This document shows, in pieces, positions 1-64,000 of a stretch of 64,000 nt of DNA (positions are counted from its first letter, which is position 1; the number at the start of each line of letters is the position of its first letter). A program made the position numbers and the translations under genes. Below the pieces are notes generated by a model. That model was not told the DNA's origin and made no database searches. It was given only the letters and a program-made list of their open reading frames with translations. Where the stretch lies: positions 59,564-123,563 of the forward strand of contig CAZJFL010000002.1 of the NCBI GenBank assembly GCA_964545575.1, written 5' to 3'. Source of the stretch: an uncultured Planctomycetales bacterium. Its GTDB lineage: Bacteria > Omnitrophota > Gorgyraeia > Gygaellales > Profunditerraquicolaceae.

Positions 1-1084
1 GCTCTTTAGCTGCTTCTGCCATCTCTGGAATGCTATTGCCGCCGTCAGACCAGCGAGAATGCGCATGCAAGTCCCCTCTTATGTCCCTTAACTCTATTAA
101 ATCAGGGAGCTTATTTATTTGCGCCAGCTCTATTTCTCCGGTATCTTCCCTTAATTCCGGCGGCACATAGGACATGCCTAGCGCCTTAAAAACTTCTTCC
201 TCGCTGCGCCCGGCGATAGATTTTGTTCCTTTAAATATTCCGTATTCGTTTAATTTTAAGCCCCTTCTGATCCCGAGCTGTCTTAATTTTATATTGAAAT
301 TTTTTGAGCCGGTAAAGTATATCAAGGCCGCACCGAAAGATTTGGCTTCTACTACCCGGCAGTCTACCTGCACGTTATCCTTGGTGCGCAGGGAAGATTT
401 GGTTTCTCCGTGAGCAAGGACTTCTTTTACCGGAGGAAGCCTGAGGAAGGTATCCATTATTTTTTTGGGTTTATCCGAAATCGCCAAAATATCTATATCT
501 CTGACGGTTTCTTTTTTCCGGCGCAGGCTCCCGGCAACGGAGATCTTTTTGACCTCGGGTATTTTTTCTAAAGGCTTCAAGAATTCATCCGCCGCCAACA
601 TCGCTTCTTCCAGGGTCATCCTTTCCTTGCCCTTTTTAACTATCGCGATGCCCTTGGCGATATTTTCTATGGTTTTTTCTTTGATGCCAAAGATACCTTT
701 TAGCTTACTTTTGGCAATAGCTTTTTCTAAATCAGAGATGCTCTTTATTTTTAATTTTTCGTAAAGGAGTTTGGCGGTTTTGGGGCCGACAGAAGGGATA
801 TTCAGCAGGTCCAGCAGCCCGGCAGGGATGCTTTTCTTTAAGTCTTGAAAAAGTTTGATTTTTCCGTTTTTAGCGAACTCTTTTATTCTTTCGGAGAGGT
901 CCTTGCCGATGCCGGAGATTTCTTCGAGGCGGTCCTCTTTGATAAAATCTTCGATATCCTGCGAAAGGCTTTCGATATTCTGCGCTGCCCGCTGATAGGC
1001 GCGCACGCGAAACACATTCTCACCTTTTATCTCTAAAATATTGGCAATATCGCGGAATATATTGGCTATTTCCAGATTCTTCAT
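1..1084 (-). CDS. polX: DNA polymerase/3'-5' exonuclease PolX family, N-terminal part; the gene continues past the window start and is not reported in the ORF track
   Basis: Reverse-strand translation from the ATG at 1082-1084 gives MKNLEIANIFRDIANILEIKGENVFRVRAYQRAAQNIESL...GSLRRKKETVRDIDIL...HAHSRWSDG. This is the Pol-beta-like N-terminus with helix-hairpin-helix motifs plus the start of a PHP domain. The reading frame stays open to position 1. Confidence 0.8.
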   Translation of the reverse strand, partial: MKNLEIANIFRDIANILEIKGENVFRVRAYQRAAQNIESLSQDIEDFIKEDRLEEISGIGKDLSERIKEFAKNGKIKLFQDLKKSIPAGLLDLLNIPSVGPKTAKLLYEKLKIKSISDLEKAIAKSKLKGIFGIKEKTIENIAKGIAIVKKGKERMTLEEAMLAADEFLKPLEKIPEVKKISVAGSLRRKKETVRDIDILAISDKPKKIMDTFLRLPPVKEVLAHGETKSSLRTKDNVQVDCRVVEAKSFGAALIYFTGSKNFNIKLRQLGIRRGLKLNEYGIFKGTKSIAGRSEEEVFKALGMSYVPPELREDTGEIELAQINKLPDLIELRDIRGDLHAHSRWSDGGNSIPEMAEAAKE

Positions 1085-1094
1085 ATTAATAGTT

Positions 1095-1166
1095 GTGTCA
1101 AGGTATCAGGTGTCAAGGTATCAGACGTTACTTACTTTGACACTTTGATACTTGACACTTTGATAC
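1095..1166. repeat. Family A palindromic element built from GTGTCAAGGTATCA / TGATACnnTGACAC units
   Basis: GTGTCAAGGTATCAGGTGTCAAGGTATCAG-loop-TTTGACACTTTGATACTTGACACTTTGATAC, upstream of polX. Confidence 0.8.
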
Positions 1167-1173
1167 CCTTCAA

Positions 1174-2100
1174 TTATACAGCCAAATTATAACTTGCTTC
1201 GATGGTCTTAATTAAATTAGTCAGCAGCGAGTTGACGGGTGTGGCGATGCCGAGTTCCTGCCCCTGCCGCACGATCACCCCGTTAATAAAATCTATTTCC
1301 GTGCGCTTCTTTCTCAACACATCCTGCAGCATTGAGGATATGTTTGTTGCCGTGGCTTCACAGACCGCTTCTACTTTTGCCAACGGGTCATCGTAGATTA
1401 ATTTGATGCGTTTGCGCTTGGCAATTTTGGTTGCTTCGCTGACCGCTTCCCTTAAAATCTTACCTGTTCCCTCGTATTCAATAATTTTTCCGTTAGGCAG
1501 GCGCGTTATCGCAGTAAGCGCGTTTATCCCGGCATTAATAATCAGTTTTGACCAGAGTAAGCCTTTGATATCGCGCGAGATCTTGGTTTCCATGTCGGAT
1601 TGGTTAAAGATTTCGCGGATAGAGCGTAGCTTGGGCGTGATTTTACCGTCCAGCCTTCCGATAATGGTTTCGCCGCGCCCTGCATGCCGCACGCTTCCCA
1701 CATCCGCCAGCGTCGCCCCCTGGTTAGTTACGCCTGCGATAACTTTTTCCGGGCCTACCATTTCGCTGATAATTTCTAAATTACCGATACCGTTTTGCAG
1801 TGTAAGCACGGTCGTGGCTTCGCCGATTAAGGGCTTGGCATGTTTTATCGCCTCTTTTGTATCGTAAGACTTAACGCTGATGATGACTAAGTCCGCTATG
1901 CCTATATTCCCGGGGTCAACGGTTATTTTAACATCGGCCTGCCAGCTGCCGGATAGGCCTTCGGCAATTATACCCTGTTTGCTGATTCTCTCGGCTCTTT
2001 CCCGGCGTTTATCTAAAAGCCATAATTCCTGTTTTGACCGGTGTAAAAGGGCGGCGGATAAACAACCCATTGCCCCGGGGCCCACGATAACTATTTTCAT
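1174..2100 (-). CDS. panE: 2-dehydropantoate 2-reductase (ketopantoate reductase)
   Basis: 308 aa with N-terminal MKIVIVGPGAMG Rossmann motif and the overall KPR/ApbA family pattern. Confidence 0.72.
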   Translation of the reverse strand: MKIVIVGPGAMGCLSAALLHRSKQELWLLDKRRERAERISKQGIIAEGLSGSWQADVKITVDPGNIGIADLVIISVKSYDTKEAIKHAKPLIGEATTVLTLQNGIGNLEIISEMVGPEKVIAGVTNQGATLADVGSVRHAGRGETIIGRLDGKITPKLRSIREIFNQSDMETKISRDIKGLLWSKLIINAGINALTAITRLPNGKIIEYEGTGKILREAVSEATKIAKRKRIKLIYDDPLAKVEAVCEATATNISSMLQDVLRKKRTEIDFINGVIVRQGQELGIATPVNSLLTNLIKTIEASYNLAV

Positions 2101-2114
2101 AAGTTTCCTGCCTC

Positions 2115-2882
2115 CTATTTCGCCAGAGCCAGAGCGCCATCCATCTTACTGAGCACCTTCTCGGATTTAAGGTCTTTTTCCAGATGGAACTTAAGGAACG
2201 AGTTTAAGACCAGCTCCAGCTCTTTTTTAATCTGGGGGTTCATCCCCAGCGTCAGCGCATCCTTAAAATTATTTTTTTCGATATGCAGTATCGACGCTAC
2301 CGTTCCCCTAAAAATTGAGCGGGCGGCAGCGTCTTTAGCGTAGCACTTGGCGCAAAGTAACCCTCCCTGCTTTAGGCTAAACTTAGATTCACCCAGTATT
2401 TTTCCGGCGCAGGAAACACAGGAATCAAGATGCGGCTTAAATCCCGAAAGTGCCAAGGCCTTGATTTTAAAAATGCTGATGACTTTATCGGGAGAGTAAC
2501 TTCTCTCTAGCTCATTAAGGCTATCGAGGGCAAGATTAAAAATTTCTTCATTCTTATCTTCCAGGGGCATGAGAATGTCTAGCATTTCGGCAATCACCAT
2601 CGCTGCCCCTATCTTGGGGATAGTCTGCCTGATGGCGCCGAAGTTATTGATGCTGTCGCATTGGCTGACCAGGTGCAGGGAAGAATTCCTTTTTTTATAA
2701 AAGATGATTTCGTTATGCGAAAAATGCTCTAATGTGCTGGCGAATTTAGCGGGATCCTCTTTTATCCCTTTGAGCAGGCCGCTTATCCTGCCGAAATCGC
2801 GGGTGTAGAAATTGGCGATTACCGAGGTCTCGCGAAAGTCGTATTTATTCAGGACTATGGCTTCGGTTTTATGGATAGGCAT
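2115..2882 (-). CDS. recO: DNA repair protein RecO
   Basis: 255 aa with RecO N-terminal OB-fold pattern (EAIVLNKYDFRETSVIANFYTRDFGRISGLLKG) and a C-terminal CxxC...CxxC zinc motif. Sits next to ybeY. Confidence 0.8.
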   Translation of the reverse strand: MPIHKTEAIVLNKYDFRETSVIANFYTRDFGRISGLLKGIKEDPAKFASTLEHFSHNEIIFYKKRNSSLHLVSQCDSINNFGAIRQTIPKIGAAMVIAEMLDILMPLEDKNEEIFNLALDSLNELERSYSPDKVISIFKIKALALSGFKPHLDSCVSCAGKILGESKFSLKQGGLLCAKCYAKDAAARSIFRGTVASILHIEKNNFKDALTLGMNPQIKKELELVLNSFLKFHLEKDLKSEKVLSKMDGALALAK

Positions 2883-3283
2883 ATATTTTGCGCCCTTTTC
2901 TGCATCAAATCTCTTTTTTTTTGGGTATTGTCATCGTATCCTAACAAATGCAGGGCGCCGTGGACTACATATAGATAAAGTTCGCCTGCCGGGGTAGTTT
3001 TAAAAATCCTGGCATTGCGCAGGGCGGCGTCAACAGATACGACTATGTCGCCCACTAATTCTTTCTTGGTATCGACAATATGAAAAGAGATTACGTCTGT
3101 AGCAGAGTATTCCCCGAGGTACAAAAGGTTTAGCTTTCGTATCTCTTCGTCGCTGGTAAAGCAGACAGTTATTTCACCCAGTTTTTTTATTCCTTCGGAC
3201 GAGAAGGCCTTAAGAACTGCTTTCTTTATCCTTTTCGGATAGATGGGGATTTTCTTTTGGAGATTTATTATGATTACTTTCAC
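2855..3283 (-). CDS. ybeY: rRNA maturation endoribonuclease YbeY
   Basis: 142 aa carrying the HGALHLLGYDD metal-binding motif. Part of the conserved phoH-7TM_HD-ybeY operon context. Confidence 0.85.
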   Translation of the reverse strand: MKVIIINLQKKIPIYPKRIKKAVLKAFSSEGIKKLGEITVCFTSDEEIRKLNLLYLGEYSATDVISFHIVDTKKELVGDIVVSVDAALRNARIFKTTPAGELYLYVVHGALHLLGYDDNTQKKRDLMQKRAQNICLSIKPKP

Positions 3284-4595
3284 TTTTTATATCTTTTTCA
3301 GGATAGGCGATCCGGCTGTGGTAGATGCCGTTTAAGATACGGATAAATACCGCCGCTATAGTCTCAAGGTTCTTCAAGGTTAAATCGCATTCGTCAAGCT
3401 GGCCGTCGATAAACTTGTTATTGATTATTTTATGCACCAGCTCTTCTATTTTTACCGGCGCAGGTTCTCTAAGCGTGCGGCATGCCGCCTCCACCGAATC
3501 CGCCAGTAATACGACTGCGCTTTCTTTGCTGTCCGGTTTAGGCCCCGGGTATCTAAACCCCTCTTCTTTTATCTCCTGATCGTCCTCTAAGCTTTCCAGG
3601 GCCCGGCGGTAAAAATAATAAACCAGGCTCTTACCGTGATGCTGGGCGATAAAATCTATAATGCGCTGGTTAAGTTTATATTTGCGCGCTAATTCCATTC
3701 CATCTTTTACGTGGTTCATGATCACCATCTTGCTCATCGTCGGGACGAGCCTTTCGTGTTTGCTTTGTTCTTCGTTCTGGTTTTCGCTGAAATACTCTGC
3801 CTTTTCGACTTTTCCTATATCGTGGTAATATGCCCCGATCCGGGCCAGCAGCGCATTAGCGCCTACCGCCCTGCAGGCAGCCTCCGATAAATTACCCACT
3901 ACCAGGCTATGGTAATAGGTCCCCGGCGCCTCCAGGATCATGCGTTGCAGCAGCGGATGGTTAAAATCTGCCAGCTCCAGGAGGCTGATGTTGGTGGTGG
4001 TTTTAAAGAGCATTTCAAATATCGGCAATGTCCCCAGCACAATAAAGCTTGAGACAACACCGTTTAACGTAAGCATGAGATATCGCAAAGGGTAATAAAC
4101 TTTAAGTCTATCCATCAGGAATAAAGTTATTGCCTCCAGGATCCCGACAATCAGCCCCGCCCTTATGATATCCAGGCGCCTGCGCGCGTTCAGCACGAGC
4201 AGGCTTGCGGCAATCCCGCCTACCAGGAAGGAAACTAGCAGATAAAAATTACCGCCTCTGATCATCGCCACAGAAACGGCAGCGGCCAGAGAAAGCGCAA
4301 GCGATATTTCTAGCTCTCCGAAAAGTATAGTCGCCAGCATCGGTATCAGGGAAAAAAGCAGGTAGACGGTAGACATTCCCTGCCCGATAATAAAATAGCT
4401 GCTGACAAAAACAATCACAAAAAGAAAAATGAGGTTTAAGAGGCTGTAATTTAACTTACTTAATTTAAGGTATATAAATAGGCAGAGCAATACCAGCGGG
4501 ATAATTAAACTGACCCCCAGAGCCCCGGCGGTTAAAAAAACCGATGCCGCCCCGATTATAAGTTTAATCTTATTTATCATGCGTAACCTTCTCAT
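3210..4595 (-). CDS. 7TM receptor with intracellular HD hydrolase domain (7TM-HD, YqfF-like)
   Basis: 461 aa with multiple N-terminal transmembrane helices and a C-terminal HD domain (YYHDIGK motif). Located between phoH and ybeY as in many bacteria. Confidence 0.75.
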   Translation of the reverse strand: MRRLRMINKIKLIIGAASVFLTAGALGVSLIIPLVLLCLFIYLKLSKLNYSLLNLIFLFVIVFVSSYFIIGQGMSTVYLLFSLIPMLATILFGELEISLALSLAAAVSVAMIRGGNFYLLVSFLVGGIAASLLVLNARRRLDIIRAGLIVGILEAITLFLMDRLKVYYPLRYLMLTLNGVVSSFIVLGTLPIFEMLFKTTTNISLLELADFNHPLLQRMILEAPGTYYHSLVVGNLSEAACRAVGANALLARIGAYYHDIGKVEKAEYFSENQNEEQSKHERLVPTMSKMVIMNHVKDGMELARKYKLNQRIIDFIAQHHGKSLVYYFYRRALESLEDDQEIKEEGFRYPGPKPDSKESAVVLLADSVEAACRTLREPAPVKIEELVHKIINNKFIDGQLDECDLTLKNLETIAAVFIRILNGIYHSRIAYPEKDIKSESNHNKSPKENPHLSEKDKESSS

Positions 4596-5532
4596 AGGCC
4601 TCGATTATCCTCTGCACTAAGGCATGCCTCACTACGTCAAAGCCGGTAAAATAGACGAACTTTATTCCCTCGATGTTTTTTAGGATATCCTGAGCCTGAA
4701 GCAGGCCGATAGGTTTTCCGTCCGGCAAATCGCTCTGGGTAATATCTCCGGTGATCACGGCTTTGGAATCAAACCCCAGGCGCGTGAGGAACATCTTCAT
4801 CTGCTCTGCCGTGCAGTTCTGGGCCTCATCGAGCACGATAAAAGCATCGTTTAAGGTCCTTCCGCGCATATAGGCCAGCGGCGCCACTTCAATAATCCCG
4901 GTTTCCAGGTATTTTTCTATGCGTTCGGCATCCACCATATCGTAAAGAGCGTCGTATAGCGGCCGCAAATAAGGGGATATTTTCTCCTGCATATCCCCGG
5001 GCAGGAATCCCAAAGATTCGCCGGCTTCTACTGCCGGGCGGGTAAGGATAATCCTGCGGACTTCCTGCTTTTTTAAAGCTTCTACTGCGGAGGCCATGGC
5101 CAGATACGTCTTGCCGGTGCCCGCAGGCCCGATACCAAACACAATATCGTGTTTTTTGATCGCCTCTACGTACTCAGACTGGCCTTTAGTTTTCGGGCCG
5201 ATGCCTTTGCCCCGGGAAGCCTGCTGCGCTACAATCATTTCTGGTAATCTATCCGGCGCTTCCAGAGCCTTCTTCTGTTTGAAACTCTTTACCAGGTAAT
5301 GCAGGTCTTCTTTACCTATTGCGGTCCGGTTTGTGCGGACGGCATTTAAGAGGTATTCCAGTAAACTAGAGCACTTACGGACATTGCTGCTTAAGCCGTT
5401 GATTTTAAGGAGTTCTCCGCGCAAGTTTATTTTGACCCGGAACTCCTTTTCTATCAGTTTGAGGTTATGGTCGTGGGAGCCGAAAAGCGCTTGCGCTTCT
5501 TCTTTGGTCTCTACCCTGATCACTTCTTCCAT
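4570..5532 (-). CDS. phoH: PhoH-like ATPase (YbeZ)
   Basis: 320 aa with Walker A motif GPAGTGKTYLA and PhoH family conservation. Followed by the 7TM-HD and ybeY genes. Confidence 0.9.
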   Translation of the reverse strand: MEEVIRVETKEEAQALFGSHDHNLKLIEKEFRVKINLRGELLKINGLSSNVRKCSSLLEYLLNAVRTNRTAIGKEDLHYLVKSFKQKKALEAPDRLPEMIVAQQASRGKGIGPKTKGQSEYVEAIKKHDIVFGIGPAGTGKTYLAMASAVEALKKQEVRRIILTRPAVEAGESLGFLPGDMQEKISPYLRPLYDALYDMVDAERIEKYLETGIIEVAPLAYMRGRTLNDAFIVLDEAQNCTAEQMKMFLTRLGFDSKAVITGDITQSDLPDGKPIGLLQAQDILKNIEGIKFVYFTGFDVVRHALVQRIIEAYEKVTHDK

Positions 5533-5537
5533 GCAGT

Positions 5538-6083
5538 TTATTTTAAGTTTTGCGCGGGTTCGCTAATCTTGGTTAAAGGCTCGACGGGGATGTTGATTAT
5601 CTGGCCTGGACGAAGCTGATCCGGCCCCTTTAAGCTGTCTTTATTAGCCCGGTAGATCTTATTCCATTTCTTGGTGGTCCCGTAGAACTTTTTGGAGATC
5701 TTCTGGAGGGTATCGCCTTTGGCGACCTTATATTTCTCCACATTTACTACGGCTTTGGTAGCGACAGTAGTTATATGCTCTGTAGCATAGCTTTCCTCGA
5801 ATACAGGTTCTTCTCTTTTAAGGAGCGGTTCGGCAGCGGTAGTTTTTTTAACTTTTGCGGCAGAACCCATCTCTATTTCCAGCACATGGACTGTACGCGT
5901 TGATTTCCTTTGCGGCTCTTCGTACTGCGCCGGCTGGCCCATCAGATATCCCCGGTTGCCGCCGCTGATTAGGTCTTGGTCGACTCTGTCTTTAGTAAGA
6001 GAATAGTTCCTGACAGCGCAACCGGCCATGGCCAAAGATAAAATTGCAATCCCTATTAACAAAATGCCGTTTAATTTTTTCAT
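5538..6083 (-). CDS. LysM domain lipoprotein
   Basis: Signal peptide with lipobox ([10 protein letters not shown]). C-terminal LysM motif ([18 protein letters not shown]...[10 protein letters not shown]). Confidence 0.6.
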
Positions 6084-7477
6084 TCCTTTCTCCTTTCTTT
6101 TTTGACCGCTATGTTTAATTCTTTTAGCTGTTTTTCGTCCACATCCGCAGGCGCATCGGTTAAGGGACAGTATGCCTTCTGGGTCTTAGGAAAAGTAATT
6201 ACTTCCCGGATACTATCAACCCCCGCTAGTATTGCCAGCAGCCTATCCAGCCCGAAAGCAATGCCGCCGTGAGGGGGTGCGCCGAACTTAAAAGCCTCCA
6301 GGAGAAACCCGAATCTTTTATAGGCCTCATCCTTATTGATGCCGATAATTCTGAATACCTTCTCTTGCAACTGCTGGTTATGTATTCTAATCGATCCGGA
6401 GCCGATCTCATTGCCGTTTAAGACCAAATCATAAGAGCGCGATTTTACCTTATCCGGGCTTTTTTCTAATATATCCAGGTCCTCTTTGCGCGGCGAGGTA
6501 AAGGGATGGTGTTCGCTTTCCCAGCGTTTTTCTTCCGCGTTGTATTTAAAGAGCGGAAAATCCGTGACCCAGGCAAAAGCAAACTCGCTGTTTAATTCTT
6601 TTCTTAGGTCCGGCTTATCGCTGTTATATTTGCTTTGGGCTGCAGTGTAACTCAGGCGCGGGAAAGGAATTTTTAAATCGGCGCCTTTTAATTCTTTCAA
6701 GACCAGCTGCATCAACTTTTCTGATAAGGCAAAGATGTCTTCTTCGTCGATAAAAGACATCTCTAAATCAAGCTGGGTGAATTCCGGCTGGCGGTCGGCA
6801 CGCAGGTCTTCATCACGGAAGCACTTGGCGATCTGGTAATACCTTTCTATGCCTGAGACCATCAGGATCTGTTTAAATAGCTGCGGCGACTGCGGCAGGG
6901 CATAAAACTGCCCCGGATTAAGCCGCGAAGGAACCAGATAGTCGCGGGCGCCTTCCGGCGTAGATTTAGTCAGGATCGGGGTTTCGGATTCAATAAAGCC
7001 CTGCCGGCTGAGGTAATTGCGGATTATTTTATAAAGGTTGTCTCTCAGGATAAAGTTATTAAAGACTTTTTTTCTTCTTAAATCAAGATAGCGGTATTTA
7101 AGGCGCATCTCTTCGGTGACGTCCAGATTATCTTCGATTTCAAAAGGCGGGGTAATGCTCGGGTTTAAGATTTCCATGTCGAAGGCCTTTACCTCCACTT
7201 CCCCGGTGGGCAATTTGGGGTTTAGCGTGCCGGCCGGGCGGCTCTCTACTTTCCCGGAAACTTTGATCACAAATTCATTTCTTAGCTCCTGGGCTAATTT
7301 ATAAGCCTCTCCCGATTCTTTGGGAATAAAAACCACCTGCGTCAGGCCGTCGCGGTCGCGGATGTCAATAAAAACGAGTTTTCCGTGGTCGCGGCGGCTG
7401 GCTACCCATCCGCAGAGAGTCACTTCTTTACCGATATCGCCTGCCTTAAGTTCACCGCAGGTGTGGGTTCTTAGCAT
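6080..7477 (-). CDS. aspS: Aspartate--tRNA ligase, bacterial-type but lacking the GAD insertion domain
   Basis: N-terminal OB anticodon-binding domain, class II motif 2 [23 protein letters not shown] and motif 3 [10 protein letters not shown]. Only about 20 residues separate SDKPDLR from WVTDFPLF, where bacterial AspRS normally carries a ~130 aa GAD domain. Confidence 0.85.
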
Positions 7478-8712
7478 TTTAGTTCTTTAATTAAGTCTTC
7501 GGCTTTTAGCTCTCTTTGTGCCCCCGATTCCATATCCTTTAAGGTTACTACGCCTTTCTTAAGTTCATCCTCTCCTATAATCAGAACGTATCTGGCGCCT
7601 AAATCATTGGCCTGGCGCAGCGCACCTTTGAGGGATTTACCGGTATAATCGGTATCCGCAGGGATTCCAGCCTTACGCAGCAGATTTAATAATTTTAGGC
7701 CCTCTGCCTTGGCTTCTTCCCCCAAAGATATCAGGTAAACTAACTTGGGGCTTGGAGCTTGGAGCTTGGAGTCAGAAACCAAGAACAGCCTTTCTATGCC
7801 AAAGGCAAAACCCATGGCGCCGGTATCCGGGCCGCCTAATTCCTTAACCAGATTATCATATCTGCCGCCTGCGCCCAGGGCATCCTGAGCGCCTAATCTA
7901 TCGTGTATAATTTCAAAGACGGTGCTGGTATAATAATCCAGGCCGCGCACCAGGCGGGGATTTACGGCATACTTAATTCCTAAAGCATCCAGGCCTTTTT
8001 TCACCCCTTTGAAATGCCCGGCGCAGTCGGCGCAGAGATGTGCGTCGCCAAGCTTCAATGTTTTAATCACCTCAATACAGGCTTCATTTTTACAGTCCAG
8101 GACCCTTAAGATATTGGTTTCAAGCCTCCTGCGACAATCAGCGCAGAGCTTTGCGGTTTTATCTTTCAGGGATTTACCTAACACAGCTACTAACTTTGCT
8201 TTATCTTTGGTGCAGCCCAAGCTGTTAATTTCTATTTTATAATCGGTTATGGAAAAAGCTGCCAGCAGAGCGTCGGCCAGCGCAATCACCTCTGTATCCA
8301 CAGCGGCATCGTGGCCGCCAATGACTTCTACGCCTAAATGATGGAACTGGCGTAATCTTCCTTTTTGCGGCCGCTCCATGCGGAACATCGGCCCCAGGTA
8401 ATAGAGTTTTAAGAAGCCTTTAGTTTTATCCAGGCTATTTTCAAGATAGGCGCGTACCACCGAAGCCGTGCCTTCGGGCCGCAGGGCATATGTGTCGCGC
8501 TCCTTTTTAATCAGAAACATTTGTTTGCGCACGATTTCGGTGGATTCGCCGAGGGAACGGTTGAATAATGCCGCCTCCTCGATTAAAGGCGGGCGGATCT
8601 CCAGGTAATTATAAACAGAGAGTATGCTGCGGGCCGTATTCTCTATGGCCTGCCACCAGGATACTTCTTCGGGCAGTATATCTTTTGTTCCGGTTATTCT
8701 TTTAATCATCAA
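7471..8712 (-). CDS. hisS: Histidine--tRNA ligase
   Basis: 413 aa with N-terminal GTKDILPEE motif, class II core and C-terminal anticodon-binding domain. Contains an in-frame heptamer x3 repeat. Confidence 0.9.
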
Positions 8713-8758
8713 TATTTAGGCAGCGTCGATAAGATTAGCAGATAAGACGGGGTAAGAT

Positions 8759-9031
8759 TTATTTAACCTTTTTCTTCATATCCAGGCCTGGCTTAAAGAC
8801 CACTACTTTTCGAGGCGGGACAGGGACTACTTCGCCGGTACGAGGGTTTCTGCCGGTGCGGCTCTTCCTCTGTTTGATCTTAAAAACACCGAAGTTGCGC
8901 AGCTCTATTTTTTCCCCTCTTATCAGCGCCTCAACAATGCAATCAAAGGTTTTCTGCACGACGCGCTTTACGTCGGTCTGTTTTAAGTTCGTAGCATCGG
9001 AAACCTTCAGGATAATATCTTTCTTGGTCAT
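8759..9031 (-). CDS. hup: HU/IHF family DNA-binding protein
   Basis: The track ORF was trimmed to the internal Met (MTKKDIILKVSD...), which has an AAGGAGGG Shine-Dalgarno 5 nt upstream. Contains the HU signature GFGxFxxxxRxxRxGRNPxTGE. The longer track ORF start lies inside a repeat element. Confidence 0.85.
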   Translation of the reverse strand: MTKKDIILKVSDATNLKQTDVKRVVQKTFDCIVEALIRGEKIELRNFGVFKIKQRKSRTGRNPRTGEVVPVPPRKVVVFKPGLDMKKKVK

Positions 9032-9085
9032 CTTGACCCTCCTTAAGCGAGCAGGGGTTAACCCCGCCTTTGGCAGGGTAAGTTC

Positions 9086-9141
9086 GCGCATATAAGTTAT
9101 GTCGATTAACTAAGTAATAGCTATCTCCATAACTTATGCGC
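9086..9141. repeat. Family C hairpin element (GCGC/GGCC-ATATAAGTTATG ... CATAACTTAT-GCGC/GGCC)
   Basis: GCGCATATAAGTTATG-26 nt loop-CATAACTTATGCGC, between hup and dnaE. Confidence 0.8.
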
Positions 9142-9189
9142 TTACTTAACTATAATAACAGCAAAAACTTACGATGTCAAGAGGAAACT

Positions 9190-12100
9190 CTATATCACTA
9201 AAGATAATTTATCTTCGCCGAGAAGGTTTTCGATATCTTCGATTAATTTCTCCGAAGGAGCAACGTAAAACCCTTCCCCTACCACCAACTGGACGCGGGA
9301 TTTAGCCGGAGTATCCAGGTGCAAATAGATGGGCACGTTCCCGCGCGAAGTAGCTAGTAATCCTTTTAGGCTCTCAAAAAGGTTTTCTCTGGCGCCGGAT
9401 AGATTAATATTCAGGGCAGTGATTAATTTATAGACGTCCTCGACAGGGATTAAGTCATTGACGATGATTTTAGGGGTGTCTTCGCGTAAGGAAAGCCTGC
9501 CCCTGACCAGGACTACGGTATTAGGCTGGATATAGTGGGAGACTTTTTGAAACGCCGCTGGAAAGACGAGAAGTTCTACTATCCCCTCCAGGTCCTCTAA
9601 TTTTAAAATCGCCATTTTTTCCTGTTTTACGCGGGTCAGGGTCTGTTTGATTTTTGAGATCATCCCCACTATTTTTATTTCTTCTGCGTCGGTATGCTGG
9701 CTGAGTTTTGCGATTGAGGTAGAGGCAAAGCGTTTTAAGTGTTGGGCGTAGCGCGCCAAAGGGTGGCCGCTGACGTAAAAGCCGAGCATTTCTTTTTCAA
9801 AAGCGAGCAACTGCGGTTCAGGCCACTCTTTTATTTTGGTAAAACTTTCTTTTAAGCTTTGCTGGAATCCGTTCTGCTTTAATGCCTGATCAAAGAAAGA
9901 TAACTGCCCTTTAGACTGCTCTTTCTGCCTTTTGGAGGAAAGTTCTAATAACCTATCCAGGTTAACCGCCATCTGAGCCCGGGGCATAGTAAAGAAATCC
10001 AGGGCCCCGCATTTAATCAGGCTTTCCAGCACTTTCTTGTTCACTAATCTTAAGTCAATGCGCTGGCAGAGGTCTTCTAATGAGGCAAAGTGCCCCTTTG
10101 TTCTAGCCTGAATTATAGACTCCGCAGCTCCTCTGCCGACATTTTTTATTGCCAGGAGCCCGAAACGGATCTGTTTTTCATCCGCCGCCTTAAACAAGGC
10201 ATCGCTTTCGTTGATATCCGGAGGCAGCACCTGTATGCCCATGTGCGCGGCTTCATTTACGTATTCTACGATTTTGTCGGTATCGTTGCGTTCCGAGGTT
10301 AAGAGCGCGGTCATAAACTCTACAGGGAAATTAGCCTTTAGATATGCAGTGCGGTAAGAAATCAGGGCGTAGGCGGCGCTGTGTGATTTATTGAAGCCGT
10401 ACCCGCAGAAGTGTTCTATGAAATCGAAGGTTTTATTGGCGACGGATTCGCTGATGGCGCCTTTTACGCAGCCTAAGACAAAGTTTTTTCTTTGCTGCTC
10501 CATAACTTCCGGGATTTTCTTGCTCATTGCCCGGCGCAACAAATCTGCCTGGGTGAGGCTAAAACCGGCTAAGGAAGACGCAATCTGCATGACCTGTTCC
10601 TGATAGACCATGATGCCGTAAGTCTCCTTTAAAATCCCCTCGAGTTTTTTGTGGTCGTATCTAATCGGGGTGCGGCCGTGTTTACGCTGGATAAAATCAT
10701 CAAGCATGCCTGAGCCGATGGGCCCGGGGCGGTATAAAGCCAAAAGCGCGATCAGGTCTTCAAACCTCTCCGGCTCCAGTTTTTTCAGCAAATCGCGCAT
10801 CCCGGAACTCTCCACCTGAAATACTCCGCTGGTCTGGGCAGAGGCCAGGAGTTTATAGGTCTTGGGGTCATCCAGGGGAATGTCTTCAATATCAATGGTT
10901 TTGCCCCGCCTCTGCTTTACTATCTTTAAAGTCTGGTCTATCACGGTCAGGGTTCTTAAGCCCAGGAAATCAACTTTCAGCAGCCCGGTTTTTTCCAGCA
11001 TCGTCATGCTGTAACCGGTGGTGATCTGGTCGTCCTGAGTCTTAAATAAAGGCATATAATTATCCAGCGGCTTGTCCGCGATGACCACCCCTGCCGCATG
11101 CACCGAGGCGTGGCGGTTTAAGCCCTCCAGGGATAAAGCCGTATCAATCAGTTGTTTTATCTGCGGGTCGTTTTTATAGAGGCTCTTTAATTCCGCCTCG
11201 CTCTCTAAAGCATCTCTTAAGGTTATGCCCGGGTCAGGGGGGATCATTTTGGCAATCCGGTCCACATCGGCATAGCTTATCCCCATCACTCTTCCGACGT
11301 CCCTGACTACCGCGCGCGCCTGCATCGTCCCGAAAGTGATAATTTGCGCGACATTTTCCTGCCCGTATTTCTTAGTTACGTAATCGATGACCTCCTGCCT
11401 TCTTTCGTAACAGAAATCAATATCTATATCCGGCAGCCCCTGCCTCTGTGGATTCAGGAAGCGCTCGAATAATAAACCATAATTCAAAGGGTTGATATCG
11501 GTAATTCCTAAGAGGTAACTGACCAGGCTTCCCGCAGCCGAGCCCCGGCCGGGCCCCACCGGTATATTCTGGCTCTTAGCGTAATGGATAAAATCCCAGA
11601 CAATTAAAAAATAACTGGTAAAACCCATCTTCTGGATAGTTTCTAATTCGTGTTCCAGGCGCTGGGTGATCTCCGTGCTTAGTGTTTTGAAGCGTTCCTT
11701 TAATCCTTTTTCGCAAAGTTCCCGCAGGAACTCGTCTTTAGTTTTACCTACCGGGGCTTCGTATTTAGGCAGGTGCACTAAAGAGAAATCCAGCTCCAGG
11801 TTGCAGCGCTTAGCTACCTCTTGGGTATTAGCGATGGCTTCGGGAATCTCCTTAAAAAGTTCTTTCATCTCCTGAGGCGACTTAAAATAAAACTCATCGG
11901 TCTGAAAACGCATGCGGTTGGGGTCATCAAGGGTGGTCTGGGTCTGAATGCAGAGCAATGCCTCGTGGCTCCTGGCGTGCTCTTTTAAAAGATAGTGCAC
12001 GTCATTGGTGGCGATCAGGGGAATATTTAATTCTTTGGAGATTTTGATTAACCCCGCATTTACGGCCTTCTGTTCGGGGATTAAATTCTCCTGTACTTCT

Positions 12101-12627
12101 AAATAGAAATTATCTTTACCGAGAATATTCAGGAATTCGTCGGCTGCCTTAAGGGCGTCGTTAAAACGCCTCTCCTTAAGCAGCACCGGGATTTCCCCTT
12201 TAAGGCAAGCGCTCAGGGCAATCAAGCCTTTGGCGTACCGGGAAAGGATCTCTTTATCAATGCGCGGCCGGTAATAAAAACCTTCCAGATACCCGGCTGA
12301 AACCAGCTTCATCAGGTTTTGATAGCCGGTTTCATCCTTGGCTAAAAGGATCAAATGGTAAGAGGCTTCGTCAATCCCGCCCAGTTTTTTTTCCAGGCGG
12401 CTTCCCGGCGCAATGTATACTTCAGAGCCGATAATCGGTTTTATCCCGGCCTTCTGCGCCTCCAGATAAAAATCCATCGCCCCGAACATATTGCCGTGGT
12501 CGGTAATCGCCAGGGAATCCATTTTATAAGCTTGAGCCAGCTTAAGCAGGTCAGGTATGCGGCAGGCGCCGTCTAATAGGCTATATTGGGTGTGCAGGTG
12601 AAGGTGGATAAAATCGGAATGCGGCAT
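9190..12627 (-). CDS. dnaE: DNA polymerase III subunit alpha
   Basis: 1145 aa with N-terminal PHP domain (HLHLHTQYSLLDGA) and the polymerase core; length typical for DnaE. Confidence 0.95.
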   Translation of the reverse strand: MPHSDFIHLHLHTQYSLLDGACRIPDLLKLAQAYKMDSLAITDHGNMFGAMDFYLEAQKAGIKPIIGSEVYIAPGSRLEKKLGGIDEASYHLILLAKDETGYQNLMKLVSAGYLEGFYYRPRIDKEILSRYAKGLIALSACLKGEIPVLLKERRFNDALKAADEFLNILGKDNFYLEVQENLIPEQKAVNAGLIKISKELNIPLIATNDVHYLLKEHARSHEALLCIQTQTTLDDPNRMRFQTDEFYFKSPQEMKELFKEIPEAIANTQEVAKRCNLELDFSLVHLPKYEAPVGKTKDEFLRELCEKGLKERFKTLSTEITQRLEHELETIQKMGFTSYFLIVWDFIHYAKSQNIPVGPGRGSAAGSLVSYLLGITDINPLNYGLLFERFLNPQRQGLPDIDIDFCYERRQEVIDYVTKKYGQENVAQIITFGTMQARAVVRDVGRVMGISYADVDRIAKMIPPDPGITLRDALESEAELKSLYKNDPQIKQLIDTALSLEGLNRHASVHAAGVVIADKPLDNYMPLFKTQDDQITTGYSMTMLEKTGLLKVDFLGLRTLTVIDQTLKIVKQRRGKTIDIEDIPLDDPKTYKLLASAQTSGVFQVESSGMRDLLKKLEPERFEDLIALLALYRPGPIGSGMLDDFIQRKHGRTPIRYDHKKLEGILKETYGIMVYQEQVMQIASSLAGFSLTQADLLRRAMSKKIPEVMEQQRKNFVLGCVKGAISESVANKTFDFIEHFCGYGFNKSHSAAYALISYRTAYLKANFPVEFMTALLTSERNDTDKIVEYVNEAAHMGIQVLPPDINESDALFKAADEKQIRFGLLAIKNVGRGAAESIIQARTKGHFASLEDLCQRIDLRLVNKKVLESLIKCGALDFFTMPRAQMAVNLDRLLELSSKRQKEQSKGQLSFFDQALKQNGFQQSLKESFTKIKEWPEPQLLAFEKEMLGFYVSGHPLARYAQHLKRFASTSIAKLSQHTDAEEIKIVGMISKIKQTLTRVKQEKMAILKLEDLEGIVELLVFPAAFQKVSHYIQPNTVVLVRGRLSLREDTPKIIVNDLIPVEDVYKLITALNINLSGARENLFESLKGLLATSRGNVPIYLHLDTPAKSRVQLVVGEGFYVAPSEKLIEDIENLLGEDKLSLVI

Positions 12628-12632
12628 TTTGG

Positions 12633-12696
12633 CTTATCGCTTATCGCTTATCGCTTATCGTAGAACGATGTGCGATTTGCGATATGCGCTATGCGA
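12633..12696. repeat. Family B palindromic element, intergenic copy between dnaE and guaA
   Basis: GGCTTATCGCTTATCGCTTATCGCTTATCG-TAGAA-CGATGTGCGATTTGCGATATGCGCTATGCG. Confidence 0.85.
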
Positions 12697-12698
12697 GT

Positions 12699-14240
12699 TT
12701 ACTCCCATTCAATCGTTGCGGGCGGTTTTGAGGAGATATCGTAGACTACGCGATTTACGCCTTTGACTTCGTTAATCACGCGGTTAGCAATCTTCTCGAG
12801 GACTTCATAGGGGAGTTTTACCCAGTCGGCAGTCATGCCGTCGAGGCTGGAAACGCAGCGCAAGGCCGCCACATTTTCATAAGTACGTTCATCCCCCATC
12901 ACCCCCACACTTTTTATGGGCAGGAGTATGGCAAAAGATTGCCAGACCTGTTCGTAGAGCCCGGCGCCCCTGATTTCTTCGATCACGCGCTGATCTACTT
13001 CGCGCAGGATATTCAGGTATGGTTGTGTTACCTCTCCGATAATCCTGATCGCTAATCCCGGACCGGGAAACGGCTGGCGGCTGATGATCTGGTCCGGTAG
13101 GCCGAGCTCTCTGCCGATCTGGCGCACTTCGTCTTTGAATAATTCCCGTAAAGGTTCGACGAGTTTTAATTTCATCTGCGCCGGTAGGCCGCCTACATTA
13201 TGGTGGCTTTTGATGCGGCTGGAGGGCGCGCCGCTGGGAGAAAAAGATTCGATGACATCCGGATAAAGAGTCCCCTGCCCGAGGTATTTTACGCCTTTTA
13301 CTTTCTTGGCCTCTTCTTCAAATACCTTGATAAACTCTTCCCCGATAATTTTTCTCTTGTCTTCGGGGTCAGTGATGCCTTCCAGCCGGGTGAGGAATCG
13401 CTTGCTCCTGTCTACGTAATCCAGGTTTAAATGGAAATTATTACGGAAGACATTTTTTACCTGCTGCGGTTCATCTTTACGCAGCAGCCCGTTATCCACA
13501 AAGATGCACCTTAAGTTCCTGCCGATCGCTTTATGGATTAAGATTGCCGCGACCGAAGAATCAACCCCGCCGCTTAAGCCTAAGACCACCTTGTCGCGGC
13601 CGATAGTTTTTTTTAATCCGGCAATGGTTTCTTTGACAAAAGATTCCATGGTCCAGCGGCTGGTGCAGCCGCAGATTTTAAATAAAAAATTAGTTAAGAT
13701 CTGATTGCCTTTTTCCGTATGCGTTACTTCCGGATGGAATTGAACCGCATAAATCTTGCGCTGGCGGTTGCTGATCGCCATAATCGGGGTATTCAGCGTA
13801 TGGGCGGTGGTGCGAAAGCCGGGCGGAAGTTTGTTCACCAGGTCACCGTGGCTGGCCCAACAGGTAAAGTTACCCGGGATGTGGCCGAATAAATCGCGGT
13901 TATCGTCTAAAAATAACTCTACTTTGCCGTACTCGCGCTCTTTGGTGTGCTTGACTTTGCCGCCGAGCATTTCGGTGATTACCTGCATACCGTAACAGAT
14001 ACCCAAGACCGGTACGCCTAATTTAAATATGCCTTTATCGGGATACGGGCTTTTCTTTTCAGTTACCGATGCCGGCCCGCCGGAGAGAATTAACCCTTTG
14101 GGTGACATCGCGGCGATCTCTTTTGCCGGCATATTATAAGGTATGATTCTGGAGAACACTTTACTTACCCTGACGCGCCGGGCAATAAGCTGCGTATACT
14201 GCGAGCCGAAATCTAAAATAAGTATGGTTTGTCTGGTCAT
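12699..14240 (-). CDS. guaA: GMP synthase (glutamine-hydrolysing)
   Basis: 513 aa with a GATase1 domain, the ATP-PPase SGGVDSS motif and a C-terminal dimerisation domain ending in IEWE. Confidence 0.95.
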
Positions 14241-15397
14241 GTCCCCATCCCTACCCTCTGGCTAACCTGAAAAATTTTGCCTTCTGTTTGGATGGAAGGC
14301 GCGATAATAATTTCTACGTCATGCATTTCTTTAAGGTTAGAGGCGCCCAGCGACCCCATGGATGTTTTAAGCGCTCCCATCAGATTCTGCGAACCGTCAT
14401 CGACTTTTGCCGGGCCAAAGAGTATTTCTTTTAAAGAGCCGGTAGTGCCGACATAAATGCGCGTCCCGCGCGGAAGGTTAACGTGTGAAGTCGCCATGCC
14501 CCAGTGATAACCGCGGCCGGGCGCTTCTTTTGCCCGGGCAAAGCTTGAGCCGATCATTACCGCGTCTGCTCCGCAGGCAAAGGCCCTGCAGATATCTCCG
14601 CCGCGGTTCATCCCGCCGTCAGTAATAACGGATACGTATTTACCCGTCCTCTTGTAATAAAAATCGCGCGCCGAGGCCGCATCAACGGTTGCGGTTACCT
14701 GCGGCACCCCGATGCCTAATACTCCGCGGGTGGTGCAGGCAGCTCCCGGGCCTACGCCGATCAATAATCCCGCTGCCCCGGTTTCCATAAGTTCCGCGGT
14801 GGTTTCATAGGTGACGCAGTTACCCAGGATTACCGGTATTTTTGTGCTCTTGCAGAACCTGAATAAATCCAGGCTTTTGTATTCTTTGGCCAGGTGTCTG
14901 GTGGTAGTGACCGTAGACTGCACTACGAATATATCGGCACCCGAAGAAATCGCAATTTTAGAAAACTTTTCCGCATGGGCCGGGATACAGCTGACTACGG
15001 CTATGGCTTTTTTCTTTTTTATCTCTGCTACTCTTTTGGCGATCAGTTTTTCCTTAATTGGTGTCTTATAAATGGACTGGATTAATTCCGTGGCTTTTTG
15101 CGGGCTGGCTTTAGCGATCTGCTCTAAGACCGTATCGGGATTTGCGTAGCGGGTCTGCACGCCGTCTAAGTTTAAAACCGCAATTCCGCCGAGGGCCGAC
15201 ATCTCGATAGCGAATTTTACATCCACTACCCCGTCCATAGCCGCGGCAAGTATAGGGATTTTGAATTTCTTCCCGGCGAAGCTAAAGGTGGTATCTGTTT
15301 CATTAGGGTTAACCGTCTGCGCTCCGGGAACCAGCGCAATCTCATCAAAACCATAACAGCGGCGTGCGCGCCTGCCTATGCCTATCCACTCTGCCAT
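14237..15397 (-). CDS. guaB: IMP dehydrogenase/GMP reductase family protein lacking a CBS subdomain
   Basis: 386 aa TIM-barrel IMPDH family with GIGPGSIC-like and catalytic loop regions. No CBS pair insert. Overlaps the guaA start, which suggests an operon. Confidence 0.65.
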
Positions 15398-15529
15398 CTG
15401 CGTTCTCCTCTTCTTAAGTTATTATTTTTCAATGAGTTAAGGATTTTTACTCCAATTTTCGAGTTTACTGATAAAAGGATAGGCAATTTTACAATAAGAT
15501 TAGCCCTTTGTCAATAGCTATTTTAATGA

Positions 15530-15670
15530 GCACATAACTTACGGAAGCACTGGAAGTGCGACGTAAGTTATAAGTGCGAACTTACCCCGCACCGTAAAGG
15601 TGCGGGGTAAGTTCGGCCAAATAAGTTATGTCGCTGATATATTTAATATACAGCTCCATAACTTATGGCC
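15530..15670. repeat. Composite of three consecutive hairpins that include a Family C element
   Basis: Hairpin 1: GCACATAACTTACG...CGTAAGTTATAAGTGC. Hairpin 2: a perfect 16 bp hairpin, GAACTTACCCCGCACC-GTAAA-GGTGCGGGGTAAGTTC. Hairpin 3: GGCCAAATAAGTTATG-loop-CATAACTTATGGCC. All in the 347 bp guaB-groEL spacer. Confidence 0.8.
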
Positions 15671-15683
15671 TCACTTAAACAAA

Positions 15684-15716
15684 GAGGGGCGGGATTTTTC
15701 TCCCGCCCCTTTTTTA
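15684..15716 (-). terminator. Rho-independent terminator downstream of groEL
   Basis: Perfect GC-rich hairpin AGGGGCGGGA-loop-TCCCGCCCCT with T/A runs on both sides. Located immediately 3' of the groEL stop. Confidence 0.7.
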
Positions 15717-15744
15717 CTATGAACCCTGAACTCTAAAACCCTGT

Positions 15745-17382
15745 TTAATACATTCCTCCCATGCCCCCCATCCCGCCTCCCGGAGGCATCGCCGGCATTC
15801 TGTCTTCCTTTTCCGGTTTATCCGCGATGACTGTTTCGGTGGTAAGCAGAAGCGCTGCGATACTGGCAGCGTTCTGTAGAGCAGAGCGGGTGACCTTAGT
15901 GGGGTCAATTACGCCCGCTTCGATCATGTCCACATAGGCATCCTGATTGACATCGTAACCTACGTTAGTTTTTTCCTGCTTGATACGCTGCGCAACTACC
16001 GAACCCTCTAAGCCGGCGTTTTCCACAATCTGCCTTAAGGGCTCTTCAATCGCCCTTTTAACGATAATCACGCCTATTTTTTCGTCGCCTTCGAGCTTAA
16101 GCTTATCCAGGGCAGCCAGGGTCCTTACCAGCGCTACTCCGCCGCCGGGAACAATGCCTTCCTGGGAAGCTGCGCGGGTAGCATGCAACGCATCTTCTAC
16201 TCTGGCTTTCTTTTCTTTCATTTCTGTTTCGGTAGCCGCCCCGACATTGATTACCGCTACTCCGCCGGCAAGCTTTGCCAGCCTTTCCTGCAGTTTTTCT
16301 TTGTCGTAATCGGAATCGGTATCGTCTATCTGCTTCTTGATCTGGGCGATCCGGGCATTAATCGCCTGGCTCTTGCCTGCGCCTTCCACGATGGTCGTAT
16401 TTTCCTTATCCACTTTGACCCTTTTTGCGCGGCCCAAATCTTCGATATCGATATTTTCTAACTTTAAGCCCAAATCTTCGGTGATCGCCTTGCCGCTGGT
16501 AAGAACAGCAATATCATCAAGCATGGCTTTGCGTCTATCGCCGTAACCGGGAGCTTTTACTGCGCAGGCAACAAAGGTGCCGCGGAGTTTATTTACTACT
16601 AACGTCGCTAACGCTTCTCCCTCGACCTCTTCGGCAACAATCAAAAGCGACTTTCCGGTGCGGGCGATCTTCTCTAGTAACGGCAGGATATCTTTAATCG
16701 AAGATATTTTTTTCTCGTAAATCAGAATATAGGGTTCCTCTAAAAGAACCTCCATCCTTTCGGCGTCGGTGACAAAATAAGGGGATAGATACCCCTGGTC
16801 AAATTGCATCCCCTCTACGACATCCAGGGTAGTAGCAGTTGATTTTGCTTCTTCTACGGTGATTACGCCGTCCTTGCCCACCTTATCCATCGCTTCGGCG
16901 ATTAACTCTCCGATAGCGGTATCGGAATTTGCCGCGATAGAGGCGACCTGGGCTATCTCTTTTTTGTCTTTGATCGGGGTGGAAAGCTTGCTTAACTCTT
17001 CAATGACCTTAGCTACTGCTTTTTCGATCCCGCGCTTTAAAGCCATGGGATTGGCTCCGGCAGTGACGTTTTTCAAGCCTTCGCGGTAAATCGCCTCAGC
17101 CAGAATCGTGGCGGTGGTTGTTCCGTCGCCGGCGATATCAGAGGTTTTTTCCGCTACTTCTTTGACCATCTGCGCCCCCATATTCTCAAAAGGGTCCTCC
17201 AGGTCGATTTCTTTGGCTACGGTCACTCCGTCTTTAGTAATGGTTGGCGAACCGAACTTCTTATCTATTACTACGTTACGCCCCTTGGGCCCGAGAGTCA
17301 CCTTTACTGCTGCGGCGAGCTGCTCTACTCCGCTTAAGATCTTGCGGCGCGCCTCATCACTGTATAATAGTTGCTTTGCCAT
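15745..17382 (-). CDS. groL: Chaperonin GroEL
   Basis: 545 aa, canonical GroEL sequence with the C-terminal GGM repeat tail. Confidence 0.97.
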
Positions 17383-17408
17383 TCTTTCGCCTCCTTATTA
17401 GCTATGTT

Positions 17409-17477
17409 TGTGTCAAAGTGTCAGAGTATCAGGTATCAAAGTGCCATGACACCTTGACACTTTGATACTTTGACACC
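17409..17477. repeat. Family A palindromic element between groES and groEL
   Basis: GTGTCAAAGTGTCAGAGTATCAGGTATCAAAGTG...CACCTTGACACTTTGATACTTTGACAC. Confidence 0.8.
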
Positions 17478-17481
17478 GTTG

Positions 17482-17772
17482 TCACTTAATTATCGCCAAG
17501 ATATCTTCTTCGCGCATAATCAGTAATTCTTCGCCATCTTTGGTAGTGATTTCGTTCCCGGAATATTTTCCGTATAATACCTTATCCCCGACTTTTACTT
17601 CCGGAGCCTGGGTTGTTCCGTTATCCAAAACTTTTCCTTTTCCTACTGCGACAACTTTGCCCTCCTGCGGTTTTTCCTTGGCTGTATCCGGCAGCACTAT
17701 CCCGCCCTTGGTTTTTGCTTCTGCTTCCAAAGGCTTGACGACTACGCGGTCTCCTAATGGTTTGATCTCCAT
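17482..17772 (-). CDS. groS: Co-chaperonin GroES
   Basis: 96 aa, canonical GroES ([11 protein letters not shown]...). Confidence 0.95.
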
Positions 17773-17800
17773 AACTCACCCCCTCTAATAAATAGATTAA

Positions 17801-17827
17801 TTAGCACTCTTGATTTCAGAGTGCCAA
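17801..17827 (-). promoter_or_regulatory. CIRCE inverted repeat (HrcA operator) in the groES leader
   Basis: TTAGCACTC-N9-GAGTGCCAA matches the CIRCE consensus TTAGCACTC-N9-GAGTGCTAA. Lies between the predicted -10 box and the groES start. Confidence 0.85.
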
Positions 17828-17854
17828 TTATAAAGCAAAAAAAAATCTTGTCAA
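17827..17854 (-). promoter_or_regulatory. Sigma70-like promoter upstream of groES
   Basis: On the minus strand: TTGACA, 16 nt spacer, TATAAT, directly upstream of CIRCE. Confidence 0.6.
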
Positions 17855-17892
17855 GAGTTTTTTATAAAAAATTAGAGGCGGGTGCTAAAACC

Positions 17893-18393
17893 TTACCAGC
17901 TTAAAAGACTGACTTTAAAGCCCTGATCAGGTTTCTTGACCTGATACGCCGGTTCTATTAATGGCTTATCATACGGAGGCAGAGTAAAGGTCGCCATATC
18001 CACCACTCCGGATGCACCGCGCACTAAGCCTGTCACTATCCCTTCCCCTAATCCTACGGTAGCCCCTACTAAAGGATTGTGCTTTTGCGATACCGCGTTG
18101 ATCTGCTTGGGTATCTCTGCCCAGGAGGTAGCAGCATTTAGCGCGCCCAGGCCTATTTTATTTGCCGGAGAATTAGACGCCATATCAGCAGTAGCTATGG
18201 TTTTTGTATTGACTGATGCTAAAAAGACGGTCGGGAGCATCTGTGTGTTTTTATCCGGCTGCAGGAGTCCTAGATGGTAACTACTTGGAGCAATTATGGT
18301 TGAGGGTGAGATTACCGGGTCTTGAGCCGGCTGGGAATAAAGATTTACTGCCAGGGATACTATGACGCAGGTAAAGAATAAAACCTTTTTCAT
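17893..18393 (-). CDS. Hypothetical secreted protein
   Basis: 166 aa with an N-terminal signal peptide and no recognisable domain. GGAGGT RBS and a stable 5' hairpin upstream. Confidence 0.4.
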   Translation of the reverse strand: MKKVLFFTCVIVSLAVNLYSQPAQDPVISPSTIIAPSSYHLGLLQPDKNTQMLPTVFLASVNTKTIATADMASNSPANKIGLGALNAATSWAEIPKQINAVSQKHNPLVGATVGLGEGIVTGLVRGASGVVDMATFTLPPYDKPLIEPAYQVKKPDQGFKVSLLSW

Positions 18394-18541
18394 CTGGCTA
18401 CCTCCGCTTTGCCTTTATCAGTTAGGTAAACCCAGCTCCTGCGTGCAGGGGCTGGGTAAATTGCTAAATTGTCAAAATATCACTTGCCATTAAAAATATA
18501 ACATATACCTATATTATTGTCAAAGCGGGAAGGCGTATTTT

Positions 18542-19291
18542 TTAGGCAGCAGTGTTCCTGTTGCAGATTAAAGCTAAACCCTTGAGGGTCAAATCCGGGT
18601 CTATTTTATCGATTTTACGGCAGTAATTAACCATTAAGCCGATATTTCCGCCGGTGCCGATAACCAAGGCCTTTTGTCCGATTTTCTTTTTTATCCGGAT
18701 GACTAAATCGTCGGTAAGGGCGGCAAACCCGTAGACTATGCCGCTAAGCATGCTGGCGCGGGTATCTCTTCCGATAAACTCTTTTGGCTGGGCTAATTTT
18801 ATTTTCGGCAAAAGCGCGGTCTTCTCACTCAACGCCTCCAAAGAAATACCCAAACCCGGTACAATCATGCCCCCGAGGTATTCTTTATGCCTGGAGATGA
18901 CATCAAAGGTAACGGCTGTTCCGAAATCCACCACGATTGCAGGAACCCCATAAAGTGTCGCGGCAACATAAGCATTAACCAGCCTGTCCTGCCCTACTTG
19001 TGCGGGCCTGCGGTAAAGATTCTTAATCGGAGGCAAGATGTGCTTACCTATGATTAGAGGATTTTTGCCGAGCAATTTCTTCAGGTCCCCTGTTAAAACG
19101 GCGGTGCTTTGGGGGACTACGCTGGAGATAACAATTTCTTGGATTGACTTCCTTCTGCCCCCCAAGAGCTTGTTCAGGCAGGGATAGTATTTTTTCTTTC
19201 TGGTGGGTATGGCATATTTTTTAAGCAGGCGCCTGCCGCTAAATAATCCGAGGTTAATATTAGTATTACCTATATCTATGGCTAGAAGCAT
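18542..19291 (-). CDS. coaX: Type III pantothenate kinase
   Basis: Start trimmed to the internal Met (MLLAIDIGNTNINLGLF, ASKHA fold). The longer ORF start overlaps a repeat element. Confidence 0.8.
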   Translation of the reverse strand: MLLAIDIGNTNINLGLFSGRRLLKKYAIPTRKKKYYPCLNKLLGGRRKSIQEIVISSVVPQSTAVLTGDLKKLLGKNPLIIGKHILPPIKNLYRRPAQVGQDRLVNAYVAATLYGVPAIVVDFGTAVTFDVISRHKEYLGGMIVPGLGISLEALSEKTALLPKIKLAQPKEFIGRDTRASMLSGIVYGFAALTDDLVIRIKKKIGQKALVIGTGGNIGLMVNYCRKIDKIDPDLTLKGLALICNRNTAA

Positions 19292-19304
19292 AAGATTAAG
19301 GAAT

Positions 19305-19340
19305 GATAGTATCAAGGTATCAGGTGTCAAAGTATCATAG
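19305..19340. repeat. Family A element, partial or single-arm copy upstream of coaX
   Basis: TGATAGTATCAAGGTATCAGGTGTCAAAGTATCATA. Confidence 0.6.
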
Positions 19341-19345
19341 CCACA

Positions 19346-20425
19346 TTACAATACTTTTTTTAATACCTTGACAAATCTTTCGTTCTCTTTTTTGGTTCCG
19401 ACAGTAACGCGGATGAAGTTTTTCAGGCCGTACTGCTGCATCTCCCGCACGATGACGCCGTACCTTAGCAGCGCATTAAATACCAATAAGCCGTCTTTTT
19501 CCACATCCAGCAGGATAAAATTAGCCACAGAGGGAACATAGGTTATACCCACTTTATTCAGCGCGTCATAAATATAATTTTTACCCTCCAAAACGGCAAC
19601 TTTCGTCTTACGCAAGAATACCCGATCATCTAAAGCTGCTAATGCCGCTATTTGGGCTAAGGAATTAACGTTAAAGGGCTGTCTGGAACTTTCCATATAG
19701 GAAGTCAGCTCCGCATTACCCAGGGCATAACCTATCCTTAAGCCCGCCAGGCCATAGGCCTTAGAAAATGTTTTTAGCACCAGGATATTTATTTTCTTAA
19801 GATAATTCAGGGTACTGGGGTAGTCATCCACGTCAATAAAGGTATCATAAGCCTCGTCCATCACCAGGATCAGGTTTTCCGGTAGCCCAGAAATAAAATC
19901 TTCCAGCTCGTATTTAGTCACATAGGTGCCGGTGGGGTTATTGGGATTGGCGATAAAGATAACTTTGGTCTTTTTATCTATCCTCTTTTTAATCGCCTCT
20001 AAATCGTATTTAAAATATTTTAAAGGCACGCTGATCAGGGCGCGGTTGTTGACCTTAGAGATTATCTGGTATTCGAGGAACGTCGTCTCGGCAGTGATAA
20101 TGTTCTCATCCTCCGCCACAAAGGTCTTGATAATTATATCGATCAGCTCATCCGAACCGTTGCCTAAAACGACATTTGCCGCCCCGAGATTATGATATCT
20201 GGCAAGTTTTTTGCGTAAATAGAAACCGCTGCTGTCGGGATAGCGGTTGATTTGCCCAAGGTTCTTTTTTATCGCCTCCACGGCTTTCGGGGACGGCCCC
20301 AGAGGGTTCTCGTTAGAGGCCAGCTTGATCACATCCTTTAAGCCGAGCTCTCTTTTGGTCTCCTCTATAGGTTTACCCGCTATATAGGGGGTAAGGTTCA
20401 GTATATTTTTTCTTACCAAACTCAT
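19346..20425 (-). CDS. hisC: Histidinol-phosphate aminotransferase
   Basis: 359 aa class II aminotransferase with LASNENPLGPSP motif and a PLP lysine region. Confidence 0.88.
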   Translation of the reverse strand: MSLVRKNILNLTPYIAGKPIEETKRELGLKDVIKLASNENPLGPSPKAVEAIKKNLGQINRYPDSSGFYLRKKLARYHNLGAANVVLGNGSDELIDIIIKTFVAEDENIITAETTFLEYQIISKVNNRALISVPLKYFKYDLEAIKKRIDKKTKVIFIANPNNPTGTYVTKYELEDFISGLPENLILVMDEAYDTFIDVDDYPSTLNYLKKINILVLKTFSKAYGLAGLRIGYALGNAELTSYMESSRQPFNVNSLAQIAALAALDDRVFLRKTKVAVLEGKNYIYDALNKVGITYVPSVANFILLDVEKDGLLVFNALLRYGVIVREMQQYGLKNFIRVTVGTKKENERFVKVLKKVL

Positions 20426-20443
20426 CTTCTCTCCTTAAAGTAA

Positions 20444-21505
20444 TTATTCTCCTACCGGATAGGAACCCAGTATTTTAATAAACTTGCAGTGATTCTCCAA
20501 TTCCAGAAGCGCTCTTTTAACCCGCGGCTCATCGCGGTGCCCGGCTAAATCCAGGAAAAAGTAATAATCCCAGGCTTTTTTCTTGGAAGGCCGCGATTCT
20601 ATCTTGGTCAGGTTTATTTTATGCCTTTTAAAAGGCATAAGCATCTCATGCAAAGCCCCGACCTTATCTTTAATCGAGAACACGAGCGAAGTTTTATCCT
20701 GGCCGGTGGCCGGCACGTCTGTTTTGCCGATGACTAAAAAACGGGTGACGTTATGCGGGGAATCTTCTATATCCCGGGCAATAACCTTCAATTTATAAAC
20801 TTTAGCTGCCAGCAAAGAGGCGATACAGGCACTGTTTTTTTCTCTGGCGGCAATCTGGGCTGCGCGCGTAGTGCTGGATACTTCGCTCTGCTCTGCGGCG
20901 GGAAGGTTTTCCTGCAACCAGATGCGGCATTGCCCGAATACGTTGGGGTTAGAGTAAATGCGCCTGATTCTATCTTTGGCGCATTTTCCCAGAAGGTTAT
21001 GCGACACCTCCAGAATAACCTGGGCGCAGATTTTTAAGTCGGAATCTACCAGCATATCCAGAGTATGGCTTACCGCACCTTCAATGCTGTTTTCAATAGG
21101 CACGACGCCGTAATCGGCAGTACCTCTTTCTACCTCTAGAAATACATCGGCTATGCTGTCACAGGCAAAATAATCCACCTGAGAGCCGAATCTTTTTAAA
21201 GCCGCTAGATTTGAGAAGCTCGCCGGCGGGCCCATATAAGCTATTCTTAGCGGCCCTCCCGCAGATAGTCCGCAGGACATAATCTCGCGGTAGACTGCCT
21301 CAAGGGCAGAGCCGCTAAGGGGGCCTTTATTAGCCAGTTTTATTTTTGTCAAAATTTCCCTTTCGCGTTCGGGAGAATATGCTGTTTTTCCCGTCCGGCG
21401 CTTTAGGCGAGAAATATCCGTAGCAAGTTTTGCGCGCAGGTTTAAAAAACGCACTATCTCATAATCGATTGCGTCGATTTTTTTACGCAGGTTTTGTAGC
21501 TGCAT
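20444..21505 (-). CDS. pheA: Bifunctional chorismate mutase / prephenate dehydratase
   Basis: N-terminal CM_2 domain, central PDT domain, C-terminal ACT domain. Confidence 0.88.
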   Translation of the reverse strand: MQLQNLRKKIDAIDYEIVRFLNLRAKLATDISRLKRRTGKTAYSPEREREILTKIKLANKGPLSGSALEAVYREIMSCGLSAGGPLRIAYMGPPASFSNLAALKRFGSQVDYFACDSIADVFLEVERGTADYGVVPIENSIEGAVSHTLDMLVDSDLKICAQVILEVSHNLLGKCAKDRIRRIYSNPNVFGQCRIWLQENLPAAEQSEVSSTTRAAQIAAREKNSACIASLLAAKVYKLKVIARDIEDSPHNVTRFLVIGKTDVPATGQDKTSLVFSIKDKVGALHEMLMPFKRHKINLTKIESRPSKKKAWDYYFFLDLAGHRDEPRVKRALLELENHCKFIKILGSYPVGE

Positions 21506-22070
21506 TTTGCATCTCCTCTTTTGGGGGCGTCTCTTCTTTTTTTTCTTTCGGCATGGTTAAGCCGCCGATTTTAGGCAGGTCCTCCAGGGACTTTAATCCG
21601 AAATATTCCAGGAATTGCCGGGTTGTCCCGTATACCTTAGGTCTACCCGGAGCTTTTTTTCTCCCGGCGACGCGGATAATATCTTTCTCCAAAAGGTTCT
21701 GCATTAAACCGTCCACATTTACGTTCCTGATAGATTCGATTTCCAGTTTAGTCACCGGTTGCTTATAGGCGATGATGGCCAGGGTCTCTAAGGCCGGCCG
21801 GGATAATCTTTCTACGCGGCGCTGTTTGTATAATTTTTTTAAGAAAGGTGCCAGGGCTGCCGCGGTGCTCATCCGGAAGCCCTCCGCTACCTCCGTAATC
21901 CTGATCCCGCGGTTTGTAGTTTCGCATTCTGACTGCATTTCCGACAGCACGCGGCGCACCTCGCCCGTATCGAGGCTCTCTAAGACATTCTTTATCTGTT
22001 CCAGGGTCAGCGGTTTTTCGCTGGCAAATAAAAGCGCTTCGATTACCGCCTTAATATTATCGTAGCTCAT
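21483..22070 (-). CDS. scpB: Segregation and condensation protein B
   Basis: 195 aa with ScpB winged-helix repeats (EALLFASEKPLTLEQI). Confidence 0.85.
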   Translation of the reverse strand: MSYDNIKAVIEALLFASEKPLTLEQIKNVLESLDTGEVRRVLSEMQSECETTNRGIRITEVAEGFRMSTAAALAPFLKKLYKQRRVERLSRPALETLAIIAYKQPVTKLEIESIRNVNVDGLMQNLLEKDIIRVAGRKKAPGRPKVYGTTRQFLEYFGLKSLEDLPKIGGLTMPKEKKEETPPKEEMQNAATKPA

Positions 22071-22697
22071 CTACTTTTGCTTCCTCTGTTTATACACTTC
22101 GTTTAATAGCTCTTCGGTAGTTTTTATATCGCCGGCTCTCTGGAGCGCTTTTTCGATCATCTGCAGGGCTTCCGATTTTTTATACTCTAGCTGCATCAAG
22201 ACTGCCATCGCCTCATCTTTGATACTCTTTGATTTTAATTCATGCTCTCCTGCCCGGCCATCTTTTATCAGGCCGAATTTTCCCACTTTATTCTGTAACT
22301 TAGCAATGATTTCCCTGGCCCGCTGCGGCCCGATGCCCGGAAGAGACCTTAAGAACTCTACATCCGCTGCGTCTATCGCCCGCACGATTAAAGAGATGGG
22401 TTTATTCAGGGCTTTTAAAGCCGCGCGCGGCCCGATTCCGGAGACGGTAATAAAGACCTCAAAGAACTCTTTTTCTATTTCGTTTAAAAACCCCACTAAT
22501 ACCGGCGTGCTCTTGGAGGGCTCGACCTGTAAATAATGGTAAGTGATCAGGCTGATTTTACCTTCGCTGTTTATATTCTCATCGATGCGCGGCAGGAGCG
22601 TTGCCGGAAGAAAGACCTGATAAGATATCCCGCCTAGATCAAGAATGAGGTAATTTGCGCTCTTTTGAGTTACTTTGCCCAAGATGCGTGCGATCAT
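22071..22697 (-). CDS. ruvA: Holliday junction branch migration protein RuvA
   Basis: 208 aa with RuvA domains I-III. Sits upstream of ruvC and yebC. Confidence 0.9.
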   Translation of the reverse strand: MIARILGKVTQKSANYLILDLGGISYQVFLPATLLPRIDENINSEGKISLITYHYLQVEPSKSTPVLVGFLNEIEKEFFEVFITVSGIGPRAALKALNKPISLIVRAIDAADVEFLRSLPGIGPQRAREIIAKLQNKVGKFGLIKDGRAGEHELKSKSIKDEAMAVLMQLEYKKSEALQMIEKALQRAGDIKTTEELLNEVYKQRKQK

Positions 22698-23176
22698 GAT
22701 TTATATTTGACTGTGTGGCTGTGGGCGATGGCTAATGCCAGCGCATCAGTCACGTCGGTATATTTGGGCAGCTGCTCTAGGCGGAGCATACTTACCACTA
22801 CCCTTTGTACTTGATATTTAGAAGCCAGGCCCTTTCCTACCACCGCTTTTTTTACTCTTGTCGCCGCATATTCTACCAGCGGTAATTTTTCCAAGGCACA
22901 GGCGAGGCAAATGACTCCGCGGGCCTGGCCTAAAACATACGCCGTGGTCGGATGACGGTAGTGCGCGTATAATTTCTCTAAAACCAATACGTCGGGCTTG
23001 GTGTCTCTGATTAATTGCCTGACCAAGCGGTGTATCTTGCCGAGACGCGCGGAAACTTCTTGCTTGGGGGAAGTGGCAATGATACCCGCTTCTATCAAAG
23101 AGAGCTTATTTCTGGTAAAATCAATTACGCCGTAGCCGGTAACAGAAAGCGCCGGATCTATCCCTAAAATAATCAT
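22694..23176 (-). CDS. ruvC: Crossover junction endodeoxyribonuclease RuvC
   Basis: 160 aa, MIILGIDPALSVTGYGV RNase H-like fold. Confidence 0.92.
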   Translation of the reverse strand: MIILGIDPALSVTGYGVIDFTRNKLSLIEAGIIATSPKQEVSARLGKIHRLVRQLIRDTKPDVLVLEKLYAHYRHPTTAYVLGQARGVICLACALEKLPLVEYAATRVKKAVVGKGLASKYQVQRVVVSMLRLEQLPKYTDVTDALALAIAHSHTVKYKS

Positions 23177-23931
23177 TATTCTCCGGAAGCCGCCTGCTCT
23201 AAGATTTCGTCGGGTATATCGAAGTTAGCGTAGACGCTCTGGACATCATCATGCTCTTCCAGGGCTTCCACTAAAGCTAATACCTGTTTTGCGTCTCCCC
23301 CGGCGACCTTAATCGTAGAGGAGGGAATCATGGTGACTTCCGCAATCTGAAATTTTATTCCTTTTTGTTCCAATACCTGCTTTACTTTTTCTAAGTCCGC
23401 AGGGGCAGTGGTAATCTCATAATTTTTATCATCGTATTTCATATCCTCAGCCCCCGCCTCCAGTACGATATCCATCAATTCTTCTTCTTTAGCTTGGGTC
23501 CTATCGATCAGGATGTAACCTTTTTTGGTAAACATCCAGCTTACTGAGCCGGCGCCGGCCATATTTCCGTTCTTTTTAGACAGGATATTACGTAACTCCG
23601 CGGTGGTGCGGTTCTTATTATCCGTAAGGGCTTCGACCATAATCGCCACCCCTCCCGGTGCGTAGGCTTCATAGGTGACGGTCTCATAAATTACGCCCGG
23701 AAGCTCTCCTGTGCCGCGCTTAATTGCCATCTTAACGTTATCCGAAGGCATGTTTGCTTCTTTGGCCTTGGCCATAATCGCGCGAAGCTTGGAATTATTA
23801 TCGGGATTACCGCCGCCTTCGCGGGCGATAACGGTGATTTCCTTGATCAGCTTGGTATAAGTAGCTCCTTTTTTGGCATCCGCCAAATTTTTCTTGCCTT
23901 TATTCGTTTTCCATTTTGAATGACCAGACAT
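23176..23931 (-). CDS. yebC: YebC/PmpR family transcriptional regulator
   Basis: 251 aa, MSGHSKWKTNKGKKNLADAKKG signature. Confidence 0.92.
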   Translation of the reverse strand: MSGHSKWKTNKGKKNLADAKKGATYTKLIKEITVIAREGGGNPDNNSKLRAIMAKAKEANMPSDNVKMAIKRGTGELPGVIYETVTYEAYAPGGVAIMVEALTDNKNRTTAELRNILSKKNGNMAGAGSVSWMFTKKGYILIDRTQAKEEELMDIVLEAGAEDMKYDDKNYEITTAPADLEKVKQVLEQKGIKFQIAEVTMIPSSTIKVAGGDAKQVLALVEALEEHDDVQSVYANFDIPDEILEQAASGE

Positions 23932-23959
23932 TTTCTCCCTCCTTAAAAATTATTACTTA

Positions 23960-24026
23960 ATATCAAGGTATCAATGTGTCAATGTATCAAAAAACTTTGA
24001 TACTTTGATACATGACACTCTGATAC
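23960..24026. repeat. Family A palindromic element between yebC and rnpB
   Basis: ATATCAAGGTATCAATGTGTCAATGTATCAAAAAACTTTGATACTTTGATACATGACACTCTGATAC. Confidence 0.8.
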
Positions 24027-24036
24027 TTTTTTAAAA

Positions 24037-24433
24037 GGGGCAGGTAGAATAAGCCGAGTCTTGTCCGGAAACGATTATCCGTTGCCTGGTGATCATTCCT
24101 CTAAGTCCCCGATATTACCATCAGGGCTCAAGCAGCCTACCCGAGATTAGTGACGGGGCGGACAAGCCCCTCATCTCCTATTTGGCCTTGCTCGGCGTAG
24201 AGATTACCTCGTTTCACGTTGCCGCAAAAACGCAAAACGTCGGTAAAACGCAAAAATATTTTGCGCTTTTGCGTAAAAATTTTGCGTTTTTGCGGTTGCT
24301 CGTCTCTGTGGCTCTAAATCCTCTCCGGTTATGCGCCGGAGGGCGGGTATTACCCGCTACGCCTGTCCTCCTGAGCTCGGACTTTCCTCCCGCCATTGAT
24401 TCAGTGGCGGGCGACCACCTTCTACCTGCCCAG
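24037..24433 (-). ncRNA. rnpB: RNase P RNA (bacterial type A-like) with an expanded AT-rich P12-like helix
   Basis: The reverse strand contains GGAGGAAAGTCCGAGCTC and GGCCAAATAGG...GGGTAGGCTGCTTGAGCC...ACAAGACTCGGCTTAT. A P1 pairing of GGGCAGGTAGAA at the 5' end with TTCTACCTGCCC at the 3' end closes the molecule. Confidence 0.85.
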
Positions 24434-24445
24434 ATTATCAAAAAA

Positions 24446-24856
24446 CTATTTTCTTCTCTGCGCTTCTTTTATTGCCTTATTTGCTAATTTATCCGCGCCG
24501 CGGTTATTTTCGCGGGGGATATGCTTCAAAGATACGCTCTTAAAAGCAGACATCAGATGCGTCGCCTGATTGTATAAGCCGACAATATTCGGGCTTTTTA
24601 TTTTATAATCTTTGTTTAATTGCCGGTAAAGTAGCTGGCTATCGGTATTAATTTTAATGCTTTCTGCCCCTAGGATCAGGCCTTCCTGCAGGCCGTAAAT
24701 TAAAGCCGTATATTCGGCTACATTATTTGTAGCCCTGCCGATGAAACTCGCTATATTCTTAATCGTTTCGCCTTTAGCGCAGACTACCACCCCGATGCTG
24801 GAGGGGCCGGGGTTGCCTTTAGAGGCACCGTCGATATAAATCTCAATTTCTTTCAT
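24446..24856 (-). CDS. rnhA: Ribonuclease HI
   Basis: 136 aa, DGASKGNPGPSSIG...TNNVAEYTALIYGLQ...ADKLA catalytic pattern of the RNase H type 1 family. Confidence 0.85.
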   Translation of the reverse strand: MKEIEIYIDGASKGNPGPSSIGVVVCAKGETIKNIASFIGRATNNVAEYTALIYGLQEGLILGAESIKINTDSQLLYRQLNKDYKIKSPNIVGLYNQATHLMSAFKSVSLKHIPRENNRGADKLANKAIKEAQRRK

Positions 24857-25571
24857 CCTTAATATATAACATCCGGTTACAAACTTCGCAGGTAATTATT
24901 CTTTCGTACATCTTGATCAGGTTGATCACCTGCGCAGGCACAAACATATTACAGCCCTGACAGGAATTACCTTTTACGCTCACAATAGCTAATCCGTCGC
25001 GGTTATTGAGTATCCTCTCGTATTGCGTCAGGATTTTTCTGTCTATGCCCGGCATGACCTGATTTCTCTGCCCTTGCAATTGAGCTAAGCGGTCATCTAT
25101 TTCTTTGATCCTCTCCTGGATTTTCTTTTTCTCTTGGTTAAATTTCTTTTCCTCCTCTTGCAGGGCCTGTTTTTCCTTATCAGTATCAGCCTTTACCCGG
25201 TCTAGCTGATCCATTAAAGCTAAAATCTCGTCTTCGATGACCGAACTGTCTGCTTTAGCGTCATTGATCTGCTGCAGCATGGTCTGGTATTCTTTATTGG
25301 TTTTTAAGGAATAAAGCTGAGCCTGGAGTTTCTTGGCCCCTTCTTCTTTACTGGCCAGCTCCAATTCCCGGTCTTTCTTCTGTTTCTGGGTATCCAGCGA
25401 TTTTTTCTCTAAGTCTGCCAGCCCCTGTTTTTTTGCCTGGAAGGCATCATCTAAGGCTTTGGTTTCCTGCGGCTTGGCTTGTTTTTCTGCCTCCAGATTA
25501 TAAATTTCGGTATCAATCGTCTGCAACTCCAGGAGGTTACGCAGTTGTTCTTTTAAATCAAGCCCCGACAT
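24843..25571 (-). CDS. Coiled-coil protein with C-terminal C4 zinc ribbon (COG1579-like)
   Basis: 242 aa, long coiled-coil region, C-terminal CQGCNMF...CEVCNRMLY zinc ribbon. AAGGAG RBS upstream. Confidence 0.65.
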   Translation of the reverse strand: MSGLDLKEQLRNLLELQTIDTEIYNLEAEKQAKPQETKALDDAFQAKKQGLADLEKKSLDTQKQKKDRELELASKEEGAKKLQAQLYSLKTNKEYQTMLQQINDAKADSSVIEDEILALMDQLDRVKADTDKEKQALQEEEKKFNQEKKKIQERIKEIDDRLAQLQGQRNQVMPGIDRKILTQYERILNNRDGLAIVSVKGNSCQGCNMFVPAQVINLIKMYERIITCEVCNRMLYIKDERN

Positions 25572-25662
25572 CCTTCTCCTTTTCCCGCTAGATTAGTGTA
25601 AGTATCGCCTGCGGGATCCCGCCCGCTAAGGCATAGCTTAGCGGGAATTTTCTGACATAAAA

Positions 25663-25736
25663 TGGGCGTAATAGGACTTGAACCTATGACCTCTACAATG
25701 TGAGTGTAGCGCTCTAACCAGCTGAGCTATACGCCC
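25663..25736 (-). tRNA. tRNA-Val (anticodon CAC)
   Basis: Manual cloverleaf fold: GGGCGTA acceptor, GCTC/GAGC D-stem, anticodon loop CTCACAT, T-loop TTCAAGT. CCA is not encoded. Confidence 0.85.
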
Positions 25737-25742
25737 TGTATT

Positions 25743-25807
25743 CGCTTATCGCTTAGCGCATATTGCTTATCGTCCAAACGATATGCGATTAGCCATATGC
25801 GATATGC
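25743..25807. repeat. Family B palindromic element, intergenic copy between two tRNA genes
   Basis: CGCTTATCGCTTAGCGCATATTGCTTATCG-TCCAAA-CGATATGCGATTAGCCATATGCGATATGC. Confidence 0.8.
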
Positions 25808-25814
25808 TAAACTC

Positions 25815-25887
25815 TGGGCCCGCAGGGATTTGAACCCCGGACCAAGTGATTATGAGTCACCTGCTCTGACCACTGAGCTACGGGCCC
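25815..25887 (-). tRNA. tRNA with CAT anticodon (elongator Met or Ile2/lysidine)
   Basis: Manual fold: GGGCCCG acceptor, anticodon loop CTCATAA, T-loop TTCAAAT. No initiator signatures. Confidence 0.8.
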
Positions 25888-25958
25888 CGAACAGCTTACA
25901 ATTATAGAACTATATGATACTATTCTAAAGAGTTTTTGGCAAGATAAAAATTGGGGAA

Positions 25959-26291
25959 TTAATTTATAGCCGGGTGCCGGGCAGAGGTAAGAGTGATATT
26001 CAGGGAATGCAGGTAAGCAATAAGGTACAGCTTCTTTTCGCAGATCACATACACGCTTCCTTTAAGTTTACAGAAGAATCTTTCCGCCTGCTTGAAACTG
26101 TTATGCTCCCTGGCCACATACAGCTGCGGCAGGGGCTTGGCGGCTTTTGTATCCGGGACTTCCTTAACCAGGCAGATAAAATGGCGCTGGATTACGCTCT
26201 GCACTCCTTTCTTGTTCATGATTTCAGAGCTCGCCAAAACCCTTCTCTTTTTATCCTGGGAAGTTAAGTTTTTAAAGACTAGGTCGCGCAT
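25959..26291 (-). CDS. Hypothetical protein (orphan ORF)
   Basis: 110 aa ORF on the dominant coding strand with no recognisable domain. Preceded by three direct CACAGATT repeats. Confidence 0.3.
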   Translation of the reverse strand: MRDLVFKNLTSQDKKRRVLASSEIMNKKGVQSVIQRHFICLVKEVPDTKAAKPLPQLYVAREHNSFKQAERFFCKLKGSVYVICEKKLYLIAYLHSLNITLTSARHPAIN

Positions 26292-26306
26292 AATTGAGAA
26301 CCCTTT

Positions 26307-26346
26307 AATCTGTGAAATCCGCTTTTTAAAATCTGTGTAATCTGTG
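26307..26346 (-). promoter_or_regulatory. Three direct repeats of CACAGATT upstream of the orphan ORF (candidate operator)
   Basis: AATCTGTG occurs on the plus strand at 26307, 26330 and 26339, immediately upstream of the ORF start. Confidence 0.35.
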
Positions 26347-26553
26347 TTAATGAAAGAGCCGGGTTACTGTAATGTAAGATTCCTCCTCCTTTTTGTCGGT
26401 AACCCGGCTATCCCCTAACCTTCCTCTTGTGCCTGCCTGCCGGCAGGCAGGGCTGGTGGGGATTAATGCAGAAAAAGTATAACATCATAAGATAAGTGTT
26501 TTCAAGGGAATATGGGGGTTTTAAGAAAGCGGTTTCTTTCGGGTTTCCAGAGG

Positions 26554-27189
26554 CTAGGCGGGTTTCTTGAAACTGATGCGGGGTTCCTTGCCCTGAAAGA
26601 CCCTACGGAGGTTTCCGCGGTGGCGCAGGATGATGAAAATAGCCAGCAATACGCCTGCCAGAATCAAGGTCAGGGGTTCTTTAAAGATGAACATATAGAC
26701 CGGTATGGCTACGGCGCTCAATATCGAAGCCAGAGAGACCATGCGCGTAATCGTAAAAACAAAAGCCCAGGTTAAAATTACCAGGGCAAAGATTAATCTT
26801 AAGCCCTCTATTTTAAAAGCTAAACCCAGCAATACGCCAAAGGTAGTGGCTACTCCTTTGCCCCCCCTAAACTTAAGAAATACCGTCCAATTATGGCCCA
26901 AGATACAAGCCAGGCCCAGAATAACGCTGATGGCAGTATCGGTCATGCCTGTTCTCGGGGCGAATATATCCGGCAAAAATAATACCGCTATAGCCCCTTT
27001 AGCCATATCTAAAAGCAACACCGTTATTCCGGGGCCTTTACCTAACACGCGCAAGGCATTAGTTGCTCCGACATTGCCGGAACCGAACTTTCGGATGTCT
27101 ATACCTTTGAGGAACCGCCCAAAGAGGTAAGCGGTAGGGATAGAGCCGACGAGATAACTAATGATGATTGCGGGAATTATCCAGAGCAT
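26554..27189 (-). CDS. plsY: Glycerol-3-phosphate acyltransferase PlsY
   Basis: 211 aa membrane protein, GSGNVGATNALRVLG motif. Confidence 0.9.
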   Translation of the reverse strand: MLWIIPAIIISYLVGSIPTAYLFGRFLKGIDIRKFGSGNVGATNALRVLGKGPGITVLLLDMAKGAIAVLFLPDIFAPRTGMTDTAISVILGLACILGHNWTVFLKFRGGKGVATTFGVLLGLAFKIEGLRLIFALVILTWAFVFTITRMVSLASILSAVAIPVYMFIFKEPLTLILAGVLLAIFIILRHRGNLRRVFQGKEPRISFKKPA

Positions 27190-27724
27190 AGAGTATTTTA
27201 AACCCTCTCTTTACATAATCGATCCCTGAGACGACGGTAAAAAACACCGCTATCCACCAGAAAATAAAGGAAAACCCGACTTGCATCAGTATGGCGATCA
27301 CCGAAAGCATCTGAAAAATAGTGCTTAATTTTCCCCATTTGGTAGGGAAGATTTCAATATTTTGCCTGACCATGAAAATAACTACTGTCCCTAAAATAAT
27401 GATGGTGTCCCGGCTGATGACGATAAAAGTAACCCAGAGCGGAAACCTTAAAGTAAACTCTTTTAAGAAGGACAGGCAGATGAATGCGCTCATCAGCAGC
27501 AGTTTATCTCCCAGGGGGTCTAAAATCAGGCCGGCCTTAGACTGCTGTTTTGTTTTACGGGCAATATAGCCGTCAGCGGCATCAGAGACGACACCCAGGA
27601 TAAAAATAATCAGCGCTATATAGCGCAGGTATTCTCTTTCCGGAAGACGGTAATAGATCAGGCTAGCCACAAAAAAAGGCACGGTTAAGATCCTGAAAGT
27701 AGAGATTTTATTGGCAAAGTTCAT
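27158..27724 (-). CDS. pgsA: CDP-alcohol phosphatidyltransferase (probable phosphatidylglycerophosphate synthase)
   Basis: 188 aa membrane protein with the DAADGYIAR...GLILDPLGDK CDP-OH transferase motif. Confidence 0.8.
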   Translation of the reverse strand: MNFANKISTFRILTVPFFVASLIYYRLPEREYLRYIALIIFILGVVSDAADGYIARKTKQQSKAGLILDPLGDKLLLMSAFICLSFLKEFTLRFPLWVTFIVISRDTIIILGTVVIFMVRQNIEIFPTKWGKLSTIFQMLSVIAILMQVGFSFIFWWIAVFFTVVSGIDYVKRGFKILYALDNSRNHH

Positions 27725-28296
27725 TTTATCATCCTAATGCGCTGGGGCGGCCAGTAAATCAATATTGCATTGCCGAGAATATTTTTATGCGGGACAAAAC
27801 CCCAGTAACGGCTATCCTGGGAAGAAGCGGAATTATCTCCCATCATAAAAAAACTATCCTGCGGTACGATTATTTTTTCCCCTTCTGCTGCGAATTCTCC
27901 GCGGTTGTAGTAATAGATACTGCTAAACATCGGGTCTAAAAGCGCTTTATCATTGATGTAGACCGTGCCGTTTTTAATCTCTACTCTTTCACCCGGCAGG
28001 CCGATCAGGCGCTTAATAAAATCCTTTTTGGGGTTTTCCGGATATATAAAAACTACGACGTCCCCTCTACGGGGCTGCCTGACTGCCGGCAATCTAGAAT
28101 CGGTAAAAGGGATTTTTGGCCCGTAAATAAACTTATTGACCAAAAGTATATCGCCTTCTAAGAGGGTAGGCCGCATAGAGCCGGTAGGGATTTTAAACGC
28201 CTGCACTACAAAAGCACGGATTACCATCGCCAGAATAAAGGCAATGATGATGGATTCGGCCCAGTCGCGCACTACGGATTTTTTCTTAGGGTTCAT
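27721..28296 (-). CDS. lepB: Signal peptidase I
   Basis: 191 aa, GSMRPTL box B and GDNSASSQDSRYWGFVP box E. Confidence 0.9.
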   Translation of the reverse strand: MNPKKKSVVRDWAESIIIAFILAMVIRAFVVQAFKIPTGSMRPTLLEGDILLVNKFIYGPKIPFTDSRLPAVRQPRRGDVVVFIYPENPKKDFIKRLIGLPGERVEIKNGTVYINDKALLDPMFSSIYYYNRGEFAAEGEKIIVPQDSFFMMGDNSASSQDSRYWGFVPHKNILGNAILIYWPPQRIRMIK

Positions 28297-30089
28297 ATTT
28301 TTAATACCTCCAGAAATGCCTCCTGTGGGATCTCTACCCTGCCGAATTGCTTCAGGCGTTTTTTCCCTTCGCTCTGCTTTTCCCAGAGTTTTCGTTTACG
28401 GGTGATATCTCCGCCATAACACTTAGCGGTGACGTGTTTTGCCAGCGCCCGGATTTTTTCGGAAGCGATTATTTGCGAACCTATTTTGGCCTGTATGGCT
28501 ATTTCAAATACCTGTCGCGGTATCAATTCTTTTAATTTGCCGACTAAGGCATGCGCTTTGTGTGCCGCCTTGTCTTTAAAGATCAGCGAAGAAAAAGCGT
28601 CACAGACGACGCCGTTAAGCATGATCTCTAATTTTACTATATCTGTGGAGGAATAACCTTGGAATTCGTAATCTATTGAACCGTAACCGCGGGTCAGAGA
28701 TTTCACCAGGTCATAAAAGTCTACGATGATCTCTGAGAGCGGCAGATCAAAGATTAATTTTATCCGGTCTTCGCCGAGATGCTCTTTGGAGGAGAATGTG
28801 CCGCGGCGGGATTTGGCCAGTTCGCAAACCGGCTCGATAGTATCCACGGGCACGATCATCAGCAGCTTAACATAGGGCTCTTCTGTTTCGGCAATATCGG
28901 ACGCAGGCGGAAGTTTCGCCGGAATATCCACATCTAGTATGCTGCCGTCCTTTTTTTTGATTCTGTAGACTACGTTAGGGACGGTCAGGATAAGGTTTAA
29001 ATTATATTCTCTCTCCAGGCGCTCCTGGACTATCTCCATATGTAAAAGGCCGAGAAACCCACAGCGGAAACCCGCTCCGAAAGACTGCGAGTTTTCCGGG
29101 CCAAAAACAAAAGAGGCGTCGGATAATTTTAGCTTATCAATGGCGTCGCGCAATTTAGTAAAATCTCCCGGATTCACCGGGTATACGCCGCAGAAAACCA
29201 GAGGTTGAATCGTGCGGTAACCGGGCAACGGATCGCGGCAGGGATCTTTATTATCGGTAAGCGTATCGCCGATAATGATCTCCCGGGGGTCGCGCATATT
29301 TGCGGTAAAATAACCTACCTCTCCGCAGGTCAGGGTATTGACCCGGGAATATTTCAGGTCTTCAAATACTCCCAGCTCTTCTATTTTATAATTTTTCCCG
29401 GAGTGCATCATTTTCAGTTGCGTTAGAGGATCGATTTTTCCCTCCACTACCTTAATAAAGACTACTACGCCCTTAAAAACATCAAAGCGGCAGTCAAAGA
29501 CCAGGGCCTTTAACTGGTGGTTGATCTCACCTTTTGGATAAGGTATCACTTCTACCACTCTCTCTAATATTTCTTCTATGCCTAATCCTTCTTTAGCGGA
29601 GGCGTACAATATTTCTTCTTTTTTGAAACCTAGAACACTGGTGATTTGCCTCTCGGTACGTTCTATATCTGCAGAGTTTAAATCAATTTTATTGATTACC
29701 GGGATGATTTTAAGTTTATTATCTTGGGCTAAATAATAATTGGCTACGGTCTGGGCTTCAATGCCCTGCCCGGCATCTACTAACAGGATCGCTCCTTCGC
29801 AGGCAGCCAGGGATTTAGAGACTTCGTAGGTAAAATCCACGTGGCCGGGGGTATCTATTAAATTTAAAACATAATCTTTGCCGTCATGCGCATGGTAAGA
29901 TAACCTGACCATAGAAGCCTTAATGGTTATGCCGCGCTCCCGCTCTAAATCCATATCGTCGAGCAGCTGGTCTTTAGAGTGCCTTTTATCTACCGCGCCG
30001 GTTAATTCCAGTATTCTGTCCGCAAGGGTGGATTTACCGTGGTCGATATGGGCAATAATAGAAAAGTTGCGGATTAAAGTTTTATCCAT
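28293..30089 (-). CDS. lepA: Elongation factor 4 (LepA)
   Basis: 598 aa translational GTPase (AHIDHGKSTLADR) with the LepA-specific C-terminal domain. Confidence 0.95.
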   Translation of the reverse strand: MDKTLIRNFSIIAHIDHGKSTLADRILELTGAVDKRHSKDQLLDDMDLERERGITIKASMVRLSYHAHDGKDYVLNLIDTPGHVDFTYEVSKSLAACEGAILLVDAGQGIEAQTVANYYLAQDNKLKIIPVINKIDLNSADIERTERQITSVLGFKKEEILYASAKEGLGIEEILERVVEVIPYPKGEINHQLKALVFDCRFDVFKGVVVFIKVVEGKIDPLTQLKMMHSGKNYKIEELGVFEDLKYSRVNTLTCGEVGYFTANMRDPREIIIGDTLTDNKDPCRDPLPGYRTIQPLVFCGVYPVNPGDFTKLRDAIDKLKLSDASFVFGPENSQSFGAGFRCGFLGLLHMEIVQERLEREYNLNLILTVPNVVYRIKKKDGSILDVDIPAKLPPASDIAETEEPYVKLLMIVPVDTIEPVCELAKSRRGTFSSKEHLGEDRIKLIFDLPLSEIIVDFYDLVKSLTRGYGSIDYEFQGYSSTDIVKLEIMLNGVVCDAFSSLIFKDKAAHKAHALVGKLKELIPRQVFEIAIQAKIGSQIIASEKIRALAKHVTAKCYGGDITRKRKLWEKQSEGKKRLKQFGRVEIPQEAFLEVLKI

Positions 30090-30744
30090 TTTGACGAATA
30101 CGGCTAAGTACCTCTTTTACCACTTCTTCTATAGTCATGTTAGTAGTATCTATATAAATAGCGTCGTCGGCTTTCTTTAAAGGCGCGAATTCCCGGGTGG
30201 AATCGATAGTGTCACGGTTTTTTATGTCTTTGGCCACTTCTTCCGGGTTTATTTCCTGCCCCAGCTCTTTTAATTCTTTATGGCGGCGGCGGGTGCGCTC
30301 TTCGGGGTGGGCATCGATGTAAAACTTCCGATCCGCATCGGGAAAAACCACCGTCCCGATATCCCTGCCGTCTAAAACGCTGTCTCTGAGTTTACCGAGC
30401 TTACGTTGTAAACCCAGCATCACCTCGCGCACGCCTTTTATTTTGGCGATATCCGAGACCAGTTTAGTGATGCGCGGCTGACGGATAAGCGCTGAGACGT
30501 CCCTGCCATCAAGAAAGATTTCTAAAGACCCGCCGGCGTCATTTTTTAAATCAATGGCCGAATGGCGCGCCAACTCAATCAGCCCGGCAGCATCTTGGGC
30601 GTCTACTTTCTCTTCAATCGCTTTTAAAGTGAGGGCGCGATACATCGCTCCGGTATCAATATAAAGAAAACCGAGCTCGCCCGCCACGATTTTGGCAATC
30701 GTGCTTTTACCGGCTCCGGCAGGACCGTCGATGGCAATAATCAT
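30082..30744 (-). CDS. cmk: Cytidylate kinase
   Basis: 220 aa, IAIDGPAGAGKSTIAK P-loop and the CMP kinase family pattern. Confidence 0.92.
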   Translation of the reverse strand: MIIAIDGPAGAGKSTIAKIVAGELGFLYIDTGAMYRALTLKAIEEKVDAQDAAGLIELARHSAIDLKNDAGGSLEIFLDGRDVSALIRQPRITKLVSDIAKIKGVREVMLGLQRKLGKLRDSVLDGRDIGTVVFPDADRKFYIDAHPEERTRRRHKELKELGQEINPEEVAKDIKNRDTIDSTREFAPLKKADDAIYIDTTNMTIEEVVKEVLSRIRQNG

Positions 30745-31571
30745 CCTAAGAGTTCTCTTTTAGTTTTTGCTTTTTTTAGGATTCCCAGTAACGACTTTTT
30801 GTCTTTCCTGGCTACTGCGGATTTTATTCCGGCGAGCTCCTGCTGGAAGGCAGCTATTGCTTTTAGTATATTCCTGCGATTGCTTAAGAATATATCCGCC
30901 CAGAGCCCGGCATCGGAATAGGCGATGCGGGTAGTATCCTTCAAGCCGCCAGAGGCCAACTTTAAATGCTGCCGGGGTACTGCGCCGATTAAAGAAAAAG
31001 CAGCTATATGCGGCAGGTGGCTGATAAAGGATAATATTCTGTCGTGCTTATCCGGGGCTAAGTTTACCGTCCTGGCGCCTACCGCCTGCCAGAATCTTTT
31101 TATTTTATTTAAAACTGCCGACCGGGTAGCGCGCGTAGGAGTGAGAATACATAAAGAATTATTAAACATCTTGGCGCAGGCGTTGACCACGCCTTTCTTC
31201 TCTGAACCGGCTAAGGGGTGACTCCCCAGATAATGCGGAAAAACCTTTTCTAATTTAGAGACGATTTCGCCCTTGGTGCTGCCGACATCGGTGACCAGAC
31301 AATCTTCTCTGGCGATTTTAGCAATCTTGAGCGCCAGGGCAATGATGGTATCTACGGGGGCAGCCAGGATAATCAGGTCTGCGTCTTTGACTATTCCGAT
31401 ATCCTGCGAAGCGATATCTATCGCCCTGTTCCTTAATGCCGCGCGCAAAGTTTTTCTCTGCCTGCTCACTCCGATTACCTGATGCGCCAGGCCTTTCTTC
31501 TTGATCGCCAGGCCTAAAGACCCTCCGATCAAACCTACCCCGACAATCGCTATTTTATTGAATAGTTTCAT
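30741..31571 (-). CDS. tyrA: Prephenate/arogenate dehydrogenase
   Basis: 276 aa, N-terminal Rossmann IAIVGVGLIGGSLG and the PDH family core. Confidence 0.85.
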   Translation of the reverse strand: MKLFNKIAIVGVGLIGGSLGLAIKKKGLAHQVIGVSRQRKTLRAALRNRAIDIASQDIGIVKDADLIILAAPVDTIIALALKIAKIAREDCLVTDVGSTKGEIVSKLEKVFPHYLGSHPLAGSEKKGVVNACAKMFNNSLCILTPTRATRSAVLNKIKRFWQAVGARTVNLAPDKHDRILSFISHLPHIAAFSLIGAVPRQHLKLASGGLKDTTRIAYSDAGLWADIFLSNRRNILKAIAAFQQELAGIKSAVARKDKKSLLGILKKAKTKRELLG

Positions 31572-31583
31572 CTTTTGCCTTTC

Positions 31584-32600
31584 TTAGATTTCTCTTCCTT
31601 CAATTTTAGCCAGTCCTTTCAATTCGCTCATCAGCTGGGCGAAATTATCCGGCAGTAACGACTGTGAGCCGTCAGAGAGAGCTTCTTCCGGGTGAGTATG
31701 CACTTCGATAATCAAACCGTCGGCACCGCAGGCAATAGCGGCTTTGGATAACGGCGCAACTAAACCCCACTTACCCGCGGCGTGACTAGGGTCAACTATT
31801 ATCGGCAGGTGGGAAAGTTGTTTCACTACCGGTACGGCGCTGATATCCAGGGTGTTGCGGGTGGAGTCTTCATAAGTCCTGATGCCCCGCTCGCAGAGGA
31901 TCACGCTAAAATTACCCCCTGCCAGTATATACTCCGCAGACATCAGCAGCTCTTTTACGGTCGAGGACATCCCGCGCTTTAACAGGACCGGCTTCTTGGT
32001 CAGGCCTACTTCTTTGAGCAGGTTAAAGTTCTGCATATTGCGCGCGCCGATCTGAAAGATATCCACATACTTATCTACCAGGCCTACGTCGCGCGGATCC
32101 ATTACTTCTGTTACGGTAACCAGGCCTAAATCACGGCCTACTTCATTTAAATACTTCAATCCCTCTTCACCTAACCCTTGAAAGCTGTAGGGTGAGGTGC
32201 GCGGTTTAAAGGCACCGCCCCTTAAAACGCAAGCCCCGGCCTTTTTTACTTCTTTGGCGATTTCACGCAGGGTATCTATATTTTCTACGGCGCAAGGCCC
32301 GGCCATAACTATTATTCTCTTGCCGCCGATTTTTACCCCCTTGCCCAAATCAATTACCGAAGCCTCTGGTTTAAACTCTCGGGAGACCAGCTTATAGGGG
32401 GCTAAGACCGGCATTACTTTTTCTACGCCGGGAAAAACCTCCAGGGGCGTCACCTGCAATATGTCTTCCGGCCCGATCACCCCGATAATGGTGCGCTCCG
32501 TGCCTTTGGAGATATGCGGGGTAAGGCCGAGTTTTTTTACTTTTTCGATGATATGGTTTACTTGTTCTTCCGTGGCATCGCGTTTTAAAACAATAATCAT
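31584..32600 (-). CDS. aroF: 3-deoxy-7-phosphoheptulonate (DAHP) synthase, type I-beta, with an N-terminal ferredoxin-like regulatory domain
   Basis: 338 aa, KDO8PS/DAHPS-I-beta core (GPCAVEN...[11 protein letters not shown]). An N-terminal ~70 aa regulatory domain resembles the Thermotoga-type enzyme. Confidence 0.85.
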
Positions 32601-32609
32601 AAAATCCTC

Positions 32610-34580
32610 CTACTTAAAATTAGGGCTTAACTCTTTTATCTTGTCTCTTAACGCCGCGGCTTTTTCAAACTGGAGGTTCCTGGCCGCTAGCTCCATCTCG
32701 TATTCTAATTCTGCGATATATTTGTTTAATTCGTATTCTTCTTTATTTTGTCCGGTTAAACCGATAATAAACTCATCAACTTCCTGCAAGTCTTCAATCC
32801 CCTGCCGGATCGCTTTTTGAATTGAACGGGGAGTGATCGAGTTTTTACGGTTAAACTCTAATTGTATTGACCTGCGCCGGTTGCTTTCGGCAATGGCTTT
32901 TTTCATTGAGCCGGTTACGGTATCGGCGTACATGATTACCGTGCCGTTCTGGTTACGCGCGGCGCGGCCGGATACCTGAATCAAAGAAGTCGCGGAGCGC
33001 AAAAACCCCTCTTTATCCGCGTCTAAAATCGCCACTAACGATACTTCCGGTAGGTCCAAACCCTCCCTTAAGAGGTTTATACCCACCAGGCAATCAAAAT
33101 CTTTTTTTCTTAAGCTCCGGAGTATCTGGGAGCGTTCTATGGTCTGGATTTCAGAATGGAGATATTTTACCCTTAATCCTTTCTCTTGTAAATAGTTAGT
33201 TAGGTCCTCGGCCATCCTTTTGGTTAAGGTGGTCACTAAGACCCTTTCGTTATTTTTACTGCGCATTTTTATTTGTTCTATTAAATCTTCGATTTGGCCT
33301 GCGCTAGGCTTTAAAATTATCTCATGGTCCAGGAGTCCCGTCGGCCGGATAATCTGCTCAATCGCTACACCCTTACTTTGCTTGATTTCGTATTCATTGG
33401 GGGTAGCCGAGACAAAAACCACCTGTTTCACCAGCTGATCGAATTCCTCGAACTTCAAAGGCCGGTTATCCAGGCAGGAAGGGAGCCGGAAGCCGTAATC
33501 TACCAGAATTTCTTTTCTGGCGCGGTCGCCTTCGTACATCCCTCTTATCTGGGGGGTGGTTACGTGGGATTCGTCAATAATAGTGAGGAAGTCGCCGGAA
33601 AAATAATCAATCAAACAATAAGGCCTTGACCCCGCGGGCCTGCCGGAGATATGGCGCGCATAGTTTTCAATGCCGTGGCAATATCCGATCTCTTTGAGCA
33701 TCTCCATGTCGTATTTGGTGCGGGATTCCAGGCGCTGCGCTTCCAGCAGTTTATTTTTACTCCTTAAGAGGCTAAGCTGCTCTTTTAATTCGCGCTCAAT
33801 GGAACTGATCGCATTGGCAGTCTTGTCTCCGGAGACGATAAAATGCTTTGCCGGGTAGATGGCTATTTTTTCCAGGTTGTTTAAAGTTTCTCCGGAGACG
33901 GGATTTATTTCGGAGATCTTGGCTATTTTATCCCCGCATAATTCAATACGTACTGCCTTCTCTTCATAGGAGGGGAAAACTTCTATGCAGTCTCCCCTGA
34001 CGCGTAGCCGGCCCCGGGTAAACTCGTAATCATTTCTTTCGTATTGGATATCGATAAACTCTGAAATTATCTTGTCGCGGCTCCTCTCTTTATCCTTTTC
34101 TATAAAAACGAGCATCTCCTGATAATCTTGCGGGCTTCCCAGATTATAAATGCATGATACGGAAGCTACGATCAACACGTCGCGGCGGCTCATCAATGAC
34201 GTGGTTGCCGAAAGCCGCAGGCGGTCTAAGCGGTCATTGATCGAAGCATCTTTTTCTATATAGGTATCTGTGGAGGGGATGTAGGCTTCCGGCTGATAAT
34301 AATCGTAGTAGCTAACAAAATATTCTACGGCATTGTGCGGAAAAAACTCTTTGAATTCGGAATATAACTGCGCGGCTAAGGTCTTATTATGCGAAATTAC
34401 CAGGGTCGGCAGGTTAATCTTAGCGACAACATTGGCTAAGGTAAAAGTTTTTCCTGAGCCGGTCACTCCCAGGAGCGTCTGGTAGCGTTTTTTTGCTTCC
34501 AGAGAACCAACCAGTTCTTTGATCGCCCTGGGCTGGTCGCCGCAGGGCTTGTATTTTGAGACAAGCTTAAACCCGGACAA
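32610..34580 (-). CDS. uvrB: Excinuclease ABC subunit B
   Basis: 656 aa, helicase motifs, beta-hairpin region, C-terminal UVR domain. Confidence 0.95.
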   Translation of the reverse strand: MSGFKLVSKYKPCGDQPRAIKELVGSLEAKKRYQTLLGVTGSGKTFTLANVVAKINLPTLVISHNKTLAAQLYSEFKEFFPHNAVEYFVSYYDYYQPEAYIPSTDTYIEKDASINDRLDRLRLSATTSLMSRRDVLIVASVSCIYNLGSPQDYQEMLVFIEKDKERSRDKIISEFIDIQYERNDYEFTRGRLRVRGDCIEVFPSYEEKAVRIELCGDKIAKISEINPVSGETLNNLEKIAIYPAKHFIVSGDKTANAISSIERELKEQLSLLRSKNKLLEAQRLESRTKYDMEMLKEIGYCHGIENYARHISGRPAGSRPYCLIDYFSGDFLTIIDESHVTTPQIRGMYEGDRARKEILVDYGFRLPSCLDNRPLKFEEFDQLVKQVVFVSATPNEYEIKQSKGVAIEQIIRPTGLLDHEIILKPSAGQIEDLIEQIKMRSKNNERVLVTTLTKRMAEDLTNYLQEKGLRVKYLHSEIQTIERSQILRSLRKKDFDCLVGINLLREGLDLPEVSLVAILDADKEGFLRSATSLIQVSGRAARNQNGTVIMYADTVTGSMKKAIAESNRRRSIQLEFNRKNSITPRSIQKAIRQGIEDLQEVDEFIIGLTGQNKEEYELNKYIAELEYEMELAARNLQFEKAAALRDKIKELSPNFK

Positions 34581-34581
34581 T

Positions 34582-35463
34582 TTAGATGACCTCTAAGCTT
34601 AAATCTACCGACTCCAGGGAATGGGTTAATTCGCCGATAGAAATAATATCTACCCCGCAGGAGGCGATTTTACGCACACTCTTTAAATCTACGCCGCCGG
34701 AGGTTTCTAGTTTAGTCCGAGGGTGGTGGCTGTTAAAGACAGTGTTATTTCTGATTTTTACCGCTTTTTTAATCTCGGCTAGGTCCATATTATCCAGCAT
34801 AATCACATCGGGTTTAAACCTGAGGGCATGCCTGAACTCATCGAGATTCTGTACTTCTATCTCTATTTTAAACCCTTTGGGCACGCTGGGCAGCCGGTCA
34901 TAACCTGCGGTGACTTTAATATGATTGTCCTTAATCAGAATCATCTCGTCTAAACCCATACGGTGATTGTATCCCCCGCCGATTCTTACGGCGTATTTCT
35001 GCAGTTCGCGCAGGCCAGGCATAGTTTTTCTGGTGTCGGTGATTTTTGTCTTATAGGGCTCTATCTTTCTGACGTATTCGCGGGTCTTAGTAGCCACTCC
35101 CGACATCATCGATATAAGATTAAGCGCTACTCTTTCTGCGGTTAAGATACTCCTGGCTTTTCCGGAAAGTTCGGTGATGATCTTGCCTTTTTGGGCAGGC
35201 TTGCCGTCTTTACTTAAGGGTTTAAAAGAAATGTCCTTATCTACCGCCTTAAACACGGCTTCGGCAACCTCCAGGCCGCAAATTATACAGTCTTCTCTGA
35301 CTAAAATTACGGCCTTAATCTCTTTATCTTCGGGAATAGTGAGCCGGGTAGTGATATCTCCTTTGCCGATATCCTCGATCAGCGCCTTGCGCACGATTAC
35401 TTCCAGCCTTGATTTTTCTATATGGGGAGCCGCATCCGAGAGAAAATATTTATCTAAAGCCAT
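34582..35463 (-). CDS. nadC: Nicotinate-nucleotide pyrophosphorylase (carboxylating)
   Basis: 293 aa, type II PRTase family pattern. Confidence 0.9.
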   Translation of the reverse strand: MALDKYFLSDAAPHIEKSRLEVIVRKALIEDIGKGDITTRLTIPEDKEIKAVILVREDCIICGLEVAEAVFKAVDKDISFKPLSKDGKPAQKGKIITELSGKARSILTAERVALNLISMMSGVATKTREYVRKIEPYKTKITDTRKTMPGLRELQKYAVRIGGGYNHRMGLDEMILIKDNHIKVTAGYDRLPSVPKGFKIEIEVQNLDEFRHALRFKPDVIMLDNMDLAEIKKAVKIRNNTVFNSHHPRTKLETSGGVDLKSVRKIASCGVDIISIGELTHSLESVDLSLEVI

Positions 35464-38299
35464 CTCTTGCCGCCTTTACTTTTTTTAAAGCTTCTTTTAG
35501 CTCCTCTAGTTTAGAGCTTTCTTTTGCTACGATCTCTTCCGGCGCCTTCTTTACAAACTCCTTATTCGCCAAAGTTTTTTCTTTGGCTTTTATTTCTGCT
35601 TCTACTTTAGCGATCCTGTCTTCTAGCTTAGCCTTTTCTTTTTCTATATCGATAACACCTTCTAGGGGAAGAGTGATATGCATGTCTTTGACAATAGCGC
35701 TGATACTGGATTTTATATGGGTATATTTTTGTTCTATATCGAGGCGGCTTAACTTAGCCAGTTTTTTGATCTGGGCAGACAGCCCGGAAACCAGTTCTCT
35801 TGTTTCCTTTGCTGCGCTTGAAATGATGGCGTTTATTTCCTCGTCCTGCGGGATATCCAGCTCCTGGCGCATATTTCTTATAGTGGTGATTGTCTCTAAA
35901 ATCAAGCTCATCCTCTCTTCTAATTTCTTATCGATTATTTGCTCCTGGATGTGCGGCGAGGGCTGAATGCTGATGGATTTCCCTTGATGAGGAAGCGCCT
36001 GCCAGACCTCTTCGCTAATAAAGGGCATAAAAGGATGGATTGCGCGCAGGAACTTTTCCAGCACCTTGTACATGACTACTTGGATTTGCGGATTTTTAAT
36101 ATCTGATTTAATCATCTCCAGGTACCAGTCGCAGAACTCATGCCAGAAGAAGCCGTATAAAAGGTTTGCCGCTTCGTTAAAACGGTAAGCCGCCAAATTA
36201 TTATTTACTTGCTTAAGCGTAGAATAAAATCTGCTTAAAATCCAGCGGTTAACTAAGCCAAATCCTTTATAAGGGGCTGTCCCCGCAGAAGGCGGGGCAC
36301 CAAACCATTCCCGCAAAGGCGGGACACCGACGCATCCTTTAGCGTCGGGTGCAGGTTTGGGTGCCTCCGTAATACCAAGATTCATCAGGATAAACCGGGA
36401 GGCGTTCCAGATTTTGTTGGCAAAGTTCCTTCCCTGTTCAAATCTTTCTTTGGAAAGATGCACATCCTGGCCCTGGGCCGTGATTGCAATCAGGCTGAAA
36501 CGCAGAGCATCGGCGCCGTATTCATTAATAATGTCCAGCGGGTCAATGATATTGCCCAGCGACTTGGACATCTTTTTGCCTTCGATATCGCGCACTGTGC
36601 CGTGGATATAGACATCCTTAAAGGGTATCTCTTTCATGAATTCCAGGCCCGCCATGATCATGCGCGCCACCCAGAAGAAAATGATTTCCGGAGCAGTAAC
36701 CAGAACCGAGGTAGGGTAAAAATAAGCTAAATCTTTTTGCTTATCGCTTATCGCTAATCGCTTATCGTCTTGCACGATATGCGATATGCGATATGCGCTA
36801 TGCTCGAATGGCCAGTAAAAGACCGCAAACGGCCACAGCCAGGAAGAAAACCAGGTATCCAGCACGTCTTCGTCCTGATAGATATCAGTCGAGCCGCAAT
36901 GTGGACACTTGTCGGGTTTAATTCTGGAAACTATAACTCCCTCCTGCTTATCGCTTATCGCTAATCGCTTATTGGCCTTTTGCGATATGCGATATGCGAT
37001 ATGCGATATGCAGTTCTTACAATAATAAACCGGCAACCTGTGCCCCCACCAGATCTGGCGCGAGATGCACCATTCTTGAATATTCTCCATCCAGTCCAAA
37101 TATACCTTAGTCCAGCGCTGCGGATAGAATTTAATTTTACCCTTTTTAACTGCCTCTATCGCCGGTTTTGCCAGCGACTGCATCTTCACAAACCATTGTT
37201 TGGATAAATACGGCTCAATAATGGTGTGGCAACGGTAACAATGGCCTGCGGATAACGGATGAGGTTCGACTTTTTCTAGCAATCCTTTTTCCTTTAAATC
37301 CTCCAGAATTACTTCCCGCGCCTGGAATCTATCCATATCTTTATAATCACCGGCAAACTCATTCATGCGTCCGTCAGGATGCATCACGTTGATAAACTCC
37401 AGCTTATGTTTCTTTCCTAAAAGATAGTCATTAGGATCGTGCGCCGGAGTTACCTTAACCGCACCTGTGCCAAATTTCATATCCACCAGGCTATCGGCAA
37501 TGATTTTTATCTGCCGGTTGATCAATGGTAAAATCAGGATTTTACCGACGAGTTTTTTATAGCGTTTATCTTTGGGGTTGACCGCAACGGCTGTATCTCC
37601 GAGCATGGTTTCCGGACGTGTAGTCGCTACTACGACATGATCAGGGACAGTCCCCTTCAGGGACAGTCCCTGTGCTTCCTTTAGCGGATACCTCAAGTAA
37701 TATAAATTTCCCTGCAATTCGTGGTGTGGCGCCTCTTCGTCAGAAAGGGCAGTCTGGCAGCGCGGGCACCAGTTGATGATGTAGCTGCCTCTATAAATCA
37801 GGCCCTTCTCGTATAATCTGACAAAAACTTCAATCACAGCTTGAGAGTATTCTTCATCCATGGTAAAGCGCGTACGCGACCAGTCGCAGGAAACACCTAG
37901 CTTCTTTAACTGATGAATTATAGTTACACCGTATTGCTCCTTCCATTGCCAGACCCGCGCAATGAATTTTTCCCGGCCTAAGTCCTGACGCTTCAGTCCT
38001 TCTTTGGCGATCGCCTTTTCTACCACATTTTGCGTAGCGATTCCGGCGTGGTCAGTTCCCGGCATCCAGAGGGATTCTTCGCCTTGCATGCGGTGATAAC
38101 GGATAAGGATATCCTGAATAGTGTTATTCAGGGCGTGTCCCATATGCAGAATCCCGGTAACATTTGGCGGCGGGATGACTATAGAGAAAGGCTTTTTTGC
38201 AGGGTCTGCTTTTGCGGCAAAAAGATTATTCTCTTCCCAGAATTTGTACCACTTCTCTTCGGTTTCCTTAGGGCTATATCGAGTAGGTATTTCATTCAT
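35450..38299 (-). CDS. valS: Valine--tRNA ligase carrying two in-frame palindromic-repeat insertions
   Basis: 949 aa class I aaRS with HIGH (ILHMGHALN), WCISRQ, the zinc knuckle CKNC...CPHCGS and KMSKS. Two ~66 bp repeat copies encode the extra peptides ...SHIAYRISQKANKRLAISDKQEG... and ...HSAYRISHIVQDDKRLAISDKQKD... Confidence 0.95.
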   Translation of the reverse strand: MNEIPTRYSPKETEEKWYKFWEENNLFAAKADPAKKPFSIVIPPPNVTGILHMGHALNNTIQDILIRYHRMQGEESLWMPGTDHAGIATQNVVEKAIAKEGLKRQDLGREKFIARVWQWKEQYGVTIIHQLKKLGVSCDWSRTRFTMDEEYSQAVIEVFVRLYEKGLIYRGSYIINWCPRCQTALSDEEAPHHELQGNLYYLRYPLKEAQGLSLKGTVPDHVVVATTRPETMLGDTAVAVNPKDKRYKKLVGKILILPLINRQIKIIADSLVDMKFGTGAVKVTPAHDPNDYLLGKKHKLEFINVMHPDGRMNEFAGDYKDMDRFQAREVILEDLKEKGLLEKVEPHPLSAGHCYRCHTIIEPYLSKQWFVKMQSLAKPAIEAVKKGKIKFYPQRWTKVYLDWMENIQEWCISRQIWWGHRLPVYYCKNCISHIAYRISQKANKRLAISDKQEGVIVSRIKPDKCPHCGSTDIYQDEDVLDTWFSSWLWPFAVFYWPFEHSAYRISHIVQDDKRLAISDKQKDLAYFYPTSVLVTAPEIIFFWVARMIMAGLEFMKEIPFKDVYIHGTVRDIEGKKMSKSLGNIIDPLDIINEYGADALRFSLIAITAQGQDVHLSKERFEQGRNFANKIWNASRFILMNLGITEAPKPAPDAKGCVGVPPLREWFGAPPSAGTAPYKGFGLVNRWILSRFYSTLKQVNNNLAAYRFNEAANLLYGFFWHEFCDWYLEMIKSDIKNPQIQVVMYKVLEKFLRAIHPFMPFISEEVWQALPHQGKSISIQPSPHIQEQIIDKKLEERMSLILETITTIRNMRQELDIPQDEEINAIISSAAKETRELVSGLSAQIKKLAKLSRLDIEQKYTHIKSSISAIVKDMHITLPLEGVIDIEKEKAKLEDRIAKVEAEIKAKEKTLANKEFVKKAPEEIVAKESSKLEELKEALKKVKAARDGFR
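36740..36804. repeat. Family B palindromic element (CTTATCG)n-loop-(CGATATG)n, copy inside valS
   Basis: GCTTATCGCTTATCGCTAATCGCTTATCG-TCTTGCA-CGATATGCGATATGCGATATGCGCTATGC. In frame in valS. Confidence 0.9.
36948..37012. repeat. Family B palindromic element, second copy inside valS
   Basis: GCTTATCGCTTATCGCTAATCGCTTATTGGCCTTTTGCGATATGCGATATGCGATATGCGATATGC. In frame in valS. Confidence 0.9.
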
Positions 38300-38304
38300 A
38301 AAAG

Positions 38305-38445
38305 TTAATGGGTATTAAGTATTTTTGTATCGATTTTTTCAAGATCCTTTTTATAACCTAATTTATATCCAGCGACAAGCAAAAATATCATTAAAAGAAC
38401 AGCTATAAGCATGGTAATTTTAAGTAAGTATCGTTTTTTAATCAT
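38305..38445 (-). CDS. Small hypothetical membrane protein (47 aa) in an AT-rich insertion; not in the ORF track
   Basis: Manual translation gives MIKKRYLLKITMLIAVLLMIFLLVAGYKLGYKKDLEKIDTKILNTH. Contains a degenerate copy of the cimA 3'-terminal sequence. Confidence 0.3.
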   Translation of the reverse strand: MIKKRYLLKITMLIAVLLMIFLLVAGYKLGYKKDLEKIDTKILNTH

Positions 38446-38451
38446 TTTGGT

Positions 38452-38652
38452 TTAAATCTTTCCTGCGCGGAATTTATCCTGAAGTTCAACAATTCTTTTT
38501 GGAAGCCTCTTCCTTACTATATACCAAAAATCCCACATTTGCTCTAAGCATTTAAGTCGTTGATACGGTGTTGTATTTTTTACCGCATCCTCAAGATGCT
38601 CAAAAGGCTCTATATCATGAATTTTTAAATTATTTTCTTTTATTTTGTTCAC
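38452..38652 (-). CDS. Hypothetical protein (66 aa) in an AT-rich insertion
   Basis: ORF overlapping the end of the upstream nucleotidyltransferase-fold gene by 23 bp. No recognisable domain. Confidence 0.35.
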   Translation of the reverse strand: MNKIKENNLKIHDIEPFEHLEDAVKNTTPYQRLKCLEQMWDFWYIVRKRLPKRIVELQDKFRAGKI

Positions 38653-39139
38653 TTCTTAACCTCTCGATTTCTTCCAAGTTTCTGACGTCTATGAAATCTT
38701 TCGCTCTTTTAGCCAGTAATTTCAATTTTTTAAGGTGGGCTATGCAAACTACGGGAAAAACCAGGCCTTTTATACTTATTTTCTCTATTCTTTTTTCTAT
38801 ATCGTTAAACTTTATCGGTTCAGTTATAAATGCGTCTACTAATTTTAAATGGTCTTTAAGATGGAAAAATGAAAATACTACCATACCTTTTTTCTGTATC
38901 CACTCTTGGCGCTTTTGTTTATTTTTAAAATCTTCTTTTGTAACCGGAATTTTTGGCCTGTATCCTAAATTATAGAGCGCATCAAAAAACTTATCTAGGT
39001 TCCTTTCGCTTAATTCAACAATTAAATCTAAATCCACGGTTAATCTTGTATAACCATATAAAACAACTGCTACCCCCCCAGCAATTGCATATTTAACTTT
39101 ATTTTTATTTAAAGCTCTAATTACTTCGTTATAATACAT
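38630..39139 (-). CDS. Pol-beta-superfamily nucleotidyltransferase-fold protein (possible toxin-antitoxin or defence component)
   Basis: 169 aa. AIAGGVAVVLYGYTRLTVDLDLIV fits the hG[GS]-x9-13-Dh[DE]h minimal nucleotidyltransferase signature. Embedded in a ~27% GC region. Confidence 0.5.
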   Translation of the reverse strand: MYYNEVIRALNKNKVKYAIAGGVAVVLYGYTRLTVDLDLIVELSERNLDKFFDALYNLGYRPKIPVTKEDFKNKQKRQEWIQKKGMVVFSFFHLKDHLKLVDAFITEPIKFNDIEKRIEKISIKGLVFPVVCIAHLKKLKLLAKRAKDFIDVRNLEEIERLRSEQNKRK

Positions 39140-39208
39140 CTATTGCACCCTATCCTTTAATAATTTATACTCTACGCTATCCACTAAGGCCTGTCCTTCG
39201 ACTTTGCT

Positions 39209-40783
39209 TTAGGACTGCGCTTTTTGATCCTTCAATAATTTATATTCTACACTATCGACCAAAGCTTGCCAGCTGGCTTCGATGATGTTTTCCGAAACAC
39301 CGATGGTGCTCCAGGTATCTTTTTCATCCTGCGATTGGATCAAAACGCGCACCTTAGCGGCAGTGCCTGCTTTTTCATCCAATACGCGCACCTTAAAATC
39401 CGAAAGGTGCATTTTAGAGAGCGCAGGATAAAATTCTTTTAAGGCTTTGCGCAGGGCATTATCCAACGCATTTACCGGGCCGTCTCCATCAGCGGCAGTA
39501 TGCTCCTTGGTACCCCTGACTTTTAGCTTCATGATTGCTTCGGAAGTAATTTTTTTATTTGCTTGTTTTTCCACCACTACGCGGAACCCTTCCAATTCAA
39601 AGAATTTTTTATAAATTTTGAACGCCTTCTTCATCAACAGCTCAAAAGAAGCCTCTGCTGCTTCAAAGTGATAACCCTGGTGTTCGAGTTTCTGAATCAG
39701 CTTAAGGATCCTTTTGGTCTTAGGATCATCTTTGCTGAGATCTAATTTGATATCTTTGGCGCGTAGCAAGATTCCGGTTTTACCCGCCAGTTCCGACATC
39801 AGGACCCGGCGCCTATTTCCTACGAGATCCGGCTCGATATGCTCATAAGTCTTAGGGTTTTTCATCACCGCGTTAATATGCACCCCGCCTTTATGCGCAA
39901 AAGCCGAAGCTCCGGTATAGGGCTGGTCGCTCCTCTGTTTCATATTACTGATTTCGCTGACAAAATGTGATACCTTAGTCAATTCCCTCAATTTATCGTC
40001 TGAAATACAATGCATGCCCAACTTTAATTTAAGGTTGGCGATGATCGGGATTAAATCCGCATTACCGCAGCGCTCTCCATATCCGTTAATCGTCCCCTGC
40101 ACCATATCTGCTCCTGCCTCTACCGCGGCAATAGAATTTGCTACGGCTAAATCCGCATCATTGTGGCAATGAATCCCTAACCAAACCTTAATTTTTGGCC
40201 GGGCCTCCCGGACTACCTTTGAAATTTCAGAAGTCAGGGTTCCGCCGTTAGTATCGCATAAAACTACCGCTCTTGCGCCCGCTTCCTGCGCCGTCATTAG
40301 GCATCTTAAAGAATATCCTGGATTTGCCGCGTAAGCATCAAAAAAATGTTCGGCATCATAAAATACCGTCAGGCCCTTGGAAACTAAAAAGGCAACCGTA
40401 TCTTTAATCATGCTTAAATTTTCTTCCAGGGTCGTCTTTAAAACATCGGTAATATGTAAATCCCAGGTTTTGCCGAAAATTGTAATTACCTGAGCCTGCG
40501 ATTTTACCAACGCCTTAAGGTTAGCGTCATCTAAAGGCTTGGTATGCGGCCTTCTGGTTGAGCCAAAAGCCACGAGCTCCGCATTTTTCAGCCGGGATTT
40601 ACCCATCTTCAGAAAAAACTCCATATCTTTAGGATTTGACCCCGGCCAGCCGCCTTCAATATAATGGACGCCCAGCCTATCCAGTTCGCGGGCAATGGCG
40701 ATCTTATCCATGACCGAATAAGAGATGCCTTCCCCTTGCGCGCCGTCGCGTAAAGTCGTATCGTATAATTTTACCTTGGACAT
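39209..40783 (-). CDS. cimA: (R)-citramalate synthase / 2-isopropylmalate synthase family
   Basis: 524 aa. N-terminus LYDTTLRDGAQGEGISYSVMDKIAIARELDRLGVHYIEGGWPGSNPKDMEFF matches the CimA-type DRE-TIM enzymes. C-terminal LeuA-dimer-like regulatory domain. Confidence 0.8.
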   Translation of the reverse strand: MSKVKLYDTTLRDGAQGEGISYSVMDKIAIARELDRLGVHYIEGGWPGSNPKDMEFFLKMGKSRLKNAELVAFGSTRRPHTKPLDDANLKALVKSQAQVITIFGKTWDLHITDVLKTTLEENLSMIKDTVAFLVSKGLTVFYDAEHFFDAYAANPGYSLRCLMTAQEAGARAVVLCDTNGGTLTSEISKVVREARPKIKVWLGIHCHNDADLAVANSIAAVEAGADMVQGTINGYGERCGNADLIPIIANLKLKLGMHCISDDKLRELTKVSHFVSEISNMKQRSDQPYTGASAFAHKGGVHINAVMKNPKTYEHIEPDLVGNRRRVLMSELAGKTGILLRAKDIKLDLSKDDPKTKRILKLIQKLEHQGYHFEAAEASFELLMKKAFKIYKKFFELEGFRVVVEKQANKKITSEAIMKLKVRGTKEHTAADGDGPVNALDNALRKALKEFYPALSKMHLSDFKVRVLDEKAGTAAKVRVLIQSQDEKDTWSTIGVSENIIEASWQALVDSVEYKLLKDQKAQS

Positions 40784-40791
40784 TTTTTACC

Positions 40792-42015
40792 TCAACTTTT
40801 TTTCAGACCAAACTTTTCATGCAGCGCCCTGACTGCGATTTCCCCGAATTTCTTCTGTATAATACAAGATATACTGATATCGGAAGTAGAGATCATTTCT
40901 ATATTGATTTTATTCCTGGCTAAAGCGTCAAACATAGTAGCCGCTACTCCGGAATGCGATTTCATGCCTACGCCGACTATAGAAACTCTGGAGATAGCCT
41001 GATCTTCTAAGACGTCGCCCGCGCCGATATTTTTGGCGATTCTTTTGGCGACCTTTAATGTTTTTAAGGCATTGGCTTTATTGACGGTAAAAGATATGTC
41101 GGTCTTACGCGTATGACTGACGTTTTGCACGATCATATCCACGCTGATACCGCCTTCGGAGAGTTTCTTAAAAATCTTGGCCGCAATTCCCGGACGGTCA
41201 GGTACATCGCAAACAGTCACCTTAACTTCGTTTTTATTCAGCGTTACGCCTGTTACGACTACGTCTTCCATGCGTTTAGCCTCCTTAATAATCCTAGTTC
41301 CGGTACTTTTAGAAAATGACGAACGCACGTGTATCGGCACGTCAAACTTTTTTGCCACTTCAATGGAGCGCGCCTGCATTACCTGAGCGCCGAGGGATGC
41401 CATTTCCAGCATTTCGTCATAAGTAATCTGGTTTATTTTTCTGGCTCTTTGCTCTATGCGCGGATCGGTAGTATACACCCCTTCTACGTCGGTATAGATT
41501 TCGCATTCCTCTGCGGCTAGTTCTTTTGCCAGGGCTACGGCAGTTAAATCCGAACCGCCTCTGCCTAAGGTAGTGATATCCTGATTCAAGGTAACCCCCT
41601 GAAATCCGGCGACAATCACAATTTTACCTTTTCCAAGCTCCTCTTTTATCTTATCGGCGTTTATTTTGATGATCCGCGCGCGGGTGTGGCTGGCGTCAGT
41701 AATGATACCTACCTGCGCCCCGGTAAAGGAGATTGCCTGATACCCTAATTTATCTATGGCCATGGCCAGAAGCGCTACCGATATCTGTTCTCCCGTAGAC
41801 AAAAGCATGTCCATTTCGCGCTCAGGCGGTTCCAACGTAATTTTACTAGCCAACTCAATCAGCTCGTCGGTAGTGTCGCCGAGGGCTGAAACCACCACTA
41901 CCAGATCATAACCTCTCTTGCGATAGTTCACTACTCTTTTGGCTACATTCTGTATACACTGCGCATTAGCCACAGATGAGCCGCCGAATTTTTGCACAAT
42001 TAACCTCTTAGGCAT
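40792..42015 (-). CDS. lysC: Aspartate kinase
   Basis: 407 aa, amino-acid kinase fold (KFGGSSV) plus two C-terminal ACT domains. Confidence 0.92.
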   Translation of the reverse strand: MPKRLIVQKFGGSSVANAQCIQNVAKRVVNYRKRGYDLVVVVSALGDTTDELIELASKITLEPPEREMDMLLSTGEQISVALLAMAIDKLGYQAISFTGAQVGIITDASHTRARIIKINADKIKEELGKGKIVIVAGFQGVTLNQDITTLGRGGSDLTAVALAKELAAEECEIYTDVEGVYTTDPRIEQRARKINQITYDEMLEMASLGAQVMQARSIEVAKKFDVPIHVRSSFSKSTGTRIIKEAKRMEDVVVTGVTLNKNEVKVTVCDVPDRPGIAAKIFKKLSEGGISVDMIVQNVSHTRKTDISFTVNKANALKTLKVAKRIAKNIGAGDVLEDQAISRVSIVGVGMKSHSGVAATMFDALARNKINIEMISTSDISISCIIQKKFGEIAVRALHEKFGLKKS

Positions 42016-43588
42016 ATTTTCTCCTTAATGCAATTATTACTTCGTAGACCATAAATCCGGCCAAGACGATTAAAATTCCGCATACAACCAGAAGCACTAT
42101 GTCTTTCTGGCCGAAATATCTGATTGTCTGTAACACTAATGACGCCAGCGTCGTAATCAGCATAAAAAAAGCCGGGATAAGCACCATCTTCGCCGGTTTC
42201 TTCTTCGCTAATAACCAACAGCTGAGTACAAATAAAGCTAAGGCCGCAACCAGCTGATTGGAGGCCCCGAATGCCGGCCAGATCTTCTGCCACCGGCCGC
42301 TAAAAGCAAGGCCGGCGCTTAAAATCAAAATAAATAAAGTAGATAGATAGCGGTTTTTTATTCCGAATAATTCCTCGGTCAAATAACGCGATATTCTCGT
42401 CGCCGTATCCAACGTAGTCAAGATAAAAGCATTAAGTATGGTAATGGCGATAAAGGGCCCGTAATTCGCCAAGATTCCGCTGGTAATCCGGCCGTAGCCT
42501 TTGGCAAAGATGCCTATAGGCCCGCTTGTTTTTAAGGCCGCTGCAAGCCCTTCCTTATCGCTAAAGAGAATGGCTGCCGCAATTATCGCCAGCACTGCCA
42601 CCAGGCCTTCTGTAATCATTGCGCCGTAGCCGATTCTTTTAGCATAGCGTTCGTTGGCAATCTGTTTTGAAGAGGTGCCGCTGGAAATCAAAGCGTGGAA
42701 TCCCGAAACCGCACCGCAGGCAACGGTGACAAATAATGCCGGCCAGAGGTACCCTTCGCTTGTCCCCCATTTATGATAAGCAGGCATCTGTATTTGCGGA
42801 CGCGATAATATTATCCCTAAGTAACCGACGCCTGCGCCAAAAAATAATAAAAAACTGCAAAGGTAATCCCGCGGCTGTAAAAGCAAGTTAACCGGTAAAA
42901 CCGAGGCAAAATAACAATAGGTCAATAAAATTGCCAGCCATACAATCAATCCGCCTTTAATAGGTAAAGCATTGCCTAAAAATATTAAAGCTACTAAGCT
43001 GGTTAATCCGAAAACCGTAGCTAACACCATATTTATTCTTATATTATATAAAAAATATCCCACCAGCATTGCCAAGGGAATAAGGCCTAGGGACGGCAGC
43101 ACTATTTTAGGTTCCTTAACAAAGGTATCTGCGCACAGGTAGGCAAAGACAGCAATAACTAAGATCAAAGCCAGCCAGACGAATAAACAAAAAATCAGCT
43201 TTGCCCGGCGGGAGATTACGTGTTCTGCGATATCGGCAACCGAAGAGCCGCCTTCCCTTACCGAAGTAATCAAGGCGCCGAAATCATGTACTCCGCCGAT
43301 AAAAATCGAACCTAAGATGACCCAGACTAAAGCCGGCAGCCAACCCCAAAGCATTACCGCAATTACCGGCCCGATGATCGGCCCGGCCCCGGCAATCGAA
43401 GAAAAATGATGCCCGAATAAAACCAGCCAGTTTTTCGCCGGGATATAGTCTACGCTGTCATATTTAGAATAGGCCGGCGTTGACCTTTTAGGGTCGATCG
43501 CCCAAAGCGCTACCACTTTTGCGGCATAAAATTTATATGCCCAAAAAAATAAAATTCCAGAAATAGCTACAATGATTAAAGAGTTCAT
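42008..43588 (-). CDS. cstA: Carbon starvation protein A family transporter
   Basis: 526 aa polytopic membrane protein with CstA N-terminal conservation (LFGHHFSSIAGAGPIIGPV). Confidence 0.88.
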   Translation of the reverse strand: MNSLIIVAISGILFFWAYKFYAAKVVALWAIDPKRSTPAYSKYDSVDYIPAKNWLVLFGHHFSSIAGAGPIIGPVIAVMLWGWLPALVWVILGSIFIGGVHDFGALITSVREGGSSVADIAEHVISRRAKLIFCLFVWLALILVIAVFAYLCADTFVKEPKIVLPSLGLIPLAMLVGYFLYNIRINMVLATVFGLTSLVALIFLGNALPIKGGLIVWLAILLTYCYFASVLPVNLLLQPRDYLCSFLLFFGAGVGYLGIILSRPQIQMPAYHKWGTSEGYLWPALFVTVACGAVSGFHALISSGTSSKQIANERYAKRIGYGAMITEGLVAVLAIIAAAILFSDKEGLAAALKTSGPIGIFAKGYGRITSGILANYGPFIAITILNAFILTTLDTATRISRYLTEELFGIKNRYLSTLFILILSAGLAFSGRWQKIWPAFGASNQLVAALALFVLSCWLLAKKKPAKMVLIPAFFMLITTLASLVLQTIRYFGQKDIVLLVVCGILIVLAGFMVYEVIIALRRKYA

Positions 43589-44787
43589 GCCTCCCCTTTA
43601 ATAAAATAATCCATTAACTCATGGCCTTTATCAAAATAAAGGCTGGACTTTTCTGATTCTTTCTCGCAGTATTTAGCGAAATTACCCGCGGCTACCCCCT
43701 GCCCATAGATACCGAAAAGTACGGCGTCCGCAACATGGGTGCGCACGGAAACAGGCGTGGCATGGTCAGGCATGACTAAAATCCGGAAATTATGGTTGCG
43801 CTTGGAACCTTCTAATATCGTACCCACTACCAGCTGATCGAATCTTTCAATAGCGGTAATTTTTTCCCTCAGATCTCCGTTATGCCCGGCTTCATCCGGA
43901 GCTTCCACATGCACGAAAACAAAATCTTTGCTCTTCAGCGATTTTAAAGCGGCCTTGGCTTTGGCTTCGTAATCCGTATCATAATAACCGGTAGCCCCCG
44001 GGACATTGATTACCTCCAACCCCAATATCCTACCCAGCCCTTTAATTAAATCCACCGCTGAAATAACGCTACCGGTCAGGCCGTATTTATCGATGAACCT
44101 CTGCATCGCCGGCCTCTTGCCCTGTCCCCAGAGCCAGATCATATTCGCCGGATTCTCTTTTAAATCTATTCTGACTAGATTTATCTCGTGATTCTCCAGG
44201 ACCCCGCAGGACCGCTGCATTAAATCAATCAAAATATCCGCATTTTCTCCCCGGGGTAAGTTTTTATTGACTTCCTGACCGGAAATATCATGCGGCGCCT
44301 TGCACTGTACGCTTTCTAATCCCTGTCCGGCTCCCCCTTTGAATAAAGCTAGATGCCGGTAGCTGACGCCGGGATAAAACTTAATCCTCTCTGTACCTAA
44401 ACTTTTATCTATGGACTCAATCAGGATGCCGGCTTCCTCGGAGCTGATATGGCCAGAGCTATAATCTAACAGCTTACCTTGAGAAACTGTGACCAGGTTG
44501 CAGCGGAAGGCAACATCACCTTCTTTTAATTCTATTCCCAGATTCGCCGCCTCAAGCGGGCCTCTGCCGGTATAAACCTCTTTAGGGTTATAGCCGAAAA
44601 TAGAAACATTGGCAACGTCGGAACCGGGAGTCATTTTATCGGGAATTGTCTTTACGCGGCCGAGGGTACCGTGGCTGGCAATAAAATCCATATTGGGAGT
44701 GCGCGCTACCTCAAGAGGCGTTCTGCCATCCAGCTCTTTAATAGGGTAATCCGCCATGCCGTCACCGACTAAGACTATATATTTCAT
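43585..44787 (-). CDS. apgM: Cofactor-independent phosphoglycerate mutase, archaeal type (ApgM family); candidate homoserine kinase analogue
   Basis: 400 aa with metalloenzyme superfamily motifs (VLVGDGMADYP ... FRCNLVTV ... HVEAPDEAGHNGD). Lies in the hom-thrC cluster, which lacks a GHMP-type thrB. Confidence 0.8.
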   Translation of the reverse strand: MKYIVLVGDGMADYPIKELDGRTPLEVARTPNMDFIASHGTLGRVKTIPDKMTPGSDVANVSIFGYNPKEVYTGRGPLEAANLGIELKEGDVAFRCNLVTVSQGKLLDYSSGHISSEEAGILIESIDKSLGTERIKFYPGVSYRHLALFKGGAGQGLESVQCKAPHDISGQEVNKNLPRGENADILIDLMQRSCGVLENHEINLVRIDLKENPANMIWLWGQGKRPAMQRFIDKYGLTGSVISAVDLIKGLGRILGLEVINVPGATGYYDTDYEAKAKAALKSLKSKDFVFVHVEAPDEAGHNGDLREKITAIERFDQLVVGTILEGSKRNHNFRILVMPDHATPVSVRTHVADAVLFGIYGQGVAAGNFAKYCEKESEKSSLYFDKGHELMDYFIKGEA

Positions 44788-44804
44788 TTTAAGTAACTAG
44801 TAAA

Positions 44805-45434
44805 TTAGTAACTGGTAACTAGTAATTTTATTAAACGACCTGCTAATTCTTTTTTATTCTTTACCTTAATAATGCCGGATCCCCTGCCGATAATAAATGC
44901 CCGATAAGGATTAATCCTGTTTGCTACCACCACTTCGGCTTTTAGTTTCTGGCGCGCTAATTTTGCCCTTTGTATCAAAGCTTTATCGATGACCTGCGGC
45001 TCTAGCTTAAAGATGACTAATTTTGCCTTAGGGCTTGCTGCCCTGATTTCTCTGGCAATCTTAGGCAAAGGGGTTAACTTTAAAGTATGGCTTCTAAGGG
45101 AGGAAATCTTTCCCCCGGATCTCCTGACCGGTTTAAAATCAGAAACCGCGGCATTGTGCACGATAATATCGTATTTATTTATACGCAGCTCTTGTTTTAG
45201 CCGGTTTCTTAATTCATCAAAGAACTTAAAATTTACTAACCTGATGCGCTTATCTATAGAGCAAGAACTTACCGGGCCTAAGAATAAAGTTACGCGCGCG
45301 CCAAGTCTGGTTAATTTTTCCGCCAGTAAAATCCCGGTTTGGCCGCTTGCTATATTACTGATTACCCTGACGCTGTCTATCGGAACCCAAGTGGGGCCGG
45401 CGGTTATCAGAATCCTTTTATTTTTAAAACTCAT
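44805..45434 (-). CDS. coaB: Phosphopantothenate--cysteine ligase (stand-alone CoaB domain)
   Basis: 209 aa, ILITAGPTWVPIDSVRVISNIASGQTG matches the CoaB signature. No CoaC flavoprotein domain. Confidence 0.75.
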   Translation of the reverse strand: MSFKNKRILITAGPTWVPIDSVRVISNIASGQTGILLAEKLTRLGARVTLFLGPVSSCSIDKRIRLVNFKFFDELRNRLKQELRINKYDIIVHNAAVSDFKPVRRSGGKISSLRSHTLKLTPLPKIAREIRAASPKAKLVIFKLEPQVIDKALIQRAKLARQKLKAEVVVANRINPYRAFIIGRGSGIIKVKNKKELAGRLIKLLVTSY

Positions 45435-45437
45435 GTA

Positions 45438-46505
45438 CTAATAACCAATTTCTTTCAATACTGCTTTTAATTCTGGTTTCACAACTTTCGGCTCTTCGAT
45501 GCTCTTGATCGCCCTGTCCGGATCTTTCAGCCCGTGGCCGGTCAAGATGCAGACGACTTTTGCCGGCTGCTTAAAATACCCTTGTTTTACCAACTTCAAT
45601 AATCCCGCGACTGAAGCAGCCGAGGCCGGTTCTACAAAAATCCCTTCTTTTGCCGCTAACAGTTTATAGGCATCTAATATTTCCTCGTCGGAAACCATCT
45701 CAATTAACCCGCCGGATTCATCGCGCGCTGCTTCTGCCTGTTTCCAGCTGGCCGGATTTCCGATGCGTATAGCGCTAGCTATAGTCTTTGGTTCTTTAAC
45801 CGGGTGGCCGCGCACAATGGGTGCGGCTCCCTCTGCCTGGAATCCCAGCATTTTAGGCAGGCTTTTGATTTTACCTTCGGCCTGATATTCTTTATACCCC
45901 TTCCAGTAAGCGGTGATATTTCCGGCATTACCCACCGGCATTGCTTGAAAATCCGGCGGCTCGCCCAGAAAATCACAAATTTCAAAGCTGGCTGTTTTTT
46001 GCCCCTCAATACGGAAAGGATTCAGAGAGTTAACCAGGGTAATCGGATATTTTTTAGTAATCTCTCTGGCCAGTTCAAGCGCGTCGTCAAAATTACCTTC
46101 GACTGCCAAAACCTTAGCGCCATGGATAAGCGCCTGGCTTAATTTTCCTAAGGCAATGGCACCGCTGGGAATAAGCACGATGCACTTAATTCCGGCGGCT
46201 GCCGCATAGGCTGCGGCGGAAGCTGAAGTATTTCCGGTAGAGGCGCACATCACTGCCTTTGCCCCTTCTTCGCAGGCCTTTGAAATTGCCATGGTCATAC
46301 CCCTATCCTTAAAGGAACCGGTGGGGTTTAACCCTTCATACTTTAAATAAACCCTAAAGCCCTTCCCCATTAATCCGCTCAAATGCGCGGCCTCTAACAG
46401 CGGGGTATTCCCTTCCTGTAAACTGATCACCGGGGTTTTGTCTGTTACGGGCAGATATTTGCGGTATCTGGCAATTACTCCTAGGTATTTTTTGTTTTCT
46501 ATCAT
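45438..46505 (-). CDS. thrC: Threonine synthase
   Basis: 355 aa PLP fold-type II enzyme, GNTPLLEA...SFKDRGMT motif. Confidence 0.92.
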
Positions 46506-47797
46506 AGTTCTTCCATCCTTATCGCTACCGACTTCTGCTTAATCACTTCCAGACGGTTAATGATGGAGAGCGCATCGCGCAAATCCTTCTCCTTTGCCTG
46601 ATGGATGATCATCACTATCGGCACGATGTCGCCTTTATTCCTTTCCTTCTGGGTCACCGAAGCGATACTAATCCCGTATTTGGCCAGGACCCCGGATATT
46701 TTAGCTAATACGCCGGGCTTATCCTGAGCCATAAAACGGATATAATAACGGCTTTCGGATTCGTGGATACGCCGCAGTTTCTTGATAGATTTATCCACGG
46801 TGATGTTTAGCGTCGGCCTGAATAATCCCGCGGTGATCCCCTGAGCCAATCCCACTAAATCCGAGACTACGCCTGAGGCGGCCGAAAGCTGCCCTGCCCC
46901 GGGGCCGTAGAATAACAAATCTCCGGCCAGATCGCTTGATACATAGATAGCATTAAATACGCCGCCTACGGATGATAAAAGATGGCCTTTGGCTATCAGC
47001 GTGGGATGGACCCTGACCTCTAATTCACTGCCTTCTTTTTTGGCTATCGCTAGCAGTTTGATTTCAAAACCCAATTCTTTGGCGTAATTAACGTCTGCCA
47101 GAGAAATCTGCGCTATCCCCTCAATAAATATATCGTCCAGGGCCACTAACCTTCCGAAACACAAATAAGTAAGCAGGATCAATTTATGCGCCGAATCTAT
47201 ACCCTCGATGTCTAAAGTCGGATCTTTTTCCGCAAAGCCCTTCTTCTGCGCCTGACGCAGGGCATCGCCAAAGGTGTAATTCTTGGCGGACATCTCGGAT
47301 AAAACAAAATTAGAAGTGCCGTTTACTATGCCGAAGATACTATAAAAATTATTAGCGACCAAGCCTTCGCGCAAAGACTTGATAATCGGGATGCCTGCTG
47401 CGACGGAGGCTTCAAAATAAATACTCTTGCCCCGGTCCCGAGCAAGCGCAAACAGCTCGGCGCCCTTCTCTGCCAGGAGCGCTTTATTGGCGGTGACGAC
47501 GCTTTTACCCTTTTTTAATGCCTCGGCTATATATTCTCTGGCCGGATGTATCCCGCCGATCAACTCCACGATAATATCTATCTGCGGGTCGTTGATCACT
47601 ACCCCCGCATCCTTAGTCAGCAGGCTTTTATCAACGGCCACATTCCTCTTAGAACTTAAATCCTGGTCACAGATCTTCTTTACAACTATCTCTAAGCCCG
47701 TCTTTTCGCTTAAAACAGCTTTTTTCTCCCGCAATATCCTGACTACGCCGGAACCGACATTGCCGAACCCGATCAAGCCAATGTTGATCTTTCTCAT
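46502..47797 (-). CDS. hom: Homoserine dehydrogenase
   Basis: 431 aa, N-terminal NAD-binding [12 protein letters not shown], catalytic domain, C-terminal ACT domain. Confidence 0.92.
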
Positions 47798-47800
47798 AAA

Positions 47801-48154
47801 TTATCCTTTCTTCAGATAATACTCTATGGTATCGGTCATTACTTTTCTATGGTTTTCATCTACCGCTAAAAACTGCAGCCGGGTGTCATAAATCAGGGCT
47901 TTGGTGATTTCGCGCGAGTCGACGACCCTGCCGATGACCATAATCGGATGCGGGTCAAAGGGAAGCCGTATTTCTAAGGCCAGGTTCGTTCCCGGGCTAA
48001 ACTGCTTATTTGTGGTCAGGAGCATGCCGCCTAAACTTAAGTTTTTGGTCTGCGAGATGTCGATACTGTTATTTTCTTCCAGCATCCGGTAGGAAACGAT
48101 AAAACGGGCAGATATCCGCGGATGTTTTCTTCTTTCCAGCCCTGAGTAACCCAT
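47801..48154 (-). CDS. PilZ domain protein (c-di-GMP receptor family)
   Basis: 117 aa, RRKHPR and DISQTKNLSLGG motifs (RxxxR ... DxSxxG). Confidence 0.8.
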   Translation of the reverse strand: MGYSGLERRKHPRISARFIVSYRMLEENNSIDISQTKNLSLGGMLLTTNKQFSPGTNLALEIRLPFDPHPIMVIGRVVDSREITKALIYDTRLQFLAVDENHRKVMTDTIEYYLKKG

Positions 48155-48197
48155 CTCGACCTCCTTTTTATAGCCTCTTTAAATTCAATTTATCACA

Positions 48198-48268
48198 AGC
48201 GAGCGATCGGAATCGAACCGACATATATAGCTTGGAAGGCTATTGTTCTACCATTGAACTACGCTCGC
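48198..48268 (-). tRNA. tRNA-Gly (anticodon TCC)
   Basis: Manual fold: GCGAGCG acceptor, anticodon loop CTTCCAA, T-loop TTCGATT. Confidence 0.85.
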
Positions 48269-48287
48269 ATCGTTGCTTGAATCCCGT

Positions 48288-49277
48288 TTACTCCTCTTTC
48301 TTCCGGCGCGTCATTAAATCTTTCACTACTTTTTCCGGAGATTTATTTTTATAGAGAACGCCGTAGACTTCCCTGGTAATAGGCATTTCTACTTTATATT
48401 TTAAACTTAACCTATAGGCTGATTGCGTAGTAGGTACCCCCTCTGCTACCATCTGCATATTTCTTTTGACCCCGGCCAAAGATTTACCCTTGCCAATCTG
48501 TTCTCCTACAAACCTGTTTCTGCTATAAGGGCTGATGCAAGTAGTAACTAAATCTCCCAACCCGCTAATGCCGCTAAAGGTGCTGACTTTAGCCCCCATC
48601 GCCCTGCCGAGCCGGGAAATCTCCGCCAGGCCCCTGGATAAGAGAGCGGCTTTAGTGTTGGTGCCGAAACCAAAACCGTCGGATATCCCGCAGGCGATAG
48701 CAATAATATTTTTCAGGCTGCCGCCTAACTCTACCCCGATTACATCATCATTGGTATAAATCCTGAACCTTTCAGTCATAAAAATATCCTGCAGTATTTT
48801 TCTGGTTGCTTTATCATGAGCAGCAACCACGGCGGTAGTAGGTATGCCTTTGGCTACTTCATGGGCTATAGTGGGCCCGGAAAGCACGGCGAATCTTACC
48901 TGTCCTAACTCGCTGTGTATAACCTCGGACATCCTCTTTAAAGTTCCCATCTCGATGCCCTTAGTAACGCTTAAGTATATCGCTCCTTTGGGATACCCGA
49001 GTCTCTTTATCTTTCTTAAGACGCCGCGCATATGTTGCGAAGGCGCGGCAAGAATGACGAGGTCTCTTCCGTCTAATACTTCTTTTAACTTATGGGTAAT
49101 TTTTATCTCTTTGGGTATTTTAATCCCGGGTAAAAACCTGATGTTAATCCTTTTTTTATCGAGATACCCGGCGTAACCGCCGAAAGCCCCCCAGAGCGCG
49201 ACCGGAAAACCCTTATTACTTAAAAGTATTGCCAGGGCCGTGCCCCAACCCCCGTCGCCTAAAACAGCTATTTTCAT
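48288..49277 (-). CDS. gpsA: NAD(P)H-dependent glycerol-3-phosphate dehydrogenase
   Basis: Start trimmed to the internal Met (MKIAVLGDGGWGTALA). The longer track ORF adds a K/R-rich extension that overlaps the upstream gene in another frame. Confidence 0.9.
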   Translation of the reverse strand: MKIAVLGDGGWGTALAILLSNKGFPVALWGAFGGYAGYLDKKRINIRFLPGIKIPKEIKITHKLKEVLDGRDLVILAAPSQHMRGVLRKIKRLGYPKGAIYLSVTKGIEMGTLKRMSEVIHSELGQVRFAVLSGPTIAHEVAKGIPTTAVVAAHDKATRKILQDIFMTERFRIYTNDDVIGVELGGSLKNIIAIACGISDGFGFGTNTKAALLSRGLAEISRLGRAMGAKVSTFSGISGLGDLVTTCISPYSRNRFVGEQIGKGKSLAGVKRNMQMVAEGVPTTQSAYRLSLKYKVEMPITREVYGVLYKNKSPEKVVKDLMTRRKKEE

Positions 49278-49281
49278 CAGC

Positions 49282-49791
49282 TTAAGCCTCTTCCTCTTCT
49301 TCTTCTTTTTCTGCTGCGCTTTCTTCCGGAGCCTCACCCGCCTCCAATTCTCCCTGCGGCTCCTCCTCTTGTTCCTCTTCTGGCTCCAGGCTTTCATTTT
49401 CCATTTTAAGGAAATGTATTTTAGGGTAAATATGCGTCAGGTTCTTTTCTTCGCGGGTCAAAAACTGGATGCCGGCATCGTAACTACCGTCTGCCTTATG
49501 CTCGCTCCTGACCACTTTCCCGATGATTCCGCTTTGATAGATGAAACTTCTTTTTTCCAGGCCCTCGCAGATCAATAACGTTGCCCGGTCAAAGGAAAGC
49601 CAGACTATCTCGCCTTTCTTAGGCTTATATTTTATGTTGCAGAGCAATCCCGCTTCGCTGATGTCAGCGGTGTAGCCTTTCAGGAGTTTAGAAAGAGTTT
49701 TTTTCTTGCATACTTTATAAGCCAGGGGCGTCACATAATCTAACCTGACGAACTTGCGGCGCTCCGACCCTTTGTAAACGGTTTTTTTCAT
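49282..49791 (-). CDS. PilZ domain protein with acidic poly-Glu C-terminal tail
   Basis: 169 aa, SERRKFVR and DISEAGL PilZ motifs. The C-terminus is EEEQEEEPQGELEAGEAPEESAAEKEEEEEEA. Confidence 0.75.
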   Translation of the reverse strand: MKKTVYKGSERRKFVRLDYVTPLAYKVCKKKTLSKLLKGYTADISEAGLLCNIKYKPKKGEIVWLSFDRATLLICEGLEKRSFIYQSGIIGKVVRSEHKADGSYDAGIQFLTREEKNLTHIYPKIHFLKMENESLEPEEEQEEEPQGELEAGEAPEESAAEKEEEEEEA

Positions 49792-49795
49792 CTCT

Positions 49796-50545
49796 TCATC
49801 CTATTCTGATGTTGGGTTTATTAGTCCTAATTTTAGCCAGATCCCAGCTGTAATCATAAAGGTGTAAACCTTTGCTTACGGCGATAATTTCTCCGTCCCC
49901 GACCCCTATCTCATCTGCCATATATTGTTTGACTAATTGCAGCCCGCCCAAATTAGAAGGGAAACCGCCCCAGAGGTCCCAAGAACGAAAGTACAAAATA
50001 AAATGCAACTTACCATAACGCACTCTTGTATCTATGATTCTTAGGCACGGCGGATCGGCCAAAGTAATATCCGAAGGCATGCCGATCTCCATAATCGCTT
50101 GGTTTGTCCCGGACCCCTTCTCTTTGTAAATCTTGATTACTTCTTCTATCTGGTTTACCTCCAAAGGCATCTCCTTGACCATCTCTTTGCCTTGCGCCTT
50201 GTGTTTTATTCTTACTTTCGGGTCTACCAGCCTTTCTCCGTAAGTATAATCTTCGGTTTCCGTTTTTGCCCCGGTCAGGAGATAACTTAAATAACCCTGG
50301 ATATAATTCATATCCGTCGGCGCCGGGATACTCATTCCTTCCGGAATAATAGGAATAATCTGATGCGCGGGCTTTTTTACCCGCACCACGGCAAAATCGA
50401 ATTCCAGGCGCTTCTGCCCTTCGTAGCTGCCGCGGGTTATGGTATAGACGTAGCCTTTTTCCAGTATTCCACAGAGGCACTGAAACCAGGCATCGTCCAG
50501 ATCAAAGGCGTCAATAAAAACAGGTTCTAAAAATTCTCTTTCCAA
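49796..50545 (-). CDS. thyA: Thymidylate synthase family protein (short, divergent ThyA-like)
   Basis: 249 aa. Aligns to the ThyA core: PPCLRIIDTRV / LHFILYFRSWDLWGGFPSNLGGLQLVKQYMA matches PPCHxxFQFYV / LSCQLYQRSxDxFLGVPFNIASYALLxHMxA. Confidence 0.6.
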   Translation of the reverse strand: MEREFLEPVFIDAFDLDDAWFQCLCGILEKGYVYTITRGSYEGQKRLEFDFAVVRVKKPAHQIIPIIPEGMSIPAPTDMNYIQGYLSYLLTGAKTETEDYTYGERLVDPKVRIKHKAQGKEMVKEMPLEVNQIEEVIKIYKEKGSGTNQAIMEIGMPSDITLADPPCLRIIDTRVRYGKLHFILYFRSWDLWGGFPSNLGGLQLVKQYMADEIGVGDGEIIAVSKGLHLYDYSWDLAKIRTNKPNIRIG

Positions 50546-50565
50546 TAAAATCTCCTAAAATTAAG

Positions 50566-50643
50566 TGGTCGGGGAGGTGGGACTTGAACCCACGGCCTTT
50601 TGAACCCCATTCAAACGCGCTAGCCAAACTGCGCTACTCCCCG
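50566..50643 (-). tRNA. tRNA-Pro (anticodon GGG), CCA encoded
   Basis: Manual fold: CGGGGAG acceptor, anticodon loop ATGGGGT, T-loop TTCAAGT, 3' CCA. Confidence 0.78.
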
Positions 50644-50791
50644 GGAAACAATTTATCAAATGTGGTATGCACTCCGCTTAATTCTCCCGCTCTAACTTGT
50701 CGGAGAATTACACCGTGCGAAGCACGGTGCTGCGAAGATGCTTATTTATGTTGCCCCGAGCGAGAGATTAACCTAAAAACATATTCGCTCG

Positions 50792-50856
50792 GTGTAAATT
50801 CGGCCATATAACTTACGTCGCCGCGGCTTGCTACATCGGCTCCGTAAGTTATGGCC
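50792..50856. repeat. Family C hairpin element between tRNA-Pro and tRNA-Tyr
   Basis: GGCCATATAACTTACG-loop-CGTAAGTTATGGCC with the same flanks (TTCGGCC ... CTCAtTTA) as the other copies. Confidence 0.8.
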
Positions 50857-50863
50857 TCATTTA

Positions 50864-50946
50864 TGGGCAGGAGAGGATTCGAACCTCTGAAGCACAAGTG
50901 CAGCAGATTTACAGTCTGCCCCCTTTGGCCACTTGGGTACCTGCCC
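50864..50946 (-). tRNA. tRNA-Tyr (anticodon GTA)
   Basis: Manual fold: GGGCAGG acceptor, GCAGACTGTAAATCTGC anticodon arm, long variable arm, T-loop TTCGAAT. Closely parallels E. coli tRNA-Tyr. Confidence 0.85.
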
Positions 50947-51044
50947 GTTAAGATATCAAAAATCAAAATGCAAATATCAAAGATTATCCCGTGCACTGCA
51001 TGGGATGAATTTAAGCCCAAACGCCAGAGGCGGGCTTAAATTCA

Positions 51045-51117
51045 AGCCGGCGAGAGGAATCGAACCCCCGACCATCTGTTTACAAAACAGACGCTCTACC
51101 AACTGAGCTACGCCGGC
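51045..51117 (-). tRNA. tRNA-Thr (anticodon TGT)
   Basis: Manual fold: GCCGGCG acceptor, anticodon loop TTTGTAA, T-loop TTCGATT. The T-stem has two G-U pairs. Confidence 0.75.
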
Positions 51118-51118
51118 A

Positions 51119-51982
51119 CTAACTACATTTCTTTATCGCCTCTGGGATTTTAGCAATAATATCCGAGGCAATCAAGGAAATTTGCGTCTTCTCTTTAGCT
51201 GCTAAATCGCCGGCTAAACCGTGCAGATAAACCGCATATTTTGCCGCAGCAAACGCAGCCAAGCCCTGCCCTAAAAATGCGGCAATCATTCCGGTTAAAA
51301 CATCTCCGCTTCCTGCCGTGCTCATCCCGGGATTACCGGTCTTATTTATATATAATTTATTTTTATAATCGCTGACTACGGTATGATGCCCTTTCAGGAT
51401 AACGGTTAATTTATAATCCCGAGCAAATTTTTTGGTTATTTTATTTCTGGCGCCCTGAATCTTGGCTATGTTTGTCCCTAACAGCCTTGCCATCTCACCC
51501 GGGTGCGGGGTCAATACAGTTGACAGTTGACAATTGACAATTGACGCTAAGATATCCAAATGGCCGACTAAGGCATTCAATGCGTCAGCATCGATGACTA
51601 ACGGCTTGGCTATTTGCGATATAACCCTGCGTACTAACCCCTGCGTTTGCCGGTTCTGAGAAAGGCCGGGGCCGATTGCCAGAACATCAATATTTTTTGC
51701 AAAGTCTTTTATTCTTTGATAAGCGCCCGGCGCCAATGTCGCTTCTTTTGTCTCGGGAAGCGGCAACGTCATTACCTCCCGAGGCTTAATTCTCATTATC
51801 GCGGTATTCAAACTCTTAGGAATCCCCAACGTCACCAAACCTGCGCCCGTTCGCATAGCTGCCTCTGCGCATAAAACCGCGGCGCCCGAAAAGCGAGCGC
51901 AACCCGCTAAAATAAAAATGTGGCCGAAATCGCCTTTATGGGCGCCGGCTTTTCGGCGTAACAATCGCGAAGGCAGTCGCAT
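51119..51982 (-). CDS. nnrD: ADP-dependent NAD(P)H-hydrate dehydratase (YjeF C-terminal domain family)
   Basis: 287 aa, HKGDFGHIFILAGCARFSGAAVLCAEAAMRTGAGLVT carbohydrate-kinase-like pattern. Confidence 0.85.
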   Translation of the reverse strand: MRLPSRLLRRKAGAHKGDFGHIFILAGCARFSGAAVLCAEAAMRTGAGLVTLGIPKSLNTAIMRIKPREVMTLPLPETKEATLAPGAYQRIKDFAKNIDVLAIGPGLSQNRQTQGLVRRVISQIAKPLVIDADALNALVGHLDILASIVNCQLSTVLTPHPGEMARLLGTNIAKIQGARNKITKKFARDYKLTVILKGHHTVVSDYKNKLYINKTGNPGMSTAGSGDVLTGMIAAFLGQGLAAFAAAKYAVYLHGLAGDLAAKEKTQISLIASDIIAKIPEAIKKCS

Positions 51983-52301
51983 AATTTTTTACGTGAGAAA
52001 TAGAGATATGCACCTCTATTTTTTTACCCCTGCCGTTTAAAATACTGCACCAGGGCTTCCCCTCTTTATCGTTAAGGATCTCGACATCCCTCCAGGACAA
52101 ATCTTTATCTCCCATTGCCTTAAACACCGCCTCTTTTGCGGCAAACCTTCCGGCAAGGTGCTGGTAAAAACTACCGCGGGTTTTTGCGTTCTTAAGTTCT
52201 CCTTCGGTAAAGACGCGCTTGGTGAAACTCTCCCCCCATTTCTCTATTGCCTGCTTCAGGCGCCTGACTTCTGTGATGTCTACACCCGTTCCGATAATCA
52301 T
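51936..52301 (-). CDS. acpS: Holo-[acyl-carrier-protein] synthase
   Basis: 121 aa, IGTGVDITEV...FAAKEA pattern. Confidence 0.9.
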   Translation of the reverse strand: MIIGTGVDITEVRRLKQAIEKWGESFTKRVFTEGELKNAKTRGSFYQHLAGRFAAKEAVFKAMGDKDLSWRDVEILNDKEGKPWCSILNGRGKKIEVHISISHVKNYATAFAIVTPKSRRP

Positions 52302-52302
52302 T

Positions 52303-53016
52303 TTAGGCGATCAGCATTTTCATCTCGTTCACCGCGCGCGCCAACCCCACAAAAAGCGCACGGCAAACTATGGAATATCCGATGTTTAACTCTGTTATGT
52401 TTTTTATTTTGGCGATTCTGGATACGTTGTAATAATTTAAGCCATGCCCGGCGTTTACCGCCAACCCCGCTGCCTTGGCGTATCTGGCAGCGCTCTCTAT
52501 CTCTTTAAAATATTTATTCTCTTCCCCGGCGTTCTTAGCCTCGGCGTAACGCCCGGTATGCAGCTCTATGACCCTGGCGCCTGATTTCTTGGCGGCATCA
52601 ATTTGCTTTTTATCCGGGTCGATAAATAAACTCACCGCAATACCGGAAATTTCTAACTTTCCCACCGTTCTTTTTATTTTAGAGAGATGCCTTGCGACAT
52701 CTAATCCGCCTTCGGTAGTTAGCTCCCGCCTTTTTTCCGGCACTAAAGTTGCCTGGTCCGGCTTAACTTTGCAGGCAATCCCGACGATCTCAGGATGAAC
52801 AGACATCTCCAGGTTTAACCGGGTCCTTACTGCTTTCCTTAGGAGATAAAGGTCGCGCTCTTTAATATGGCGGCGGTCTTCTCTTAAATGGGCAACGATG
52901 CTGTCGGCGCCGCTTTTCTCACAGATCAAAGCGGCAAATACCGGCTGCGGTTCAATTCCCTTGCGCGCCTCTCTTAATGTAGCTACGTGGTCGATATTGA
53001 CGCCTAATTTAGGCAT
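52303..53016 (-). CDS. pdxJ: Pyridoxine 5'-phosphate synthase
   Basis: 237 aa, LGVNIDHVATLR...HLREDRRHI. Confidence 0.93.
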   Translation of the reverse strand: MPKLGVNIDHVATLREARKGIEPQPVFAALICEKSGADSIVAHLREDRRHIKERDLYLLRKAVRTRLNLEMSVHPEIVGIACKVKPDQATLVPEKRRELTTEGGLDVARHLSKIKRTVGKLEISGIAVSLFIDPDKKQIDAAKKSGARVIELHTGRYAEAKNAGEENKYFKEIESAARYAKAAGLAVNAGHGLNYYNVSRIAKIKNITELNIGYSIVCRALFVGLARAVNEMKMLIA

Positions 53017-53040
53017 ATTACAGGATTTCAGCGATTATGC

Positions 53041-54249
53041 TCATGATTTATTTATCTGCTCCGCTACTCTTAACGCCTGTCGTACCGCTTTGACGTCATG
53101 GACCCTGACGATATGCGCTCCGTTTTGCGCCGCTAATACGCAGGCAGAAACCGTGCCGAAAACCCGCTCCTTTGGCGGAGCATTTAAAATCTTGCCGATA
53201 AAGGATTTTCTCGACGGGCCGACCAGTATCGGCATGCCTAAGGCCTTAAAGGCTTTAAGCTTCTTTAATATTTCCAGGTTCTGTTCCGGTAATTTTCCGA
53301 AGCCTATGCCCGGGTCGAGAATGATTTTTGCCTTATCTATGCCGGCAGAAACCGCCTTGCTTATCGCCTGATGGAAATATTCTATAATTTCATCGATTAA
53401 AGATTTATAAACCGGGTTTCTCTGCATGGTGCGCGGATTGCCCTTCATATGCATGATCACTATACCTGCCCTATACTTGGCAACGAGCCTGGTCATGGCA
53501 TTATTTCTTAATCCGGAAATATCGTTCACCATCACTGCCCCGCTATCTAAAGCCTGTTTGGCAACTTCGGGTTTATAGGTGTCTACTGAGATAGGCGCTT
53601 TTATTCTTTTAGACAATAGCTTTATTACGGGCACCACCCTGCTTATCTCTTCTTTTACGCCCACTGCTTTTGCCTGCGGGCGGCTGGATTCGCCTCCTAC
53701 GTCGATAATATCGGCACCGTCTTTAATTAATTGCCCCGCATACTCCAGAATATTAGCCTGGAGCCCGAAGCCCGAAGCCCGAAGTAAACCGTCTCCGCTA
53801 AAAGAATCGGGAGTAATATTCATCACCCCCATAATAGCGGTGCGCTTTGGATTTAAGTTCAACTTGTATCTACCTAAATCAATTCTGAAATTAGCTTTCT
53901 CGTAATTCTCTATTGCGGCTCCCAGCTCTTGAGCCAAAAGGCTCAAACCAAACGGCTGACGGTATAATTTCTGATTCAGGCGGTTAAACTGGGAAAGATT
54001 CCCCATTAACAGGCAGTCTGTTTTTTTGGCCCTGCCGGTCAGGGTATCGCGCGAAACTGCCGCATCAGCCCCCAGAGAAAGCATCTCCTGCTTTAAGATA
54101 TTGGCGGCAATACAGGATAAAGAACCGACTCTTATCAAATGCGTAATCGCCTTAGGGGCCATGATCTTAATGCCGTAAGAGTCGACCCTGATCTGGCGCA
54201 TGATTTGTCTTATCTCTTTAGAATCCGATATGGGTAGGATAGAGAGCAT
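53041..54249 (-). CDS. folP: Dihydropteroate synthase with a ~130 aa N-terminal extension domain
   Basis: C-terminal 270 aa is a pterin-binding DHPS (GVMNITPDSFSGDG...DIIDVGGESSRP). The N-terminal 130 aa is of unassigned function. Confidence 0.85.
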   Translation of the reverse strand: MLSILPISDSKEIRQIMRQIRVDSYGIKIMAPKAITHLIRVGSLSCIAANILKQEMLSLGADAAVSRDTLTGRAKKTDCLLMGNLSQFNRLNQKLYRQPFGLSLLAQELGAAIENYEKANFRIDLGRYKLNLNPKRTAIMGVMNITPDSFSGDGLLRASGFGLQANILEYAGQLIKDGADIIDVGGESSRPQAKAVGVKEEISRVVPVIKLLSKRIKAPISVDTYKPEVAKQALDSGAVMVNDISGLRNNAMTRLVAKYRAGIVIMHMKGNPRTMQRNPVYKSLIDEIIEYFHQAISKAVSAGIDKAKIILDPGIGFGKLPEQNLEILKKLKAFKALGMPILVGPSRKSFIGKILNAPPKERVFGTVSACVLAAQNGAHIVRVHDVKAVRQALRVAEQINKS

Positions 54250-54258
54250 GCTTTATTT

Positions 54259-56130
54259 TTAAGCGGGGTTCCCTTTTTCCAAACCGAGCATCCTCTTTAC
54301 TTCTTCGCCGCTTAAAACTTCCTTCTCCAGCAGCGCATCCGCCAGAATTTTTAATTTTTCCAGGTTTTCCTGGACCAGTTTCCTTGCCCGCTGGTAGCAC
54401 TCGTCAACCATGCGTTTTATTTCTTCGTCGATAATCCTGGCTGTTTCATCGCTGTAATTTCTTTCCTCAATCAGGTCGCGACCTAAAAACACCGGGCCGT
54501 GGCTCCTGCCTAAGGTGATATTGCCTAAACGCTCGCTCATCCCGAAATCACAGACCATCTGCCTGGCCAATGATGTCGCGGTTTCTAAGTCATGCCCTGC
54601 GCCGGTAGTAATATCGCCGAAGTTTAATTCTTCCGACACCCTCCCTCCCAGCAAGACCGAGATATTACCCAAGAGTTCTCTCTTGGCATGGTATTTTTTA
54701 TCTTCCCGCGGAGGAGTAAGGGTATAACCACCTGCCATGCCGCGGGGAATAATGGAAACTTTCGTCACCGGGTCAACCTCCGGAATTAATAATGAGAGTA
54801 TGGCGTGGCCCGCTTCATGGAATGCGGTTAATTCCTTTTCGCGCTTGGTCATGACCTTGCTTTTCTTCTCGGGGCCCATGATGACCCGTTCAATAGCCGC
54901 CTCCAGATCCGATTGTTCAACCGACTCTTTATTGCGCCGGGCAGCCAGAAGCGCGGCTTCGTTGCAGAGGTTTGCTAAATCGGCTCCGGAGAACATCGAG
55001 GTATGCTGGGCAATGATTTTTAAGTTGACGTCAGGGGCTAACTTTATTTTCCGGGTGTGCACTTTCAGTATCGCCTCCCGTCCGGTAATATCGGGAAGAT
55101 TAACCACAATCACCCGGTCAAATCTTCCGGGACGCAAAAGCGCCGGATCCAGTGTATCCGGCCGGTTAGTCGCGGCAATCAGAATCAGGCCCTGCTCGGT
55201 GCCAAACCCGTCCATCTCCACCAGCAGCTGATTCAGTGTCTGTTCACGTTCATCGTGCCCTCCGCCGATACCTGAAAAACGCAGGCGGCCGACGGCGTCT
55301 ATTTCGTCTATAAATATTATCGCACCCTTACCAGAAACTCTGGCGGCCTTGCGGCCCTGCTCAAATAAATCCCGCACGCGCGAGGCGCCGACACCAACGA
55401 ACATTTCCACAAAGTCAGAACCGGAAATGCTGAAAAAAGGAACCCCTGCCTCTCCGGCTACGGCCTTGGCAACCAAGGTCTTACCGCAGCCCGGAGGCCC
55501 GACTAAAAGCACGCCTTTGGGGATCTTCCCCCCGAGCCTTTGAAACCGCTTGGGGTCCTTTAAAAACTCAATTACTTCCTGTAGCTCTTCCTGGGCTTCG
55601 TCTACGCCGGCCACGTCTTGGTGGAAAGTAACTTTTTCCGCTTGCTTATCGCTGTGTATTTTAGGCTGTATCTTGCCGAACCCCATCACCTTGTTTCCTA
55701 ATTGCTCTCCGCGCGCAGCCATCATCCACCAGAAGAAGATTAAAAGTATAACCGGCCCTAAGTTAAATAACAGGTTCGCCCAGAGGGTGCGCGGCGGTTT
55801 AACCTCAAAGCTTTTTAAATTTTTGCGCATCAGGTTAAGCAATTCCTGGTCATTATCCGGGATATTCAAAAAGAACTTGGAATGGTCGATATACTCTCCC
55901 TGCAGGACAGTCTCGATTTTAGTGACGGATTGTATCTTATCGGGGGCGTCCTTAAGTGTCGAGTAAAACTCGCTGTAAGATATTTCTTTAGGGACGCCGG
56001 TTACGGATAGATTAAGCATGCTGAACAAAAAGTAAAAAATAATAATTGCGAATATCCATCCGAAAGGAAACCGCTTAAATATATTGTTTTTTTTCAGGTT
56101 AGGGTTATTTTTGCCGGGCATTTTTACCAT
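54259..56130 (-). CDS. ftsH: ATP-dependent zinc metalloprotease FtsH
   Basis: 623 aa with TM anchor, AAA+ domain (GPPGCGKT) and HEAGHA zinc protease motif. Confidence 0.95.
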
Positions 56131-56193
56131 CCTTTATTAGCTATTTTTAGAAATTTTATTATAGCTTTAAATAGTTATAAAATCAAGTGTTTC

Positions 56194-57165
56194 TTAGGGT
56201 TTCCTGCGATAAAAAGAGAGGCTATTTTTACGCTTTACTACCGAGATGCCTTTAGGCAGGTCTACTACGGAGTTTACCGGCCGGCCGGAAACCAGATCTT
56301 CTATTTCCCTGATATGCTGCAGGTTTATGGCGCGGGTATCCCCTTTTAAGCGCCTGATCGCCAGGCGTAAAATCATCCTTTGTATGGCAGGGTGCAATGC
56401 GGAGAATCTCTTCAAATTGATCTTACCCCCTCTGCCTCTTATGTTTCTGGCAGCGAGCTGATTCAGACAGGCATAATCCTGCCCTGCTGTTTCGGCCATA
56501 TTGGCTAAGACTTCTTTCATCTTTTTATTATATCCCTTCTCCAGAAAGGGGATTAATCTATTCCTGATTTTATTTCTGAAATATAAATCTTCTTTGTTGG
56601 AAGCATCCCGGCGCGGCGAAATCCTCTTTTTCTTCAAAAAGGCCTCGATCTGGCGGCGCCTTACTGCCAGCAACGGCCGGATAATTTGATAGCCGTAGAT
56701 ATCCCGCTTAGGCAGCATACCGGACAGGCCGTATAAGCCGGTCCCCCGCAAAATCCGCATCAGCACAGTTTCTGCCTGATCGTCCAGATTATGCCCCAGG
56801 GCAATTTTATCGGCCTTGATTTCCCGGGCGACCCTGAATAAGAAACTCAAGCGCGCATTGCGGGCTATCTCTTCCAGAGACCCGTATTTTACCAACGCCT
56901 TCAGGTTAACCTGCGCAGTGCTGACCGGCAACTTCAATCTTGCGGCTAAACTCTCTACAAAGGCCATATCCCCGAAGGAATCTTTCCTTAACATATGGTC
57001 AAGATGGGCAATGTGCAGCTTAAGCTTCCATTCTTTTTTCAAGCTGTTTAACAAATAAAGCAGGGCTAGGGAATCCGGGCCGCCTGAGACGCCGACAACG
57101 ACGCTCTCGCCCTTCTTAAGAAGCCGGTGTTTCTTAATATACTGGCTTACCTGCTGGAGGATCAT
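56194..57165 (-). CDS. tilS: tRNA(Ile)-lysidine synthetase
   Basis: 323 aa, PP-loop SGGPDS motif. Conserved tilS-ftsH linkage. Confidence 0.9.
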   Translation of the reverse strand: MILQQVSQYIKKHRLLKKGESVVVGVSGGPDSLALLYLLNSLKKEWKLKLHIAHLDHMLRKDSFGDMAFVESLAARLKLPVSTAQVNLKALVKYGSLEEIARNARLSFLFRVAREIKADKIALGHNLDDQAETVLMRILRGTGLYGLSGMLPKRDIYGYQIIRPLLAVRRRQIEAFLKKKRISPRRDASNKEDLYFRNKIRNRLIPFLEKGYNKKMKEVLANMAETAGQDYACLNQLAARNIRGRGGKINLKRFSALHPAIQRMILRLAIRRLKGDTRAINLQHIREIEDLVSGRPVNSVVDLPKGISVVKRKNSLSFYRRKP

Positions 57166-57191
57166 TCTATTTTTTGGCTTAAGCTGTTTTT

Positions 57192-57542
57192 TTACGGGAG
57201 AGTATGCGTGGCCTTATATATATCAACTTGCCTGCTGGTAAAGTTTGCCATCTCATCCTGTTGCCTTTTCAGGTCTTGCTGTTGTCTTCTAAAATCATCA
57301 AAATCTCTTTTTAAGTCCTGCTGCTGCCGGCTGATATCTTCCTGCTTTATCCGGAGCTCTTCATTTTGCCGGTTAAAATCTTGCCGCGGTATTAGAGGCG
57401 CTTGCTGTTGCCTGCTTAGCTCTCCTGCCTGAGGCTGCCACAGGGAATAGCCTTTTGGTTTTACGGTCTTAAAATAAAAGAGCAAAACAAATACTGCGAT
57501 AATAATCAGGTAATAGGTAATTACATATTTTTTTGTATCCAT
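57192..57542 (-). CDS. Membrane-anchored coiled-coil protein (possibly FtsB/DivIC-like)
   Basis: 116 aa with one N-terminal TM helix followed by a Q/R-rich coiled-coil. Position upstream of tilS-ftsH resembles divIC context in Firmicutes. Confidence 0.4.
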   Translation of the reverse strand: MDTKKYVITYYLIIIAVFVLLFYFKTVKPKGYSLWQPQAGELSRQQQAPLIPRQDFNRQNEELRIKQEDISRQQQDLKRDFDDFRRQQQDLKRQQDEMANFTSRQVDIYKATHTLP

Positions 57543-57767
57543 CTTGCGAAAATTTGGTGGCGACGAGTATGCACTCCTGAACTAGAATCACAGAGTGCCA
57601 CTCGCATGGGCAATTTTGCCGATTACTTAAAATGCAAGCGAAATTGGTGGCGGCGGGTGGATCCCCGCTATATCATCTTAGTTCCGCTAGCGGGGTCCCG
57701 CTCTCATTTTAAATCGCTTAGCGGGAAAACCACCTCGGTGGACGCTCCCACCCGATGCTAATAAAAA

Positions 57768-57841
57768 TGGCGGCGGGTGGATTTAAACCACCGACTTATC
57801 GGGTATGAGCCGACTACTCTATCGGGCTGAGTTACGCCGCC
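57768..57841 (-). tRNA. tRNA with CAT anticodon (Met or Ile2)
   Basis: Manual fold: GGCGGCG acceptor, anticodon loop CTCATAC, T-loop TTTAAAT. Followed downstream by partial duplicates of its 3' end. Confidence 0.75.
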
Positions 57842-57860
57842 ATTTCAAAATATTATAATA

Positions 57861-58649
57861 CTATCTTTTACGGTAGGCGTCAAGATAGGAATCGCAATAT
57901 ATTTGCTTATTCAGGATCAATTCTGCGGTAATCGCGGCATCCATCAATTGCGCATCTTTAGGGTCCAGTATCGCCGCATCTAATCCAAAGGTGATGGCCA
58001 TGGTCAGGAATGTGCGGTTAATGAGATTACGCACGCAGGCGCCCTGCGAAACATTGCTTAATCCGACGATGGTTTTGGGGCTGGGGTCGGAAATAATCTT
58101 AAACTCATGAATCACCTCTAAAATATCGCGCATCTGGGCCTGCGCGACATTAACCGGCATCACTATCGGGTCAAGGTAAAGGTCATCTATCGGAAATCCC
58201 TGATCCGAGCAGCAAGCTACGATTGTGGCGGCCAACTCCAGCCTCTGGTCCTTATTCTGCGGTATGCCTTTGGTGCTGATAGTGAGCCCGATTAGTTTAG
58301 CATGATATTTTTTGGCTAAAGGCACCAGCACTTCCAGTTTTTCCGGGTCGGCGGTGGTAGAATTGATGATGGCTTTATTTTTTATAACCTTTAATCCGGA
58401 TTCGATGACCTCGGGCTTGCTGGAATCTATGGCTAAAGGGCTATCTGTGACTTCCTGTATGGTTTGCGCCAACCACTGAATATCCGAGATCGGCTCGCGC
58501 GAAGCCGGGCCGCAATTGATATCCAAGGCATCTGCCCCGCATTTAATCTGCTCCATAGCGCATTTCTGGATAGTCACCTTATCTTTCTCTTTTATCGCCC
58601 TGCCGATATCTTTATACATCCCGTTAATTAGTTCACCAATAATAAACAT
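57861..58649 (-). CDS. acsE: Methyltetrahydrofolate:corrinoid/iron-sulfur protein Co-methyltransferase
   Basis: 262 aa pterin-binding TIM barrel. Closely parallels Moorella AcsE along its whole length (IIGE.INGM...ALD.N.GP...INST...DP...GLSNVSQ...NRTFL). Confidence 0.93.
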   Translation of the reverse strand: MFIIGELINGMYKDIGRAIKEKDKVTIQKCAMEQIKCGADALDINCGPASREPISDIQWLAQTIQEVTDSPLAIDSSKPEVIESGLKVIKNKAIINSTTADPEKLEVLVPLAKKYHAKLIGLTISTKGIPQNKDQRLELAATIVACCSDQGFPIDDLYLDPIVMPVNVAQAQMRDILEVIHEFKIISDPSPKTIVGLSNVSQGACVRNLINRTFLTMAITFGLDAAILDPKDAQLMDAAITAELILNKQIYCDSYLDAYRKR

Positions 58650-58665
58650 AAGTACACTCCTAATT

Positions 58666-58788
58666 TTAAACTCTAAACCCTAAACACTAAATCCTAAACA
58701 AATCCAAAACCCAAAATACAAAACGTTTTGAGTTTTTTAGTTTTGAATTTTGAGTTTGTTTAGAGTTTAGGATTTCGGATTTAGGATT
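58666..58788. repeat. Long imperfect palindrome (~60 nt arms) made of AAACCCTAAA / TTTAGG(G/A)TTT-like units, centred on AAAACGTTTT
   Basis: Intergenic between acsE and acsD. The left arm is rich in CTAAA(C/T)CC units and the right arm carries the mirror TTTAGGATTT units. Confidence 0.8.
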
Positions 58789-59716
58789 TATATAAATCTC
58801 CTATGTATTTGTTTACTTTTTCTATAGCCAAGGGATGCCGCATTACTAAAATATCCGCGCCGGCCTGAATTAAAGCCGTGGCAGTAATCACTTCCCACAT
58901 TATCCCCTGCTCTGCTTCTGCCTTAGCTTCTTTTGCCCGCCAGGATTCCTGCCCCGCAAAACAAATAAAAGGACTGGCTACGGTTTTATCACCGGCTAAG
59001 GCAGCTAAACGCGCCCGCTCCATAATCGAATAGGCGTATTCCAAACCGTAACCTAAAGCGCCGATGGTAGGATTAATCACGATCCGTTCCAGCGGCAGGC
59101 TCATATCGGAAATCAGAATATTCAGTTGTTTGGCAATATTTATGTCTATGGGCGACTCCGCGATAAGATTATGCCCGTCGGCTAACACTGCCGCCGCCAG
59201 AGTCTTATAATTATCCTGCGCGGCGCAACCGACAAGGCAACGCTCTCCTTTTGCCGCTTCGCAGACCGCCGGTAATACCAGATTGTCTTTTTCGTCATCG
59301 CCGCATCCGACGATGATCAAAGGCACTCCTACCTTTTTTAATAATTGCCTGACGAGATCCGCTTCTGCCTCAGGGGTCTTATTGCCGAAATCCGGATGCG
59401 CGCCTTGAAGCCTCAAACATAGAAGCCCTGTCCTATGCTTTTCTACGCACATTTGCGCCCAGGTAAGCGGGTCTTTTAAACTATCGCCGTAAGCGCCTGC
59501 CAATTCCTGCGGCCAATCACCAGGGATAACATCCCAGATTTCGGAAGCGATTACCGGCGGGTAAGGCAAATTGCCTTCGGCGAATAAAAACGGCAGGGCT
59601 CTCTGTCCCCCGACCCCGATGGTTCCCTGGCGGCTGCCGCCTTCGGCTTTCTGGGAGCCGATAGTCACTACTGCCACTTCCCCGGACCACTTTTCCATAA
59701 TCGATTCTAATGCCAT
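58781..59716 (-). CDS. acsD: Corrinoid iron-sulfur protein small subunit (CODH/ACS delta subunit)
   Basis: 311 aa. Aligns along its length with Moorella AcsD (GG..ALPF...VVGCGD.EKD..VL..V...NIIA.SP.DIN..KQLNIL...LP...IV.DP..G.LGYG.EY..SIMER.RL.AL.GDK). Confidence 0.93.
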   Translation of the reverse strand: MALESIMEKWSGEVAVVTIGSQKAEGGSRQGTIGVGGQRALPFLFAEGNLPYPPVIASEIWDVIPGDWPQELAGAYGDSLKDPLTWAQMCVEKHRTGLLCLRLQGAHPDFGNKTPEAEADLVRQLLKKVGVPLIIVGCGDDEKDNLVLPAVCEAAKGERCLVGCAAQDNYKTLAAAVLADGHNLIAESPIDINIAKQLNILISDMSLPLERIVINPTIGALGYGLEYAYSIMERARLAALAGDKTVASPFICFAGQESWRAKEAKAEAEQGIMWEVITATALIQAGADILVMRHPLAIEKVNKYIGDLYKS

Positions 59717-60453
59717 ATCTTTTCTCCTAATTTACGCAAGAGCTCTAAGCTTGGCGCGTTACCTTTTAGCTTAAGCAAAGAATTGCCGTTTAGGCTGATT
59801 TTGCTGATTTGCTTATCTTCAGGAATATGCCCGATATACTCCAGGTCTATTCCTTTTAGTTTTTCCTTTTCGATATCACAGGCGTAGCGGTTAACCAACA
59901 AAAGATTTTTCTTTGTCTTGATATCCAGCTCTTTGACTAAATCCCTGATTCTTTTTACCGCCCTCAGGCCTACCGGTGTCGCGTCGGAAACCGCCAATAA
60001 TACGTCCGCAGCGCGCGTAGTCCGGCGGGAAAGGTGCTCTAAACCAGCCTCATTATCAATAACGATATAGTCATAGTCGGTAATCAGCCGAGACATGACA
60101 TTACGCAACACATTATTGACGTAACAATAACAACCCGGGCCTTCCGGCTTACCCATGGTTAATAAATCAAACCCCTCTGCTTCCTCTATCGCCATCTGCA
60201 CCTGGTAATCAATAAACCTCTCCTTTGACATGCCTTCGGGCACACTCTCGGGATTAGCGGCAATGGCGTCGAGAATTGAGCCGATACTCTTTTTTACCTC
60301 TAGGCCTAAGGCCTCACCGAGGTTACTGTTCGGGTCGGCATCTATGGCTAAAACAGAGCCCTTTTTGTGCATCTTTAAGGCTCTGACCAAAAGCGCAGCC
60401 ACGGTAGTTTTACCTGTGCCGCCCTTGCCTGCGATTGCGATCACGTAGCCCAT
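59707..60453 (-). CDS. cooC: CODH/ACS nickel-insertion accessory ATPase CooC/AcsF
   Basis: 248 aa MinD/ParA-type ATPase with deviant Walker A AGKGGTGKTT. Confidence 0.88.
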   Translation of the reverse strand: MGYVIAIAGKGGTGKTTVAALLVRALKMHKKGSVLAIDADPNSNLGEALGLEVKKSIGSILDAIAANPESVPEGMSKERFIDYQVQMAIEEAEGFDLLTMGKPEGPGCYCYVNNVLRNVMSRLITDYDYIVIDNEAGLEHLSRRTTRAADVLLAVSDATPVGLRAVKRIRDLVKELDIKTKKNLLLVNRYACDIEKEKLKGIDLEYIGHIPEDKQISKISLNGNSLLKLKGNAPSLELLRKLGEKIWH

Positions 60454-62379
60454 CTATATTTTTACGCTAGGGAATCTTCTTAAATCCGTATGCGGAAAGA
60501 AAAGCGCCGCCATATATTCATCCATATAATCCGGGTCCACCGATAATTCAAAATAAGTCACTTTTTTGGCGATGGCATCGGCTTTTCTTCTGGCCTCTTC
60601 CGACAAGAGCATCTGCCGGGCGCCGGCTAAAGAACTGTTACCCACAAAGATAAAACGGGATTTTTCCAAATCCGGAAGCAATCCTATGGCAATGGCATTA
60701 GGAACGTCTATCGATGTTCCGAATGCGCCGGCAATGAAAAACTTCTTTACCTGCGCGAAATCCAGACGCATATGCCTGATTAAACTGGCAGTGGCAGAAT
60801 AAATCGCAGCCTTGGCGCGTTTAAGATTATCGATATCGGCCTCGGTAATCACTATATCAACAGCGGTATCAGTTTCTTCTTTGAATGCGATTACAAATTC
60901 TCTGCCGGCTTCGCTATTTCTCACCCGTTTATTCTGGATGGGCTTAATCTTGCCGTCTTTATCTAAGATGCCTACACGCAGCATTTCTGCGATAATCTCA
61001 ATGTAGCCTGAGCCGCAGATGCCGCGCGGCTTAGCGCCTCCGATAGTGGTATAATTAACCTTAAAATCTTGGGGGTTTATTTTTGCCTTCTGTATAGCTG
61101 CCCGTCCGGCGCGCATGCCGCTTGATACTCCGCTCCCTTCAAAAGCCGGCCCCGCAGAGGCAGCGCAGGCAATAAAAAACTCTTTGTTGCCCAAGGCGAT
61201 TTCGCCGTTAGTGCCGATATCAATTAAAACGCACAAATCTTCTTCCCGCTCTAATCCGCAGGACAAAATCCCGGCGGTAATATCGCCGCCGACGTAACTG
61301 GCTACTCCCGGAACGCAAGTAAGCAGGCCTTTGGGATTAATCTTTATCCCTGCTTCAGAGGCCCGGATTGCGGGAATAAAGTTTGCCGTGGGCACATACG
61401 GCTCTTTGCGGATATAAGTAGGGTCAATACAGAGCAAAAGATGGATCATCGTGGTATTTCCGGCGCACAAGACGCAGGTTACATCATTTAAATCAATATG
61501 GTGTTCCTTAACCAGCTCATGAATTATCTGTTCTATACAGTCTGCTACCGCCAGATGCAGATCTTCCAGGCCCTCCTGCTCTTTGGCATAGATAATCCGC
61601 GTAATCACGTCGCTGCCAAAAGCAATCTGTTTGTTATAGGTGGCCTTGGTGCCTAAGGTTTCCCCGGAGTTTAAATCGACTAATTGGCCGGTGATGGTGG
61701 TGGTCCCGATATCAAAACAGAAACCGAAATTTTTTAGAGAGGTATTCCCCGGCTCGATAAGCAATATTTCTGACATCGCGTCCTTATCGCCTACGGTTAC
61801 AGTGACCTTCCATTCGCAGGAACGCAACAATTCGCTTAACTCCCGGACATTGGTTAATCCCGTATGTATCCGGGGCATCTCTTTAACCCGCTTTATCTGA
61901 CGGACCAGCCTCTCTAAATCGCTGATTTTATCGTCGAGGTTTGGCTGGGGTATCTCTAAATATAATTTTATGGTCAGCGGTGCCTGCTTAAAGATACCGG
62001 ATACGATAGCCTTCTCTGCCTCTACCTCCTCTGATTCGCCGTAAATCCCCTTTGCCTTCTGATGGATTTCTTCCGGAGTCAATCCCTCTAAGCTTAACCT
62101 AGATTCAGGCGGAATTTCTACTTCCAAGTCGCTGTGGACGGTGGTCAGGCAGGCAAGATATATTCCTTTCTTGCGTTCATCCAAACTGATGATTCCCGTA
62201 GGCTGGGTCAAAACCTTGCCTTTTTTAACAATTACTTTGCATCTGCCACAAACGCCGTCTCCGCCGCAGACAGAATTAATATAGGCCCCGGCCGTAATCG
62301 CCGCCGCTAAAATCGTCGTATCCTTGGCGACTTCTACAGACTTATTATCGGGCCAGAATGTAACGCGGAATTTTTCCAT
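60454..62379 (-). CDS. Reductive activator of corrinoid iron-sulfur protein (RACo): [2Fe-2S] ferredoxin domain plus ASKHA ATPase domain
   Basis: 641 aa. N-terminal plant-type 2Fe-2S Cys pattern (CGGDGVCGRCKV), C-terminal ASKHA domain. Same position as orf7/RACo in the Moorella acs operon. Confidence 0.8.
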   Translation of the reverse strand: MEKFRVTFWPDNKSVEVAKDTTILAAAITAGAYINSVCGGDGVCGRCKVIVKKGKVLTQPTGIISLDERKKGIYLACLTTVHSDLEVEIPPESRLSLEGLTPEEIHQKAKGIYGESEEVEAEKAIVSGIFKQAPLTIKLYLEIPQPNLDDKISDLERLVRQIKRVKEMPRIHTGLTNVRELSELLRSCEWKVTVTVGDKDAMSEILLIEPGNTSLKNFGFCFDIGTTTITGQLVDLNSGETLGTKATYNKQIAFGSDVITRIIYAKEQEGLEDLHLAVADCIEQIIHELVKEHHIDLNDVTCVLCAGNTTMIHLLLCIDPTYIRKEPYVPTANFIPAIRASEAGIKINPKGLLTCVPGVASYVGGDITAGILSCGLEREEDLCVLIDIGTNGEIALGNKEFFIACAASAGPAFEGSGVSSGMRAGRAAIQKAKINPQDFKVNYTTIGGAKPRGICGSGYIEIIAEMLRVGILDKDGKIKPIQNKRVRNSEAGREFVIAFKEETDTAVDIVITEADIDNLKRAKAAIYSATASLIRHMRLDFAQVKKFFIAGAFGTSIDVPNAIAIGLLPDLEKSRFIFVGNSSLAGARQMLLSEEARRKADAIAKKVTYFELSVDPDYMDEYMAALFFPHTDLRRFPSVKI

Positions 62380-62405
62380 TTCTAAGTAAATATATTATTT
62401 TTTTT

Positions 62406-62471
62406 TTGCGGGTGACGCGGGGATGCCTCGAGCCAAATTTGGCGAGAGGCGCCCCGCGGCAGGACCCGCAA
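62406..62471. other. GC-rich 66 nt imperfect hairpin preceded by a T11 run, between acsC and the RACo gene
   Basis: TTGCGGGTGACGCGGGGATGCCTCG...CGAGAGGCGCCCCGCGGCAGGACCCGCAA. The outer 8 bp and inner 6 bp arms are exactly complementary. Confidence 0.7.
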
Positions 62472-62473
62472 AA

Positions 62474-63802
62474 CTATAAGTTTTTCAAAAATGAGGGGAT
62501 TCCGGCGGCTTCTTTGGGGCCGACGACGATCTTCCAGCCGGCCTGCTCTTCCAGATCCCCGCTCATCACCGCCACATAGCCGGGTATGATCAGGCGATTA
62601 TGCTTAACTGCGTCTTGAACCGAAAACTTATTTAACGATTCCGAGATCTTCTCAGGCGTAAACTTCTCTGCTGCCCAGGCAGTCAGCACTGACATCCCTT
62701 CCGTATCCACGCTTAAAATATAGGATGGGATCTTGCTTGCCTCCACTTCTCCTAATACCGTGTAATAAGTAAGTGAGAAGTTGGTGGTGACCAGAACCGG
62801 CGATTTGTCATTCGCCTGGCCTACGGCATAAAGCTTAGGCTCAATCTGCAAAGGCTTTTGCGGGTCAGTGTAAATATTCTGCCGCAAGGTCAAAAGCGCT
62901 AATATTTCCCAGGCTTCGATGCCTCCAAGTAATACAATACCGGCATATTTGGCAATAAAAGTGGCTGCCTCCATTGCTTCCAGGTAAGGATCGGCTTTAT
63001 CGACGATGGCCAAAACCGGAAACCCAAGGCTACGGTTAGATTTTTTAAGCGCCTGGCGCCTGATTTGCGTTAAATCCCAGATTTTTTCTGAAATTGATTT
63101 TAGGCCGGTATCTAAAACTAAATCCGCTACTGCCTGTTTATTTAATTCCTGGGTTAAAGTAGTGAGTTCATCCAGGCTATTTGCCGAAACTACCAACGGC
63201 ACTTTAAACTCCTGCGCCAGCTTGGAAATTTCTGCCAGATTTTCTCCTGTAGCATGATAAACTAACGGCTTCTTATCTTTTGAAATCTCTAAAGCCTGCC
63301 TTAAGGCGGTTAAATCATCGCTCATTAAGACTAAACCAAGCTTGGTATTATTTAAGACGAGCTTGACTGCTTCGGTAAATCTTTCTTTATTTCTTATCTG
63401 TTTTATGGCGACTAAATTGACCTCTAACGCCTGGCCCACCCGCTCAAAGGACAGCTTGTTGATACGCTCTAATTTCTCTTTTATTTCGCTATCCGCCAAG
63501 CCGTCCTCGATGATAAACCCGATTCCCGCTGGATGGTGAAACTTTTCTTCGTGGCGGAATAAGACGGCCTCATTGCCAACCTCTAATTTATTATCACCGG
63601 CGCCGATAGTGATTAATTTTATTGGCGGCTGAGCAGAGGCCTCCAGGATCTTCTTTGACTCTACGGTTACATAAGGGCACTTTTCCAGGGCAATCGCTTT
63701 TTTAGCTAACTGCATGGCAAAGGCGAGACAAGTGGCAAACCCGCATTCGCGGCAATTGGTTTTGGGTAATAATTTGTAGATATCCAGTCCCGAGAGGGCC
63801 AT
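62474..63802 (-). CDS. acsC: Corrinoid iron-sulfur protein large subunit (CODH/ACS gamma subunit)
   Basis: 442 aa. N-terminal 4Fe-4S Cys motif CRECGFATCLAFAM. Closely parallels Moorella AcsC throughout (NFSLTYY.V.GE.E..KIPSY.LSVDT.G.SVLTA). AAGGAG RBS upstream. Confidence 0.93.
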   Translation of the reverse strand: MALSGLDIYKLLPKTNCRECGFATCLAFAMQLAKKAIALEKCPYVTVESKKILEASAQPPIKLITIGAGDNKLEVGNEAVLFRHEEKFHHPAGIGFIIEDGLADSEIKEKLERINKLSFERVGQALEVNLVAIKQIRNKERFTEAVKLVLNNTKLGLVLMSDDLTALRQALEISKDKKPLVYHATGENLAEISKLAQEFKVPLVVSANSLDELTTLTQELNKQAVADLVLDTGLKSISEKIWDLTQIRRQALKKSNRSLGFPVLAIVDKADPYLEAMEAATFIAKYAGIVLLGGIEAWEILALLTLRQNIYTDPQKPLQIEPKLYAVGQANDKSPVLVTTNFSLTYYTVLGEVEASKIPSYILSVDTEGMSVLTAWAAEKFTPEKISESLNKFSVQDAVKHNRLIIPGYVAVMSGDLEEQAGWKIVVGPKEAAGIPSFLKNL

Positions 63803-63816
63803 TACTTCGCGCTCCT

Positions 63817-64000
63817 TAAACCAAATTAAATAATTTTAGCGGGTTGGTTTTGTATAAAATTTTAGCGAATACCTCTGAATCATGATGCCCTTTTAGGCCG
63901 TCTAATTTTTGCATCAGGCTTTCTTTTAAGGAAATATTTAATTTTTTATTATTTTCTAAATTACAGAATAAAATCCTGACCTGCCCGGATTCTTTTTTCT
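63817..64000 (-). CDS. 3' end of an upstream gene running off the window; by operon synteny possibly acetyl-CoA synthase acsB
   Basis: The open frame to the window edge ends with ...GHHDSEVFAKILYKTNPLKLFNLV* 12 nt before the acsC RBS. The assignment rests only on the conserved acsA-acsB-acsC-orf7-acsF-acsD-acsE order. Confidence 0.35.

Follow-up and report, generated by a model that had tools for sequence, protein, structure and literature searches.

Tandem GTRTCA-unit hairpins in an Omnitrophota genome probably form a lineage-specific family of small palindromic repeats

Family A, as we designate it, consists of arrays of GTRTCA units with a period of 7–8 nt at four sites of the window, that is, the whole 64-kb stretch of DNA analyzed here. 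We consider these arrays probably (about 0.55) to be selfish or neutral DNA-level repeats resembling STRR, REP, and RPE, which form a lineage-specific family of small palindromic repeats and have incidental effects on RNA. Each arm of an element would be a short tandem array, typically of four copies, of a genome-specific 7–8-nt unit. The window contains several unit families built alike, of which family A is one. Its four copies are as follows (strand is given in this and later lists where one was assigned):

1095–1166: copy 1 (A1), four GTRTCA units, a 14-nt loop, and four TGAYAC units; −27.4 kcal/mol, z = −5.05
17409–17485: copy 2 (A2), groES-groEL spacer, 4+4-unit hairpin with one further, degenerate unit; −38.5 kcal/mol, z = −7.12
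19305–19340: copy 3, one-armed direct array of four units (19309–19337); no fold, z = +0.87
23960–24026: copy 4 (A4), 4+4-unit hairpin; −27.6 kcal/mol, z = −6.54

The two-unit pattern GTRTCANNGTRTCA has 15 matches, all inside these four sites, compared with 0.00 expected from shuffles, and the three-unit pattern has 6 matches in the window compared with 0 expected. The original prediction of a dispersed palindromic intergenic family of GTRTCA/TGAYAC units was thus borne out, with each of its four copies present where it had been placed. Its expectation that the motif would be enriched in intergenic DNA also held within the window: DNA outside genes and RNA genes makes up 5.6% of the window and contains all four sites (P ~1e-5), and none of the four copies lies inside a gene. 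Extension of this genome by ~16 kb on both sides revealed no further family A copies, which gives 4 copies in ~80 kb.

The elements are 65–75 bp in size. A1, A2, and A4 are 4+4-unit inverted arrays that fold strongly into long hairpins, with energies from −27 to −38 kcal/mol; z ranges from −5.0 to −7.1, and an equally good fold was obtained in 0 of 200 shuffles. Each of their arms has four units, and each unit comprises GTRTCA plus 1–2 nt. Inverted repeats around a short loop had been predicted for every copy, with two or three units; the inverted arrangement is correct for A1, A2, and A4, the unit number is four per arm, and the array at 19305–19340 is direct only. The loops are wholly different among the copies, so that the part in common is the units and not the loops or ends. 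Copies 1 and 3 have an exact 19-mer in common (TTGACACCTGATACCTTGA, at 1098–1116 and 19312–19330).

All genes here, including rnpB, are on the minus strand, and the family A elements therefore lie 3–9 nt downstream of the end of the preceding gene and 10–28 nt upstream of the next start. Their placement immediately upstream of gene starts, which had been noted from the outset, is accordingly correct and incomplete. The gene names PolX, GroES/GroEL, CoaX, and YebC, assigned in the original prediction, are backed by Pfam. Copy 1 is flanked by two minus-strand genes, with the panE stop at 1174–1176 and the polX start at 1084. In copy 2, the outermost unit GTGACAAC, a degenerate fifth, overlaps the groES TGA stop (17482–17484), and the groEL Shine-Dalgarno sequence is outside the stem. 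Copy 3 lies between an aminotransferase stop (19346–19348) and the coaX ATG (19291), and copy 4 is located 9 nt past the rnpB 3′ end (24036; rnpB 24036–24429) and 28 nt ahead of the yebC ATG (23931).

All four positions are empty in the closest syntenic relatives. Three of the four sites are empty in L243, a fully syntenic relative with a 97% identical GroEL: (i) the groES-groEL spacer, which measures 99 nt here, is 14, 19, and 17 nt in L243, L244, and L245, in agreement with the enlargement originally proposed for this spacer; (ii) the spacer of copy 3 measures 54 nt, compared with 9 nt in L243; and (iii) copy 4 is missing from the rnpB-yebC spacer of L243. At the fourth site, the panE-polX spacer, no family A copy was found in the panE loci of 80 relatives. 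The empty sites contain nothing resembling the family A unit. Comparison of filled and empty sites showed neither a target-site duplication nor a clean insertion junction, a comparison limited by changes in the bases beside the hairpin as well. The empty sites in the closest relatives indicate that the family A copies are lineage-specific insertions rather than conserved regulatory RNAs.

A phase-variable simple sequence repeat was ruled out within a small strain sample: the A2 region, including its repeat number, is identical in four other assemblies, which argues against a hypervariable tract in the few strains sampled, and A1 is identical in L246. The 12-mer CGTTACTTACTT of the copy 1 loop (1126–1137) is found inverted in the orthologous spacer of L248, whose arms differ; this homologous but inverted resident sequence suggests that local sequence can stay in place while arms are made or exchanged around it.

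Across 432 kb from 83 related Omnitrophota loci, no family A copy was found. The same DNA contains 18 hairpins of ~17 other unit families, and tandem repeats of heptamers and octamers are common in it (159 arrays). Each related genome has its own small set of units. Further unit families with the architecture of family A, together with the copies in frame in valS and the copy in rnpB, had not been described in the original prediction; in the window they are represented by the following hairpins:

12628–12698: family B hairpin in the guaA-dnaE spacer; on the minus strand, GCATATC × 4, loop, CGATAAG × 4
24215–24300, minus strand: octamer-unit hairpin in rnpB, CGCAAAAA × 4 / TTTTGCGT × 4
25739–25814: family B hairpin between tRNA-Val and tRNA-Met
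36733–36803, minus strand: family B hairpin in valS, in frame, translation HSAYRISHIVQDDKRLAISDKQ
36946–37011, minus strand: family B hairpin in valS, in frame, translation ISHIAYRISQKANKRLAISDKQ
58660–58792: heptamer-unit hairpin, TAAACYC × ~9 / GGTTTAG × ~9, in a spacer within the acs/cdh gene cluster

Both family B inserts of valS are missing from the Thermus thermophilus ValRS (1GAX), and in these copies the unit that would yield TAA reads GATTAG instead. The guaA-dnaE spacer carries hairpins of different units in L243 and L245 and no hairpin in L244, where it is 9 nt long. The TAAACYC/GGTTTAG unit family is also present in L321. The rnpB hairpin extends the helix between ACAGAGA and GUGAAA, which we take to be P12 of RNase P RNA and which is short in L243. 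A cyanobacterial STRR in RNase P RNA, likewise at P12, was reportedly described by Vioque in 1997.

Hairpins of GTRTCA units also occur in Nitrospinota, Nitrospirota, Desantisbacteria, Lentisphaerota, and phage contigs, and, in other genomes, the coding sequences of ProC, IspD, and uracil-DNA glycosylase (UDG) contain in-frame arrays of family A. Positional homology with the Desantisbacteria match L168 was rejected, because the gene order around that array, which lies upstream of guaA, is not the same. Recurrence of the unit across phyla could reflect horizontal transfer or a universal function; the many unit families per genome and the degenerate search pattern make independent recurrence plausible too. 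Four units per arm is the modal number, and the purine-rich arm is 5′ in 26 of the 28 GTRTCA-unit hairpins. The arms pair no better than unit-permuted arms (mean z = +0.25, n = 22), that is to say, mirror-image or compensatory pairing between them was not found. Neither in the window nor among 22 hairpins is there a consistent bias in RNA stability between sense and antisense, and the sense strand of A1 is the weaker one by 10 kcal/mol.

The original prediction was that the copies could affect transcription or mRNA stability, and they may do so. Copy 3 is the only family A copy that yields a specific prediction of this kind, a promoter that would serve coaX:

19303–19330, minus strand: predicted sigma-70-like promoter made by copy 3, TTGACA (−35, within a unit), 16 nt, TATCAT (−10)

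The predicted promoter matches 11 of 12 consensus positions and ends 11 nt before the coaX ATG, and equals in quality three strong promoter-like sequences upstream of groES, orf166, and guaB, which are conserved in relatives. For copies 1, 2, and 4, a promoter reading was dropped for want of a usable −10 at the right distance. None of the four copies was called as an intrinsic terminator by a terminator scan, which called a canonical terminator after groEL. Rfam searches at gathering and permissive thresholds returned no family for the elements, only sub-threshold matches to a plant microRNA hairpin, which reached 22 bits where the gathering score is 100.

The hairpins could be selected RNA elements of operon transcripts, whose ~30-bp stems would be cut by RNase III or would block 3′ exonucleases; such elements would uncouple groES from groEL mRNA stability and define the 3′ end of RNase P RNA. 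The strong folds of A1, A2, and A4 favor selection of this kind, as does the position of every copy between co-directional genes, just past the upstream gene with the downstream Shine-Dalgarno sequence free, and there are precedents in the Correia/nemis repeats, which are cut by RNase III (PMC10969869), and in the hupS-hupL STRR hairpins, which have been proposed to stabilize transcripts (PMC2670836). We nevertheless regard it as unlikely, since all four sites are empty in the closest relatives, the arms show no mirror-image or compensatory pairing, and greater stability is not consistently found on the sense strand (in A1 it is the weaker one), observations that argue against a conserved regulatory RNA; in addition, the same architecture occurs inside coding sequence, and one copy has no second arm. 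Alternatively, the arrays might be protein-binding DNA that acts as a promoter donor by bringing outward −35 boxes, or sites for a repeat-binding protein, beside genes. The reverse complement of the unit (TTGACAC/TTGATAC) contains the −35 hexamer, so that the elements would place outward-facing −35 boxes next to genes, on both sides given the dominant polarity. The near-consensus match of copy 3 ahead of coaX, the closeness of promoter-like sites upstream of this organism's genes to the sigma-70 consensus, and the outward promoters known from MITEs (PMC10969869) are consistent with such a role. It is made very doubtful by copies 1, 2, and 4, in which an acceptable −10 is missing, by the other unit families of the same architecture, which have no promoter-like sequence, and by the copies in frame inside genes.

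Two further explanations concern the origin of the arrays rather than their use. If replication slippage and fold-back template switching had made each array locally, nothing would have moved from one locus to another, and the units would be alike by convergence. The copies have no loop or flank in common, the A1 loop is resident sequence, one-armed arrays exist, and tandem repeats of 7-mers and 8-mers are frequent in the relatives, all of which suits an origin of this kind; we still judge it improbable, because nothing unit-like is present at the empty sites, separate loci carry one and the same unit along with an exact shared 19-mer, unit sets are small and genome-specific, and fold-back copying predicts mirror-image arms, which were not observed. 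A similarly improbable proposal is that the hairpins are scars of an as yet undescribed DNA-writing process and not transposed elements. An activity that is telomerase-like and templated, or iterative snap-back synthesis by a repair polymerase, would extend each of the two 3′ ends at a chromosomal break by ~4 copies of the genome-specific 7–8-nt unit; once the extended ends were joined, two arrays in inverted orientation would remain. Such a process would account for the almost invariable polarity, in which the 5′ strand of each arm is the same purine-rich one, for the non-mirrored arms, one-armed copies, and constant arm length, and for the lack of a target duplication, a conserved core, and a transposase along with unit sets that differ between genomes. 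Chimeric or fold-back contig joins can be practically dismissed: amplification or assembly errors can create palindromes, but the sequence is the same in independent ENA, Logan, and JGI assemblies, the copies are far from the ends of long contigs, and conserved proteins contain related copies in frame.

For a selfish or neutral repeat family, which we prefer, the presence of 4 copies in ~80 kb of this genome compared with none in 432 kb of relatives, together with the shared 19-mer, points to within-genome amplification, presumably by copying. Also in its favor are the recurrence of the architecture with other units, the in-frame copies in proteins, the hairpins of different units at guaA-dnaE in relatives, the lack of any sign of selection on the RNA stem, the failure of the copies to match a terminator or a known RNA family, and the unchanged repeat number across assemblies. 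The insertions would have arrived as DNA in very short spacers just past stop codons or RNA 3′ ends after the lineage split from its closest sampled relatives, and the copies would persist because those positions tolerate insertion. Owing to the co-directional flanking genes and the short spacers, each copy is probably transcribed within a longer RNA, in which A1, A2, and A4 could form their ~30-bp stems. Likely side effects would be RNA processing, a barrier to exonucleases, and the new coaX promoter from the one-armed copy. Several observations count against the preferred explanation: the ~60 ORFs of the 64-kb window include no mobilizing gene (no transposase, RAYT, reverse transcriptase, or integrase); copies that are alike only in their units fit poorly with simple cut- or copy-and-paste of a master element; neither a target duplication nor a clean junction is seen; the copy 1 loop is inverted resident sequence of a relative with other arms; and neutrality does not account for the strong polarity and the modal four units per arm.

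This class of repeats appears to be little described; in Omnitrophota and a number of further uncultured phyla, it occupies the spacers between genes and is found within essential genes as well. A full-text literature search for the motif strings returned no paper, and one for Omnitrophota and palindromic repeats returned nothing relevant. The genomes of Omnitrophota and neighboring uncultured phyla are compact, yet the repeats occupy their very small spacers as well as a ribozyme and enzymes (e.g., ValRS) that are essential, and so constitute an active, unrecognized source of insertions and new peptide segments in these lineages. Gene calling, CRISPR or repeat finders, and attempts to read operons and regulation from spacer lengths can all be led astray by such elements in metagenome-assembled genomes. 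Arms of four units that keep a fixed polarity and are not mirror images, together with the lack of a transposase signature, do not fit the known ways in which palindromic repeats spread, which makes these elements a tractable entry point to the origin and dispersal of STRR-like repeats.

Among known systems, MITEs such as Correia/nemis are, like family A, small non-coding inverted repeats near gene starts; they can act as promoter donors and are substrates of RNase III (PMC10969869). Identity with MITEs was rejected, as family A has no conserved internal sequence or ends, no related insertion sequence, and no target-site duplication that could be seen beside the changed neighboring bases. REP/REPIN sequences share with family A the form of short extragenic palindromes just past genes, inverted pairs, long hairpins, and genome-specific families (PMC3116915, PMC3733652). 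A REP is an imperfect palindrome of 20–40 nt with a GTAG or CGTC head (PMC3733652); by contrast, the family A arms are tandem GTRTCA units without such a head, and this identity was also rejected. REP/REPINs are mobilized by cognate RAYT transposases, whose genes the repeats flank; no Y1-transposase domain is present in the ~60 ORFs of the 64-kb window. Copies of the present class, unlike REP/REPINs, also lie inside genes. The TAACTGA heptamer repeats of Beggiatoaceae, cyanobacteria, and Bacteroidetes are likewise short arrays of one heptamer (2–6 copies), almost all intergenic and near start codons, with a patchy distribution across phyla as in family A; they are direct arrays, with one inverted case among 170, whereas family A consists mainly of inverted pairs (PMC4679880).

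The RPEs of Rickettsia resemble this class in being palindromic and both intergenic and in frame in housekeeping genes, where they add a peptide and the protein is kept (PMC10969869). In-frame insertion with an open frame was likewise found here, twice in valS for family B and in ProC, IspD, and UDG elsewhere for family A. RPEs are about 100–150 bp long with a conserved consensus and encoded peptide and belong to the genus Rickettsia, whereas only the unit is conserved in the 65–75-bp elements here. The STRRs of filamentous cyanobacteria are, like family A, tandem ~7-nt units dispersed in intergenic DNA, with complementary arrays that form hairpins between co-transcribed genes, e.g., hupS-hupL (PMC2670836). 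Family A likewise has tandem units of ~7 nt, dispersed intergenic copies, and hairpins between genes (panE-polX, groES-groEL, and rnpB-yebC). STRR hosts are cyanobacteria, whereas the host of family A is a Candidatus Omnitrophota bacterium, and repeats of the same class occur in other non-cyanobacterial phyla; furthermore, the units of GTRTCA plus 1–2 nt are unlike the canonical STRR heptamers. The repeats described here are further distinguished from STRRs by a regular 4+4 arrangement with fixed polarity, by copies in frame in essential proteins, and by lineage-specific insertion as seen from the empty sites.

Family A is built from a single unit, the hexamer GTRTCA plus one or two further bases that are mostly purines (reverse complement, YYTGAYAC), which is repeated with a period of 7–8 nt. 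The 4 sites named in the original prediction are present in the window sequence. That prediction gave each inverted repeat two or three units; copies 1, 2, and 4 instead have four units in each arm, separated by loops of 6–14 nt. The 4 copies are as follows:

1095–1166: copy 1, panE–polX spacer; four units, loop, four complementary units; minus-strand fold −27.4 kcal/mol, z = −5.0
17409–17477: copy 2, groES–groEL spacer; four units, loop, four complementary units; minus-strand fold −38.5 kcal/mol, z = −7.1
19305–19340: copy 3, upstream of coaX; a single four-unit array with no partner arm and no fold, z = +0.9
23960–24026: copy 4, between rnpB and yebC; four units, loop, four complementary units; minus-strand fold −27.6 kcal/mol, z = −6.5

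The copies have only their units in common: the loops differ, and an exact 19-mer shared by copies 1 and 3 covers units and spacers. The two-unit pattern GTRTCANNGTRTCA has 15 matches in the window, all within the 4 sites (0.00 expected from shuffles), and the three-unit pattern has 6 (0 expected).

All genes and RNA genes across the 64 kb, including rnpB (24036–24429), are on the minus strand. The predicted location before gene starts holds, with the elements stopping 10–28 nt ahead of the next start codon, but it is half of the arrangement, since they also begin 3–9 nt past the end of the preceding gene or RNA. The non-genic share of the window is only 5.6%, and therefore P is ~1e-5 for 4/4 copies falling there. 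Pfam confirms the neighbors: PanE and PolX flank copy 1, GroES and GroEL flank copy 2, CoaX and an aminotransferase flank copy 3, and YebC follows copy 4. On the plus strand, GC skew stays negative over the whole of 1–64000, and an acetyl-CoA synthase/corrinoid gene cluster (CdhD, RACo, pterin-binding) lies at ~57.8–63.8 kb.

The named best matches of ValRS and GroEL are all Candidatus Omnitrophota/Omnitrophica. Four further assemblies, drawn from three sources, carry a GroEL identical to that of the window together with the same 131-nt spacer region, so the copy 2 element is real and stable in the population. Comparison locus L243 (GroEL 97% identical, ValRS 76%) keeps the gene order of the window between rnhA and dnaE. 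Its groES–groEL spacer is 14 nt (19 and 17 nt in two further relatives) versus 99 nt in the window, its aminotransferase–coaX spacer is 9 nt versus 54 nt, and the 67-nt hairpin is missing between its rnpB 3′ end and yebC. For copy 1, a PanE scan of JGI metagenomes yielded 80 related loci; where polX follows panE in these, spacer lengths run from an overlap of 4 nt up to 247 nt, and the spacers hold various other palindromes, never family A. Because the orthologous sites of relatives are without family A, all 4 copies are insertions specific to the window lineage, and the comparison is direct evidence in favor of recent insertion. No target duplication is visible between filled and empty sites, and the bases adjoining the hairpins differ too.

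Family A is one of several hairpin families of the same build in the window. The others, together with further repeats, are as follows:

guaA–dnaE spacer, tRNA-Val/tRNA-Met spacer, and twice inside valS: GCATATC/CGATAAG hairpins
36733–36803 and 36946–37011, minus strand: the valS hairpins (heptamer units), in frame, each adding 22 residues
24215–24300, minus strand, inside rnpB: octamer-unit hairpin, CGCAAAAA x4 / TTTTGCGT x4, extending the helix between ACAGAGA and GUGAAA
58660–58792: heptamer-unit hairpin
9092–9140, 15540–15670, and 50805–50855: third family, hairpins around ATAACTTA(C/T)G / CGTAAGTTAT motifs
7744–7771, 44792–44825, 51516–51545, 53755–53784, and 50955–50984: direct heptamer arrays

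Members of this class of tandem-unit hairpins lie inside essential genes and a ribozyme. Both valS copies carry a stop-avoiding variant, GATTAG instead of GATAAG, where TAA would fall in frame. T. thermophilus ValRS (1GAX) and two Omnitrophota ValRSs lack the valS segments, and two other Omnitrophota ValRSs have them. The ValRS proteins of a set of 120 from Omnitrophota are 876–990 residues long and differ by variable inserts at a small number of hot spots (comparison at window valS residues ~209–216 and 659–675), and many of these inserts look like translated palindromes; the insert peptide LPGRQAG matches the palindrome at ~26431–26453. Certain insert peptides recur at different sites ((Q)SPxGTVP at five, also LPGRQAG) and look as if small palindromes, GGGACTGTCCCC and CTGCCTGCCGGCAGGCAGG for instance, had been translated. 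In rnpB, the extended helix is presumably P12; L243 has a short helix there without the octamer-unit hairpin, and a different hairpin in another helix. The guaA–dnaE spacer carries a tandem-unit hairpin of a different unit in each of the window, L243, and L245, and none in L244.

Other palindromic families comprise GCCTGCCTGCCGGCAGGCAGGGC, a larger TTTTGCGGGT...ACCCGCAAAA element, and GGGACTGTCCCC pairs (window ~26431–26453 and ~62404–62473; L248, L253, L286, and other panE loci), and they fill the same spacers in different relatives. The third-family copy after groEL nests around a G+C-rich stem, and the groEL–guaB spacer is 347 nt in the window versus 182 nt in L243. The direct arrays consist of about four heptamers (CTTGGAG, AGTAACT, ACAATTG, AGCCCGA, ATCAAAA) without an inverted partner; by position, at least those at 7744, 51516, and 53755 are inside called genes.

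The repertoires are specific to each genome. In 83 loci of related Omnitrophota (432 kb), picked regardless of repeats, there are 18 hairpins with tandem units, which belong to ~17 unit families, and no family A array of three units, against four family A copies in ~80 kb of the window genome. This pattern is as would be expected if family A had multiplied within the genome, because in this comparison family A occurs only there, the repertoires differ, and the 19-mer is common to two copies. In GTDB species representatives, a degenerate four-unit pattern (~0.1 chance matches expected, by estimate) matched at least 120 stretches. Among the matches listed, those from high-G+C taxa are plain perfect tandem octamers, and hairpins of the family A kind come from Omnitrophota, Nitrospinota, Nitrospirota/Thermodesulfovibrionales, Desantisbacteria, Lentisphaerota/Victivallales, Anaerolineae, and others. 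Strict exact-unit criteria gave 18 hairpins among these listed matches, 17 of them intergenic and mostly between co-directional genes; one mismatch per unit gave 24 with at least three units in each arm (three from the window), of which 13 are 4+4. ProC (Nitrospirae MAG) and IspD (Omnitrophica MAG) also contain family A arrays that are read in frame, and a uracil-DNA glycosylase (Nitrospiraceae MAG) contains a complete in-frame hairpin, with a unit altered where TGA would be in frame. Recurrence in several phyla may reflect transfer, shared constraint, or independent origin, given that the pattern is degenerate and that every genome carries many families.

At loci of Bacteroidales MAGs (L129, L137, L159, L213) and in a viral contig (L042), an A+T-rich perfect palindrome (CACTATATATAA...TTATATATAGTG, or GGGGGATATATATATATCCCCC) lies between TGACAC/GTGTCA arrays, the whole forming a larger composite element. 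At loci of Nitrospinota MAGs (L134, L238), a family A hairpin directly follows a tRNA-like 3′ end (...GGTTCGATTCCGCCCCTCGGCACCA) and folds much better antisense than sense (−41 vs −18 kcal/mol).

A selected RNA structure is a less probable reading. A terminator scan called no family A copy and found a canonical terminator after groEL, and no Rfam family matched family A. The arms pair no better than arms of permuted units (mean z = +0.25; 6/22 below zero); a selected RNA stem would give matching variable positions between the arms, which are not seen, and this argues against selection. Folding shows no consistent advantage for the transcribed strand, and in copy 1 the sense strand is weaker by ~10 kcal/mol. 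As for promoters, TTGACA lies within the unit's reverse complement, and copy 3 has TTGACA-16-TATCAT, whose end is 11 nt ahead of the coaX ATG. This match equals the three strong promoter-like ones that precede groES, orf166, and guaB and are conserved in relatives. Copies 1, 2, and 4 have no usable −10. The groES promoter is a perfect sigma-70 one (TTGACA-16-TATAAT), and after it comes an inverted repeat resembling CIRCE, TTGGCACTC-N9-GAGTGCTAA (17798–17854, minus strand); both are kept in three relatives, which suggests HrcA control of groES. Most likely, family A is a repeat that is selfish or neutral at the level of DNA; its effects on RNA would be incidental, and one copy plausibly supplies a new promoter.

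The finding is real and goes further than the original prediction; the interesting part is how such a repeat is made. The window encodes no transposase, RAYT, reverse transcriptase, or integrase. The copy 1 loop contains the 12-mer CGTTACTTACTT (1126–1137), which also occurs in L248, the nearest relative by PanE (83% identical), within the orthologous spacer at 3447–3458, in the opposite orientation and flanked by a different palindrome, GGGACTGTCCCC; elsewhere it has one chance occurrence in ~1.4 Mb. This suggests loop inversion and arm turnover around a resident sequence: because the 12-mer is inverted between other arms in L248, arms could be built or replaced around it and the loop could flip. 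Transposition of a fixed element fits poorly, because the loops differ, the arms seem replaceable, and the loop can apparently flip. The arms are also polar. The GTRTCA arm is 5′ of the loop in 22 of the 24 one-mismatch hairpins among the matches listed (opposite order in 2) and likewise in four viral-contig hairpins, a polarity identical on both strands, since each element is palindromic. Purines predominate in the 5′ arm of 32/34 family A-type hairpins (window and loci L123–L327); in hairpins of other units (n = 58) that arm is purine-rich 43 times and pyrimidine-rich 15 times; the modal arm length is four units there as well, and class-wide. A process adding units to DNA ends, a speculative origin, would be compatible with these loop and arm features together with the polarity, with arms that do not mirror each other, and with single-armed copies.

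Our literature search found no paper with the family A motif or on such repeats in Omnitrophota. Family A is without the GTAG/CGTC head of REPs (PMC3733652), and no RAYT, as in REPINs, is seen among the window ORFs (PMC3116915); the target duplication and conserved core of MITEs are not found either. TAACTGA heptamer direct repeats in Beggiatoaceae have a patchy cross-phylum distribution and no known mechanism (PMC4679880). The RPEs of Rickettsia occupy housekeeping genes in frame, like members of the present class (PMC10969869). The closest described relatives are the STRRs of filamentous cyanobacteria, and family A is a set of lineage-specific, STRR-like tandem-unit palindromic repeats in a phylum without an earlier description of them.

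Follow-up and report, generated by a model that had tools for sequence, protein, structure and literature searches.

Hairpin repeats at gene ends in an Omnitrophota genome as probable members of a REP/BIME-like palindrome family

The window analysed here, a 64-kb stretch of an Omnitrophota MAG, carries four copies of a hairpin element that we call E, three on the plus strand and one inverted on the minus strand (Table 1); a covariance model run with its filters off found no fifth copy in the 64 kb. Copy 1 lies between dnaE and an HU-family gene, copies 4 and 2 lie together in the groEL–IMPDH spacer, and the tail of copy 3 abuts the 3′ end of tRNA-Tyr, where, on the minus strand, the discriminator base is followed immediately by the first base of the element. 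The three plus-strand hairpins, grouped into one family by a first-pass annotation, are real: the pattern ATAASTTAYG-N(20-34)-CRTAASTTAT has three matches, all on the plus strand, compared with none expected in the window from 100 shuffles. All four hairpins belong to an apparently undescribed family of DNA palindromes of about 60–85 nt in Omnitrophota. A second repeat family in the window sits in-frame inside valS.

Table 1. Elements, associated hairpins and neighbouring features in the window
Feature	Position	Strand	Description
HU-family gene	8759-9040	-	
Head-side hairpin M1	9062-9078		CCCCGCC-TTT-GGCAGGG; ends in GGG before copy 1
E copy 1	9076-9148	+	G-type stem ATAAGTTATG, 26-nt apical part; 79.0 bits, E 1.3e-21; core pattern at 9092-9137
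Promoter-like site	9152-9180	-	TTGACA-17-TATTAT with TG, 11/12 matches
dnaE	9190-12627	-	
IMPDH-family promoter-like site	15486-15514	-	TTGACA-17-TAAAAT, 11/12 matches
E copy 4	15523-15587	-	C-type stem ATAACTTACG, short apical hairpin; 66.5 bits, E 1e-17
Joint hairpin M2	15585-15607		CCCCGCACC-GTAAA-GGTGCGGGG, from facing 5′ flanks of copies 4 and 2
E copy 2	15605-15677	+	G-type, 26-nt AT-rich apical hairpin; 87.7 bits, E 2.5e-24; core pattern at 15621-15666
groEL intrinsic terminator	15685-15710	-	10-bp GC stem + T-run
Head-side hairpin M3	50756-50792		CCGAGCGA-N21-TCGCTCGG, adjoins copy 3
E copy 3	50792-50863	+	C-type, 25-nt GC-rich apical part; 75.6 bits, E 1.5e-20; core pattern at 50808-50852
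tRNA-Tyr(GTA)	50864-50946	-	Discriminator base 50864

E is a rod hairpin. Three covarying stems of 5, 4 and 10 bp, with two near-invariant TC/TC internal loops and a 2-nt bulge between them, stand below a variable apical stem-loop. From the 5′ side the order is GG(G/A), the 5-bp stem, TC, the 4-bp stem, the bulge, the 10-bp stem ATAA-S-TTA-Y-G, TC and the apical hairpin, after which the TC loops recur on the return strand; the consensus starts with GG(G/A)-TAAGT and ends with TCACTTA or TCATTAA. The shared TTCGGCC and CTCAcTTA, described earlier as common flanks, are indeed present but are two more stems of the same hairpin, so that the true extents of the copies are those given in Table 1. 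Across the family, 95% of cells are paired compared with 82% in shuffles, double-change cells number 415 compared with 134, and slid controls all pair at no more than 48%. Covariation is free in stems 1 and 2 and at two positions of stem 3, compensatory changes are present in all three stems of copy 3, and G-type and C-type units are found together in one genome. The near-invariant parts are the internal 10-bp stem and the TC/TC loops, whereas the outermost bases are variable and covary. Of the pairs in the three basal stems, only about 1–2% are wobbles.

The loop length of about 26 nt reported earlier holds for the three plus-strand copies (25–26 nt) but not for the fourth, in which it is 18 nt. 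The suggestion that a conserved loop serves as a recognition site is not supported by the family, in which variability is greatest in the apical part; this part ranges from about 10 to 130 nt and sometimes hosts other nested repeats. Only its first and last three bases (TCG...CTC) are common to the copies; these are the internal TC/TC loop and the closing G-C pair, and the remainder forms a variable stem of its own in each copy. A short GC-rich hairpin, M, usually lies at the 5′ (head) side of E, and a few types of M linker turn up again in different genomes; the M1 type, for example, is found again in L078 and L023.

The repeat extends well beyond the sites first noted. The core pattern occurs in at least 119 stretches from at least 78 species-level genomes or assemblies, nearly all labelled Omnitrophota, and the covariance model R1 detects 212 copies in 902 kb of sequence from these genomes, a sample of 8-kb loci selected for containing a copy. 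Density reaches six copies in one 8-kb locus, compared with four in the 64-kb window. Not one of the 212 copies lies inside an ORF, as judged from simple longest-ORF calls. Housekeeping genes have copies beside them in both orientations; the junctions occupied are AT-rich, and the tail of the element (...TCACTTA or ...TCATTAA) adjoins a gene end. Among the 75 copies oriented opposite to the gene, 46 have the upstream stop codon within their first 7 nt, and in many cases the reverse-complemented tail, TAAGTGA, itself provides that stop codon. Among the 79 same-orientation copies, a Shine-Dalgarno-like motif follows within 14 nt in 23 (immediately in 15) and an ATG follows within 5 nt without such a motif in another 35, so that 58 abut a translation start signal (a Shine-Dalgarno-like motif or an ATG within 5 nt). 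The association with tRNA genes suggested earlier is borne out in three species, in which the element begins right after the discriminator base with a 0-nt junction: tRNA-Tyr in the window, tRNA-Lys in L015 and tRNA-Gly in L087.

Neighbouring units are typically joined head-to-head. This arrangement accounts for 50 of the 56 pairs of adjacent copies no more than 300 nt apart, while 2 are tail-to-tail and 4 tandem; 31 of the 50 head-to-head pairs join a G-type to a C-type unit, and relative to gene direction the G-type comes first and the C-type second in 21 pairs, with the reverse order in 3. The groEL–IMPDH spacer is such a case. The three consecutive hairpins described there do exist as structures, but they are two inverted family members, copies 4 and 2, set head-to-head, and the joint that they create, in which the facing 5′ flanks form the middle GC hairpin. 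The supposed variant at about 15533–15572 is a hairpin, but it is part of a full inverted copy of the family (copy 4) and not a separate variant; the perfect 16-bp GC-rich hairpin is confirmed and consists of M2 extended by the outer stems of the two copies. The whole block of 165 nt folds as a three-armed cloverleaf closed by both element tails, with a z-score of about -14 under DNA and RNA parameters alike.

The composite sits between a terminator and the next promoter: it starts 7 nt past the stem of the groEL terminator, with copy 2 as the terminator-side member, and the promoter-like site of the IMPDH-family gene begins 8 nt past the tail of copy 4, the promoter-side member. That this structure is a composite insertion, as had been proposed, is supported by all four related species that keep the groEL–IMPDH junction, in which the block of about 160 bp is missing while terminator and promoter are retained. 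In these relatives a GC hairpin of different sequence followed by a T-run stands at the same place as the groEL terminator, and TTGACA-N17-TAAAAT/TAGAAT is also found in L124, L125, L126 and L129.

Presence and absence between relatives is common elsewhere as well. Of 283 orthologous spacer pairs, 83 are occupied; 65 of these are filled in a single species and 18 in both, and the spacer of the empty partner often has a length of only -20 to +15 nt. The groES–groEL spacer, for example, contains M and E in L126 alone. The closest comparison is that of L016 and L008, whose flanks are 97–98% identical and which differ by one clean indel of 79 nt comprising M and E. No clear target-site duplication was found at this indel, where the most that can be seen is a TAA microhomology displaced by 1 nt; in the other filled and empty pairs, divergence obscures any such signature. 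As the indels are unpolarised, every apparent gain could be a precise loss. The E core is identical across genomes whose orthologous proteins are only about 45–60% identical. This is unusual for REP or MITE families and argues for long-term constraint by a conserved partner, which might just as well be a host function. As for a possible strand bias, G·T and A·C mismatches number 32 and 15 in same-orientation copies and 33 and 20 in opposite copies (Fisher p 0.67). Wobble pairs therefore do not follow the transcribed strand, which suggests constraint at the DNA level rather than at the mRNA level.

Taken together, these observations lead us to regard E as probably a non-autonomous, structure-dependent mobile palindrome of Omnitrophota chromosomes, similar to REP/BIME. 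It would spread and be lost as DNA, with a folded single strand as the probable intermediate; an enzyme encoded elsewhere would recognise this strand by its shape, by the invariant TC/TC loops and by the 10-bp stem. The typical block, E′-M-E, with two units head-to-head, folds into a closed cloverleaf whose ends pair together. Once transcribed, such an insert would close on itself, so that the neighbouring stop, Shine-Dalgarno and start signals would stay usable, and this may be how the element persists in operons, behind terminators, at the 5′ ends of transcripts and after tRNAs. A secondary role as 3′ or 5′ mRNA-stabilising hairpins is possible; such a function is known for REP.

Alternatively, the hairpin may act in RNA as a form of punctuation, with the transcribed element recognised by a conserved protein, either one that binds RNA or a nuclease of the RNase III-like or dedicated hairpin endonuclease kind. 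This protein would cut or protect the base of the hairpin, and the products would be tRNA 3′ ends, upstream mRNAs protected at the 3′ end, and downstream mRNAs that are leaderless or carry a short leader. The placement of the copies would fit: the three different tRNAs, the 46 of 75 stop codons, the 15 Shine-Dalgarno-like motifs right after the last base pair, the 35 of 79 nearby ATGs and the 21:3 polarity of the G/C pairs relative to transcription. Copy 1 fits as well, as the promoter-like site of the HU-family gene lies directly upstream of it in the mRNA sense and would place the predicted transcription start within the first bases of the hairpin, making copy 1 the 5′-terminal hairpin of the HU mRNA; the orthologous L039 spacer retains both promoter and element. 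On the transcribed minus strand, copy 1 takes the GA-loop form, and the tandem GA/GA that the conserved internal loops form on the opposite strand is a common protein-binding motif in RNA. However, the two orientation classes give GA loops in some mRNAs and UC loops in others, and one RNA-binding protein would be unable to read both. The wobble asymmetry is independent of the transcribed strand, the groEL–IMPDH composite follows a terminator and precedes the next promoter, orthologous junctions in close relatives function without the element, and exact abutment is equally expected from insertion of a block into a spacer of 0–10 nt. We consider RNA punctuation possible but unlikely.

A broader and distinctly less probable proposal is that E is the cis half of a lineage-wide system, in which a conserved Omnitrophota protein reads the rod hairpin (the 10-bp stem with tandem TC/TC or GA/GA loops) and marks gene boundaries. 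Such a protein would either cut or protect transcripts at the hairpin base, which would give rise to tRNA 3′ ends and to leaderless or Shine-Dalgarno-start mRNAs, or it would mobilise the hairpin as a DNA single strand, guided to AT-rich targets, TAA stop codons among them, by the covarying outer stem; the idea of the outer 5-bp stem as a guide-target-like pair is speculation. If this were true, the element would not be merely selfish DNA.

It has been proposed for BIMEs that they serve nucleoid structure, and E might by analogy be a duplex or cruciform site for a chromosome-organising protein (gyrase, IHF/HU or SMC-like), kept for that purpose rather than for mobility. The two unit types, their alternating orientation and the linker motifs parallel BIME organisation, placement is strictly extragenic, and the strand-independent, almost purely Watson–Crick pairing fits constraint at the DNA level. 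Nevertheless, a reader of duplex DNA would conserve sequence and not pairing, whereas the stems of E covary and G- and C-types coexist, and frequent presence or absence in close relatives argues against a required role at given positions, which makes this account improbable.

Many copies stand directly at the 3′ ends of genes and tRNAs and form very stable hairpins, as would be expected of a special class of terminators or attenuators, sequence-conserved hairpins lacking a U-tract. This is very improbable: no T-run follows the element, its head side runs into GGG/CCC-rich M hairpins, a canonical terminator already stands ahead of the groEL–IMPDH composite, half of the copies are oppositely oriented just upstream of start codons, and many lie inside operons whose downstream genes need expression. 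As ordinary intrinsic terminators the elements are rejected, because the terminator scan calls only the separate groEL hairpin. Least credible are independent small-RNA genes or a cis-regulatory RNA motif (a riboswitch or leader), which could account for strong covariation and conservation across many species but not for unrelated neighbours in both orientations, gain and loss between relatives, a freely variable apical part that takes nested repeats, or the lack of a conserved associated promoter or terminator and of any Rfam family reaching threshold (only tRNAs and RNase P RNA pass the gathering threshold in the window, and the best match in 15400–15760 scores 25.9 bits against a cut-off of 97). 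Integron attC sites carry an inverse core RYYYAAC and a core GTTRRRY at their ends and follow promoterless cassettes in one uniform orientation. On inspection, the GTTCGG and GTTATG in the consensus of E do not fit GTTRRRY, and the copies flank housekeeping genes in both orientations; an attC identity was therefore rejected.

Several known systems share features with E. The intercistronic RNase III hairpins of phage T7, which leave the upstream RNA with a 3′ hairpin and the downstream RNA with a short leader, are likewise sequence-related, contain internal loops and lie exactly between cistrons; in contrast, E occurs in both orientations and also in apparently untranscribed spacers, is dispensable in close relatives, and its processing is putative. 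Rickettsia palindromic elements (RPE) are likewise palindromic repeats spread across a streamlined genome, but they sit in-frame in genes, as does the valS repeat of the window, whereas E is in an ORF in 0 of 212 cases. The ends of IS200/IS605, which move by single-strand 'peel and paste', resemble E in that a folded single strand with mismatches or bulges would be recognised, which would explain covarying stems with invariant unpaired bases; insertion beside a short AT-rich word, apparently without target duplication, is also shared. They differ in that no conserved tetra- or pentanucleotide lies outside E and that no TnpA or TnpB was found near copies, the latter being a weak test with approximate queries.

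MITEs such as the Neisseria Correia elements (CREE/NEMIS) and the pneumococcal BOX and RUP are, like E, non-coding units of 60–260 bp with long inverted ends (each E unit and each E′-M-E block is an inverted repeat of this size) that are present or absent between relatives, insert beside or within operons and form stable transcribed hairpins, and the modular build of E recalls BOX A-B-C. However, neither TA nor any other duplication was seen, the 8-kb loci yielded no parent insertion sequence sharing the ends of E, and a conserved interior with varying ends is the opposite of what is expected of transposase-bound terminal repeats.

REP/BIME repeats of Enterobacteria and Pseudomonas are mobilised by RAYT Y1 transposases, and the cognate RAYT gene (Y1/HUH, PF01797) is typically flanked by REP repeats. 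No Y1/HUH match was found among the 985 ORFs beside copies (0.9 Mb), in which phmmer with approximate IS200 TnpA and Escherichia coli RAYT queries gave nothing below E 0.3. No autonomous version of E, in which tail-outward copies would bracket a gene, was seen in the 8-kb loci; only three tail-outward pairs enclose more than 300 nt (gaps of 364, 3137 and 7193 nt), and their ORFs gave no Y1-transposase match to the approximate queries. In addition to having no RAYT gene detected so far among these ORFs, E differs from REP in its unit, which has about double the length and comprises three stems and a variable apical hairpin as well as two invariant TC/TC loops, and in a core common to at least 78 species-level genomes of the phylum rather than specific to a species or genus. 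Two REP superfamilies are defined by terminal GTAG or CGTC tags (PMC3733652); E has no such terminal tag, and CGTC occurs only internally, in Y=C variants. The likenesses are nevertheless extensive: short imperfect palindromes that are strictly extragenic and multi-copy, with covarying stems; two unit types (compare Y and Z) that alternate in inverted orientation with recurring linkers to form a mosaic; and positions often a few nucleotides from stop codons, with co-transcription and without a clear target-site duplication. In its placement at gene ends, E resembles the REP/BIME or MITE repeats of other bacteria.

Element E, a rod-shaped hairpin of about 60-85 nt, is present at all three sites in the window at which the first-pass annotation placed it, each matching the pattern ATAASTTAYG-N(20-34)-CRTAASTTAT on the plus strand with an expectation of zero in 100 shuffles (see the table). 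Folding showed the flanks thought to be shared between copies to be further stems of one long hairpin. At its base is an outer stem of 5 bp (TAAGT/ACTTA); a TC/TC internal loop (2x2) separates this from the 4-bp stem (GNNC), and a 2-nt bulge in the 5' strand precedes the 10-bp stem, above which come a second TC/TC loop and a variable apical stem-loop. Compensatory changes in all three stems separate copy 3 from copies 1 and 2. At site 2, in the groEL-IMPDH spacer, three hairpins had been described. They exist, but not as separate elements: a repeat finder identified the 'variant' as a fourth, inverted copy and showed the GC-rich middle hairpin to arise where the 5' flanks of both copies face each other (repeats I3-I5). 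R1, a covariance model of E, gives the four copies scores of 66-88 bits and, with filters off, finds no further copy in the 64 kb. The block around site 2 folds into three arms with the two outer ends, or tails, as the closing stem (z about -14, with DNA and RNA parameters alike). Because head-to-head pairs and joint hairpins (M) recur elsewhere, the 'triple hairpin' is the standard composite of the family.

The family is real and larger than first described. A scan of species-representative genomes with the core pattern ATAASTTAYGTCG-N(10-35)-YCCRTAASTTATG showed that, far from being restricted to three sites in the window, the core occurs in at least 119 stretches elsewhere, from at least 78 assemblies as judged by accession prefix. 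Among the matches listed, nearly all sources bear the name Candidatus Omnitrophota/Omnitrophica or an automatically assigned 'Planctomycetales' label; the set includes one single-cell genome, and groundwater, lake sediment, deep mines, peat and the Black Sea are among the habitats. No viral contig matched the core pattern, and there is thus no sign of a phage origin. Between loci that carry the element, orthologous proteins share anywhere from about 45% to 97% identity, so that an identical core spans deep divergence; the GroEL of the window has matches on metagenomic contigs only. R1 recovered 212 copies at or above about 35 bits from the 902 kb made up of the window and 119 loci; an nhmmer profile of the alignment was dropped as less sensitive (for example, two of six copies in L057). 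A 2-kb contig binned as 'Methanobacteriota archaeon' (JAHIFK010000021.1, L055) carries a perfect head-to-head pair and is probably a mis-binned Omnitrophota contig. Rfam returned only sub-threshold chance matches for E, both for the window at gathering thresholds and in a permissive scan of 15400-15760, and no description of Omnitrophota repeats was found in the full-text literature searched. E is apparently a previously undescribed family of mosaic palindromic repeats of the REP/BIME/MITE kind, widespread in Omnitrophota.

The conserved three-tier hairpin is an unusual trait of this family. With 122 distinct copies aligned (A2), pairing holds in 95% of cells, against 82% after shuffling, double-sided changes occupy 415 cells against 134 in shuffles, and slid controls pair in at most 48% in every case. 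In stem 3, position 5 is G-C in 64 copies and C-G in 58, and position 9 is U-A in 92 and C-G in 29; one stem 2 pair is A-U in 55, G-C in 36 and C-G in 23, and one stem 1 pair is A-U in 61 and G-C in 55. The search pattern imposed eight stem 3 positions and the inner loops, leaving free the outer TC/TC loop, the GG(G/A) head and stems 1 and 2; the outer loop is nevertheless TC in 109/126 and 119/126 copies on its two sides. The long loop had been proposed as a conserved recognition site, a suggestion that the alignment of copies does not support: the apex is a hairpin of either 11 nt or greater length, the longer form being AT-rich with its own loose consensus, and in some copies it is far longer, with other repeats nested inside. 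In three loci, short GC-rich hairpin repeats, some duplicated, lie within the apical loop (for example, CTTGCCGCA..GCGGCA..CCGAGC..GCTCGG), and other repeats appear to land preferentially at the apex. Some copies carry an additional small hairpin at the bulge; in a branched sub-family of five loci, this is a GGCC-TTAC-GGCC-like hairpin at the site of the 2-nt bulge, and an SD-like motif (AGGAGG, AGGAGC or GAGAGG) directly follows the tail in all but L020.

Of 56 neighbouring copies at most 300 nt apart, 50 are head-to-head, 2 tail-to-tail and 4 tandem; in L010, three copies of the same orientation repeat every 92 nt, and the tails of the first two are truncated. Head-to-head gaps measure 12-256 nt (median about 45), and such pairs account for 100 of the 212 copies. 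Copies are G-type or C-type by stem sequence, and 31/50 pairs unite both types; in gene direction, G-type precedes C-type in 21 pairs against 3 reversed. M arises from facing flanks CCC... and ...GGG, and a few types recur between genomes (for example, CCCTTGACATTT, CCCCACACCAATT, CCCAGCACTAATT, CCCCTCACTCAG and CCCGCC-N3-GGCGGG), several of them again with TC/TC mismatches. A second unusual trait is the polar head-to-head pair, made of two types and closing into a cloverleaf.

A third is that copies meet stop codons, start signals and tRNA ends with single-nucleotide precision. None of the 212 copies lies inside an ORF, and 154 have co-directional neighbouring genes. In the 75 copies opposite to their genes, where the mRNA strand bears GA loops, the upstream stop codon falls within the first 7 nt in 46; read in reverse, the tail gives TAAGTGA or TAAATGA, and the stop used is TAA in 32 and TGA in 11. 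Among the 79 copies in the same orientation, an SD-like motif follows within 14 nt in 23 (immediately in 15; motif background 9%), and 35 more have an ATG within 5 nt without an SD, several of these ATGs being true starts by ortholog comparison. As the first-pass annotation suggested checking, the stem motif also lies near other tRNA genes, and three are followed by E with zero gap: tRNA-Tyr in the window (50864 / 50863), tRNA-Lys in L015 and tRNA-Gly in L087. Common to all cases is that the tail points toward the gene and the head toward the spacer centre. Type follows position, with 49 G and 23 C among opposite copies and 64 C and 11 G among same-orientation copies (Fisher p 2e-11). In the window, dnaE and the HU gene flank copy 1, which directly follows an 11/12 promoter match; from this predicted promoter, copy 1 would be a 5'-terminal hairpin of the HU mRNA. 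The site 2 pair has the groEL terminator on one side and, on the other, an 11/12 promoter match of the IMPDH-family gene, and copy 3 sits in a tRNA cluster. Gene-strand bias in the window is extreme: the minus strand carries every long ORF and all seven tRNA genes, and each of the sixteen 4-kb bins has a negative GC skew.

Individual sites turn over rapidly. Six contigs with GroEL 91-94% identical to that of the window were chosen regardless of the element; two have other genes downstream of groEL, and four keep the groEL-IMPDH junction, each with a GC-hairpin terminator and a TTGACA-N17-TAAAAT/TAGAAT promoter, and all four lack the ~160-bp composite. In one of the contigs, L126, M plus E occupies the groES-groEL spacer, which measures 122 nt there versus 17-36 nt in the others, and the tail abuts AAGGAGG. 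Over all loci, 283 orthologous spacer pairs comprise 200 empty in both species, 65 filled in one only and 18 filled in both; the last can differ in type (C-short in L071 versus G-long in L061). Empty partners often have overlapping or nearly touching genes (spacer -20 to +15 nt), and much of the exact abutment thus arises because the inserted block becomes the entire spacer. L016 and L008, whose flanking proteins are 97-98% identical, are distinguished by a single clean indel of 79 nt, which corresponds exactly to M+E, with TAA microhomology at most. No consistent target-site duplication was seen at this indel, the cleanest filled/empty pair, or in the other, more diverged pairs. TAA/TTAA at both composite ends was considered as a duplication and ruled out, as the outer stem, which covaries within each unit, itself supplies these words. 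No indel is polarised, so each difference may represent gain or precise loss.

A hairpin selected in mRNA should place G.U-compatible mismatches on the transcribed strand and flip them between orientation classes. No such flip with transcription direction was seen (G.T/A.C 32/15 in the same versus 33/20 in the opposite orientation, p 0.67), and within the three basal stems wobbles account for only about 1-2% of pairs. On the TC strand G.T is in excess by roughly 2:1, in the apical stem alone, which may reflect alignment bias. Together with the apparently untranscribed position of site 2 and dispensability in close relatives, the wobble result points to E as a DNA-level, structure-dependent repeat. 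Recognition of a folded single strand would suit covarying stems and invariant unpaired bases better than duplex terminal repeats would. The same core at about 50% protein identity, combined with rapid gain and loss at single sites, implies a conserved partner enzyme. No Y1/HUH transposase was detected by phmmer among 985 ORFs neighbouring copies, a small sample searched with approximate IS200 TnpA and E. coli RAYT queries, and no convincing gene is bracketed tail-outward by copies in the element-bearing loci, as an autonomous element would be. In L107 compared with L087, the block lies between SD and ATG (GAGGAG ... 184 nt ... ATG). Where a block has come to separate an ancestral SD from its ATG, folding shut would bring the two back together, and this restored proximity could account for tolerance inside operons.

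Other repeats share the window. The valyl-tRNA synthetase (ValRS) gene contains two in-frame copies of a palindromic repeat, (GCTTATC)n ... (GATATGC)n, in which a T.T mismatch recurs periodically. The two copies encode a similar peptide (AYRIS...KRLAISDKQ) on either side of the zinc-finger segment and resemble Rickettsia palindromic elements; the same heptamer-palindrome family also occurs between genes (families D1 and D2). In a third family, GTGTCAAAG and GTATCAAAG octamers and their complements form long hairpins, one filling the groES-groEL spacer and one adjoining the RNase P RNA gene. A word of this family, TGTCAAGG, also forms the stem of the joint hairpin that most commonly links E pairs in other genomes (CCCTTGACA...TGTCAAGGG). 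Repeat I20, an inverted repeat of TAAACCC- and TAAATCC-like heptamers, may be a further member of the periodic-hairpin repeats of the window.

Coordinates of E copies and other repeats in the window and in loci of other genomes
Feature	Source	Position	Strand	Remark
E, copy 1	window	9076-9148	+	pattern match 9092-9137
E, copy 4	window	15523-15587	-	'variant' hairpin, ~15533-15572
E, copy 2	window	15605-15677	+	pattern match 15621-15666
Folded block, site 2	window	15518-15682
E, copy 3	window	50792-50863	+	pattern match 50808-50852
ValRS ORF	window	35450-38299	-
ValRS repeat	window	36734-36803		clean 21-residue insertion (query 501-520) vs T. thermophilus ValRS (1gax)
ValRS repeat	window	36941-37011		gapped stretch, ~14 extra residues (query 433-455) vs 1gax
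Heptamer palindrome	window	12627-12694		guaA stop to dnaE start
Heptamer palindrome	window	25739-25807		tRNA-Val to tRNA-Met
Third family	window	1088-1166, 17403-17476, 19302-19337, 23966-24027
RNase P RNA gene	window	24036-24429
I20	window	58674-58699 / 58765-58790		spacer of two minus-strand ORFs
Head-to-head pair	L055	1653-1723	-
Head-to-head pair	L055	1765-1826	+
Tandem copies	L010	4531-4773
Nested apical repeats	L032	3496-3598
Nested apical repeats	L096	806-954
Nested apical repeats	L027	3295-3420
Branched sub-family	L020	143-214
Branched sub-family	L059	1705-1775
Branched sub-family	L090	7607-7678
Branched sub-family	L081	5353-5420
Branched sub-family	L085	6463-6546

Omnitrophota are a widespread phylum, almost entirely uncultured, and E with its working covariance model offers a taxonomic marker for binning, L055 being a case in point. 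The family is also a warning to gene callers, as the repeat donates stop codons and start codons can stand directly behind the hairpin, and it may help to explain contig breaks in these metagenome-assembled genomes. Moreover, self-closing insertions that part SD from start codon by 80-190 nt provide a natural test of structure-bridged translation initiation.

A reading of E as a terminator fails on defining features, attC sites and DNA-uptake sequences were ruled out on motif and context, and a k-turn reading of the GA/GA loops was rejected on inspection, the 2-nt bulge lying 4 bp from the tandem GA. E resembles MITEs in its inverted ends, small size and presence/absence, but the target duplication and parent insertion sequence of MITEs were not found in the loci sampled. 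The T7 RNase III hairpins offer a model of how E could act on RNA. The closest match is REP/BIME. Of two defining REP/BIME features, E lacks the terminal GTAG or CGTC tag when tested, and the other, a RAYT gene, was not detected near its copies (985 ORFs, approximate queries); its unit is longer, more elaborate and conserved far more widely. E shares with REP/BIME extragenic palindromes, two kinds of unit that alternate in orientation, linker motifs that recur, closeness to stop codons and, as far as the filled/empty pairs show, a lack of target duplication.

What the first reader, a model, noticed from the sequence alone, without database searches (positions are those of the whole stretch)
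12633..12696. Family B: ~65 bp imperfect palindromes built from heptamers CTTATCG and CGATATG (4 copies in the window)
Copies occur at 12633-12696 (dnaE-guaA spacer), 25743-25807 (between tRNA-Val and the tRNA with CAT anticodon) and twice inside valS.

The two arms are not exact reverse complements, so the predicted hairpin has a regular T-T mismatch every 7 nt. The arm length varies between copies (3-4 heptamer units), which suggests slippage-prone growth.

A REP/MITE-like family with a heptamer substructure does not correspond to any repeat family I recognise.
Basis: seen in the sequence. Interest (0 to 1): 0.55.

Follow-up and report, generated by a model that had tools for sequence, protein, structure and literature searches.

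The report
Heptamer-built hairpin repeats inside essential genes
A ~65-base hairpin repeat made of four plus four 7-base units is scattered through this uncultured Omnitrophota genome. It sits between genes and also, read in frame, inside essential genes such as valS, much like the protein-coding palindromes of Rickettsia.

Summary
The window holds four copies of (CTTATCG)4-loop-(CGATATG)4, at 12633-12693, 25745-25806, 36740-36802 and 36947-37010. Each folds into a strong hairpin with one T·T mismatch per heptamer. Independent assemblies carry the same copies.

The organism is a Candidatus Omnitrophota bacterium. Both valS copies lie in an intact 949-aa ORF and are read in frame (…ISHIAYRIS…DKRLAISDKQ…). 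In related genomes the same element, in the same frame, sits in tgt, hisF, korA, GH57 and an acyltransferase gene.

Between valS orthologs, four-fold synonymous sites are saturated (28-49% identity). The element arms stay 79-100% identical while the loops change freely.

Empty sites exist in a relative: a 9-nt guaA-dnaE spacer and an 877-aa ValRS. Other relatives carry different periodic hairpin families at the same three sites. One sample of the same species has 3 rather than 4 units, a 7-nt slippage difference.

Best reading (about 0.55): a selfish, REP/RPE-like palindromic insertion element with a fixed 4+4 heptamer build, translated where it lands in genes. The mobilising enzyme is unknown.

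It meets neither the GTAG/CGTC tag that defines REPs nor the target-site duplication that defines MITEs. I rate it a new variant of a known kind.

The parts
12633..12693 (-). Family B copy 1, intergenic. On the + strand: (CTTATCG)4 at 12633-12660, loop TAGAA at 12661-12665, CGATGTG CGATTTG CGATATG CGCTATG at 12666-12693. It fills the spacer from the guaA stop (12699-12701) to the dnaE start (12627). In the mRNA sense the 3' arm is a perfect (GATAAGC)4, which has a stop in all three frames.
   Evidence: A 3-unit allele occurs in another sample of the same species, and empty spacers of 9 and 17 nt occur in relatives.
25745..25806 (-). Family B copy 2, the most degenerate copy. It lies between tRNA-Val (25663-25736) and tRNA-Met CAT (25815-25887). 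Left arm: CTTATCG CTTAGCG CATATTG CTTATCG. Loop: TCCAAA. Right arm: CGATATG CGATTAG CCATATG CGATATG.
   Evidence: Its right arm is identical to that of an intergenic copy in another species (L079 175-260).
36740..36802 (-). Family B copy 3, in frame inside valS ('site 1', between FYWP and DLAYFYPTS). It is 28+7+28 = 63 nt and is read as ..EHSAYRISHIVQDDKRLAISDKQK... Unit 3 is CTAATCG, which removes the TAA that would otherwise stop translation.
   Evidence: Orthologous copies are in L079, L080, L002 and L053. The site is empty in L101.
36947..37010 (-). Family B copy 4, in frame inside valS ('site 2', directly after the first CxxC of the zinc knuckle). It is read as ..CISHIAYRISQKANKRLAISDKQE...
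   Evidence: The identical sequence is in the independent assembly L047. Orthologous copies are in L079, L080 and L063.
35450..38299 (-). valS (949 aa), the host gene of copies 3 and 4. The ORF is intact. Insert-free orthologs are about 877 aa.
12699..14240 (-). guaA, the gene upstream of copy 1. Its stop codon lies 5 nt from the element.
9190..12627 (-). dnaE, the gene downstream of copy 1. Its ATG lies 5 nt after the last heptamer, and there is no Shine-Dalgarno-like sequence in between.

Best explanation
Family B is a small, non-autonomous, selfish palindromic insertion element of Candidatus Omnitrophota. It is about 63-75 nt long: 4+4 heptamers plus a free loop.

It works like the Rickettsia palindromic elements and like intragenic REPs. 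Copies of a defined master sequence are inserted at many loci. Only insertions in tolerant places survive. Those places are the few bases between cistrons and surface loops of proteins.

Inside genes the element is transcribed and translated in the single frame that is open, adding about 21 residues (..ISHIAYRIS-loop-DKRLAISDKQ..) to the protein. The periodic mismatch, one T·T per 7 bp on the + strand and A·A in the mRNA, is a heritable feature of the master. By inference it keeps the 28-bp stem imperfect enough for replication, translation and nucleases to cope with it.

After insertion the loop drifts freely, and perfect tandem arms can slip by one unit.

Shown: the repeat family, the in-frame reading, filled and empty sites, nucleotide conservation beyond coding constraint, the orientation bias and the slippage allele.

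Inferred: mobility by a trans-acting, probably sequence-specific and strand-specific enzyme (for example an HUH/Y1 transposase acting on single-stranded hairpins), and the role of the mismatches.
For: 1. Defined element rather than a free microsatellite. At least 18 copies from several species share 4+4 units, the same T·T positions, a position-specific variant unit (CTAATCG as unit 3) and a T-rich TTTTG 5' flank, at unrelated loci.

2. Insertion polymorphism. The guaA-dnaE spacer is 9 nt in L101 and 17 nt in L100, against 71 nt with the element in the window. L101's ValRS is 877 aa with both valS sites empty, and its 21.5 kb hold no periodic hairpin.

3. Genome-specific content. The closest valS relative in the set (L078, 76% identity) has no Family B in 22.8 kb, whereas more distant ones have 3 copies each.

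4. In-frame copies sit in valS (3 sites), tgt, hisF, korA, GH57 and a lipid A acyltransferase gene, always in the same frame. Coding copies carry GATTAGC, which leaves one frame open. The intergenic copies 1 and L079a are (GATAAGC)4, with stops in all frames.

5. Every site in the count (valS, tgt, hisF, korA, GH57, the acyltransferase gene, tsaB/alr and three intergenic sites) has the same orientation relative to the gene. The exceptions are the L046/L070 pair and one half-copy. Stop codons alone would favour the opposite orientation 2:1.

6. Nesting is seen in a relative: a short palindrome sits inside another family's arm at valS site 1 in L078.

7. The inserts are the low-confidence, protruding parts of an otherwise confident ValRS model. 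Site 1 is predicted as helix-turn-helix.

8. Independent assemblies agree.

9. Known precedent comes from RPEs and intragenic REPs (PMC10969869, PMC3733652).
Against: - No transposase or other mobilising gene was found, and I could not look for one genome-wide.
- No target-site duplication or clean excision footprint is visible. The only hint is an AAG(C)A microhomology at three junctions.
- Orthologous copies in species whose synonymous sites are saturated still have 79-100% identical arms. A purely selfish, decaying insert does not predict this. It requires ongoing re-copying, gene conversion or selection on the sequence.
- The same three sites carry unrelated periodic hairpin families in other species. 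That needs either strong site preference or replacement.
- Pairing shows no covariation above shuffles.
Confidence: 0.55

Rival explanations
1. Structured microsatellite made in place. A short hairpin seed grows by replication slippage of 7-nt units on one arm and hairpin-templated copying on the other. 'Families' are local products of concerted evolution, and nothing transposes.
For: - A one-unit (7 nt) length difference exists between samples of one species.
- A variant copy has the same C>G / G>C change in all four units of both arms (L060 3102-3175).
- Many unrelated unit sequences share the architecture 'tandem array - loop - inverted array' in this window and in relatives.
- Heptameric repeats are known to be over-represented in bacteria and sometimes occur as inverted pairs (PMC4692102).
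Against: - The same 4+4 arrangement, with the same position-specific variant unit and the same mismatch positions, recurs at 10 or more unrelated loci and in several species. Independent local growth cannot explain that.
- Two sites of one gene usually carry the same family within a genome: 20 same against 10 different.
- Templated growth would erase the regular T·T mismatch.
Confidence: 0.2
2. Functional cis-element. It would be a hairpin or protein-binding sequence selected for its own sake, for example an intercistronic mRNA stabiliser or processing site, a translational coupler (guaA to dnaE), or the shared target of one trans-acting factor or small RNA.
For: - The arms are conserved far beyond synonymous saturation while the loops drift.
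- The left (+) arm is the better kept: 26-28 of 28 against 22-27 of 28.
- There is an orientation bias relative to transcription.
- Copy 1 and other periodic hairpins fill intercistronic spacers exactly. In copy 1 the 3' arm ends 5 nt before the dnaE ATG.
Against: - Relatives have empty sites.
- Unrelated families occupy the same sites elsewhere.
- The element sits inside unrelated coding regions.
- There is no terminator-like tail and no Rfam match.
- Pairing shows no covariation above shuffles.
- L053 keeps one arm only.
Confidence: 0.15
3. The valS inserts are not translated. They would be skipped by ribosomal bypassing, as for T4 gene 60 or the mitochondrial 'byp' elements, or removed from the RNA.
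For: The hairpins inside the coding sequence are strong, about -30 to -33 kcal/mol. Hairpin-shaped inserts that are bypassed do exist elsewhere (from my own knowledge).
Against: - Every coding copy is open in the host frame and keeps the frame.
- Coding copies carry the GATTAGC unit that removes the stop, while intergenic copies 1 and L079a do not.
- Loop length changes between orthologs keep the ORF intact.
- None of this would be needed if the insert were skipped.
Confidence: 0.03
4. Assembly or binning artefact, that is, chimeric or duplicated hairpins.
For: The source is a metagenome-assembled genome, and palindromes can mislead assemblers.
Against: - The same copies appear in independent assemblies from other samples (L047, L097, L098).
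- Orthologous in-frame copies occur in several species and keep ORFs intact.
Confidence: 0.01

Closest known systems
Rickettsia palindromic elements (RPEs; Ogata et al. 2000 and 2002, as summarised in PMC10969869 and PMC3733652)
   Same: Both are dispersed palindromic repeats found between genes and, unusually often, in frame inside unrelated housekeeping genes. Both add a conserved peptide that is compatible with protein function. Neither has a known dedicated transposase.
   Different: RPEs are about 100-150 bp and are confined to Rickettsia. Family B is about 65 bp, occurs in Omnitrophota, and its arms are four tandem heptamers with one regular mismatch per unit. No sequence relationship was tested, because I had no RPE sequences. 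Family B arms stay nearly invariant across species with saturated synonymous sites.
REP / BIME elements and their RAYT transposases (GTAG- and CGTC-tagged palindromes; PMC3733652)
   Same: Both are short stem-loops in high copy number, mostly between co-directional genes. Both are sometimes intragenic, and different REPs can sit at the same site of one gene in related species. Both are species-specific in abundance and are thought to be mobilised as single-stranded hairpins.
   Different: REP stems are about 10-15 bp, with a conserved GTAG or CGTC tag at one foot. Family B has 28-nt arms with 7-nt periodicity, a TTTTG 5' flank and neither tag. RAYT linkage could not be tested.
Heptameric tandem repeats of bacteria: cyanobacterial STRR, and Xanthomonas GGGAATC and Nostoc GGGGAYT arrays (PMC4692102)
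   Same: The unit is 7 nt and the arrays are often intergenic. Some occur as inverted pairs able to form stem-loops. Array length varies between close relatives.
   Different: Those are open-ended arrays of variable length with other unit sequences, and they are not reported in frame inside essential genes. Family B has a fixed 4+4 build and behaves as one discrete element.
Small dispersed repeats (SDRs) of Nostoc (Elhai et al. 2008; from memory, the paper is not held in the library)
   Same: Both are very small mobile-looking repeats associated with heptamer arrays and other repeats, and both are sometimes found inside genes.
   Different: SDRs are 21-27 nt single units and are restricted to the Nostocaceae. 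They do not have a 4+4 heptamer hairpin.
MITEs (for example Correia, ERIC, Nezha)
   Same: Both are non-autonomous repeats with terminal inverted repeats, and both can be co-transcribed and fused in frame to ORFs.
   Different: MITEs are 70-300 bp, derive from IS elements and have target-site duplications. No duplication or IS parent was seen here.

Membership tests
REP (GTAG/CGTC-tagged) elements | A conserved GTAG or CGTC tetranucleotide at one foot of the stem-loop | tested here: not met
   In the aligned flanks of 18 copies, the 5' flank is T-rich (TTTTG) and the other foot is G-C. There is no GTAG or CGTC.
REP (GTAG/CGTC-tagged) elements | A short palindrome of 20-40 bp overall | tested here: not met
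   The arms are 28 nt each and the whole element is 61-75 nt.
REP (GTAG/CGTC-tagged) elements | Association with a RAYT (HUH/Y1) transposase gene in the genome | not testable with these tools
   Only the 64-kb window and fragments of up to 20 kb from relatives were available, and none was screened genome-wide.
Rickettsia palindromic elements | A palindromic repeat inserted in frame in many unrelated protein-coding genes and encoding a conserved peptide | tested here: met
   valS (3 sites), tgt, hisF, korA, GH57 and an acyltransferase gene, all in the same frame and with the same peptide.
Rickettsia palindromic elements | Sequence membership in RPE-1 to RPE-10, a length of about 100-150 bp, and Rickettsia as host | tested here: not met
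   The length is about 65 nt and the host is Omnitrophota. Sequence comparison with RPEs was not possible.
MITE | Target-site duplication flanking terminal inverted repeats | tested here: not met
   Filled and empty junctions at three sites show no direct duplication. There is at most an AAG(C)A microhomology.
Heptameric SSR / STRR-type arrays | Head-to-tail 7-nt units whose number varies by slippage | tested here: met
   TRF finds period 7 with about 4 copies on each arm. A 3-versus-4 unit allele exists within one species.
Heptameric SSR / STRR-type arrays | An open-ended array without a fixed architecture | tested here: not met
   All 18 or more full copies are 4+4 with a position-specific variant unit.
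Intrinsic terminator | A GC-rich stem followed by a U-run | tested here: not met
   There are no terminator-like sites in 12000-13400, and in the mRNA sense the tail is CAAAAUG.
Any Rfam RNA family | A match at the gathering score | tested here: not met
   Only RNase P RNA and 7 tRNAs were found in the window.

The most novel reading that the evidence does not exclude
All the periodic hairpin families of Omnitrophota, and perhaps the ATCGC-core arrays of Anaerolineae, may be products of one undescribed machinery that is sequence- and strand-specific. It would write or re-copy 'tandem heptamer - loop - inverted tandem heptamer' cassettes into preferred sites. That would explain three things together: the arms stay invariant while synonymous sites saturate, families replace each other at the same sites, and two sites of one gene carry the same family. 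Because 3 x 7 nt equals 7 codons, such a machinery would systematically seed heptad-periodic, helix-hairpin-like loops into essential proteins.
Probability: 0.15. Interest if true: 0.85.

Novelty: new variant of a known kind. Interest (0 to 1): 0.62.

Why it matters
Protein-coding palindromes have been treated as a peculiarity of Rickettsia. A 2024 review of prokaryotic MITEs only calls it conceivable that a similar mechanism of protein evolution operates in other prokaryotes (PMC10969869).

Here the same behaviour appears in an uncultured, free-living or host-dependent phylum. The element is half the size and has a strict heptamer build. Whole sets of families turn over at the same loops of an essential enzyme.

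It gives a concrete, testable case of three things:
- how selfish hairpins enter proteins;
- why 7-nt repeats are over-represented in bacteria;
- what keeps a repeat's sequence fixed when the host gene's silent sites are saturated.

There is also a practical side. These inserts inflate and fragment gene calls and alignments in Omnitrophota genomes assembled from metagenomes.

Tried and rejected
- An exact look-up of the window's ValRS found nothing on record. The source genome was reached later through guaA (P0121).
- A census of proteins carrying the insert failed twice. A 40-aa consensus peptide gave no candidates in the word-indexed search. The 30-aa window peptide gave 0 hits at E<=0.001 among 1.84 billion representatives. 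The scale of in-frame spread is therefore known only from the loci I fetched.
- The viral scan gave only simple direct (CTTATCG)n arrays with no hairpin copies, so there is no evidence for a phage vector.
- tRNA linkage of copy 2 is not general. Only one tRNA (L036, tRNA-Gln at 17-90) lies on the 13 related loci scanned, and it is not next to a Family B copy.
- I considered stop-codon avoidance as the reason for the T·T mismatch and rejected it. A perfectly complementary 5' arm would also be open in the frame used.
- My first hairpin scan was too strict and missed everything. It was redone with a milder mismatch penalty.
- Elhai 2008 and Ogata 2002 are not held in the library, so what I say about them rests on memory or on reviews.
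- The hits in Parcubacteria, Gemmatimonadota and Puniceispirillaceae genome bins could be mis-binned contigs or chance. I draw no conclusion about transfer between phyla.
- I considered a heptad coiled-coil reading of the peptide. AlphaFold gives helix-turn-helix at site 1, but with pLDDT below 50, so this stays only a suggestion.

Full report
**1. The observation**

The four copies are in the sequence as described. In register, each is a left arm of four CTTATCG-type heptamers, a loop of 5-8 nt and a right arm of four CGATATG-type heptamers:
- 12633-12660 / 12661-12665 / 12666-12693
- 25745-25772 / 25773-25778 / 25779-25806
- 36740-36767 / 36768-36774 / 36775-36802
- 36947-36974 / 36975-36982 / 36983-37010

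The double-heptamer pattern gives 18 matches against 0.83 expected. Tandem Repeats Finder reports period 7 with about 4 copies on every arm. A profile built from the family finds exactly these four copies in the window, at E 1e-20 to 1e-24.

Each copy folds on either strand into one long hairpin of -24 to -37 kcal/mol, z -3.0 to -7.3, with a one-base internal loop every 7 bp.

The copies are not assembly artefacts. L047 reproduces copy 4 with its flanks, and L097 and L098 reproduce copy 1, all from other samples.

**2. Context in the window**

The window comes from a Candidatus Omnitrophota bacterium. The ValRS and GuaA best hits are named Omnitrophota or Omnitrophica, and P0121 is 100% identical to the window's GuaA.

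All ORFs of 200 aa or more, all 7 tRNAs and the RNase P RNA lie on the - strand. GC skew is negative throughout. All four copies have the same orientation.

- Copy 1 fills the guaA-dnaE spacer. The guaA stop is at 12699-12701, the element follows, and then come 5 nt and the dnaE ATG at 12627, with no Shine-Dalgarno-like sequence.
- Copy 2 lies between tRNA-Val and tRNA-Met.
- Copies 3 and 4 lie inside an intact 949-aa valS ORF and are read through in frame, as ..FEHSAYRISHIVQDDKRLAISDKQK.. and ..CISHIAYRISQKANKRLAISDKQE...

No Rfam family and no terminator-like site coincides with the copies.

**3. The family outside the window**

A scan of species-representative genomes and a scan of metagenomes recovered the same hairpin in several Omnitrophota genomes. 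Orthologous valS loci were fetched as well.

Full copies are always 4+4 units. They share the same four mismatch positions, a TTTTG-like 5' flank and, in most copies, CTAATCG as the third left-arm unit.

On 18 copies, 77.6% of cells pair. This equals the shuffled expectation of 77.4%, so the hairpin is a property of the family consensus rather than something supported by covariation. Each T·T position is unpaired in 17 or 18 of the 18 copies.

In-frame copies, always in the same frame and giving the same peptide, occur in:
- valS, at three different sites
- tgt
- hisF
- the alpha subunit of a 2-oxoacid:ferredoxin oxidoreductase
- a GH57 enzyme
- a lipid A acyltransferase/ELM1-like protein
- the C-terminus of a TsaB-like protein

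In the transcript sense the 3' arm of coding copies is GATAAGC GATTAGC GATAAGC GATAAGC, which leaves exactly one frame open. The intergenic copies 1 and L079a have (GATAAGC)4, which stops all three frames. This contrast, the intact ORFs and the frame-preserving loop changes together argue that the inserts are translated rather than skipped.

**4. Insertion, conservation and turnover**

Empty sites exist. In L101 (GuaA 84% identical) the guaA-dnaE spacer is 9 nt, ValRS is 877 aa with both sites empty, and 21.5 kb hold no periodic hairpin. L100 has a 17-nt spacer. The elements are therefore insertions.

They are not decaying as free insertions should. Between valS orthologs, four-fold synonymous sites are 28-49% identical, which is saturated. 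The one exception is a closer pair at 71%. Against that background:
- The 33 nt GATAAGCGATTAGCGATAAGCGATAAGCAAAAA differ by at most one base from the window's copy at site 1 in the four other species that carry it, and 25 of 27 nt match at site 2.
- Left (+) arms are 26-28 of 28 identical and right arms 22-27 of 28.
- The loops differ in both length and sequence.

Something keeps the arms fixed. It could be selection on the nucleotide sequence, or continual re-copying or gene conversion from a master that is itself constrained, presumably by whatever protein recognises it. This is an inference, and the factor is unknown.

The same sites are also occupied by other families.
- In 120 ValRS orthologs, the two valS sites carry 7-aa-periodic peptides from at least five other heptamer hairpin families, or a short non-periodic palindrome, or nothing.
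- The families are patchy on a rough neighbour-joining tree.
- The two sites of one gene usually carry the same family: 20 same against 10 different among classified pairs.
- The guaA-dnaE spacer holds Family B in the window. It holds an unrelated 8-nt-periodic hairpin in a 94%-identical relative (L095), and the GTTCATA/TATGAAC family in L096, a genome that has Family B in valS.

Each genome thus seems to populate the same tolerant sites with its own resident families.

**5. Slippage**

A real one-unit difference does exist, however. L099, from the same species in another sample, has three GATAAGC units where the window, L097 and L098 have four.

A variant copy (L060 3102-3175) has the same C>G change in all four left units and the compensating G>C in the right units. 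That indicates homogenisation of units within an array.

Slippage therefore acts on these arrays, at least where no reading frame forbids a 7-nt change. It does not explain the fixed architecture shared by unrelated loci.

**6. How it most likely works**

The best-supported reading is a selfish palindromic insertion element of the REP/RPE kind. A defined 4+4 master is copied into many places. Survivors are those in intercistronic spacers and in surface loops, where the single open frame is read.

The ValRS model supports tolerance. It is confident overall (mean pLDDT 77), and the three insert regions (436-449, 500-515, 645-661) are among its nine segments with pLDDT below 50. Site 1 is predicted as helix-turn-helix. 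Because three heptamers make seven codons, the peptide is heptad-periodic. Whether it forms a helical hairpin remains only a suggestion.

The orientation bias is strong: valS, tgt, hisF, korA, GH57, the acyltransferase gene, tsaB/alr and the three intergenic sites all agree, against one exceptional locus. It fits either a strand-specific mechanism or selection against the more hydrophobic peptide encoded by the other orientation. In these co-oriented genomes the two cannot be separated.

The regular mismatch may protect a 28-bp stem from nucleases that cut palindromes or double-stranded RNA, and may ease its unwinding. That is an inference.

The rivals are a locally grown structured microsatellite, a functional cis-element, a bypassed insert and an artefact. 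Each is weighed in its own section. The first two remain live, because the mobilising enzyme is missing and the arms are conserved.

**7. Comparison with what is known**

The behaviour matches Rickettsia palindromic elements (in-frame spread in housekeeping genes; PMC10969869). It also matches intragenic REPs, including different REPs at the same site of one gene in related species (PMC3733652). The unit length matches the over-represented heptameric repeats of bacteria, some of which occur as inverted pairs (PMC4692102).

Membership fails for tagged REPs (no GTAG or CGTC, and much longer arms), for RPEs (size and host) and for MITEs (no target-site duplication). RAYT linkage could not be tested.

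I found no paper describing such elements in Omnitrophota. I therefore rate this as a new variant of a known kind.

Noticed in passing
window 1095-1166, 17410-17477, 19309-19337, 23961-24029: A second family of hairpins is built from alternating 8- and 7-nt units (GTGTCAAG GTATCAG ... TTGACAC TTTGATAC). All copies are intergenic and lie within about 30 nt of gene ends. It has the same 'tandem array - loop - inverted array' architecture as Family B.
   Followed up: partly
window 58667-58790: A 120-nt hairpin fills a spacer between two genes. Its arms are telomere-like heptamers: TAAACCC, TAAACAC, AAAACCC ... and TTTAGAG, TTTAGGA on the other arm.
   Followed up: no
window 36255-36375 (valS residues about 645-680): valS carries a third insert, a non-periodic nested palindrome (GGCACCCAAACC...GGTTTGGTGCC with inner hairpins; -55 kcal/mol, z -4.1). 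It encodes ..PPLREWFGAPPSAGTAP.. and most orthologs lack it.
   Followed up: partly
ValRS orthologs P0001-P0120 (alignment): Insert-free ValRS is about 876-880 aa, and others reach 990 aa through short inserts at about 15 sites. Recurrent peptides include GQSPSGTVP and LPGRQAG. At valS site 1 in L078 the LPGRQAG-type peptide is encoded by the short DNA palindrome CCTGCCTG-ACC-GGCAGGCAGG; the DNA behind GQSPSGTVP was not examined. In L078 that palindrome is nested inside the arm of a heptamer hairpin.
   Followed up: partly
L095 3575-3679; L096 2884-2958; L101 11543-11551; L100 5543-5559: In five relatives the guaA-dnaE spacer is either empty (9 or 17 nt) or filled by one of three unrelated periodic hairpin families.
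   Followed up: yes
L099 5094-5157 versus window 12628-12698: Within one species there is a polymorphism of exactly one heptamer: 3 against 4 GATAAGC units.
   Followed up: yes
L001, L005-L007, L009-L011, L013 (Anaerolineae/Chloroflexi bins); L024, L041, L044, L055, L071, L074 (metagenome contigs): Long arrays of heptamers share an ATCGC core and have two variable bases (GCTTATC, GCGTATC, GCTAATC, GCTGATC ...). They often face an inverted partner array, so the same architecture exists outside Omnitrophota. Hits in Parcubacteria (L008) and Gemmatimonadota (L015) bins may be mis-binned contigs.
   Followed up: partly
L046 975-1124 (= L070 5038-5153) and L046 1474-1511: Two adjacent Family B copies lie in the opposite orientation to their neighbouring genes. 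The second copy pairs a Family B left arm with a right arm of another family (TTTAGAG...). A lone (GATATGC)4 arm is read as AICDMRYAIC in a signal-peptide-like N-terminus.
   Followed up: no
window 15558-15634 and 50808-50852: A further, non-periodic palindrome family shares the motif GCGACGTAAGTTAT / ATAACTTACGTCGC.
   Followed up: no
window 38452-39139: Two small ORFs (66 and 169 aa, no Pfam match) lie between valS and the citramalate/isopropylmalate synthase-like gene. They are absent from the syntenic locus L078, so they are probably an inserted gene pair.
   Followed up: partly
window 24036-24429: An RNase P RNA (class A, 167 bits) lies on the - strand, with a periodic hairpin (23961-24029) immediately at its 3' end.
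   Followed up: no
window 1-64000: All ORFs of 200 aa or more, all 7 tRNAs and the RNase P RNA are on the - strand, and GC skew is uniformly negative. This is an extreme gene-strand bias over 64 kb.
   Followed up: no
window 7744-7771, 51516-51545, 53762-53784: Direct heptamer arrays without an inverted partner ((CTTGGAG)4, (ACAATTG)4, (AGCCCGA)3) lie inside long ORFs.
   Followed up: no
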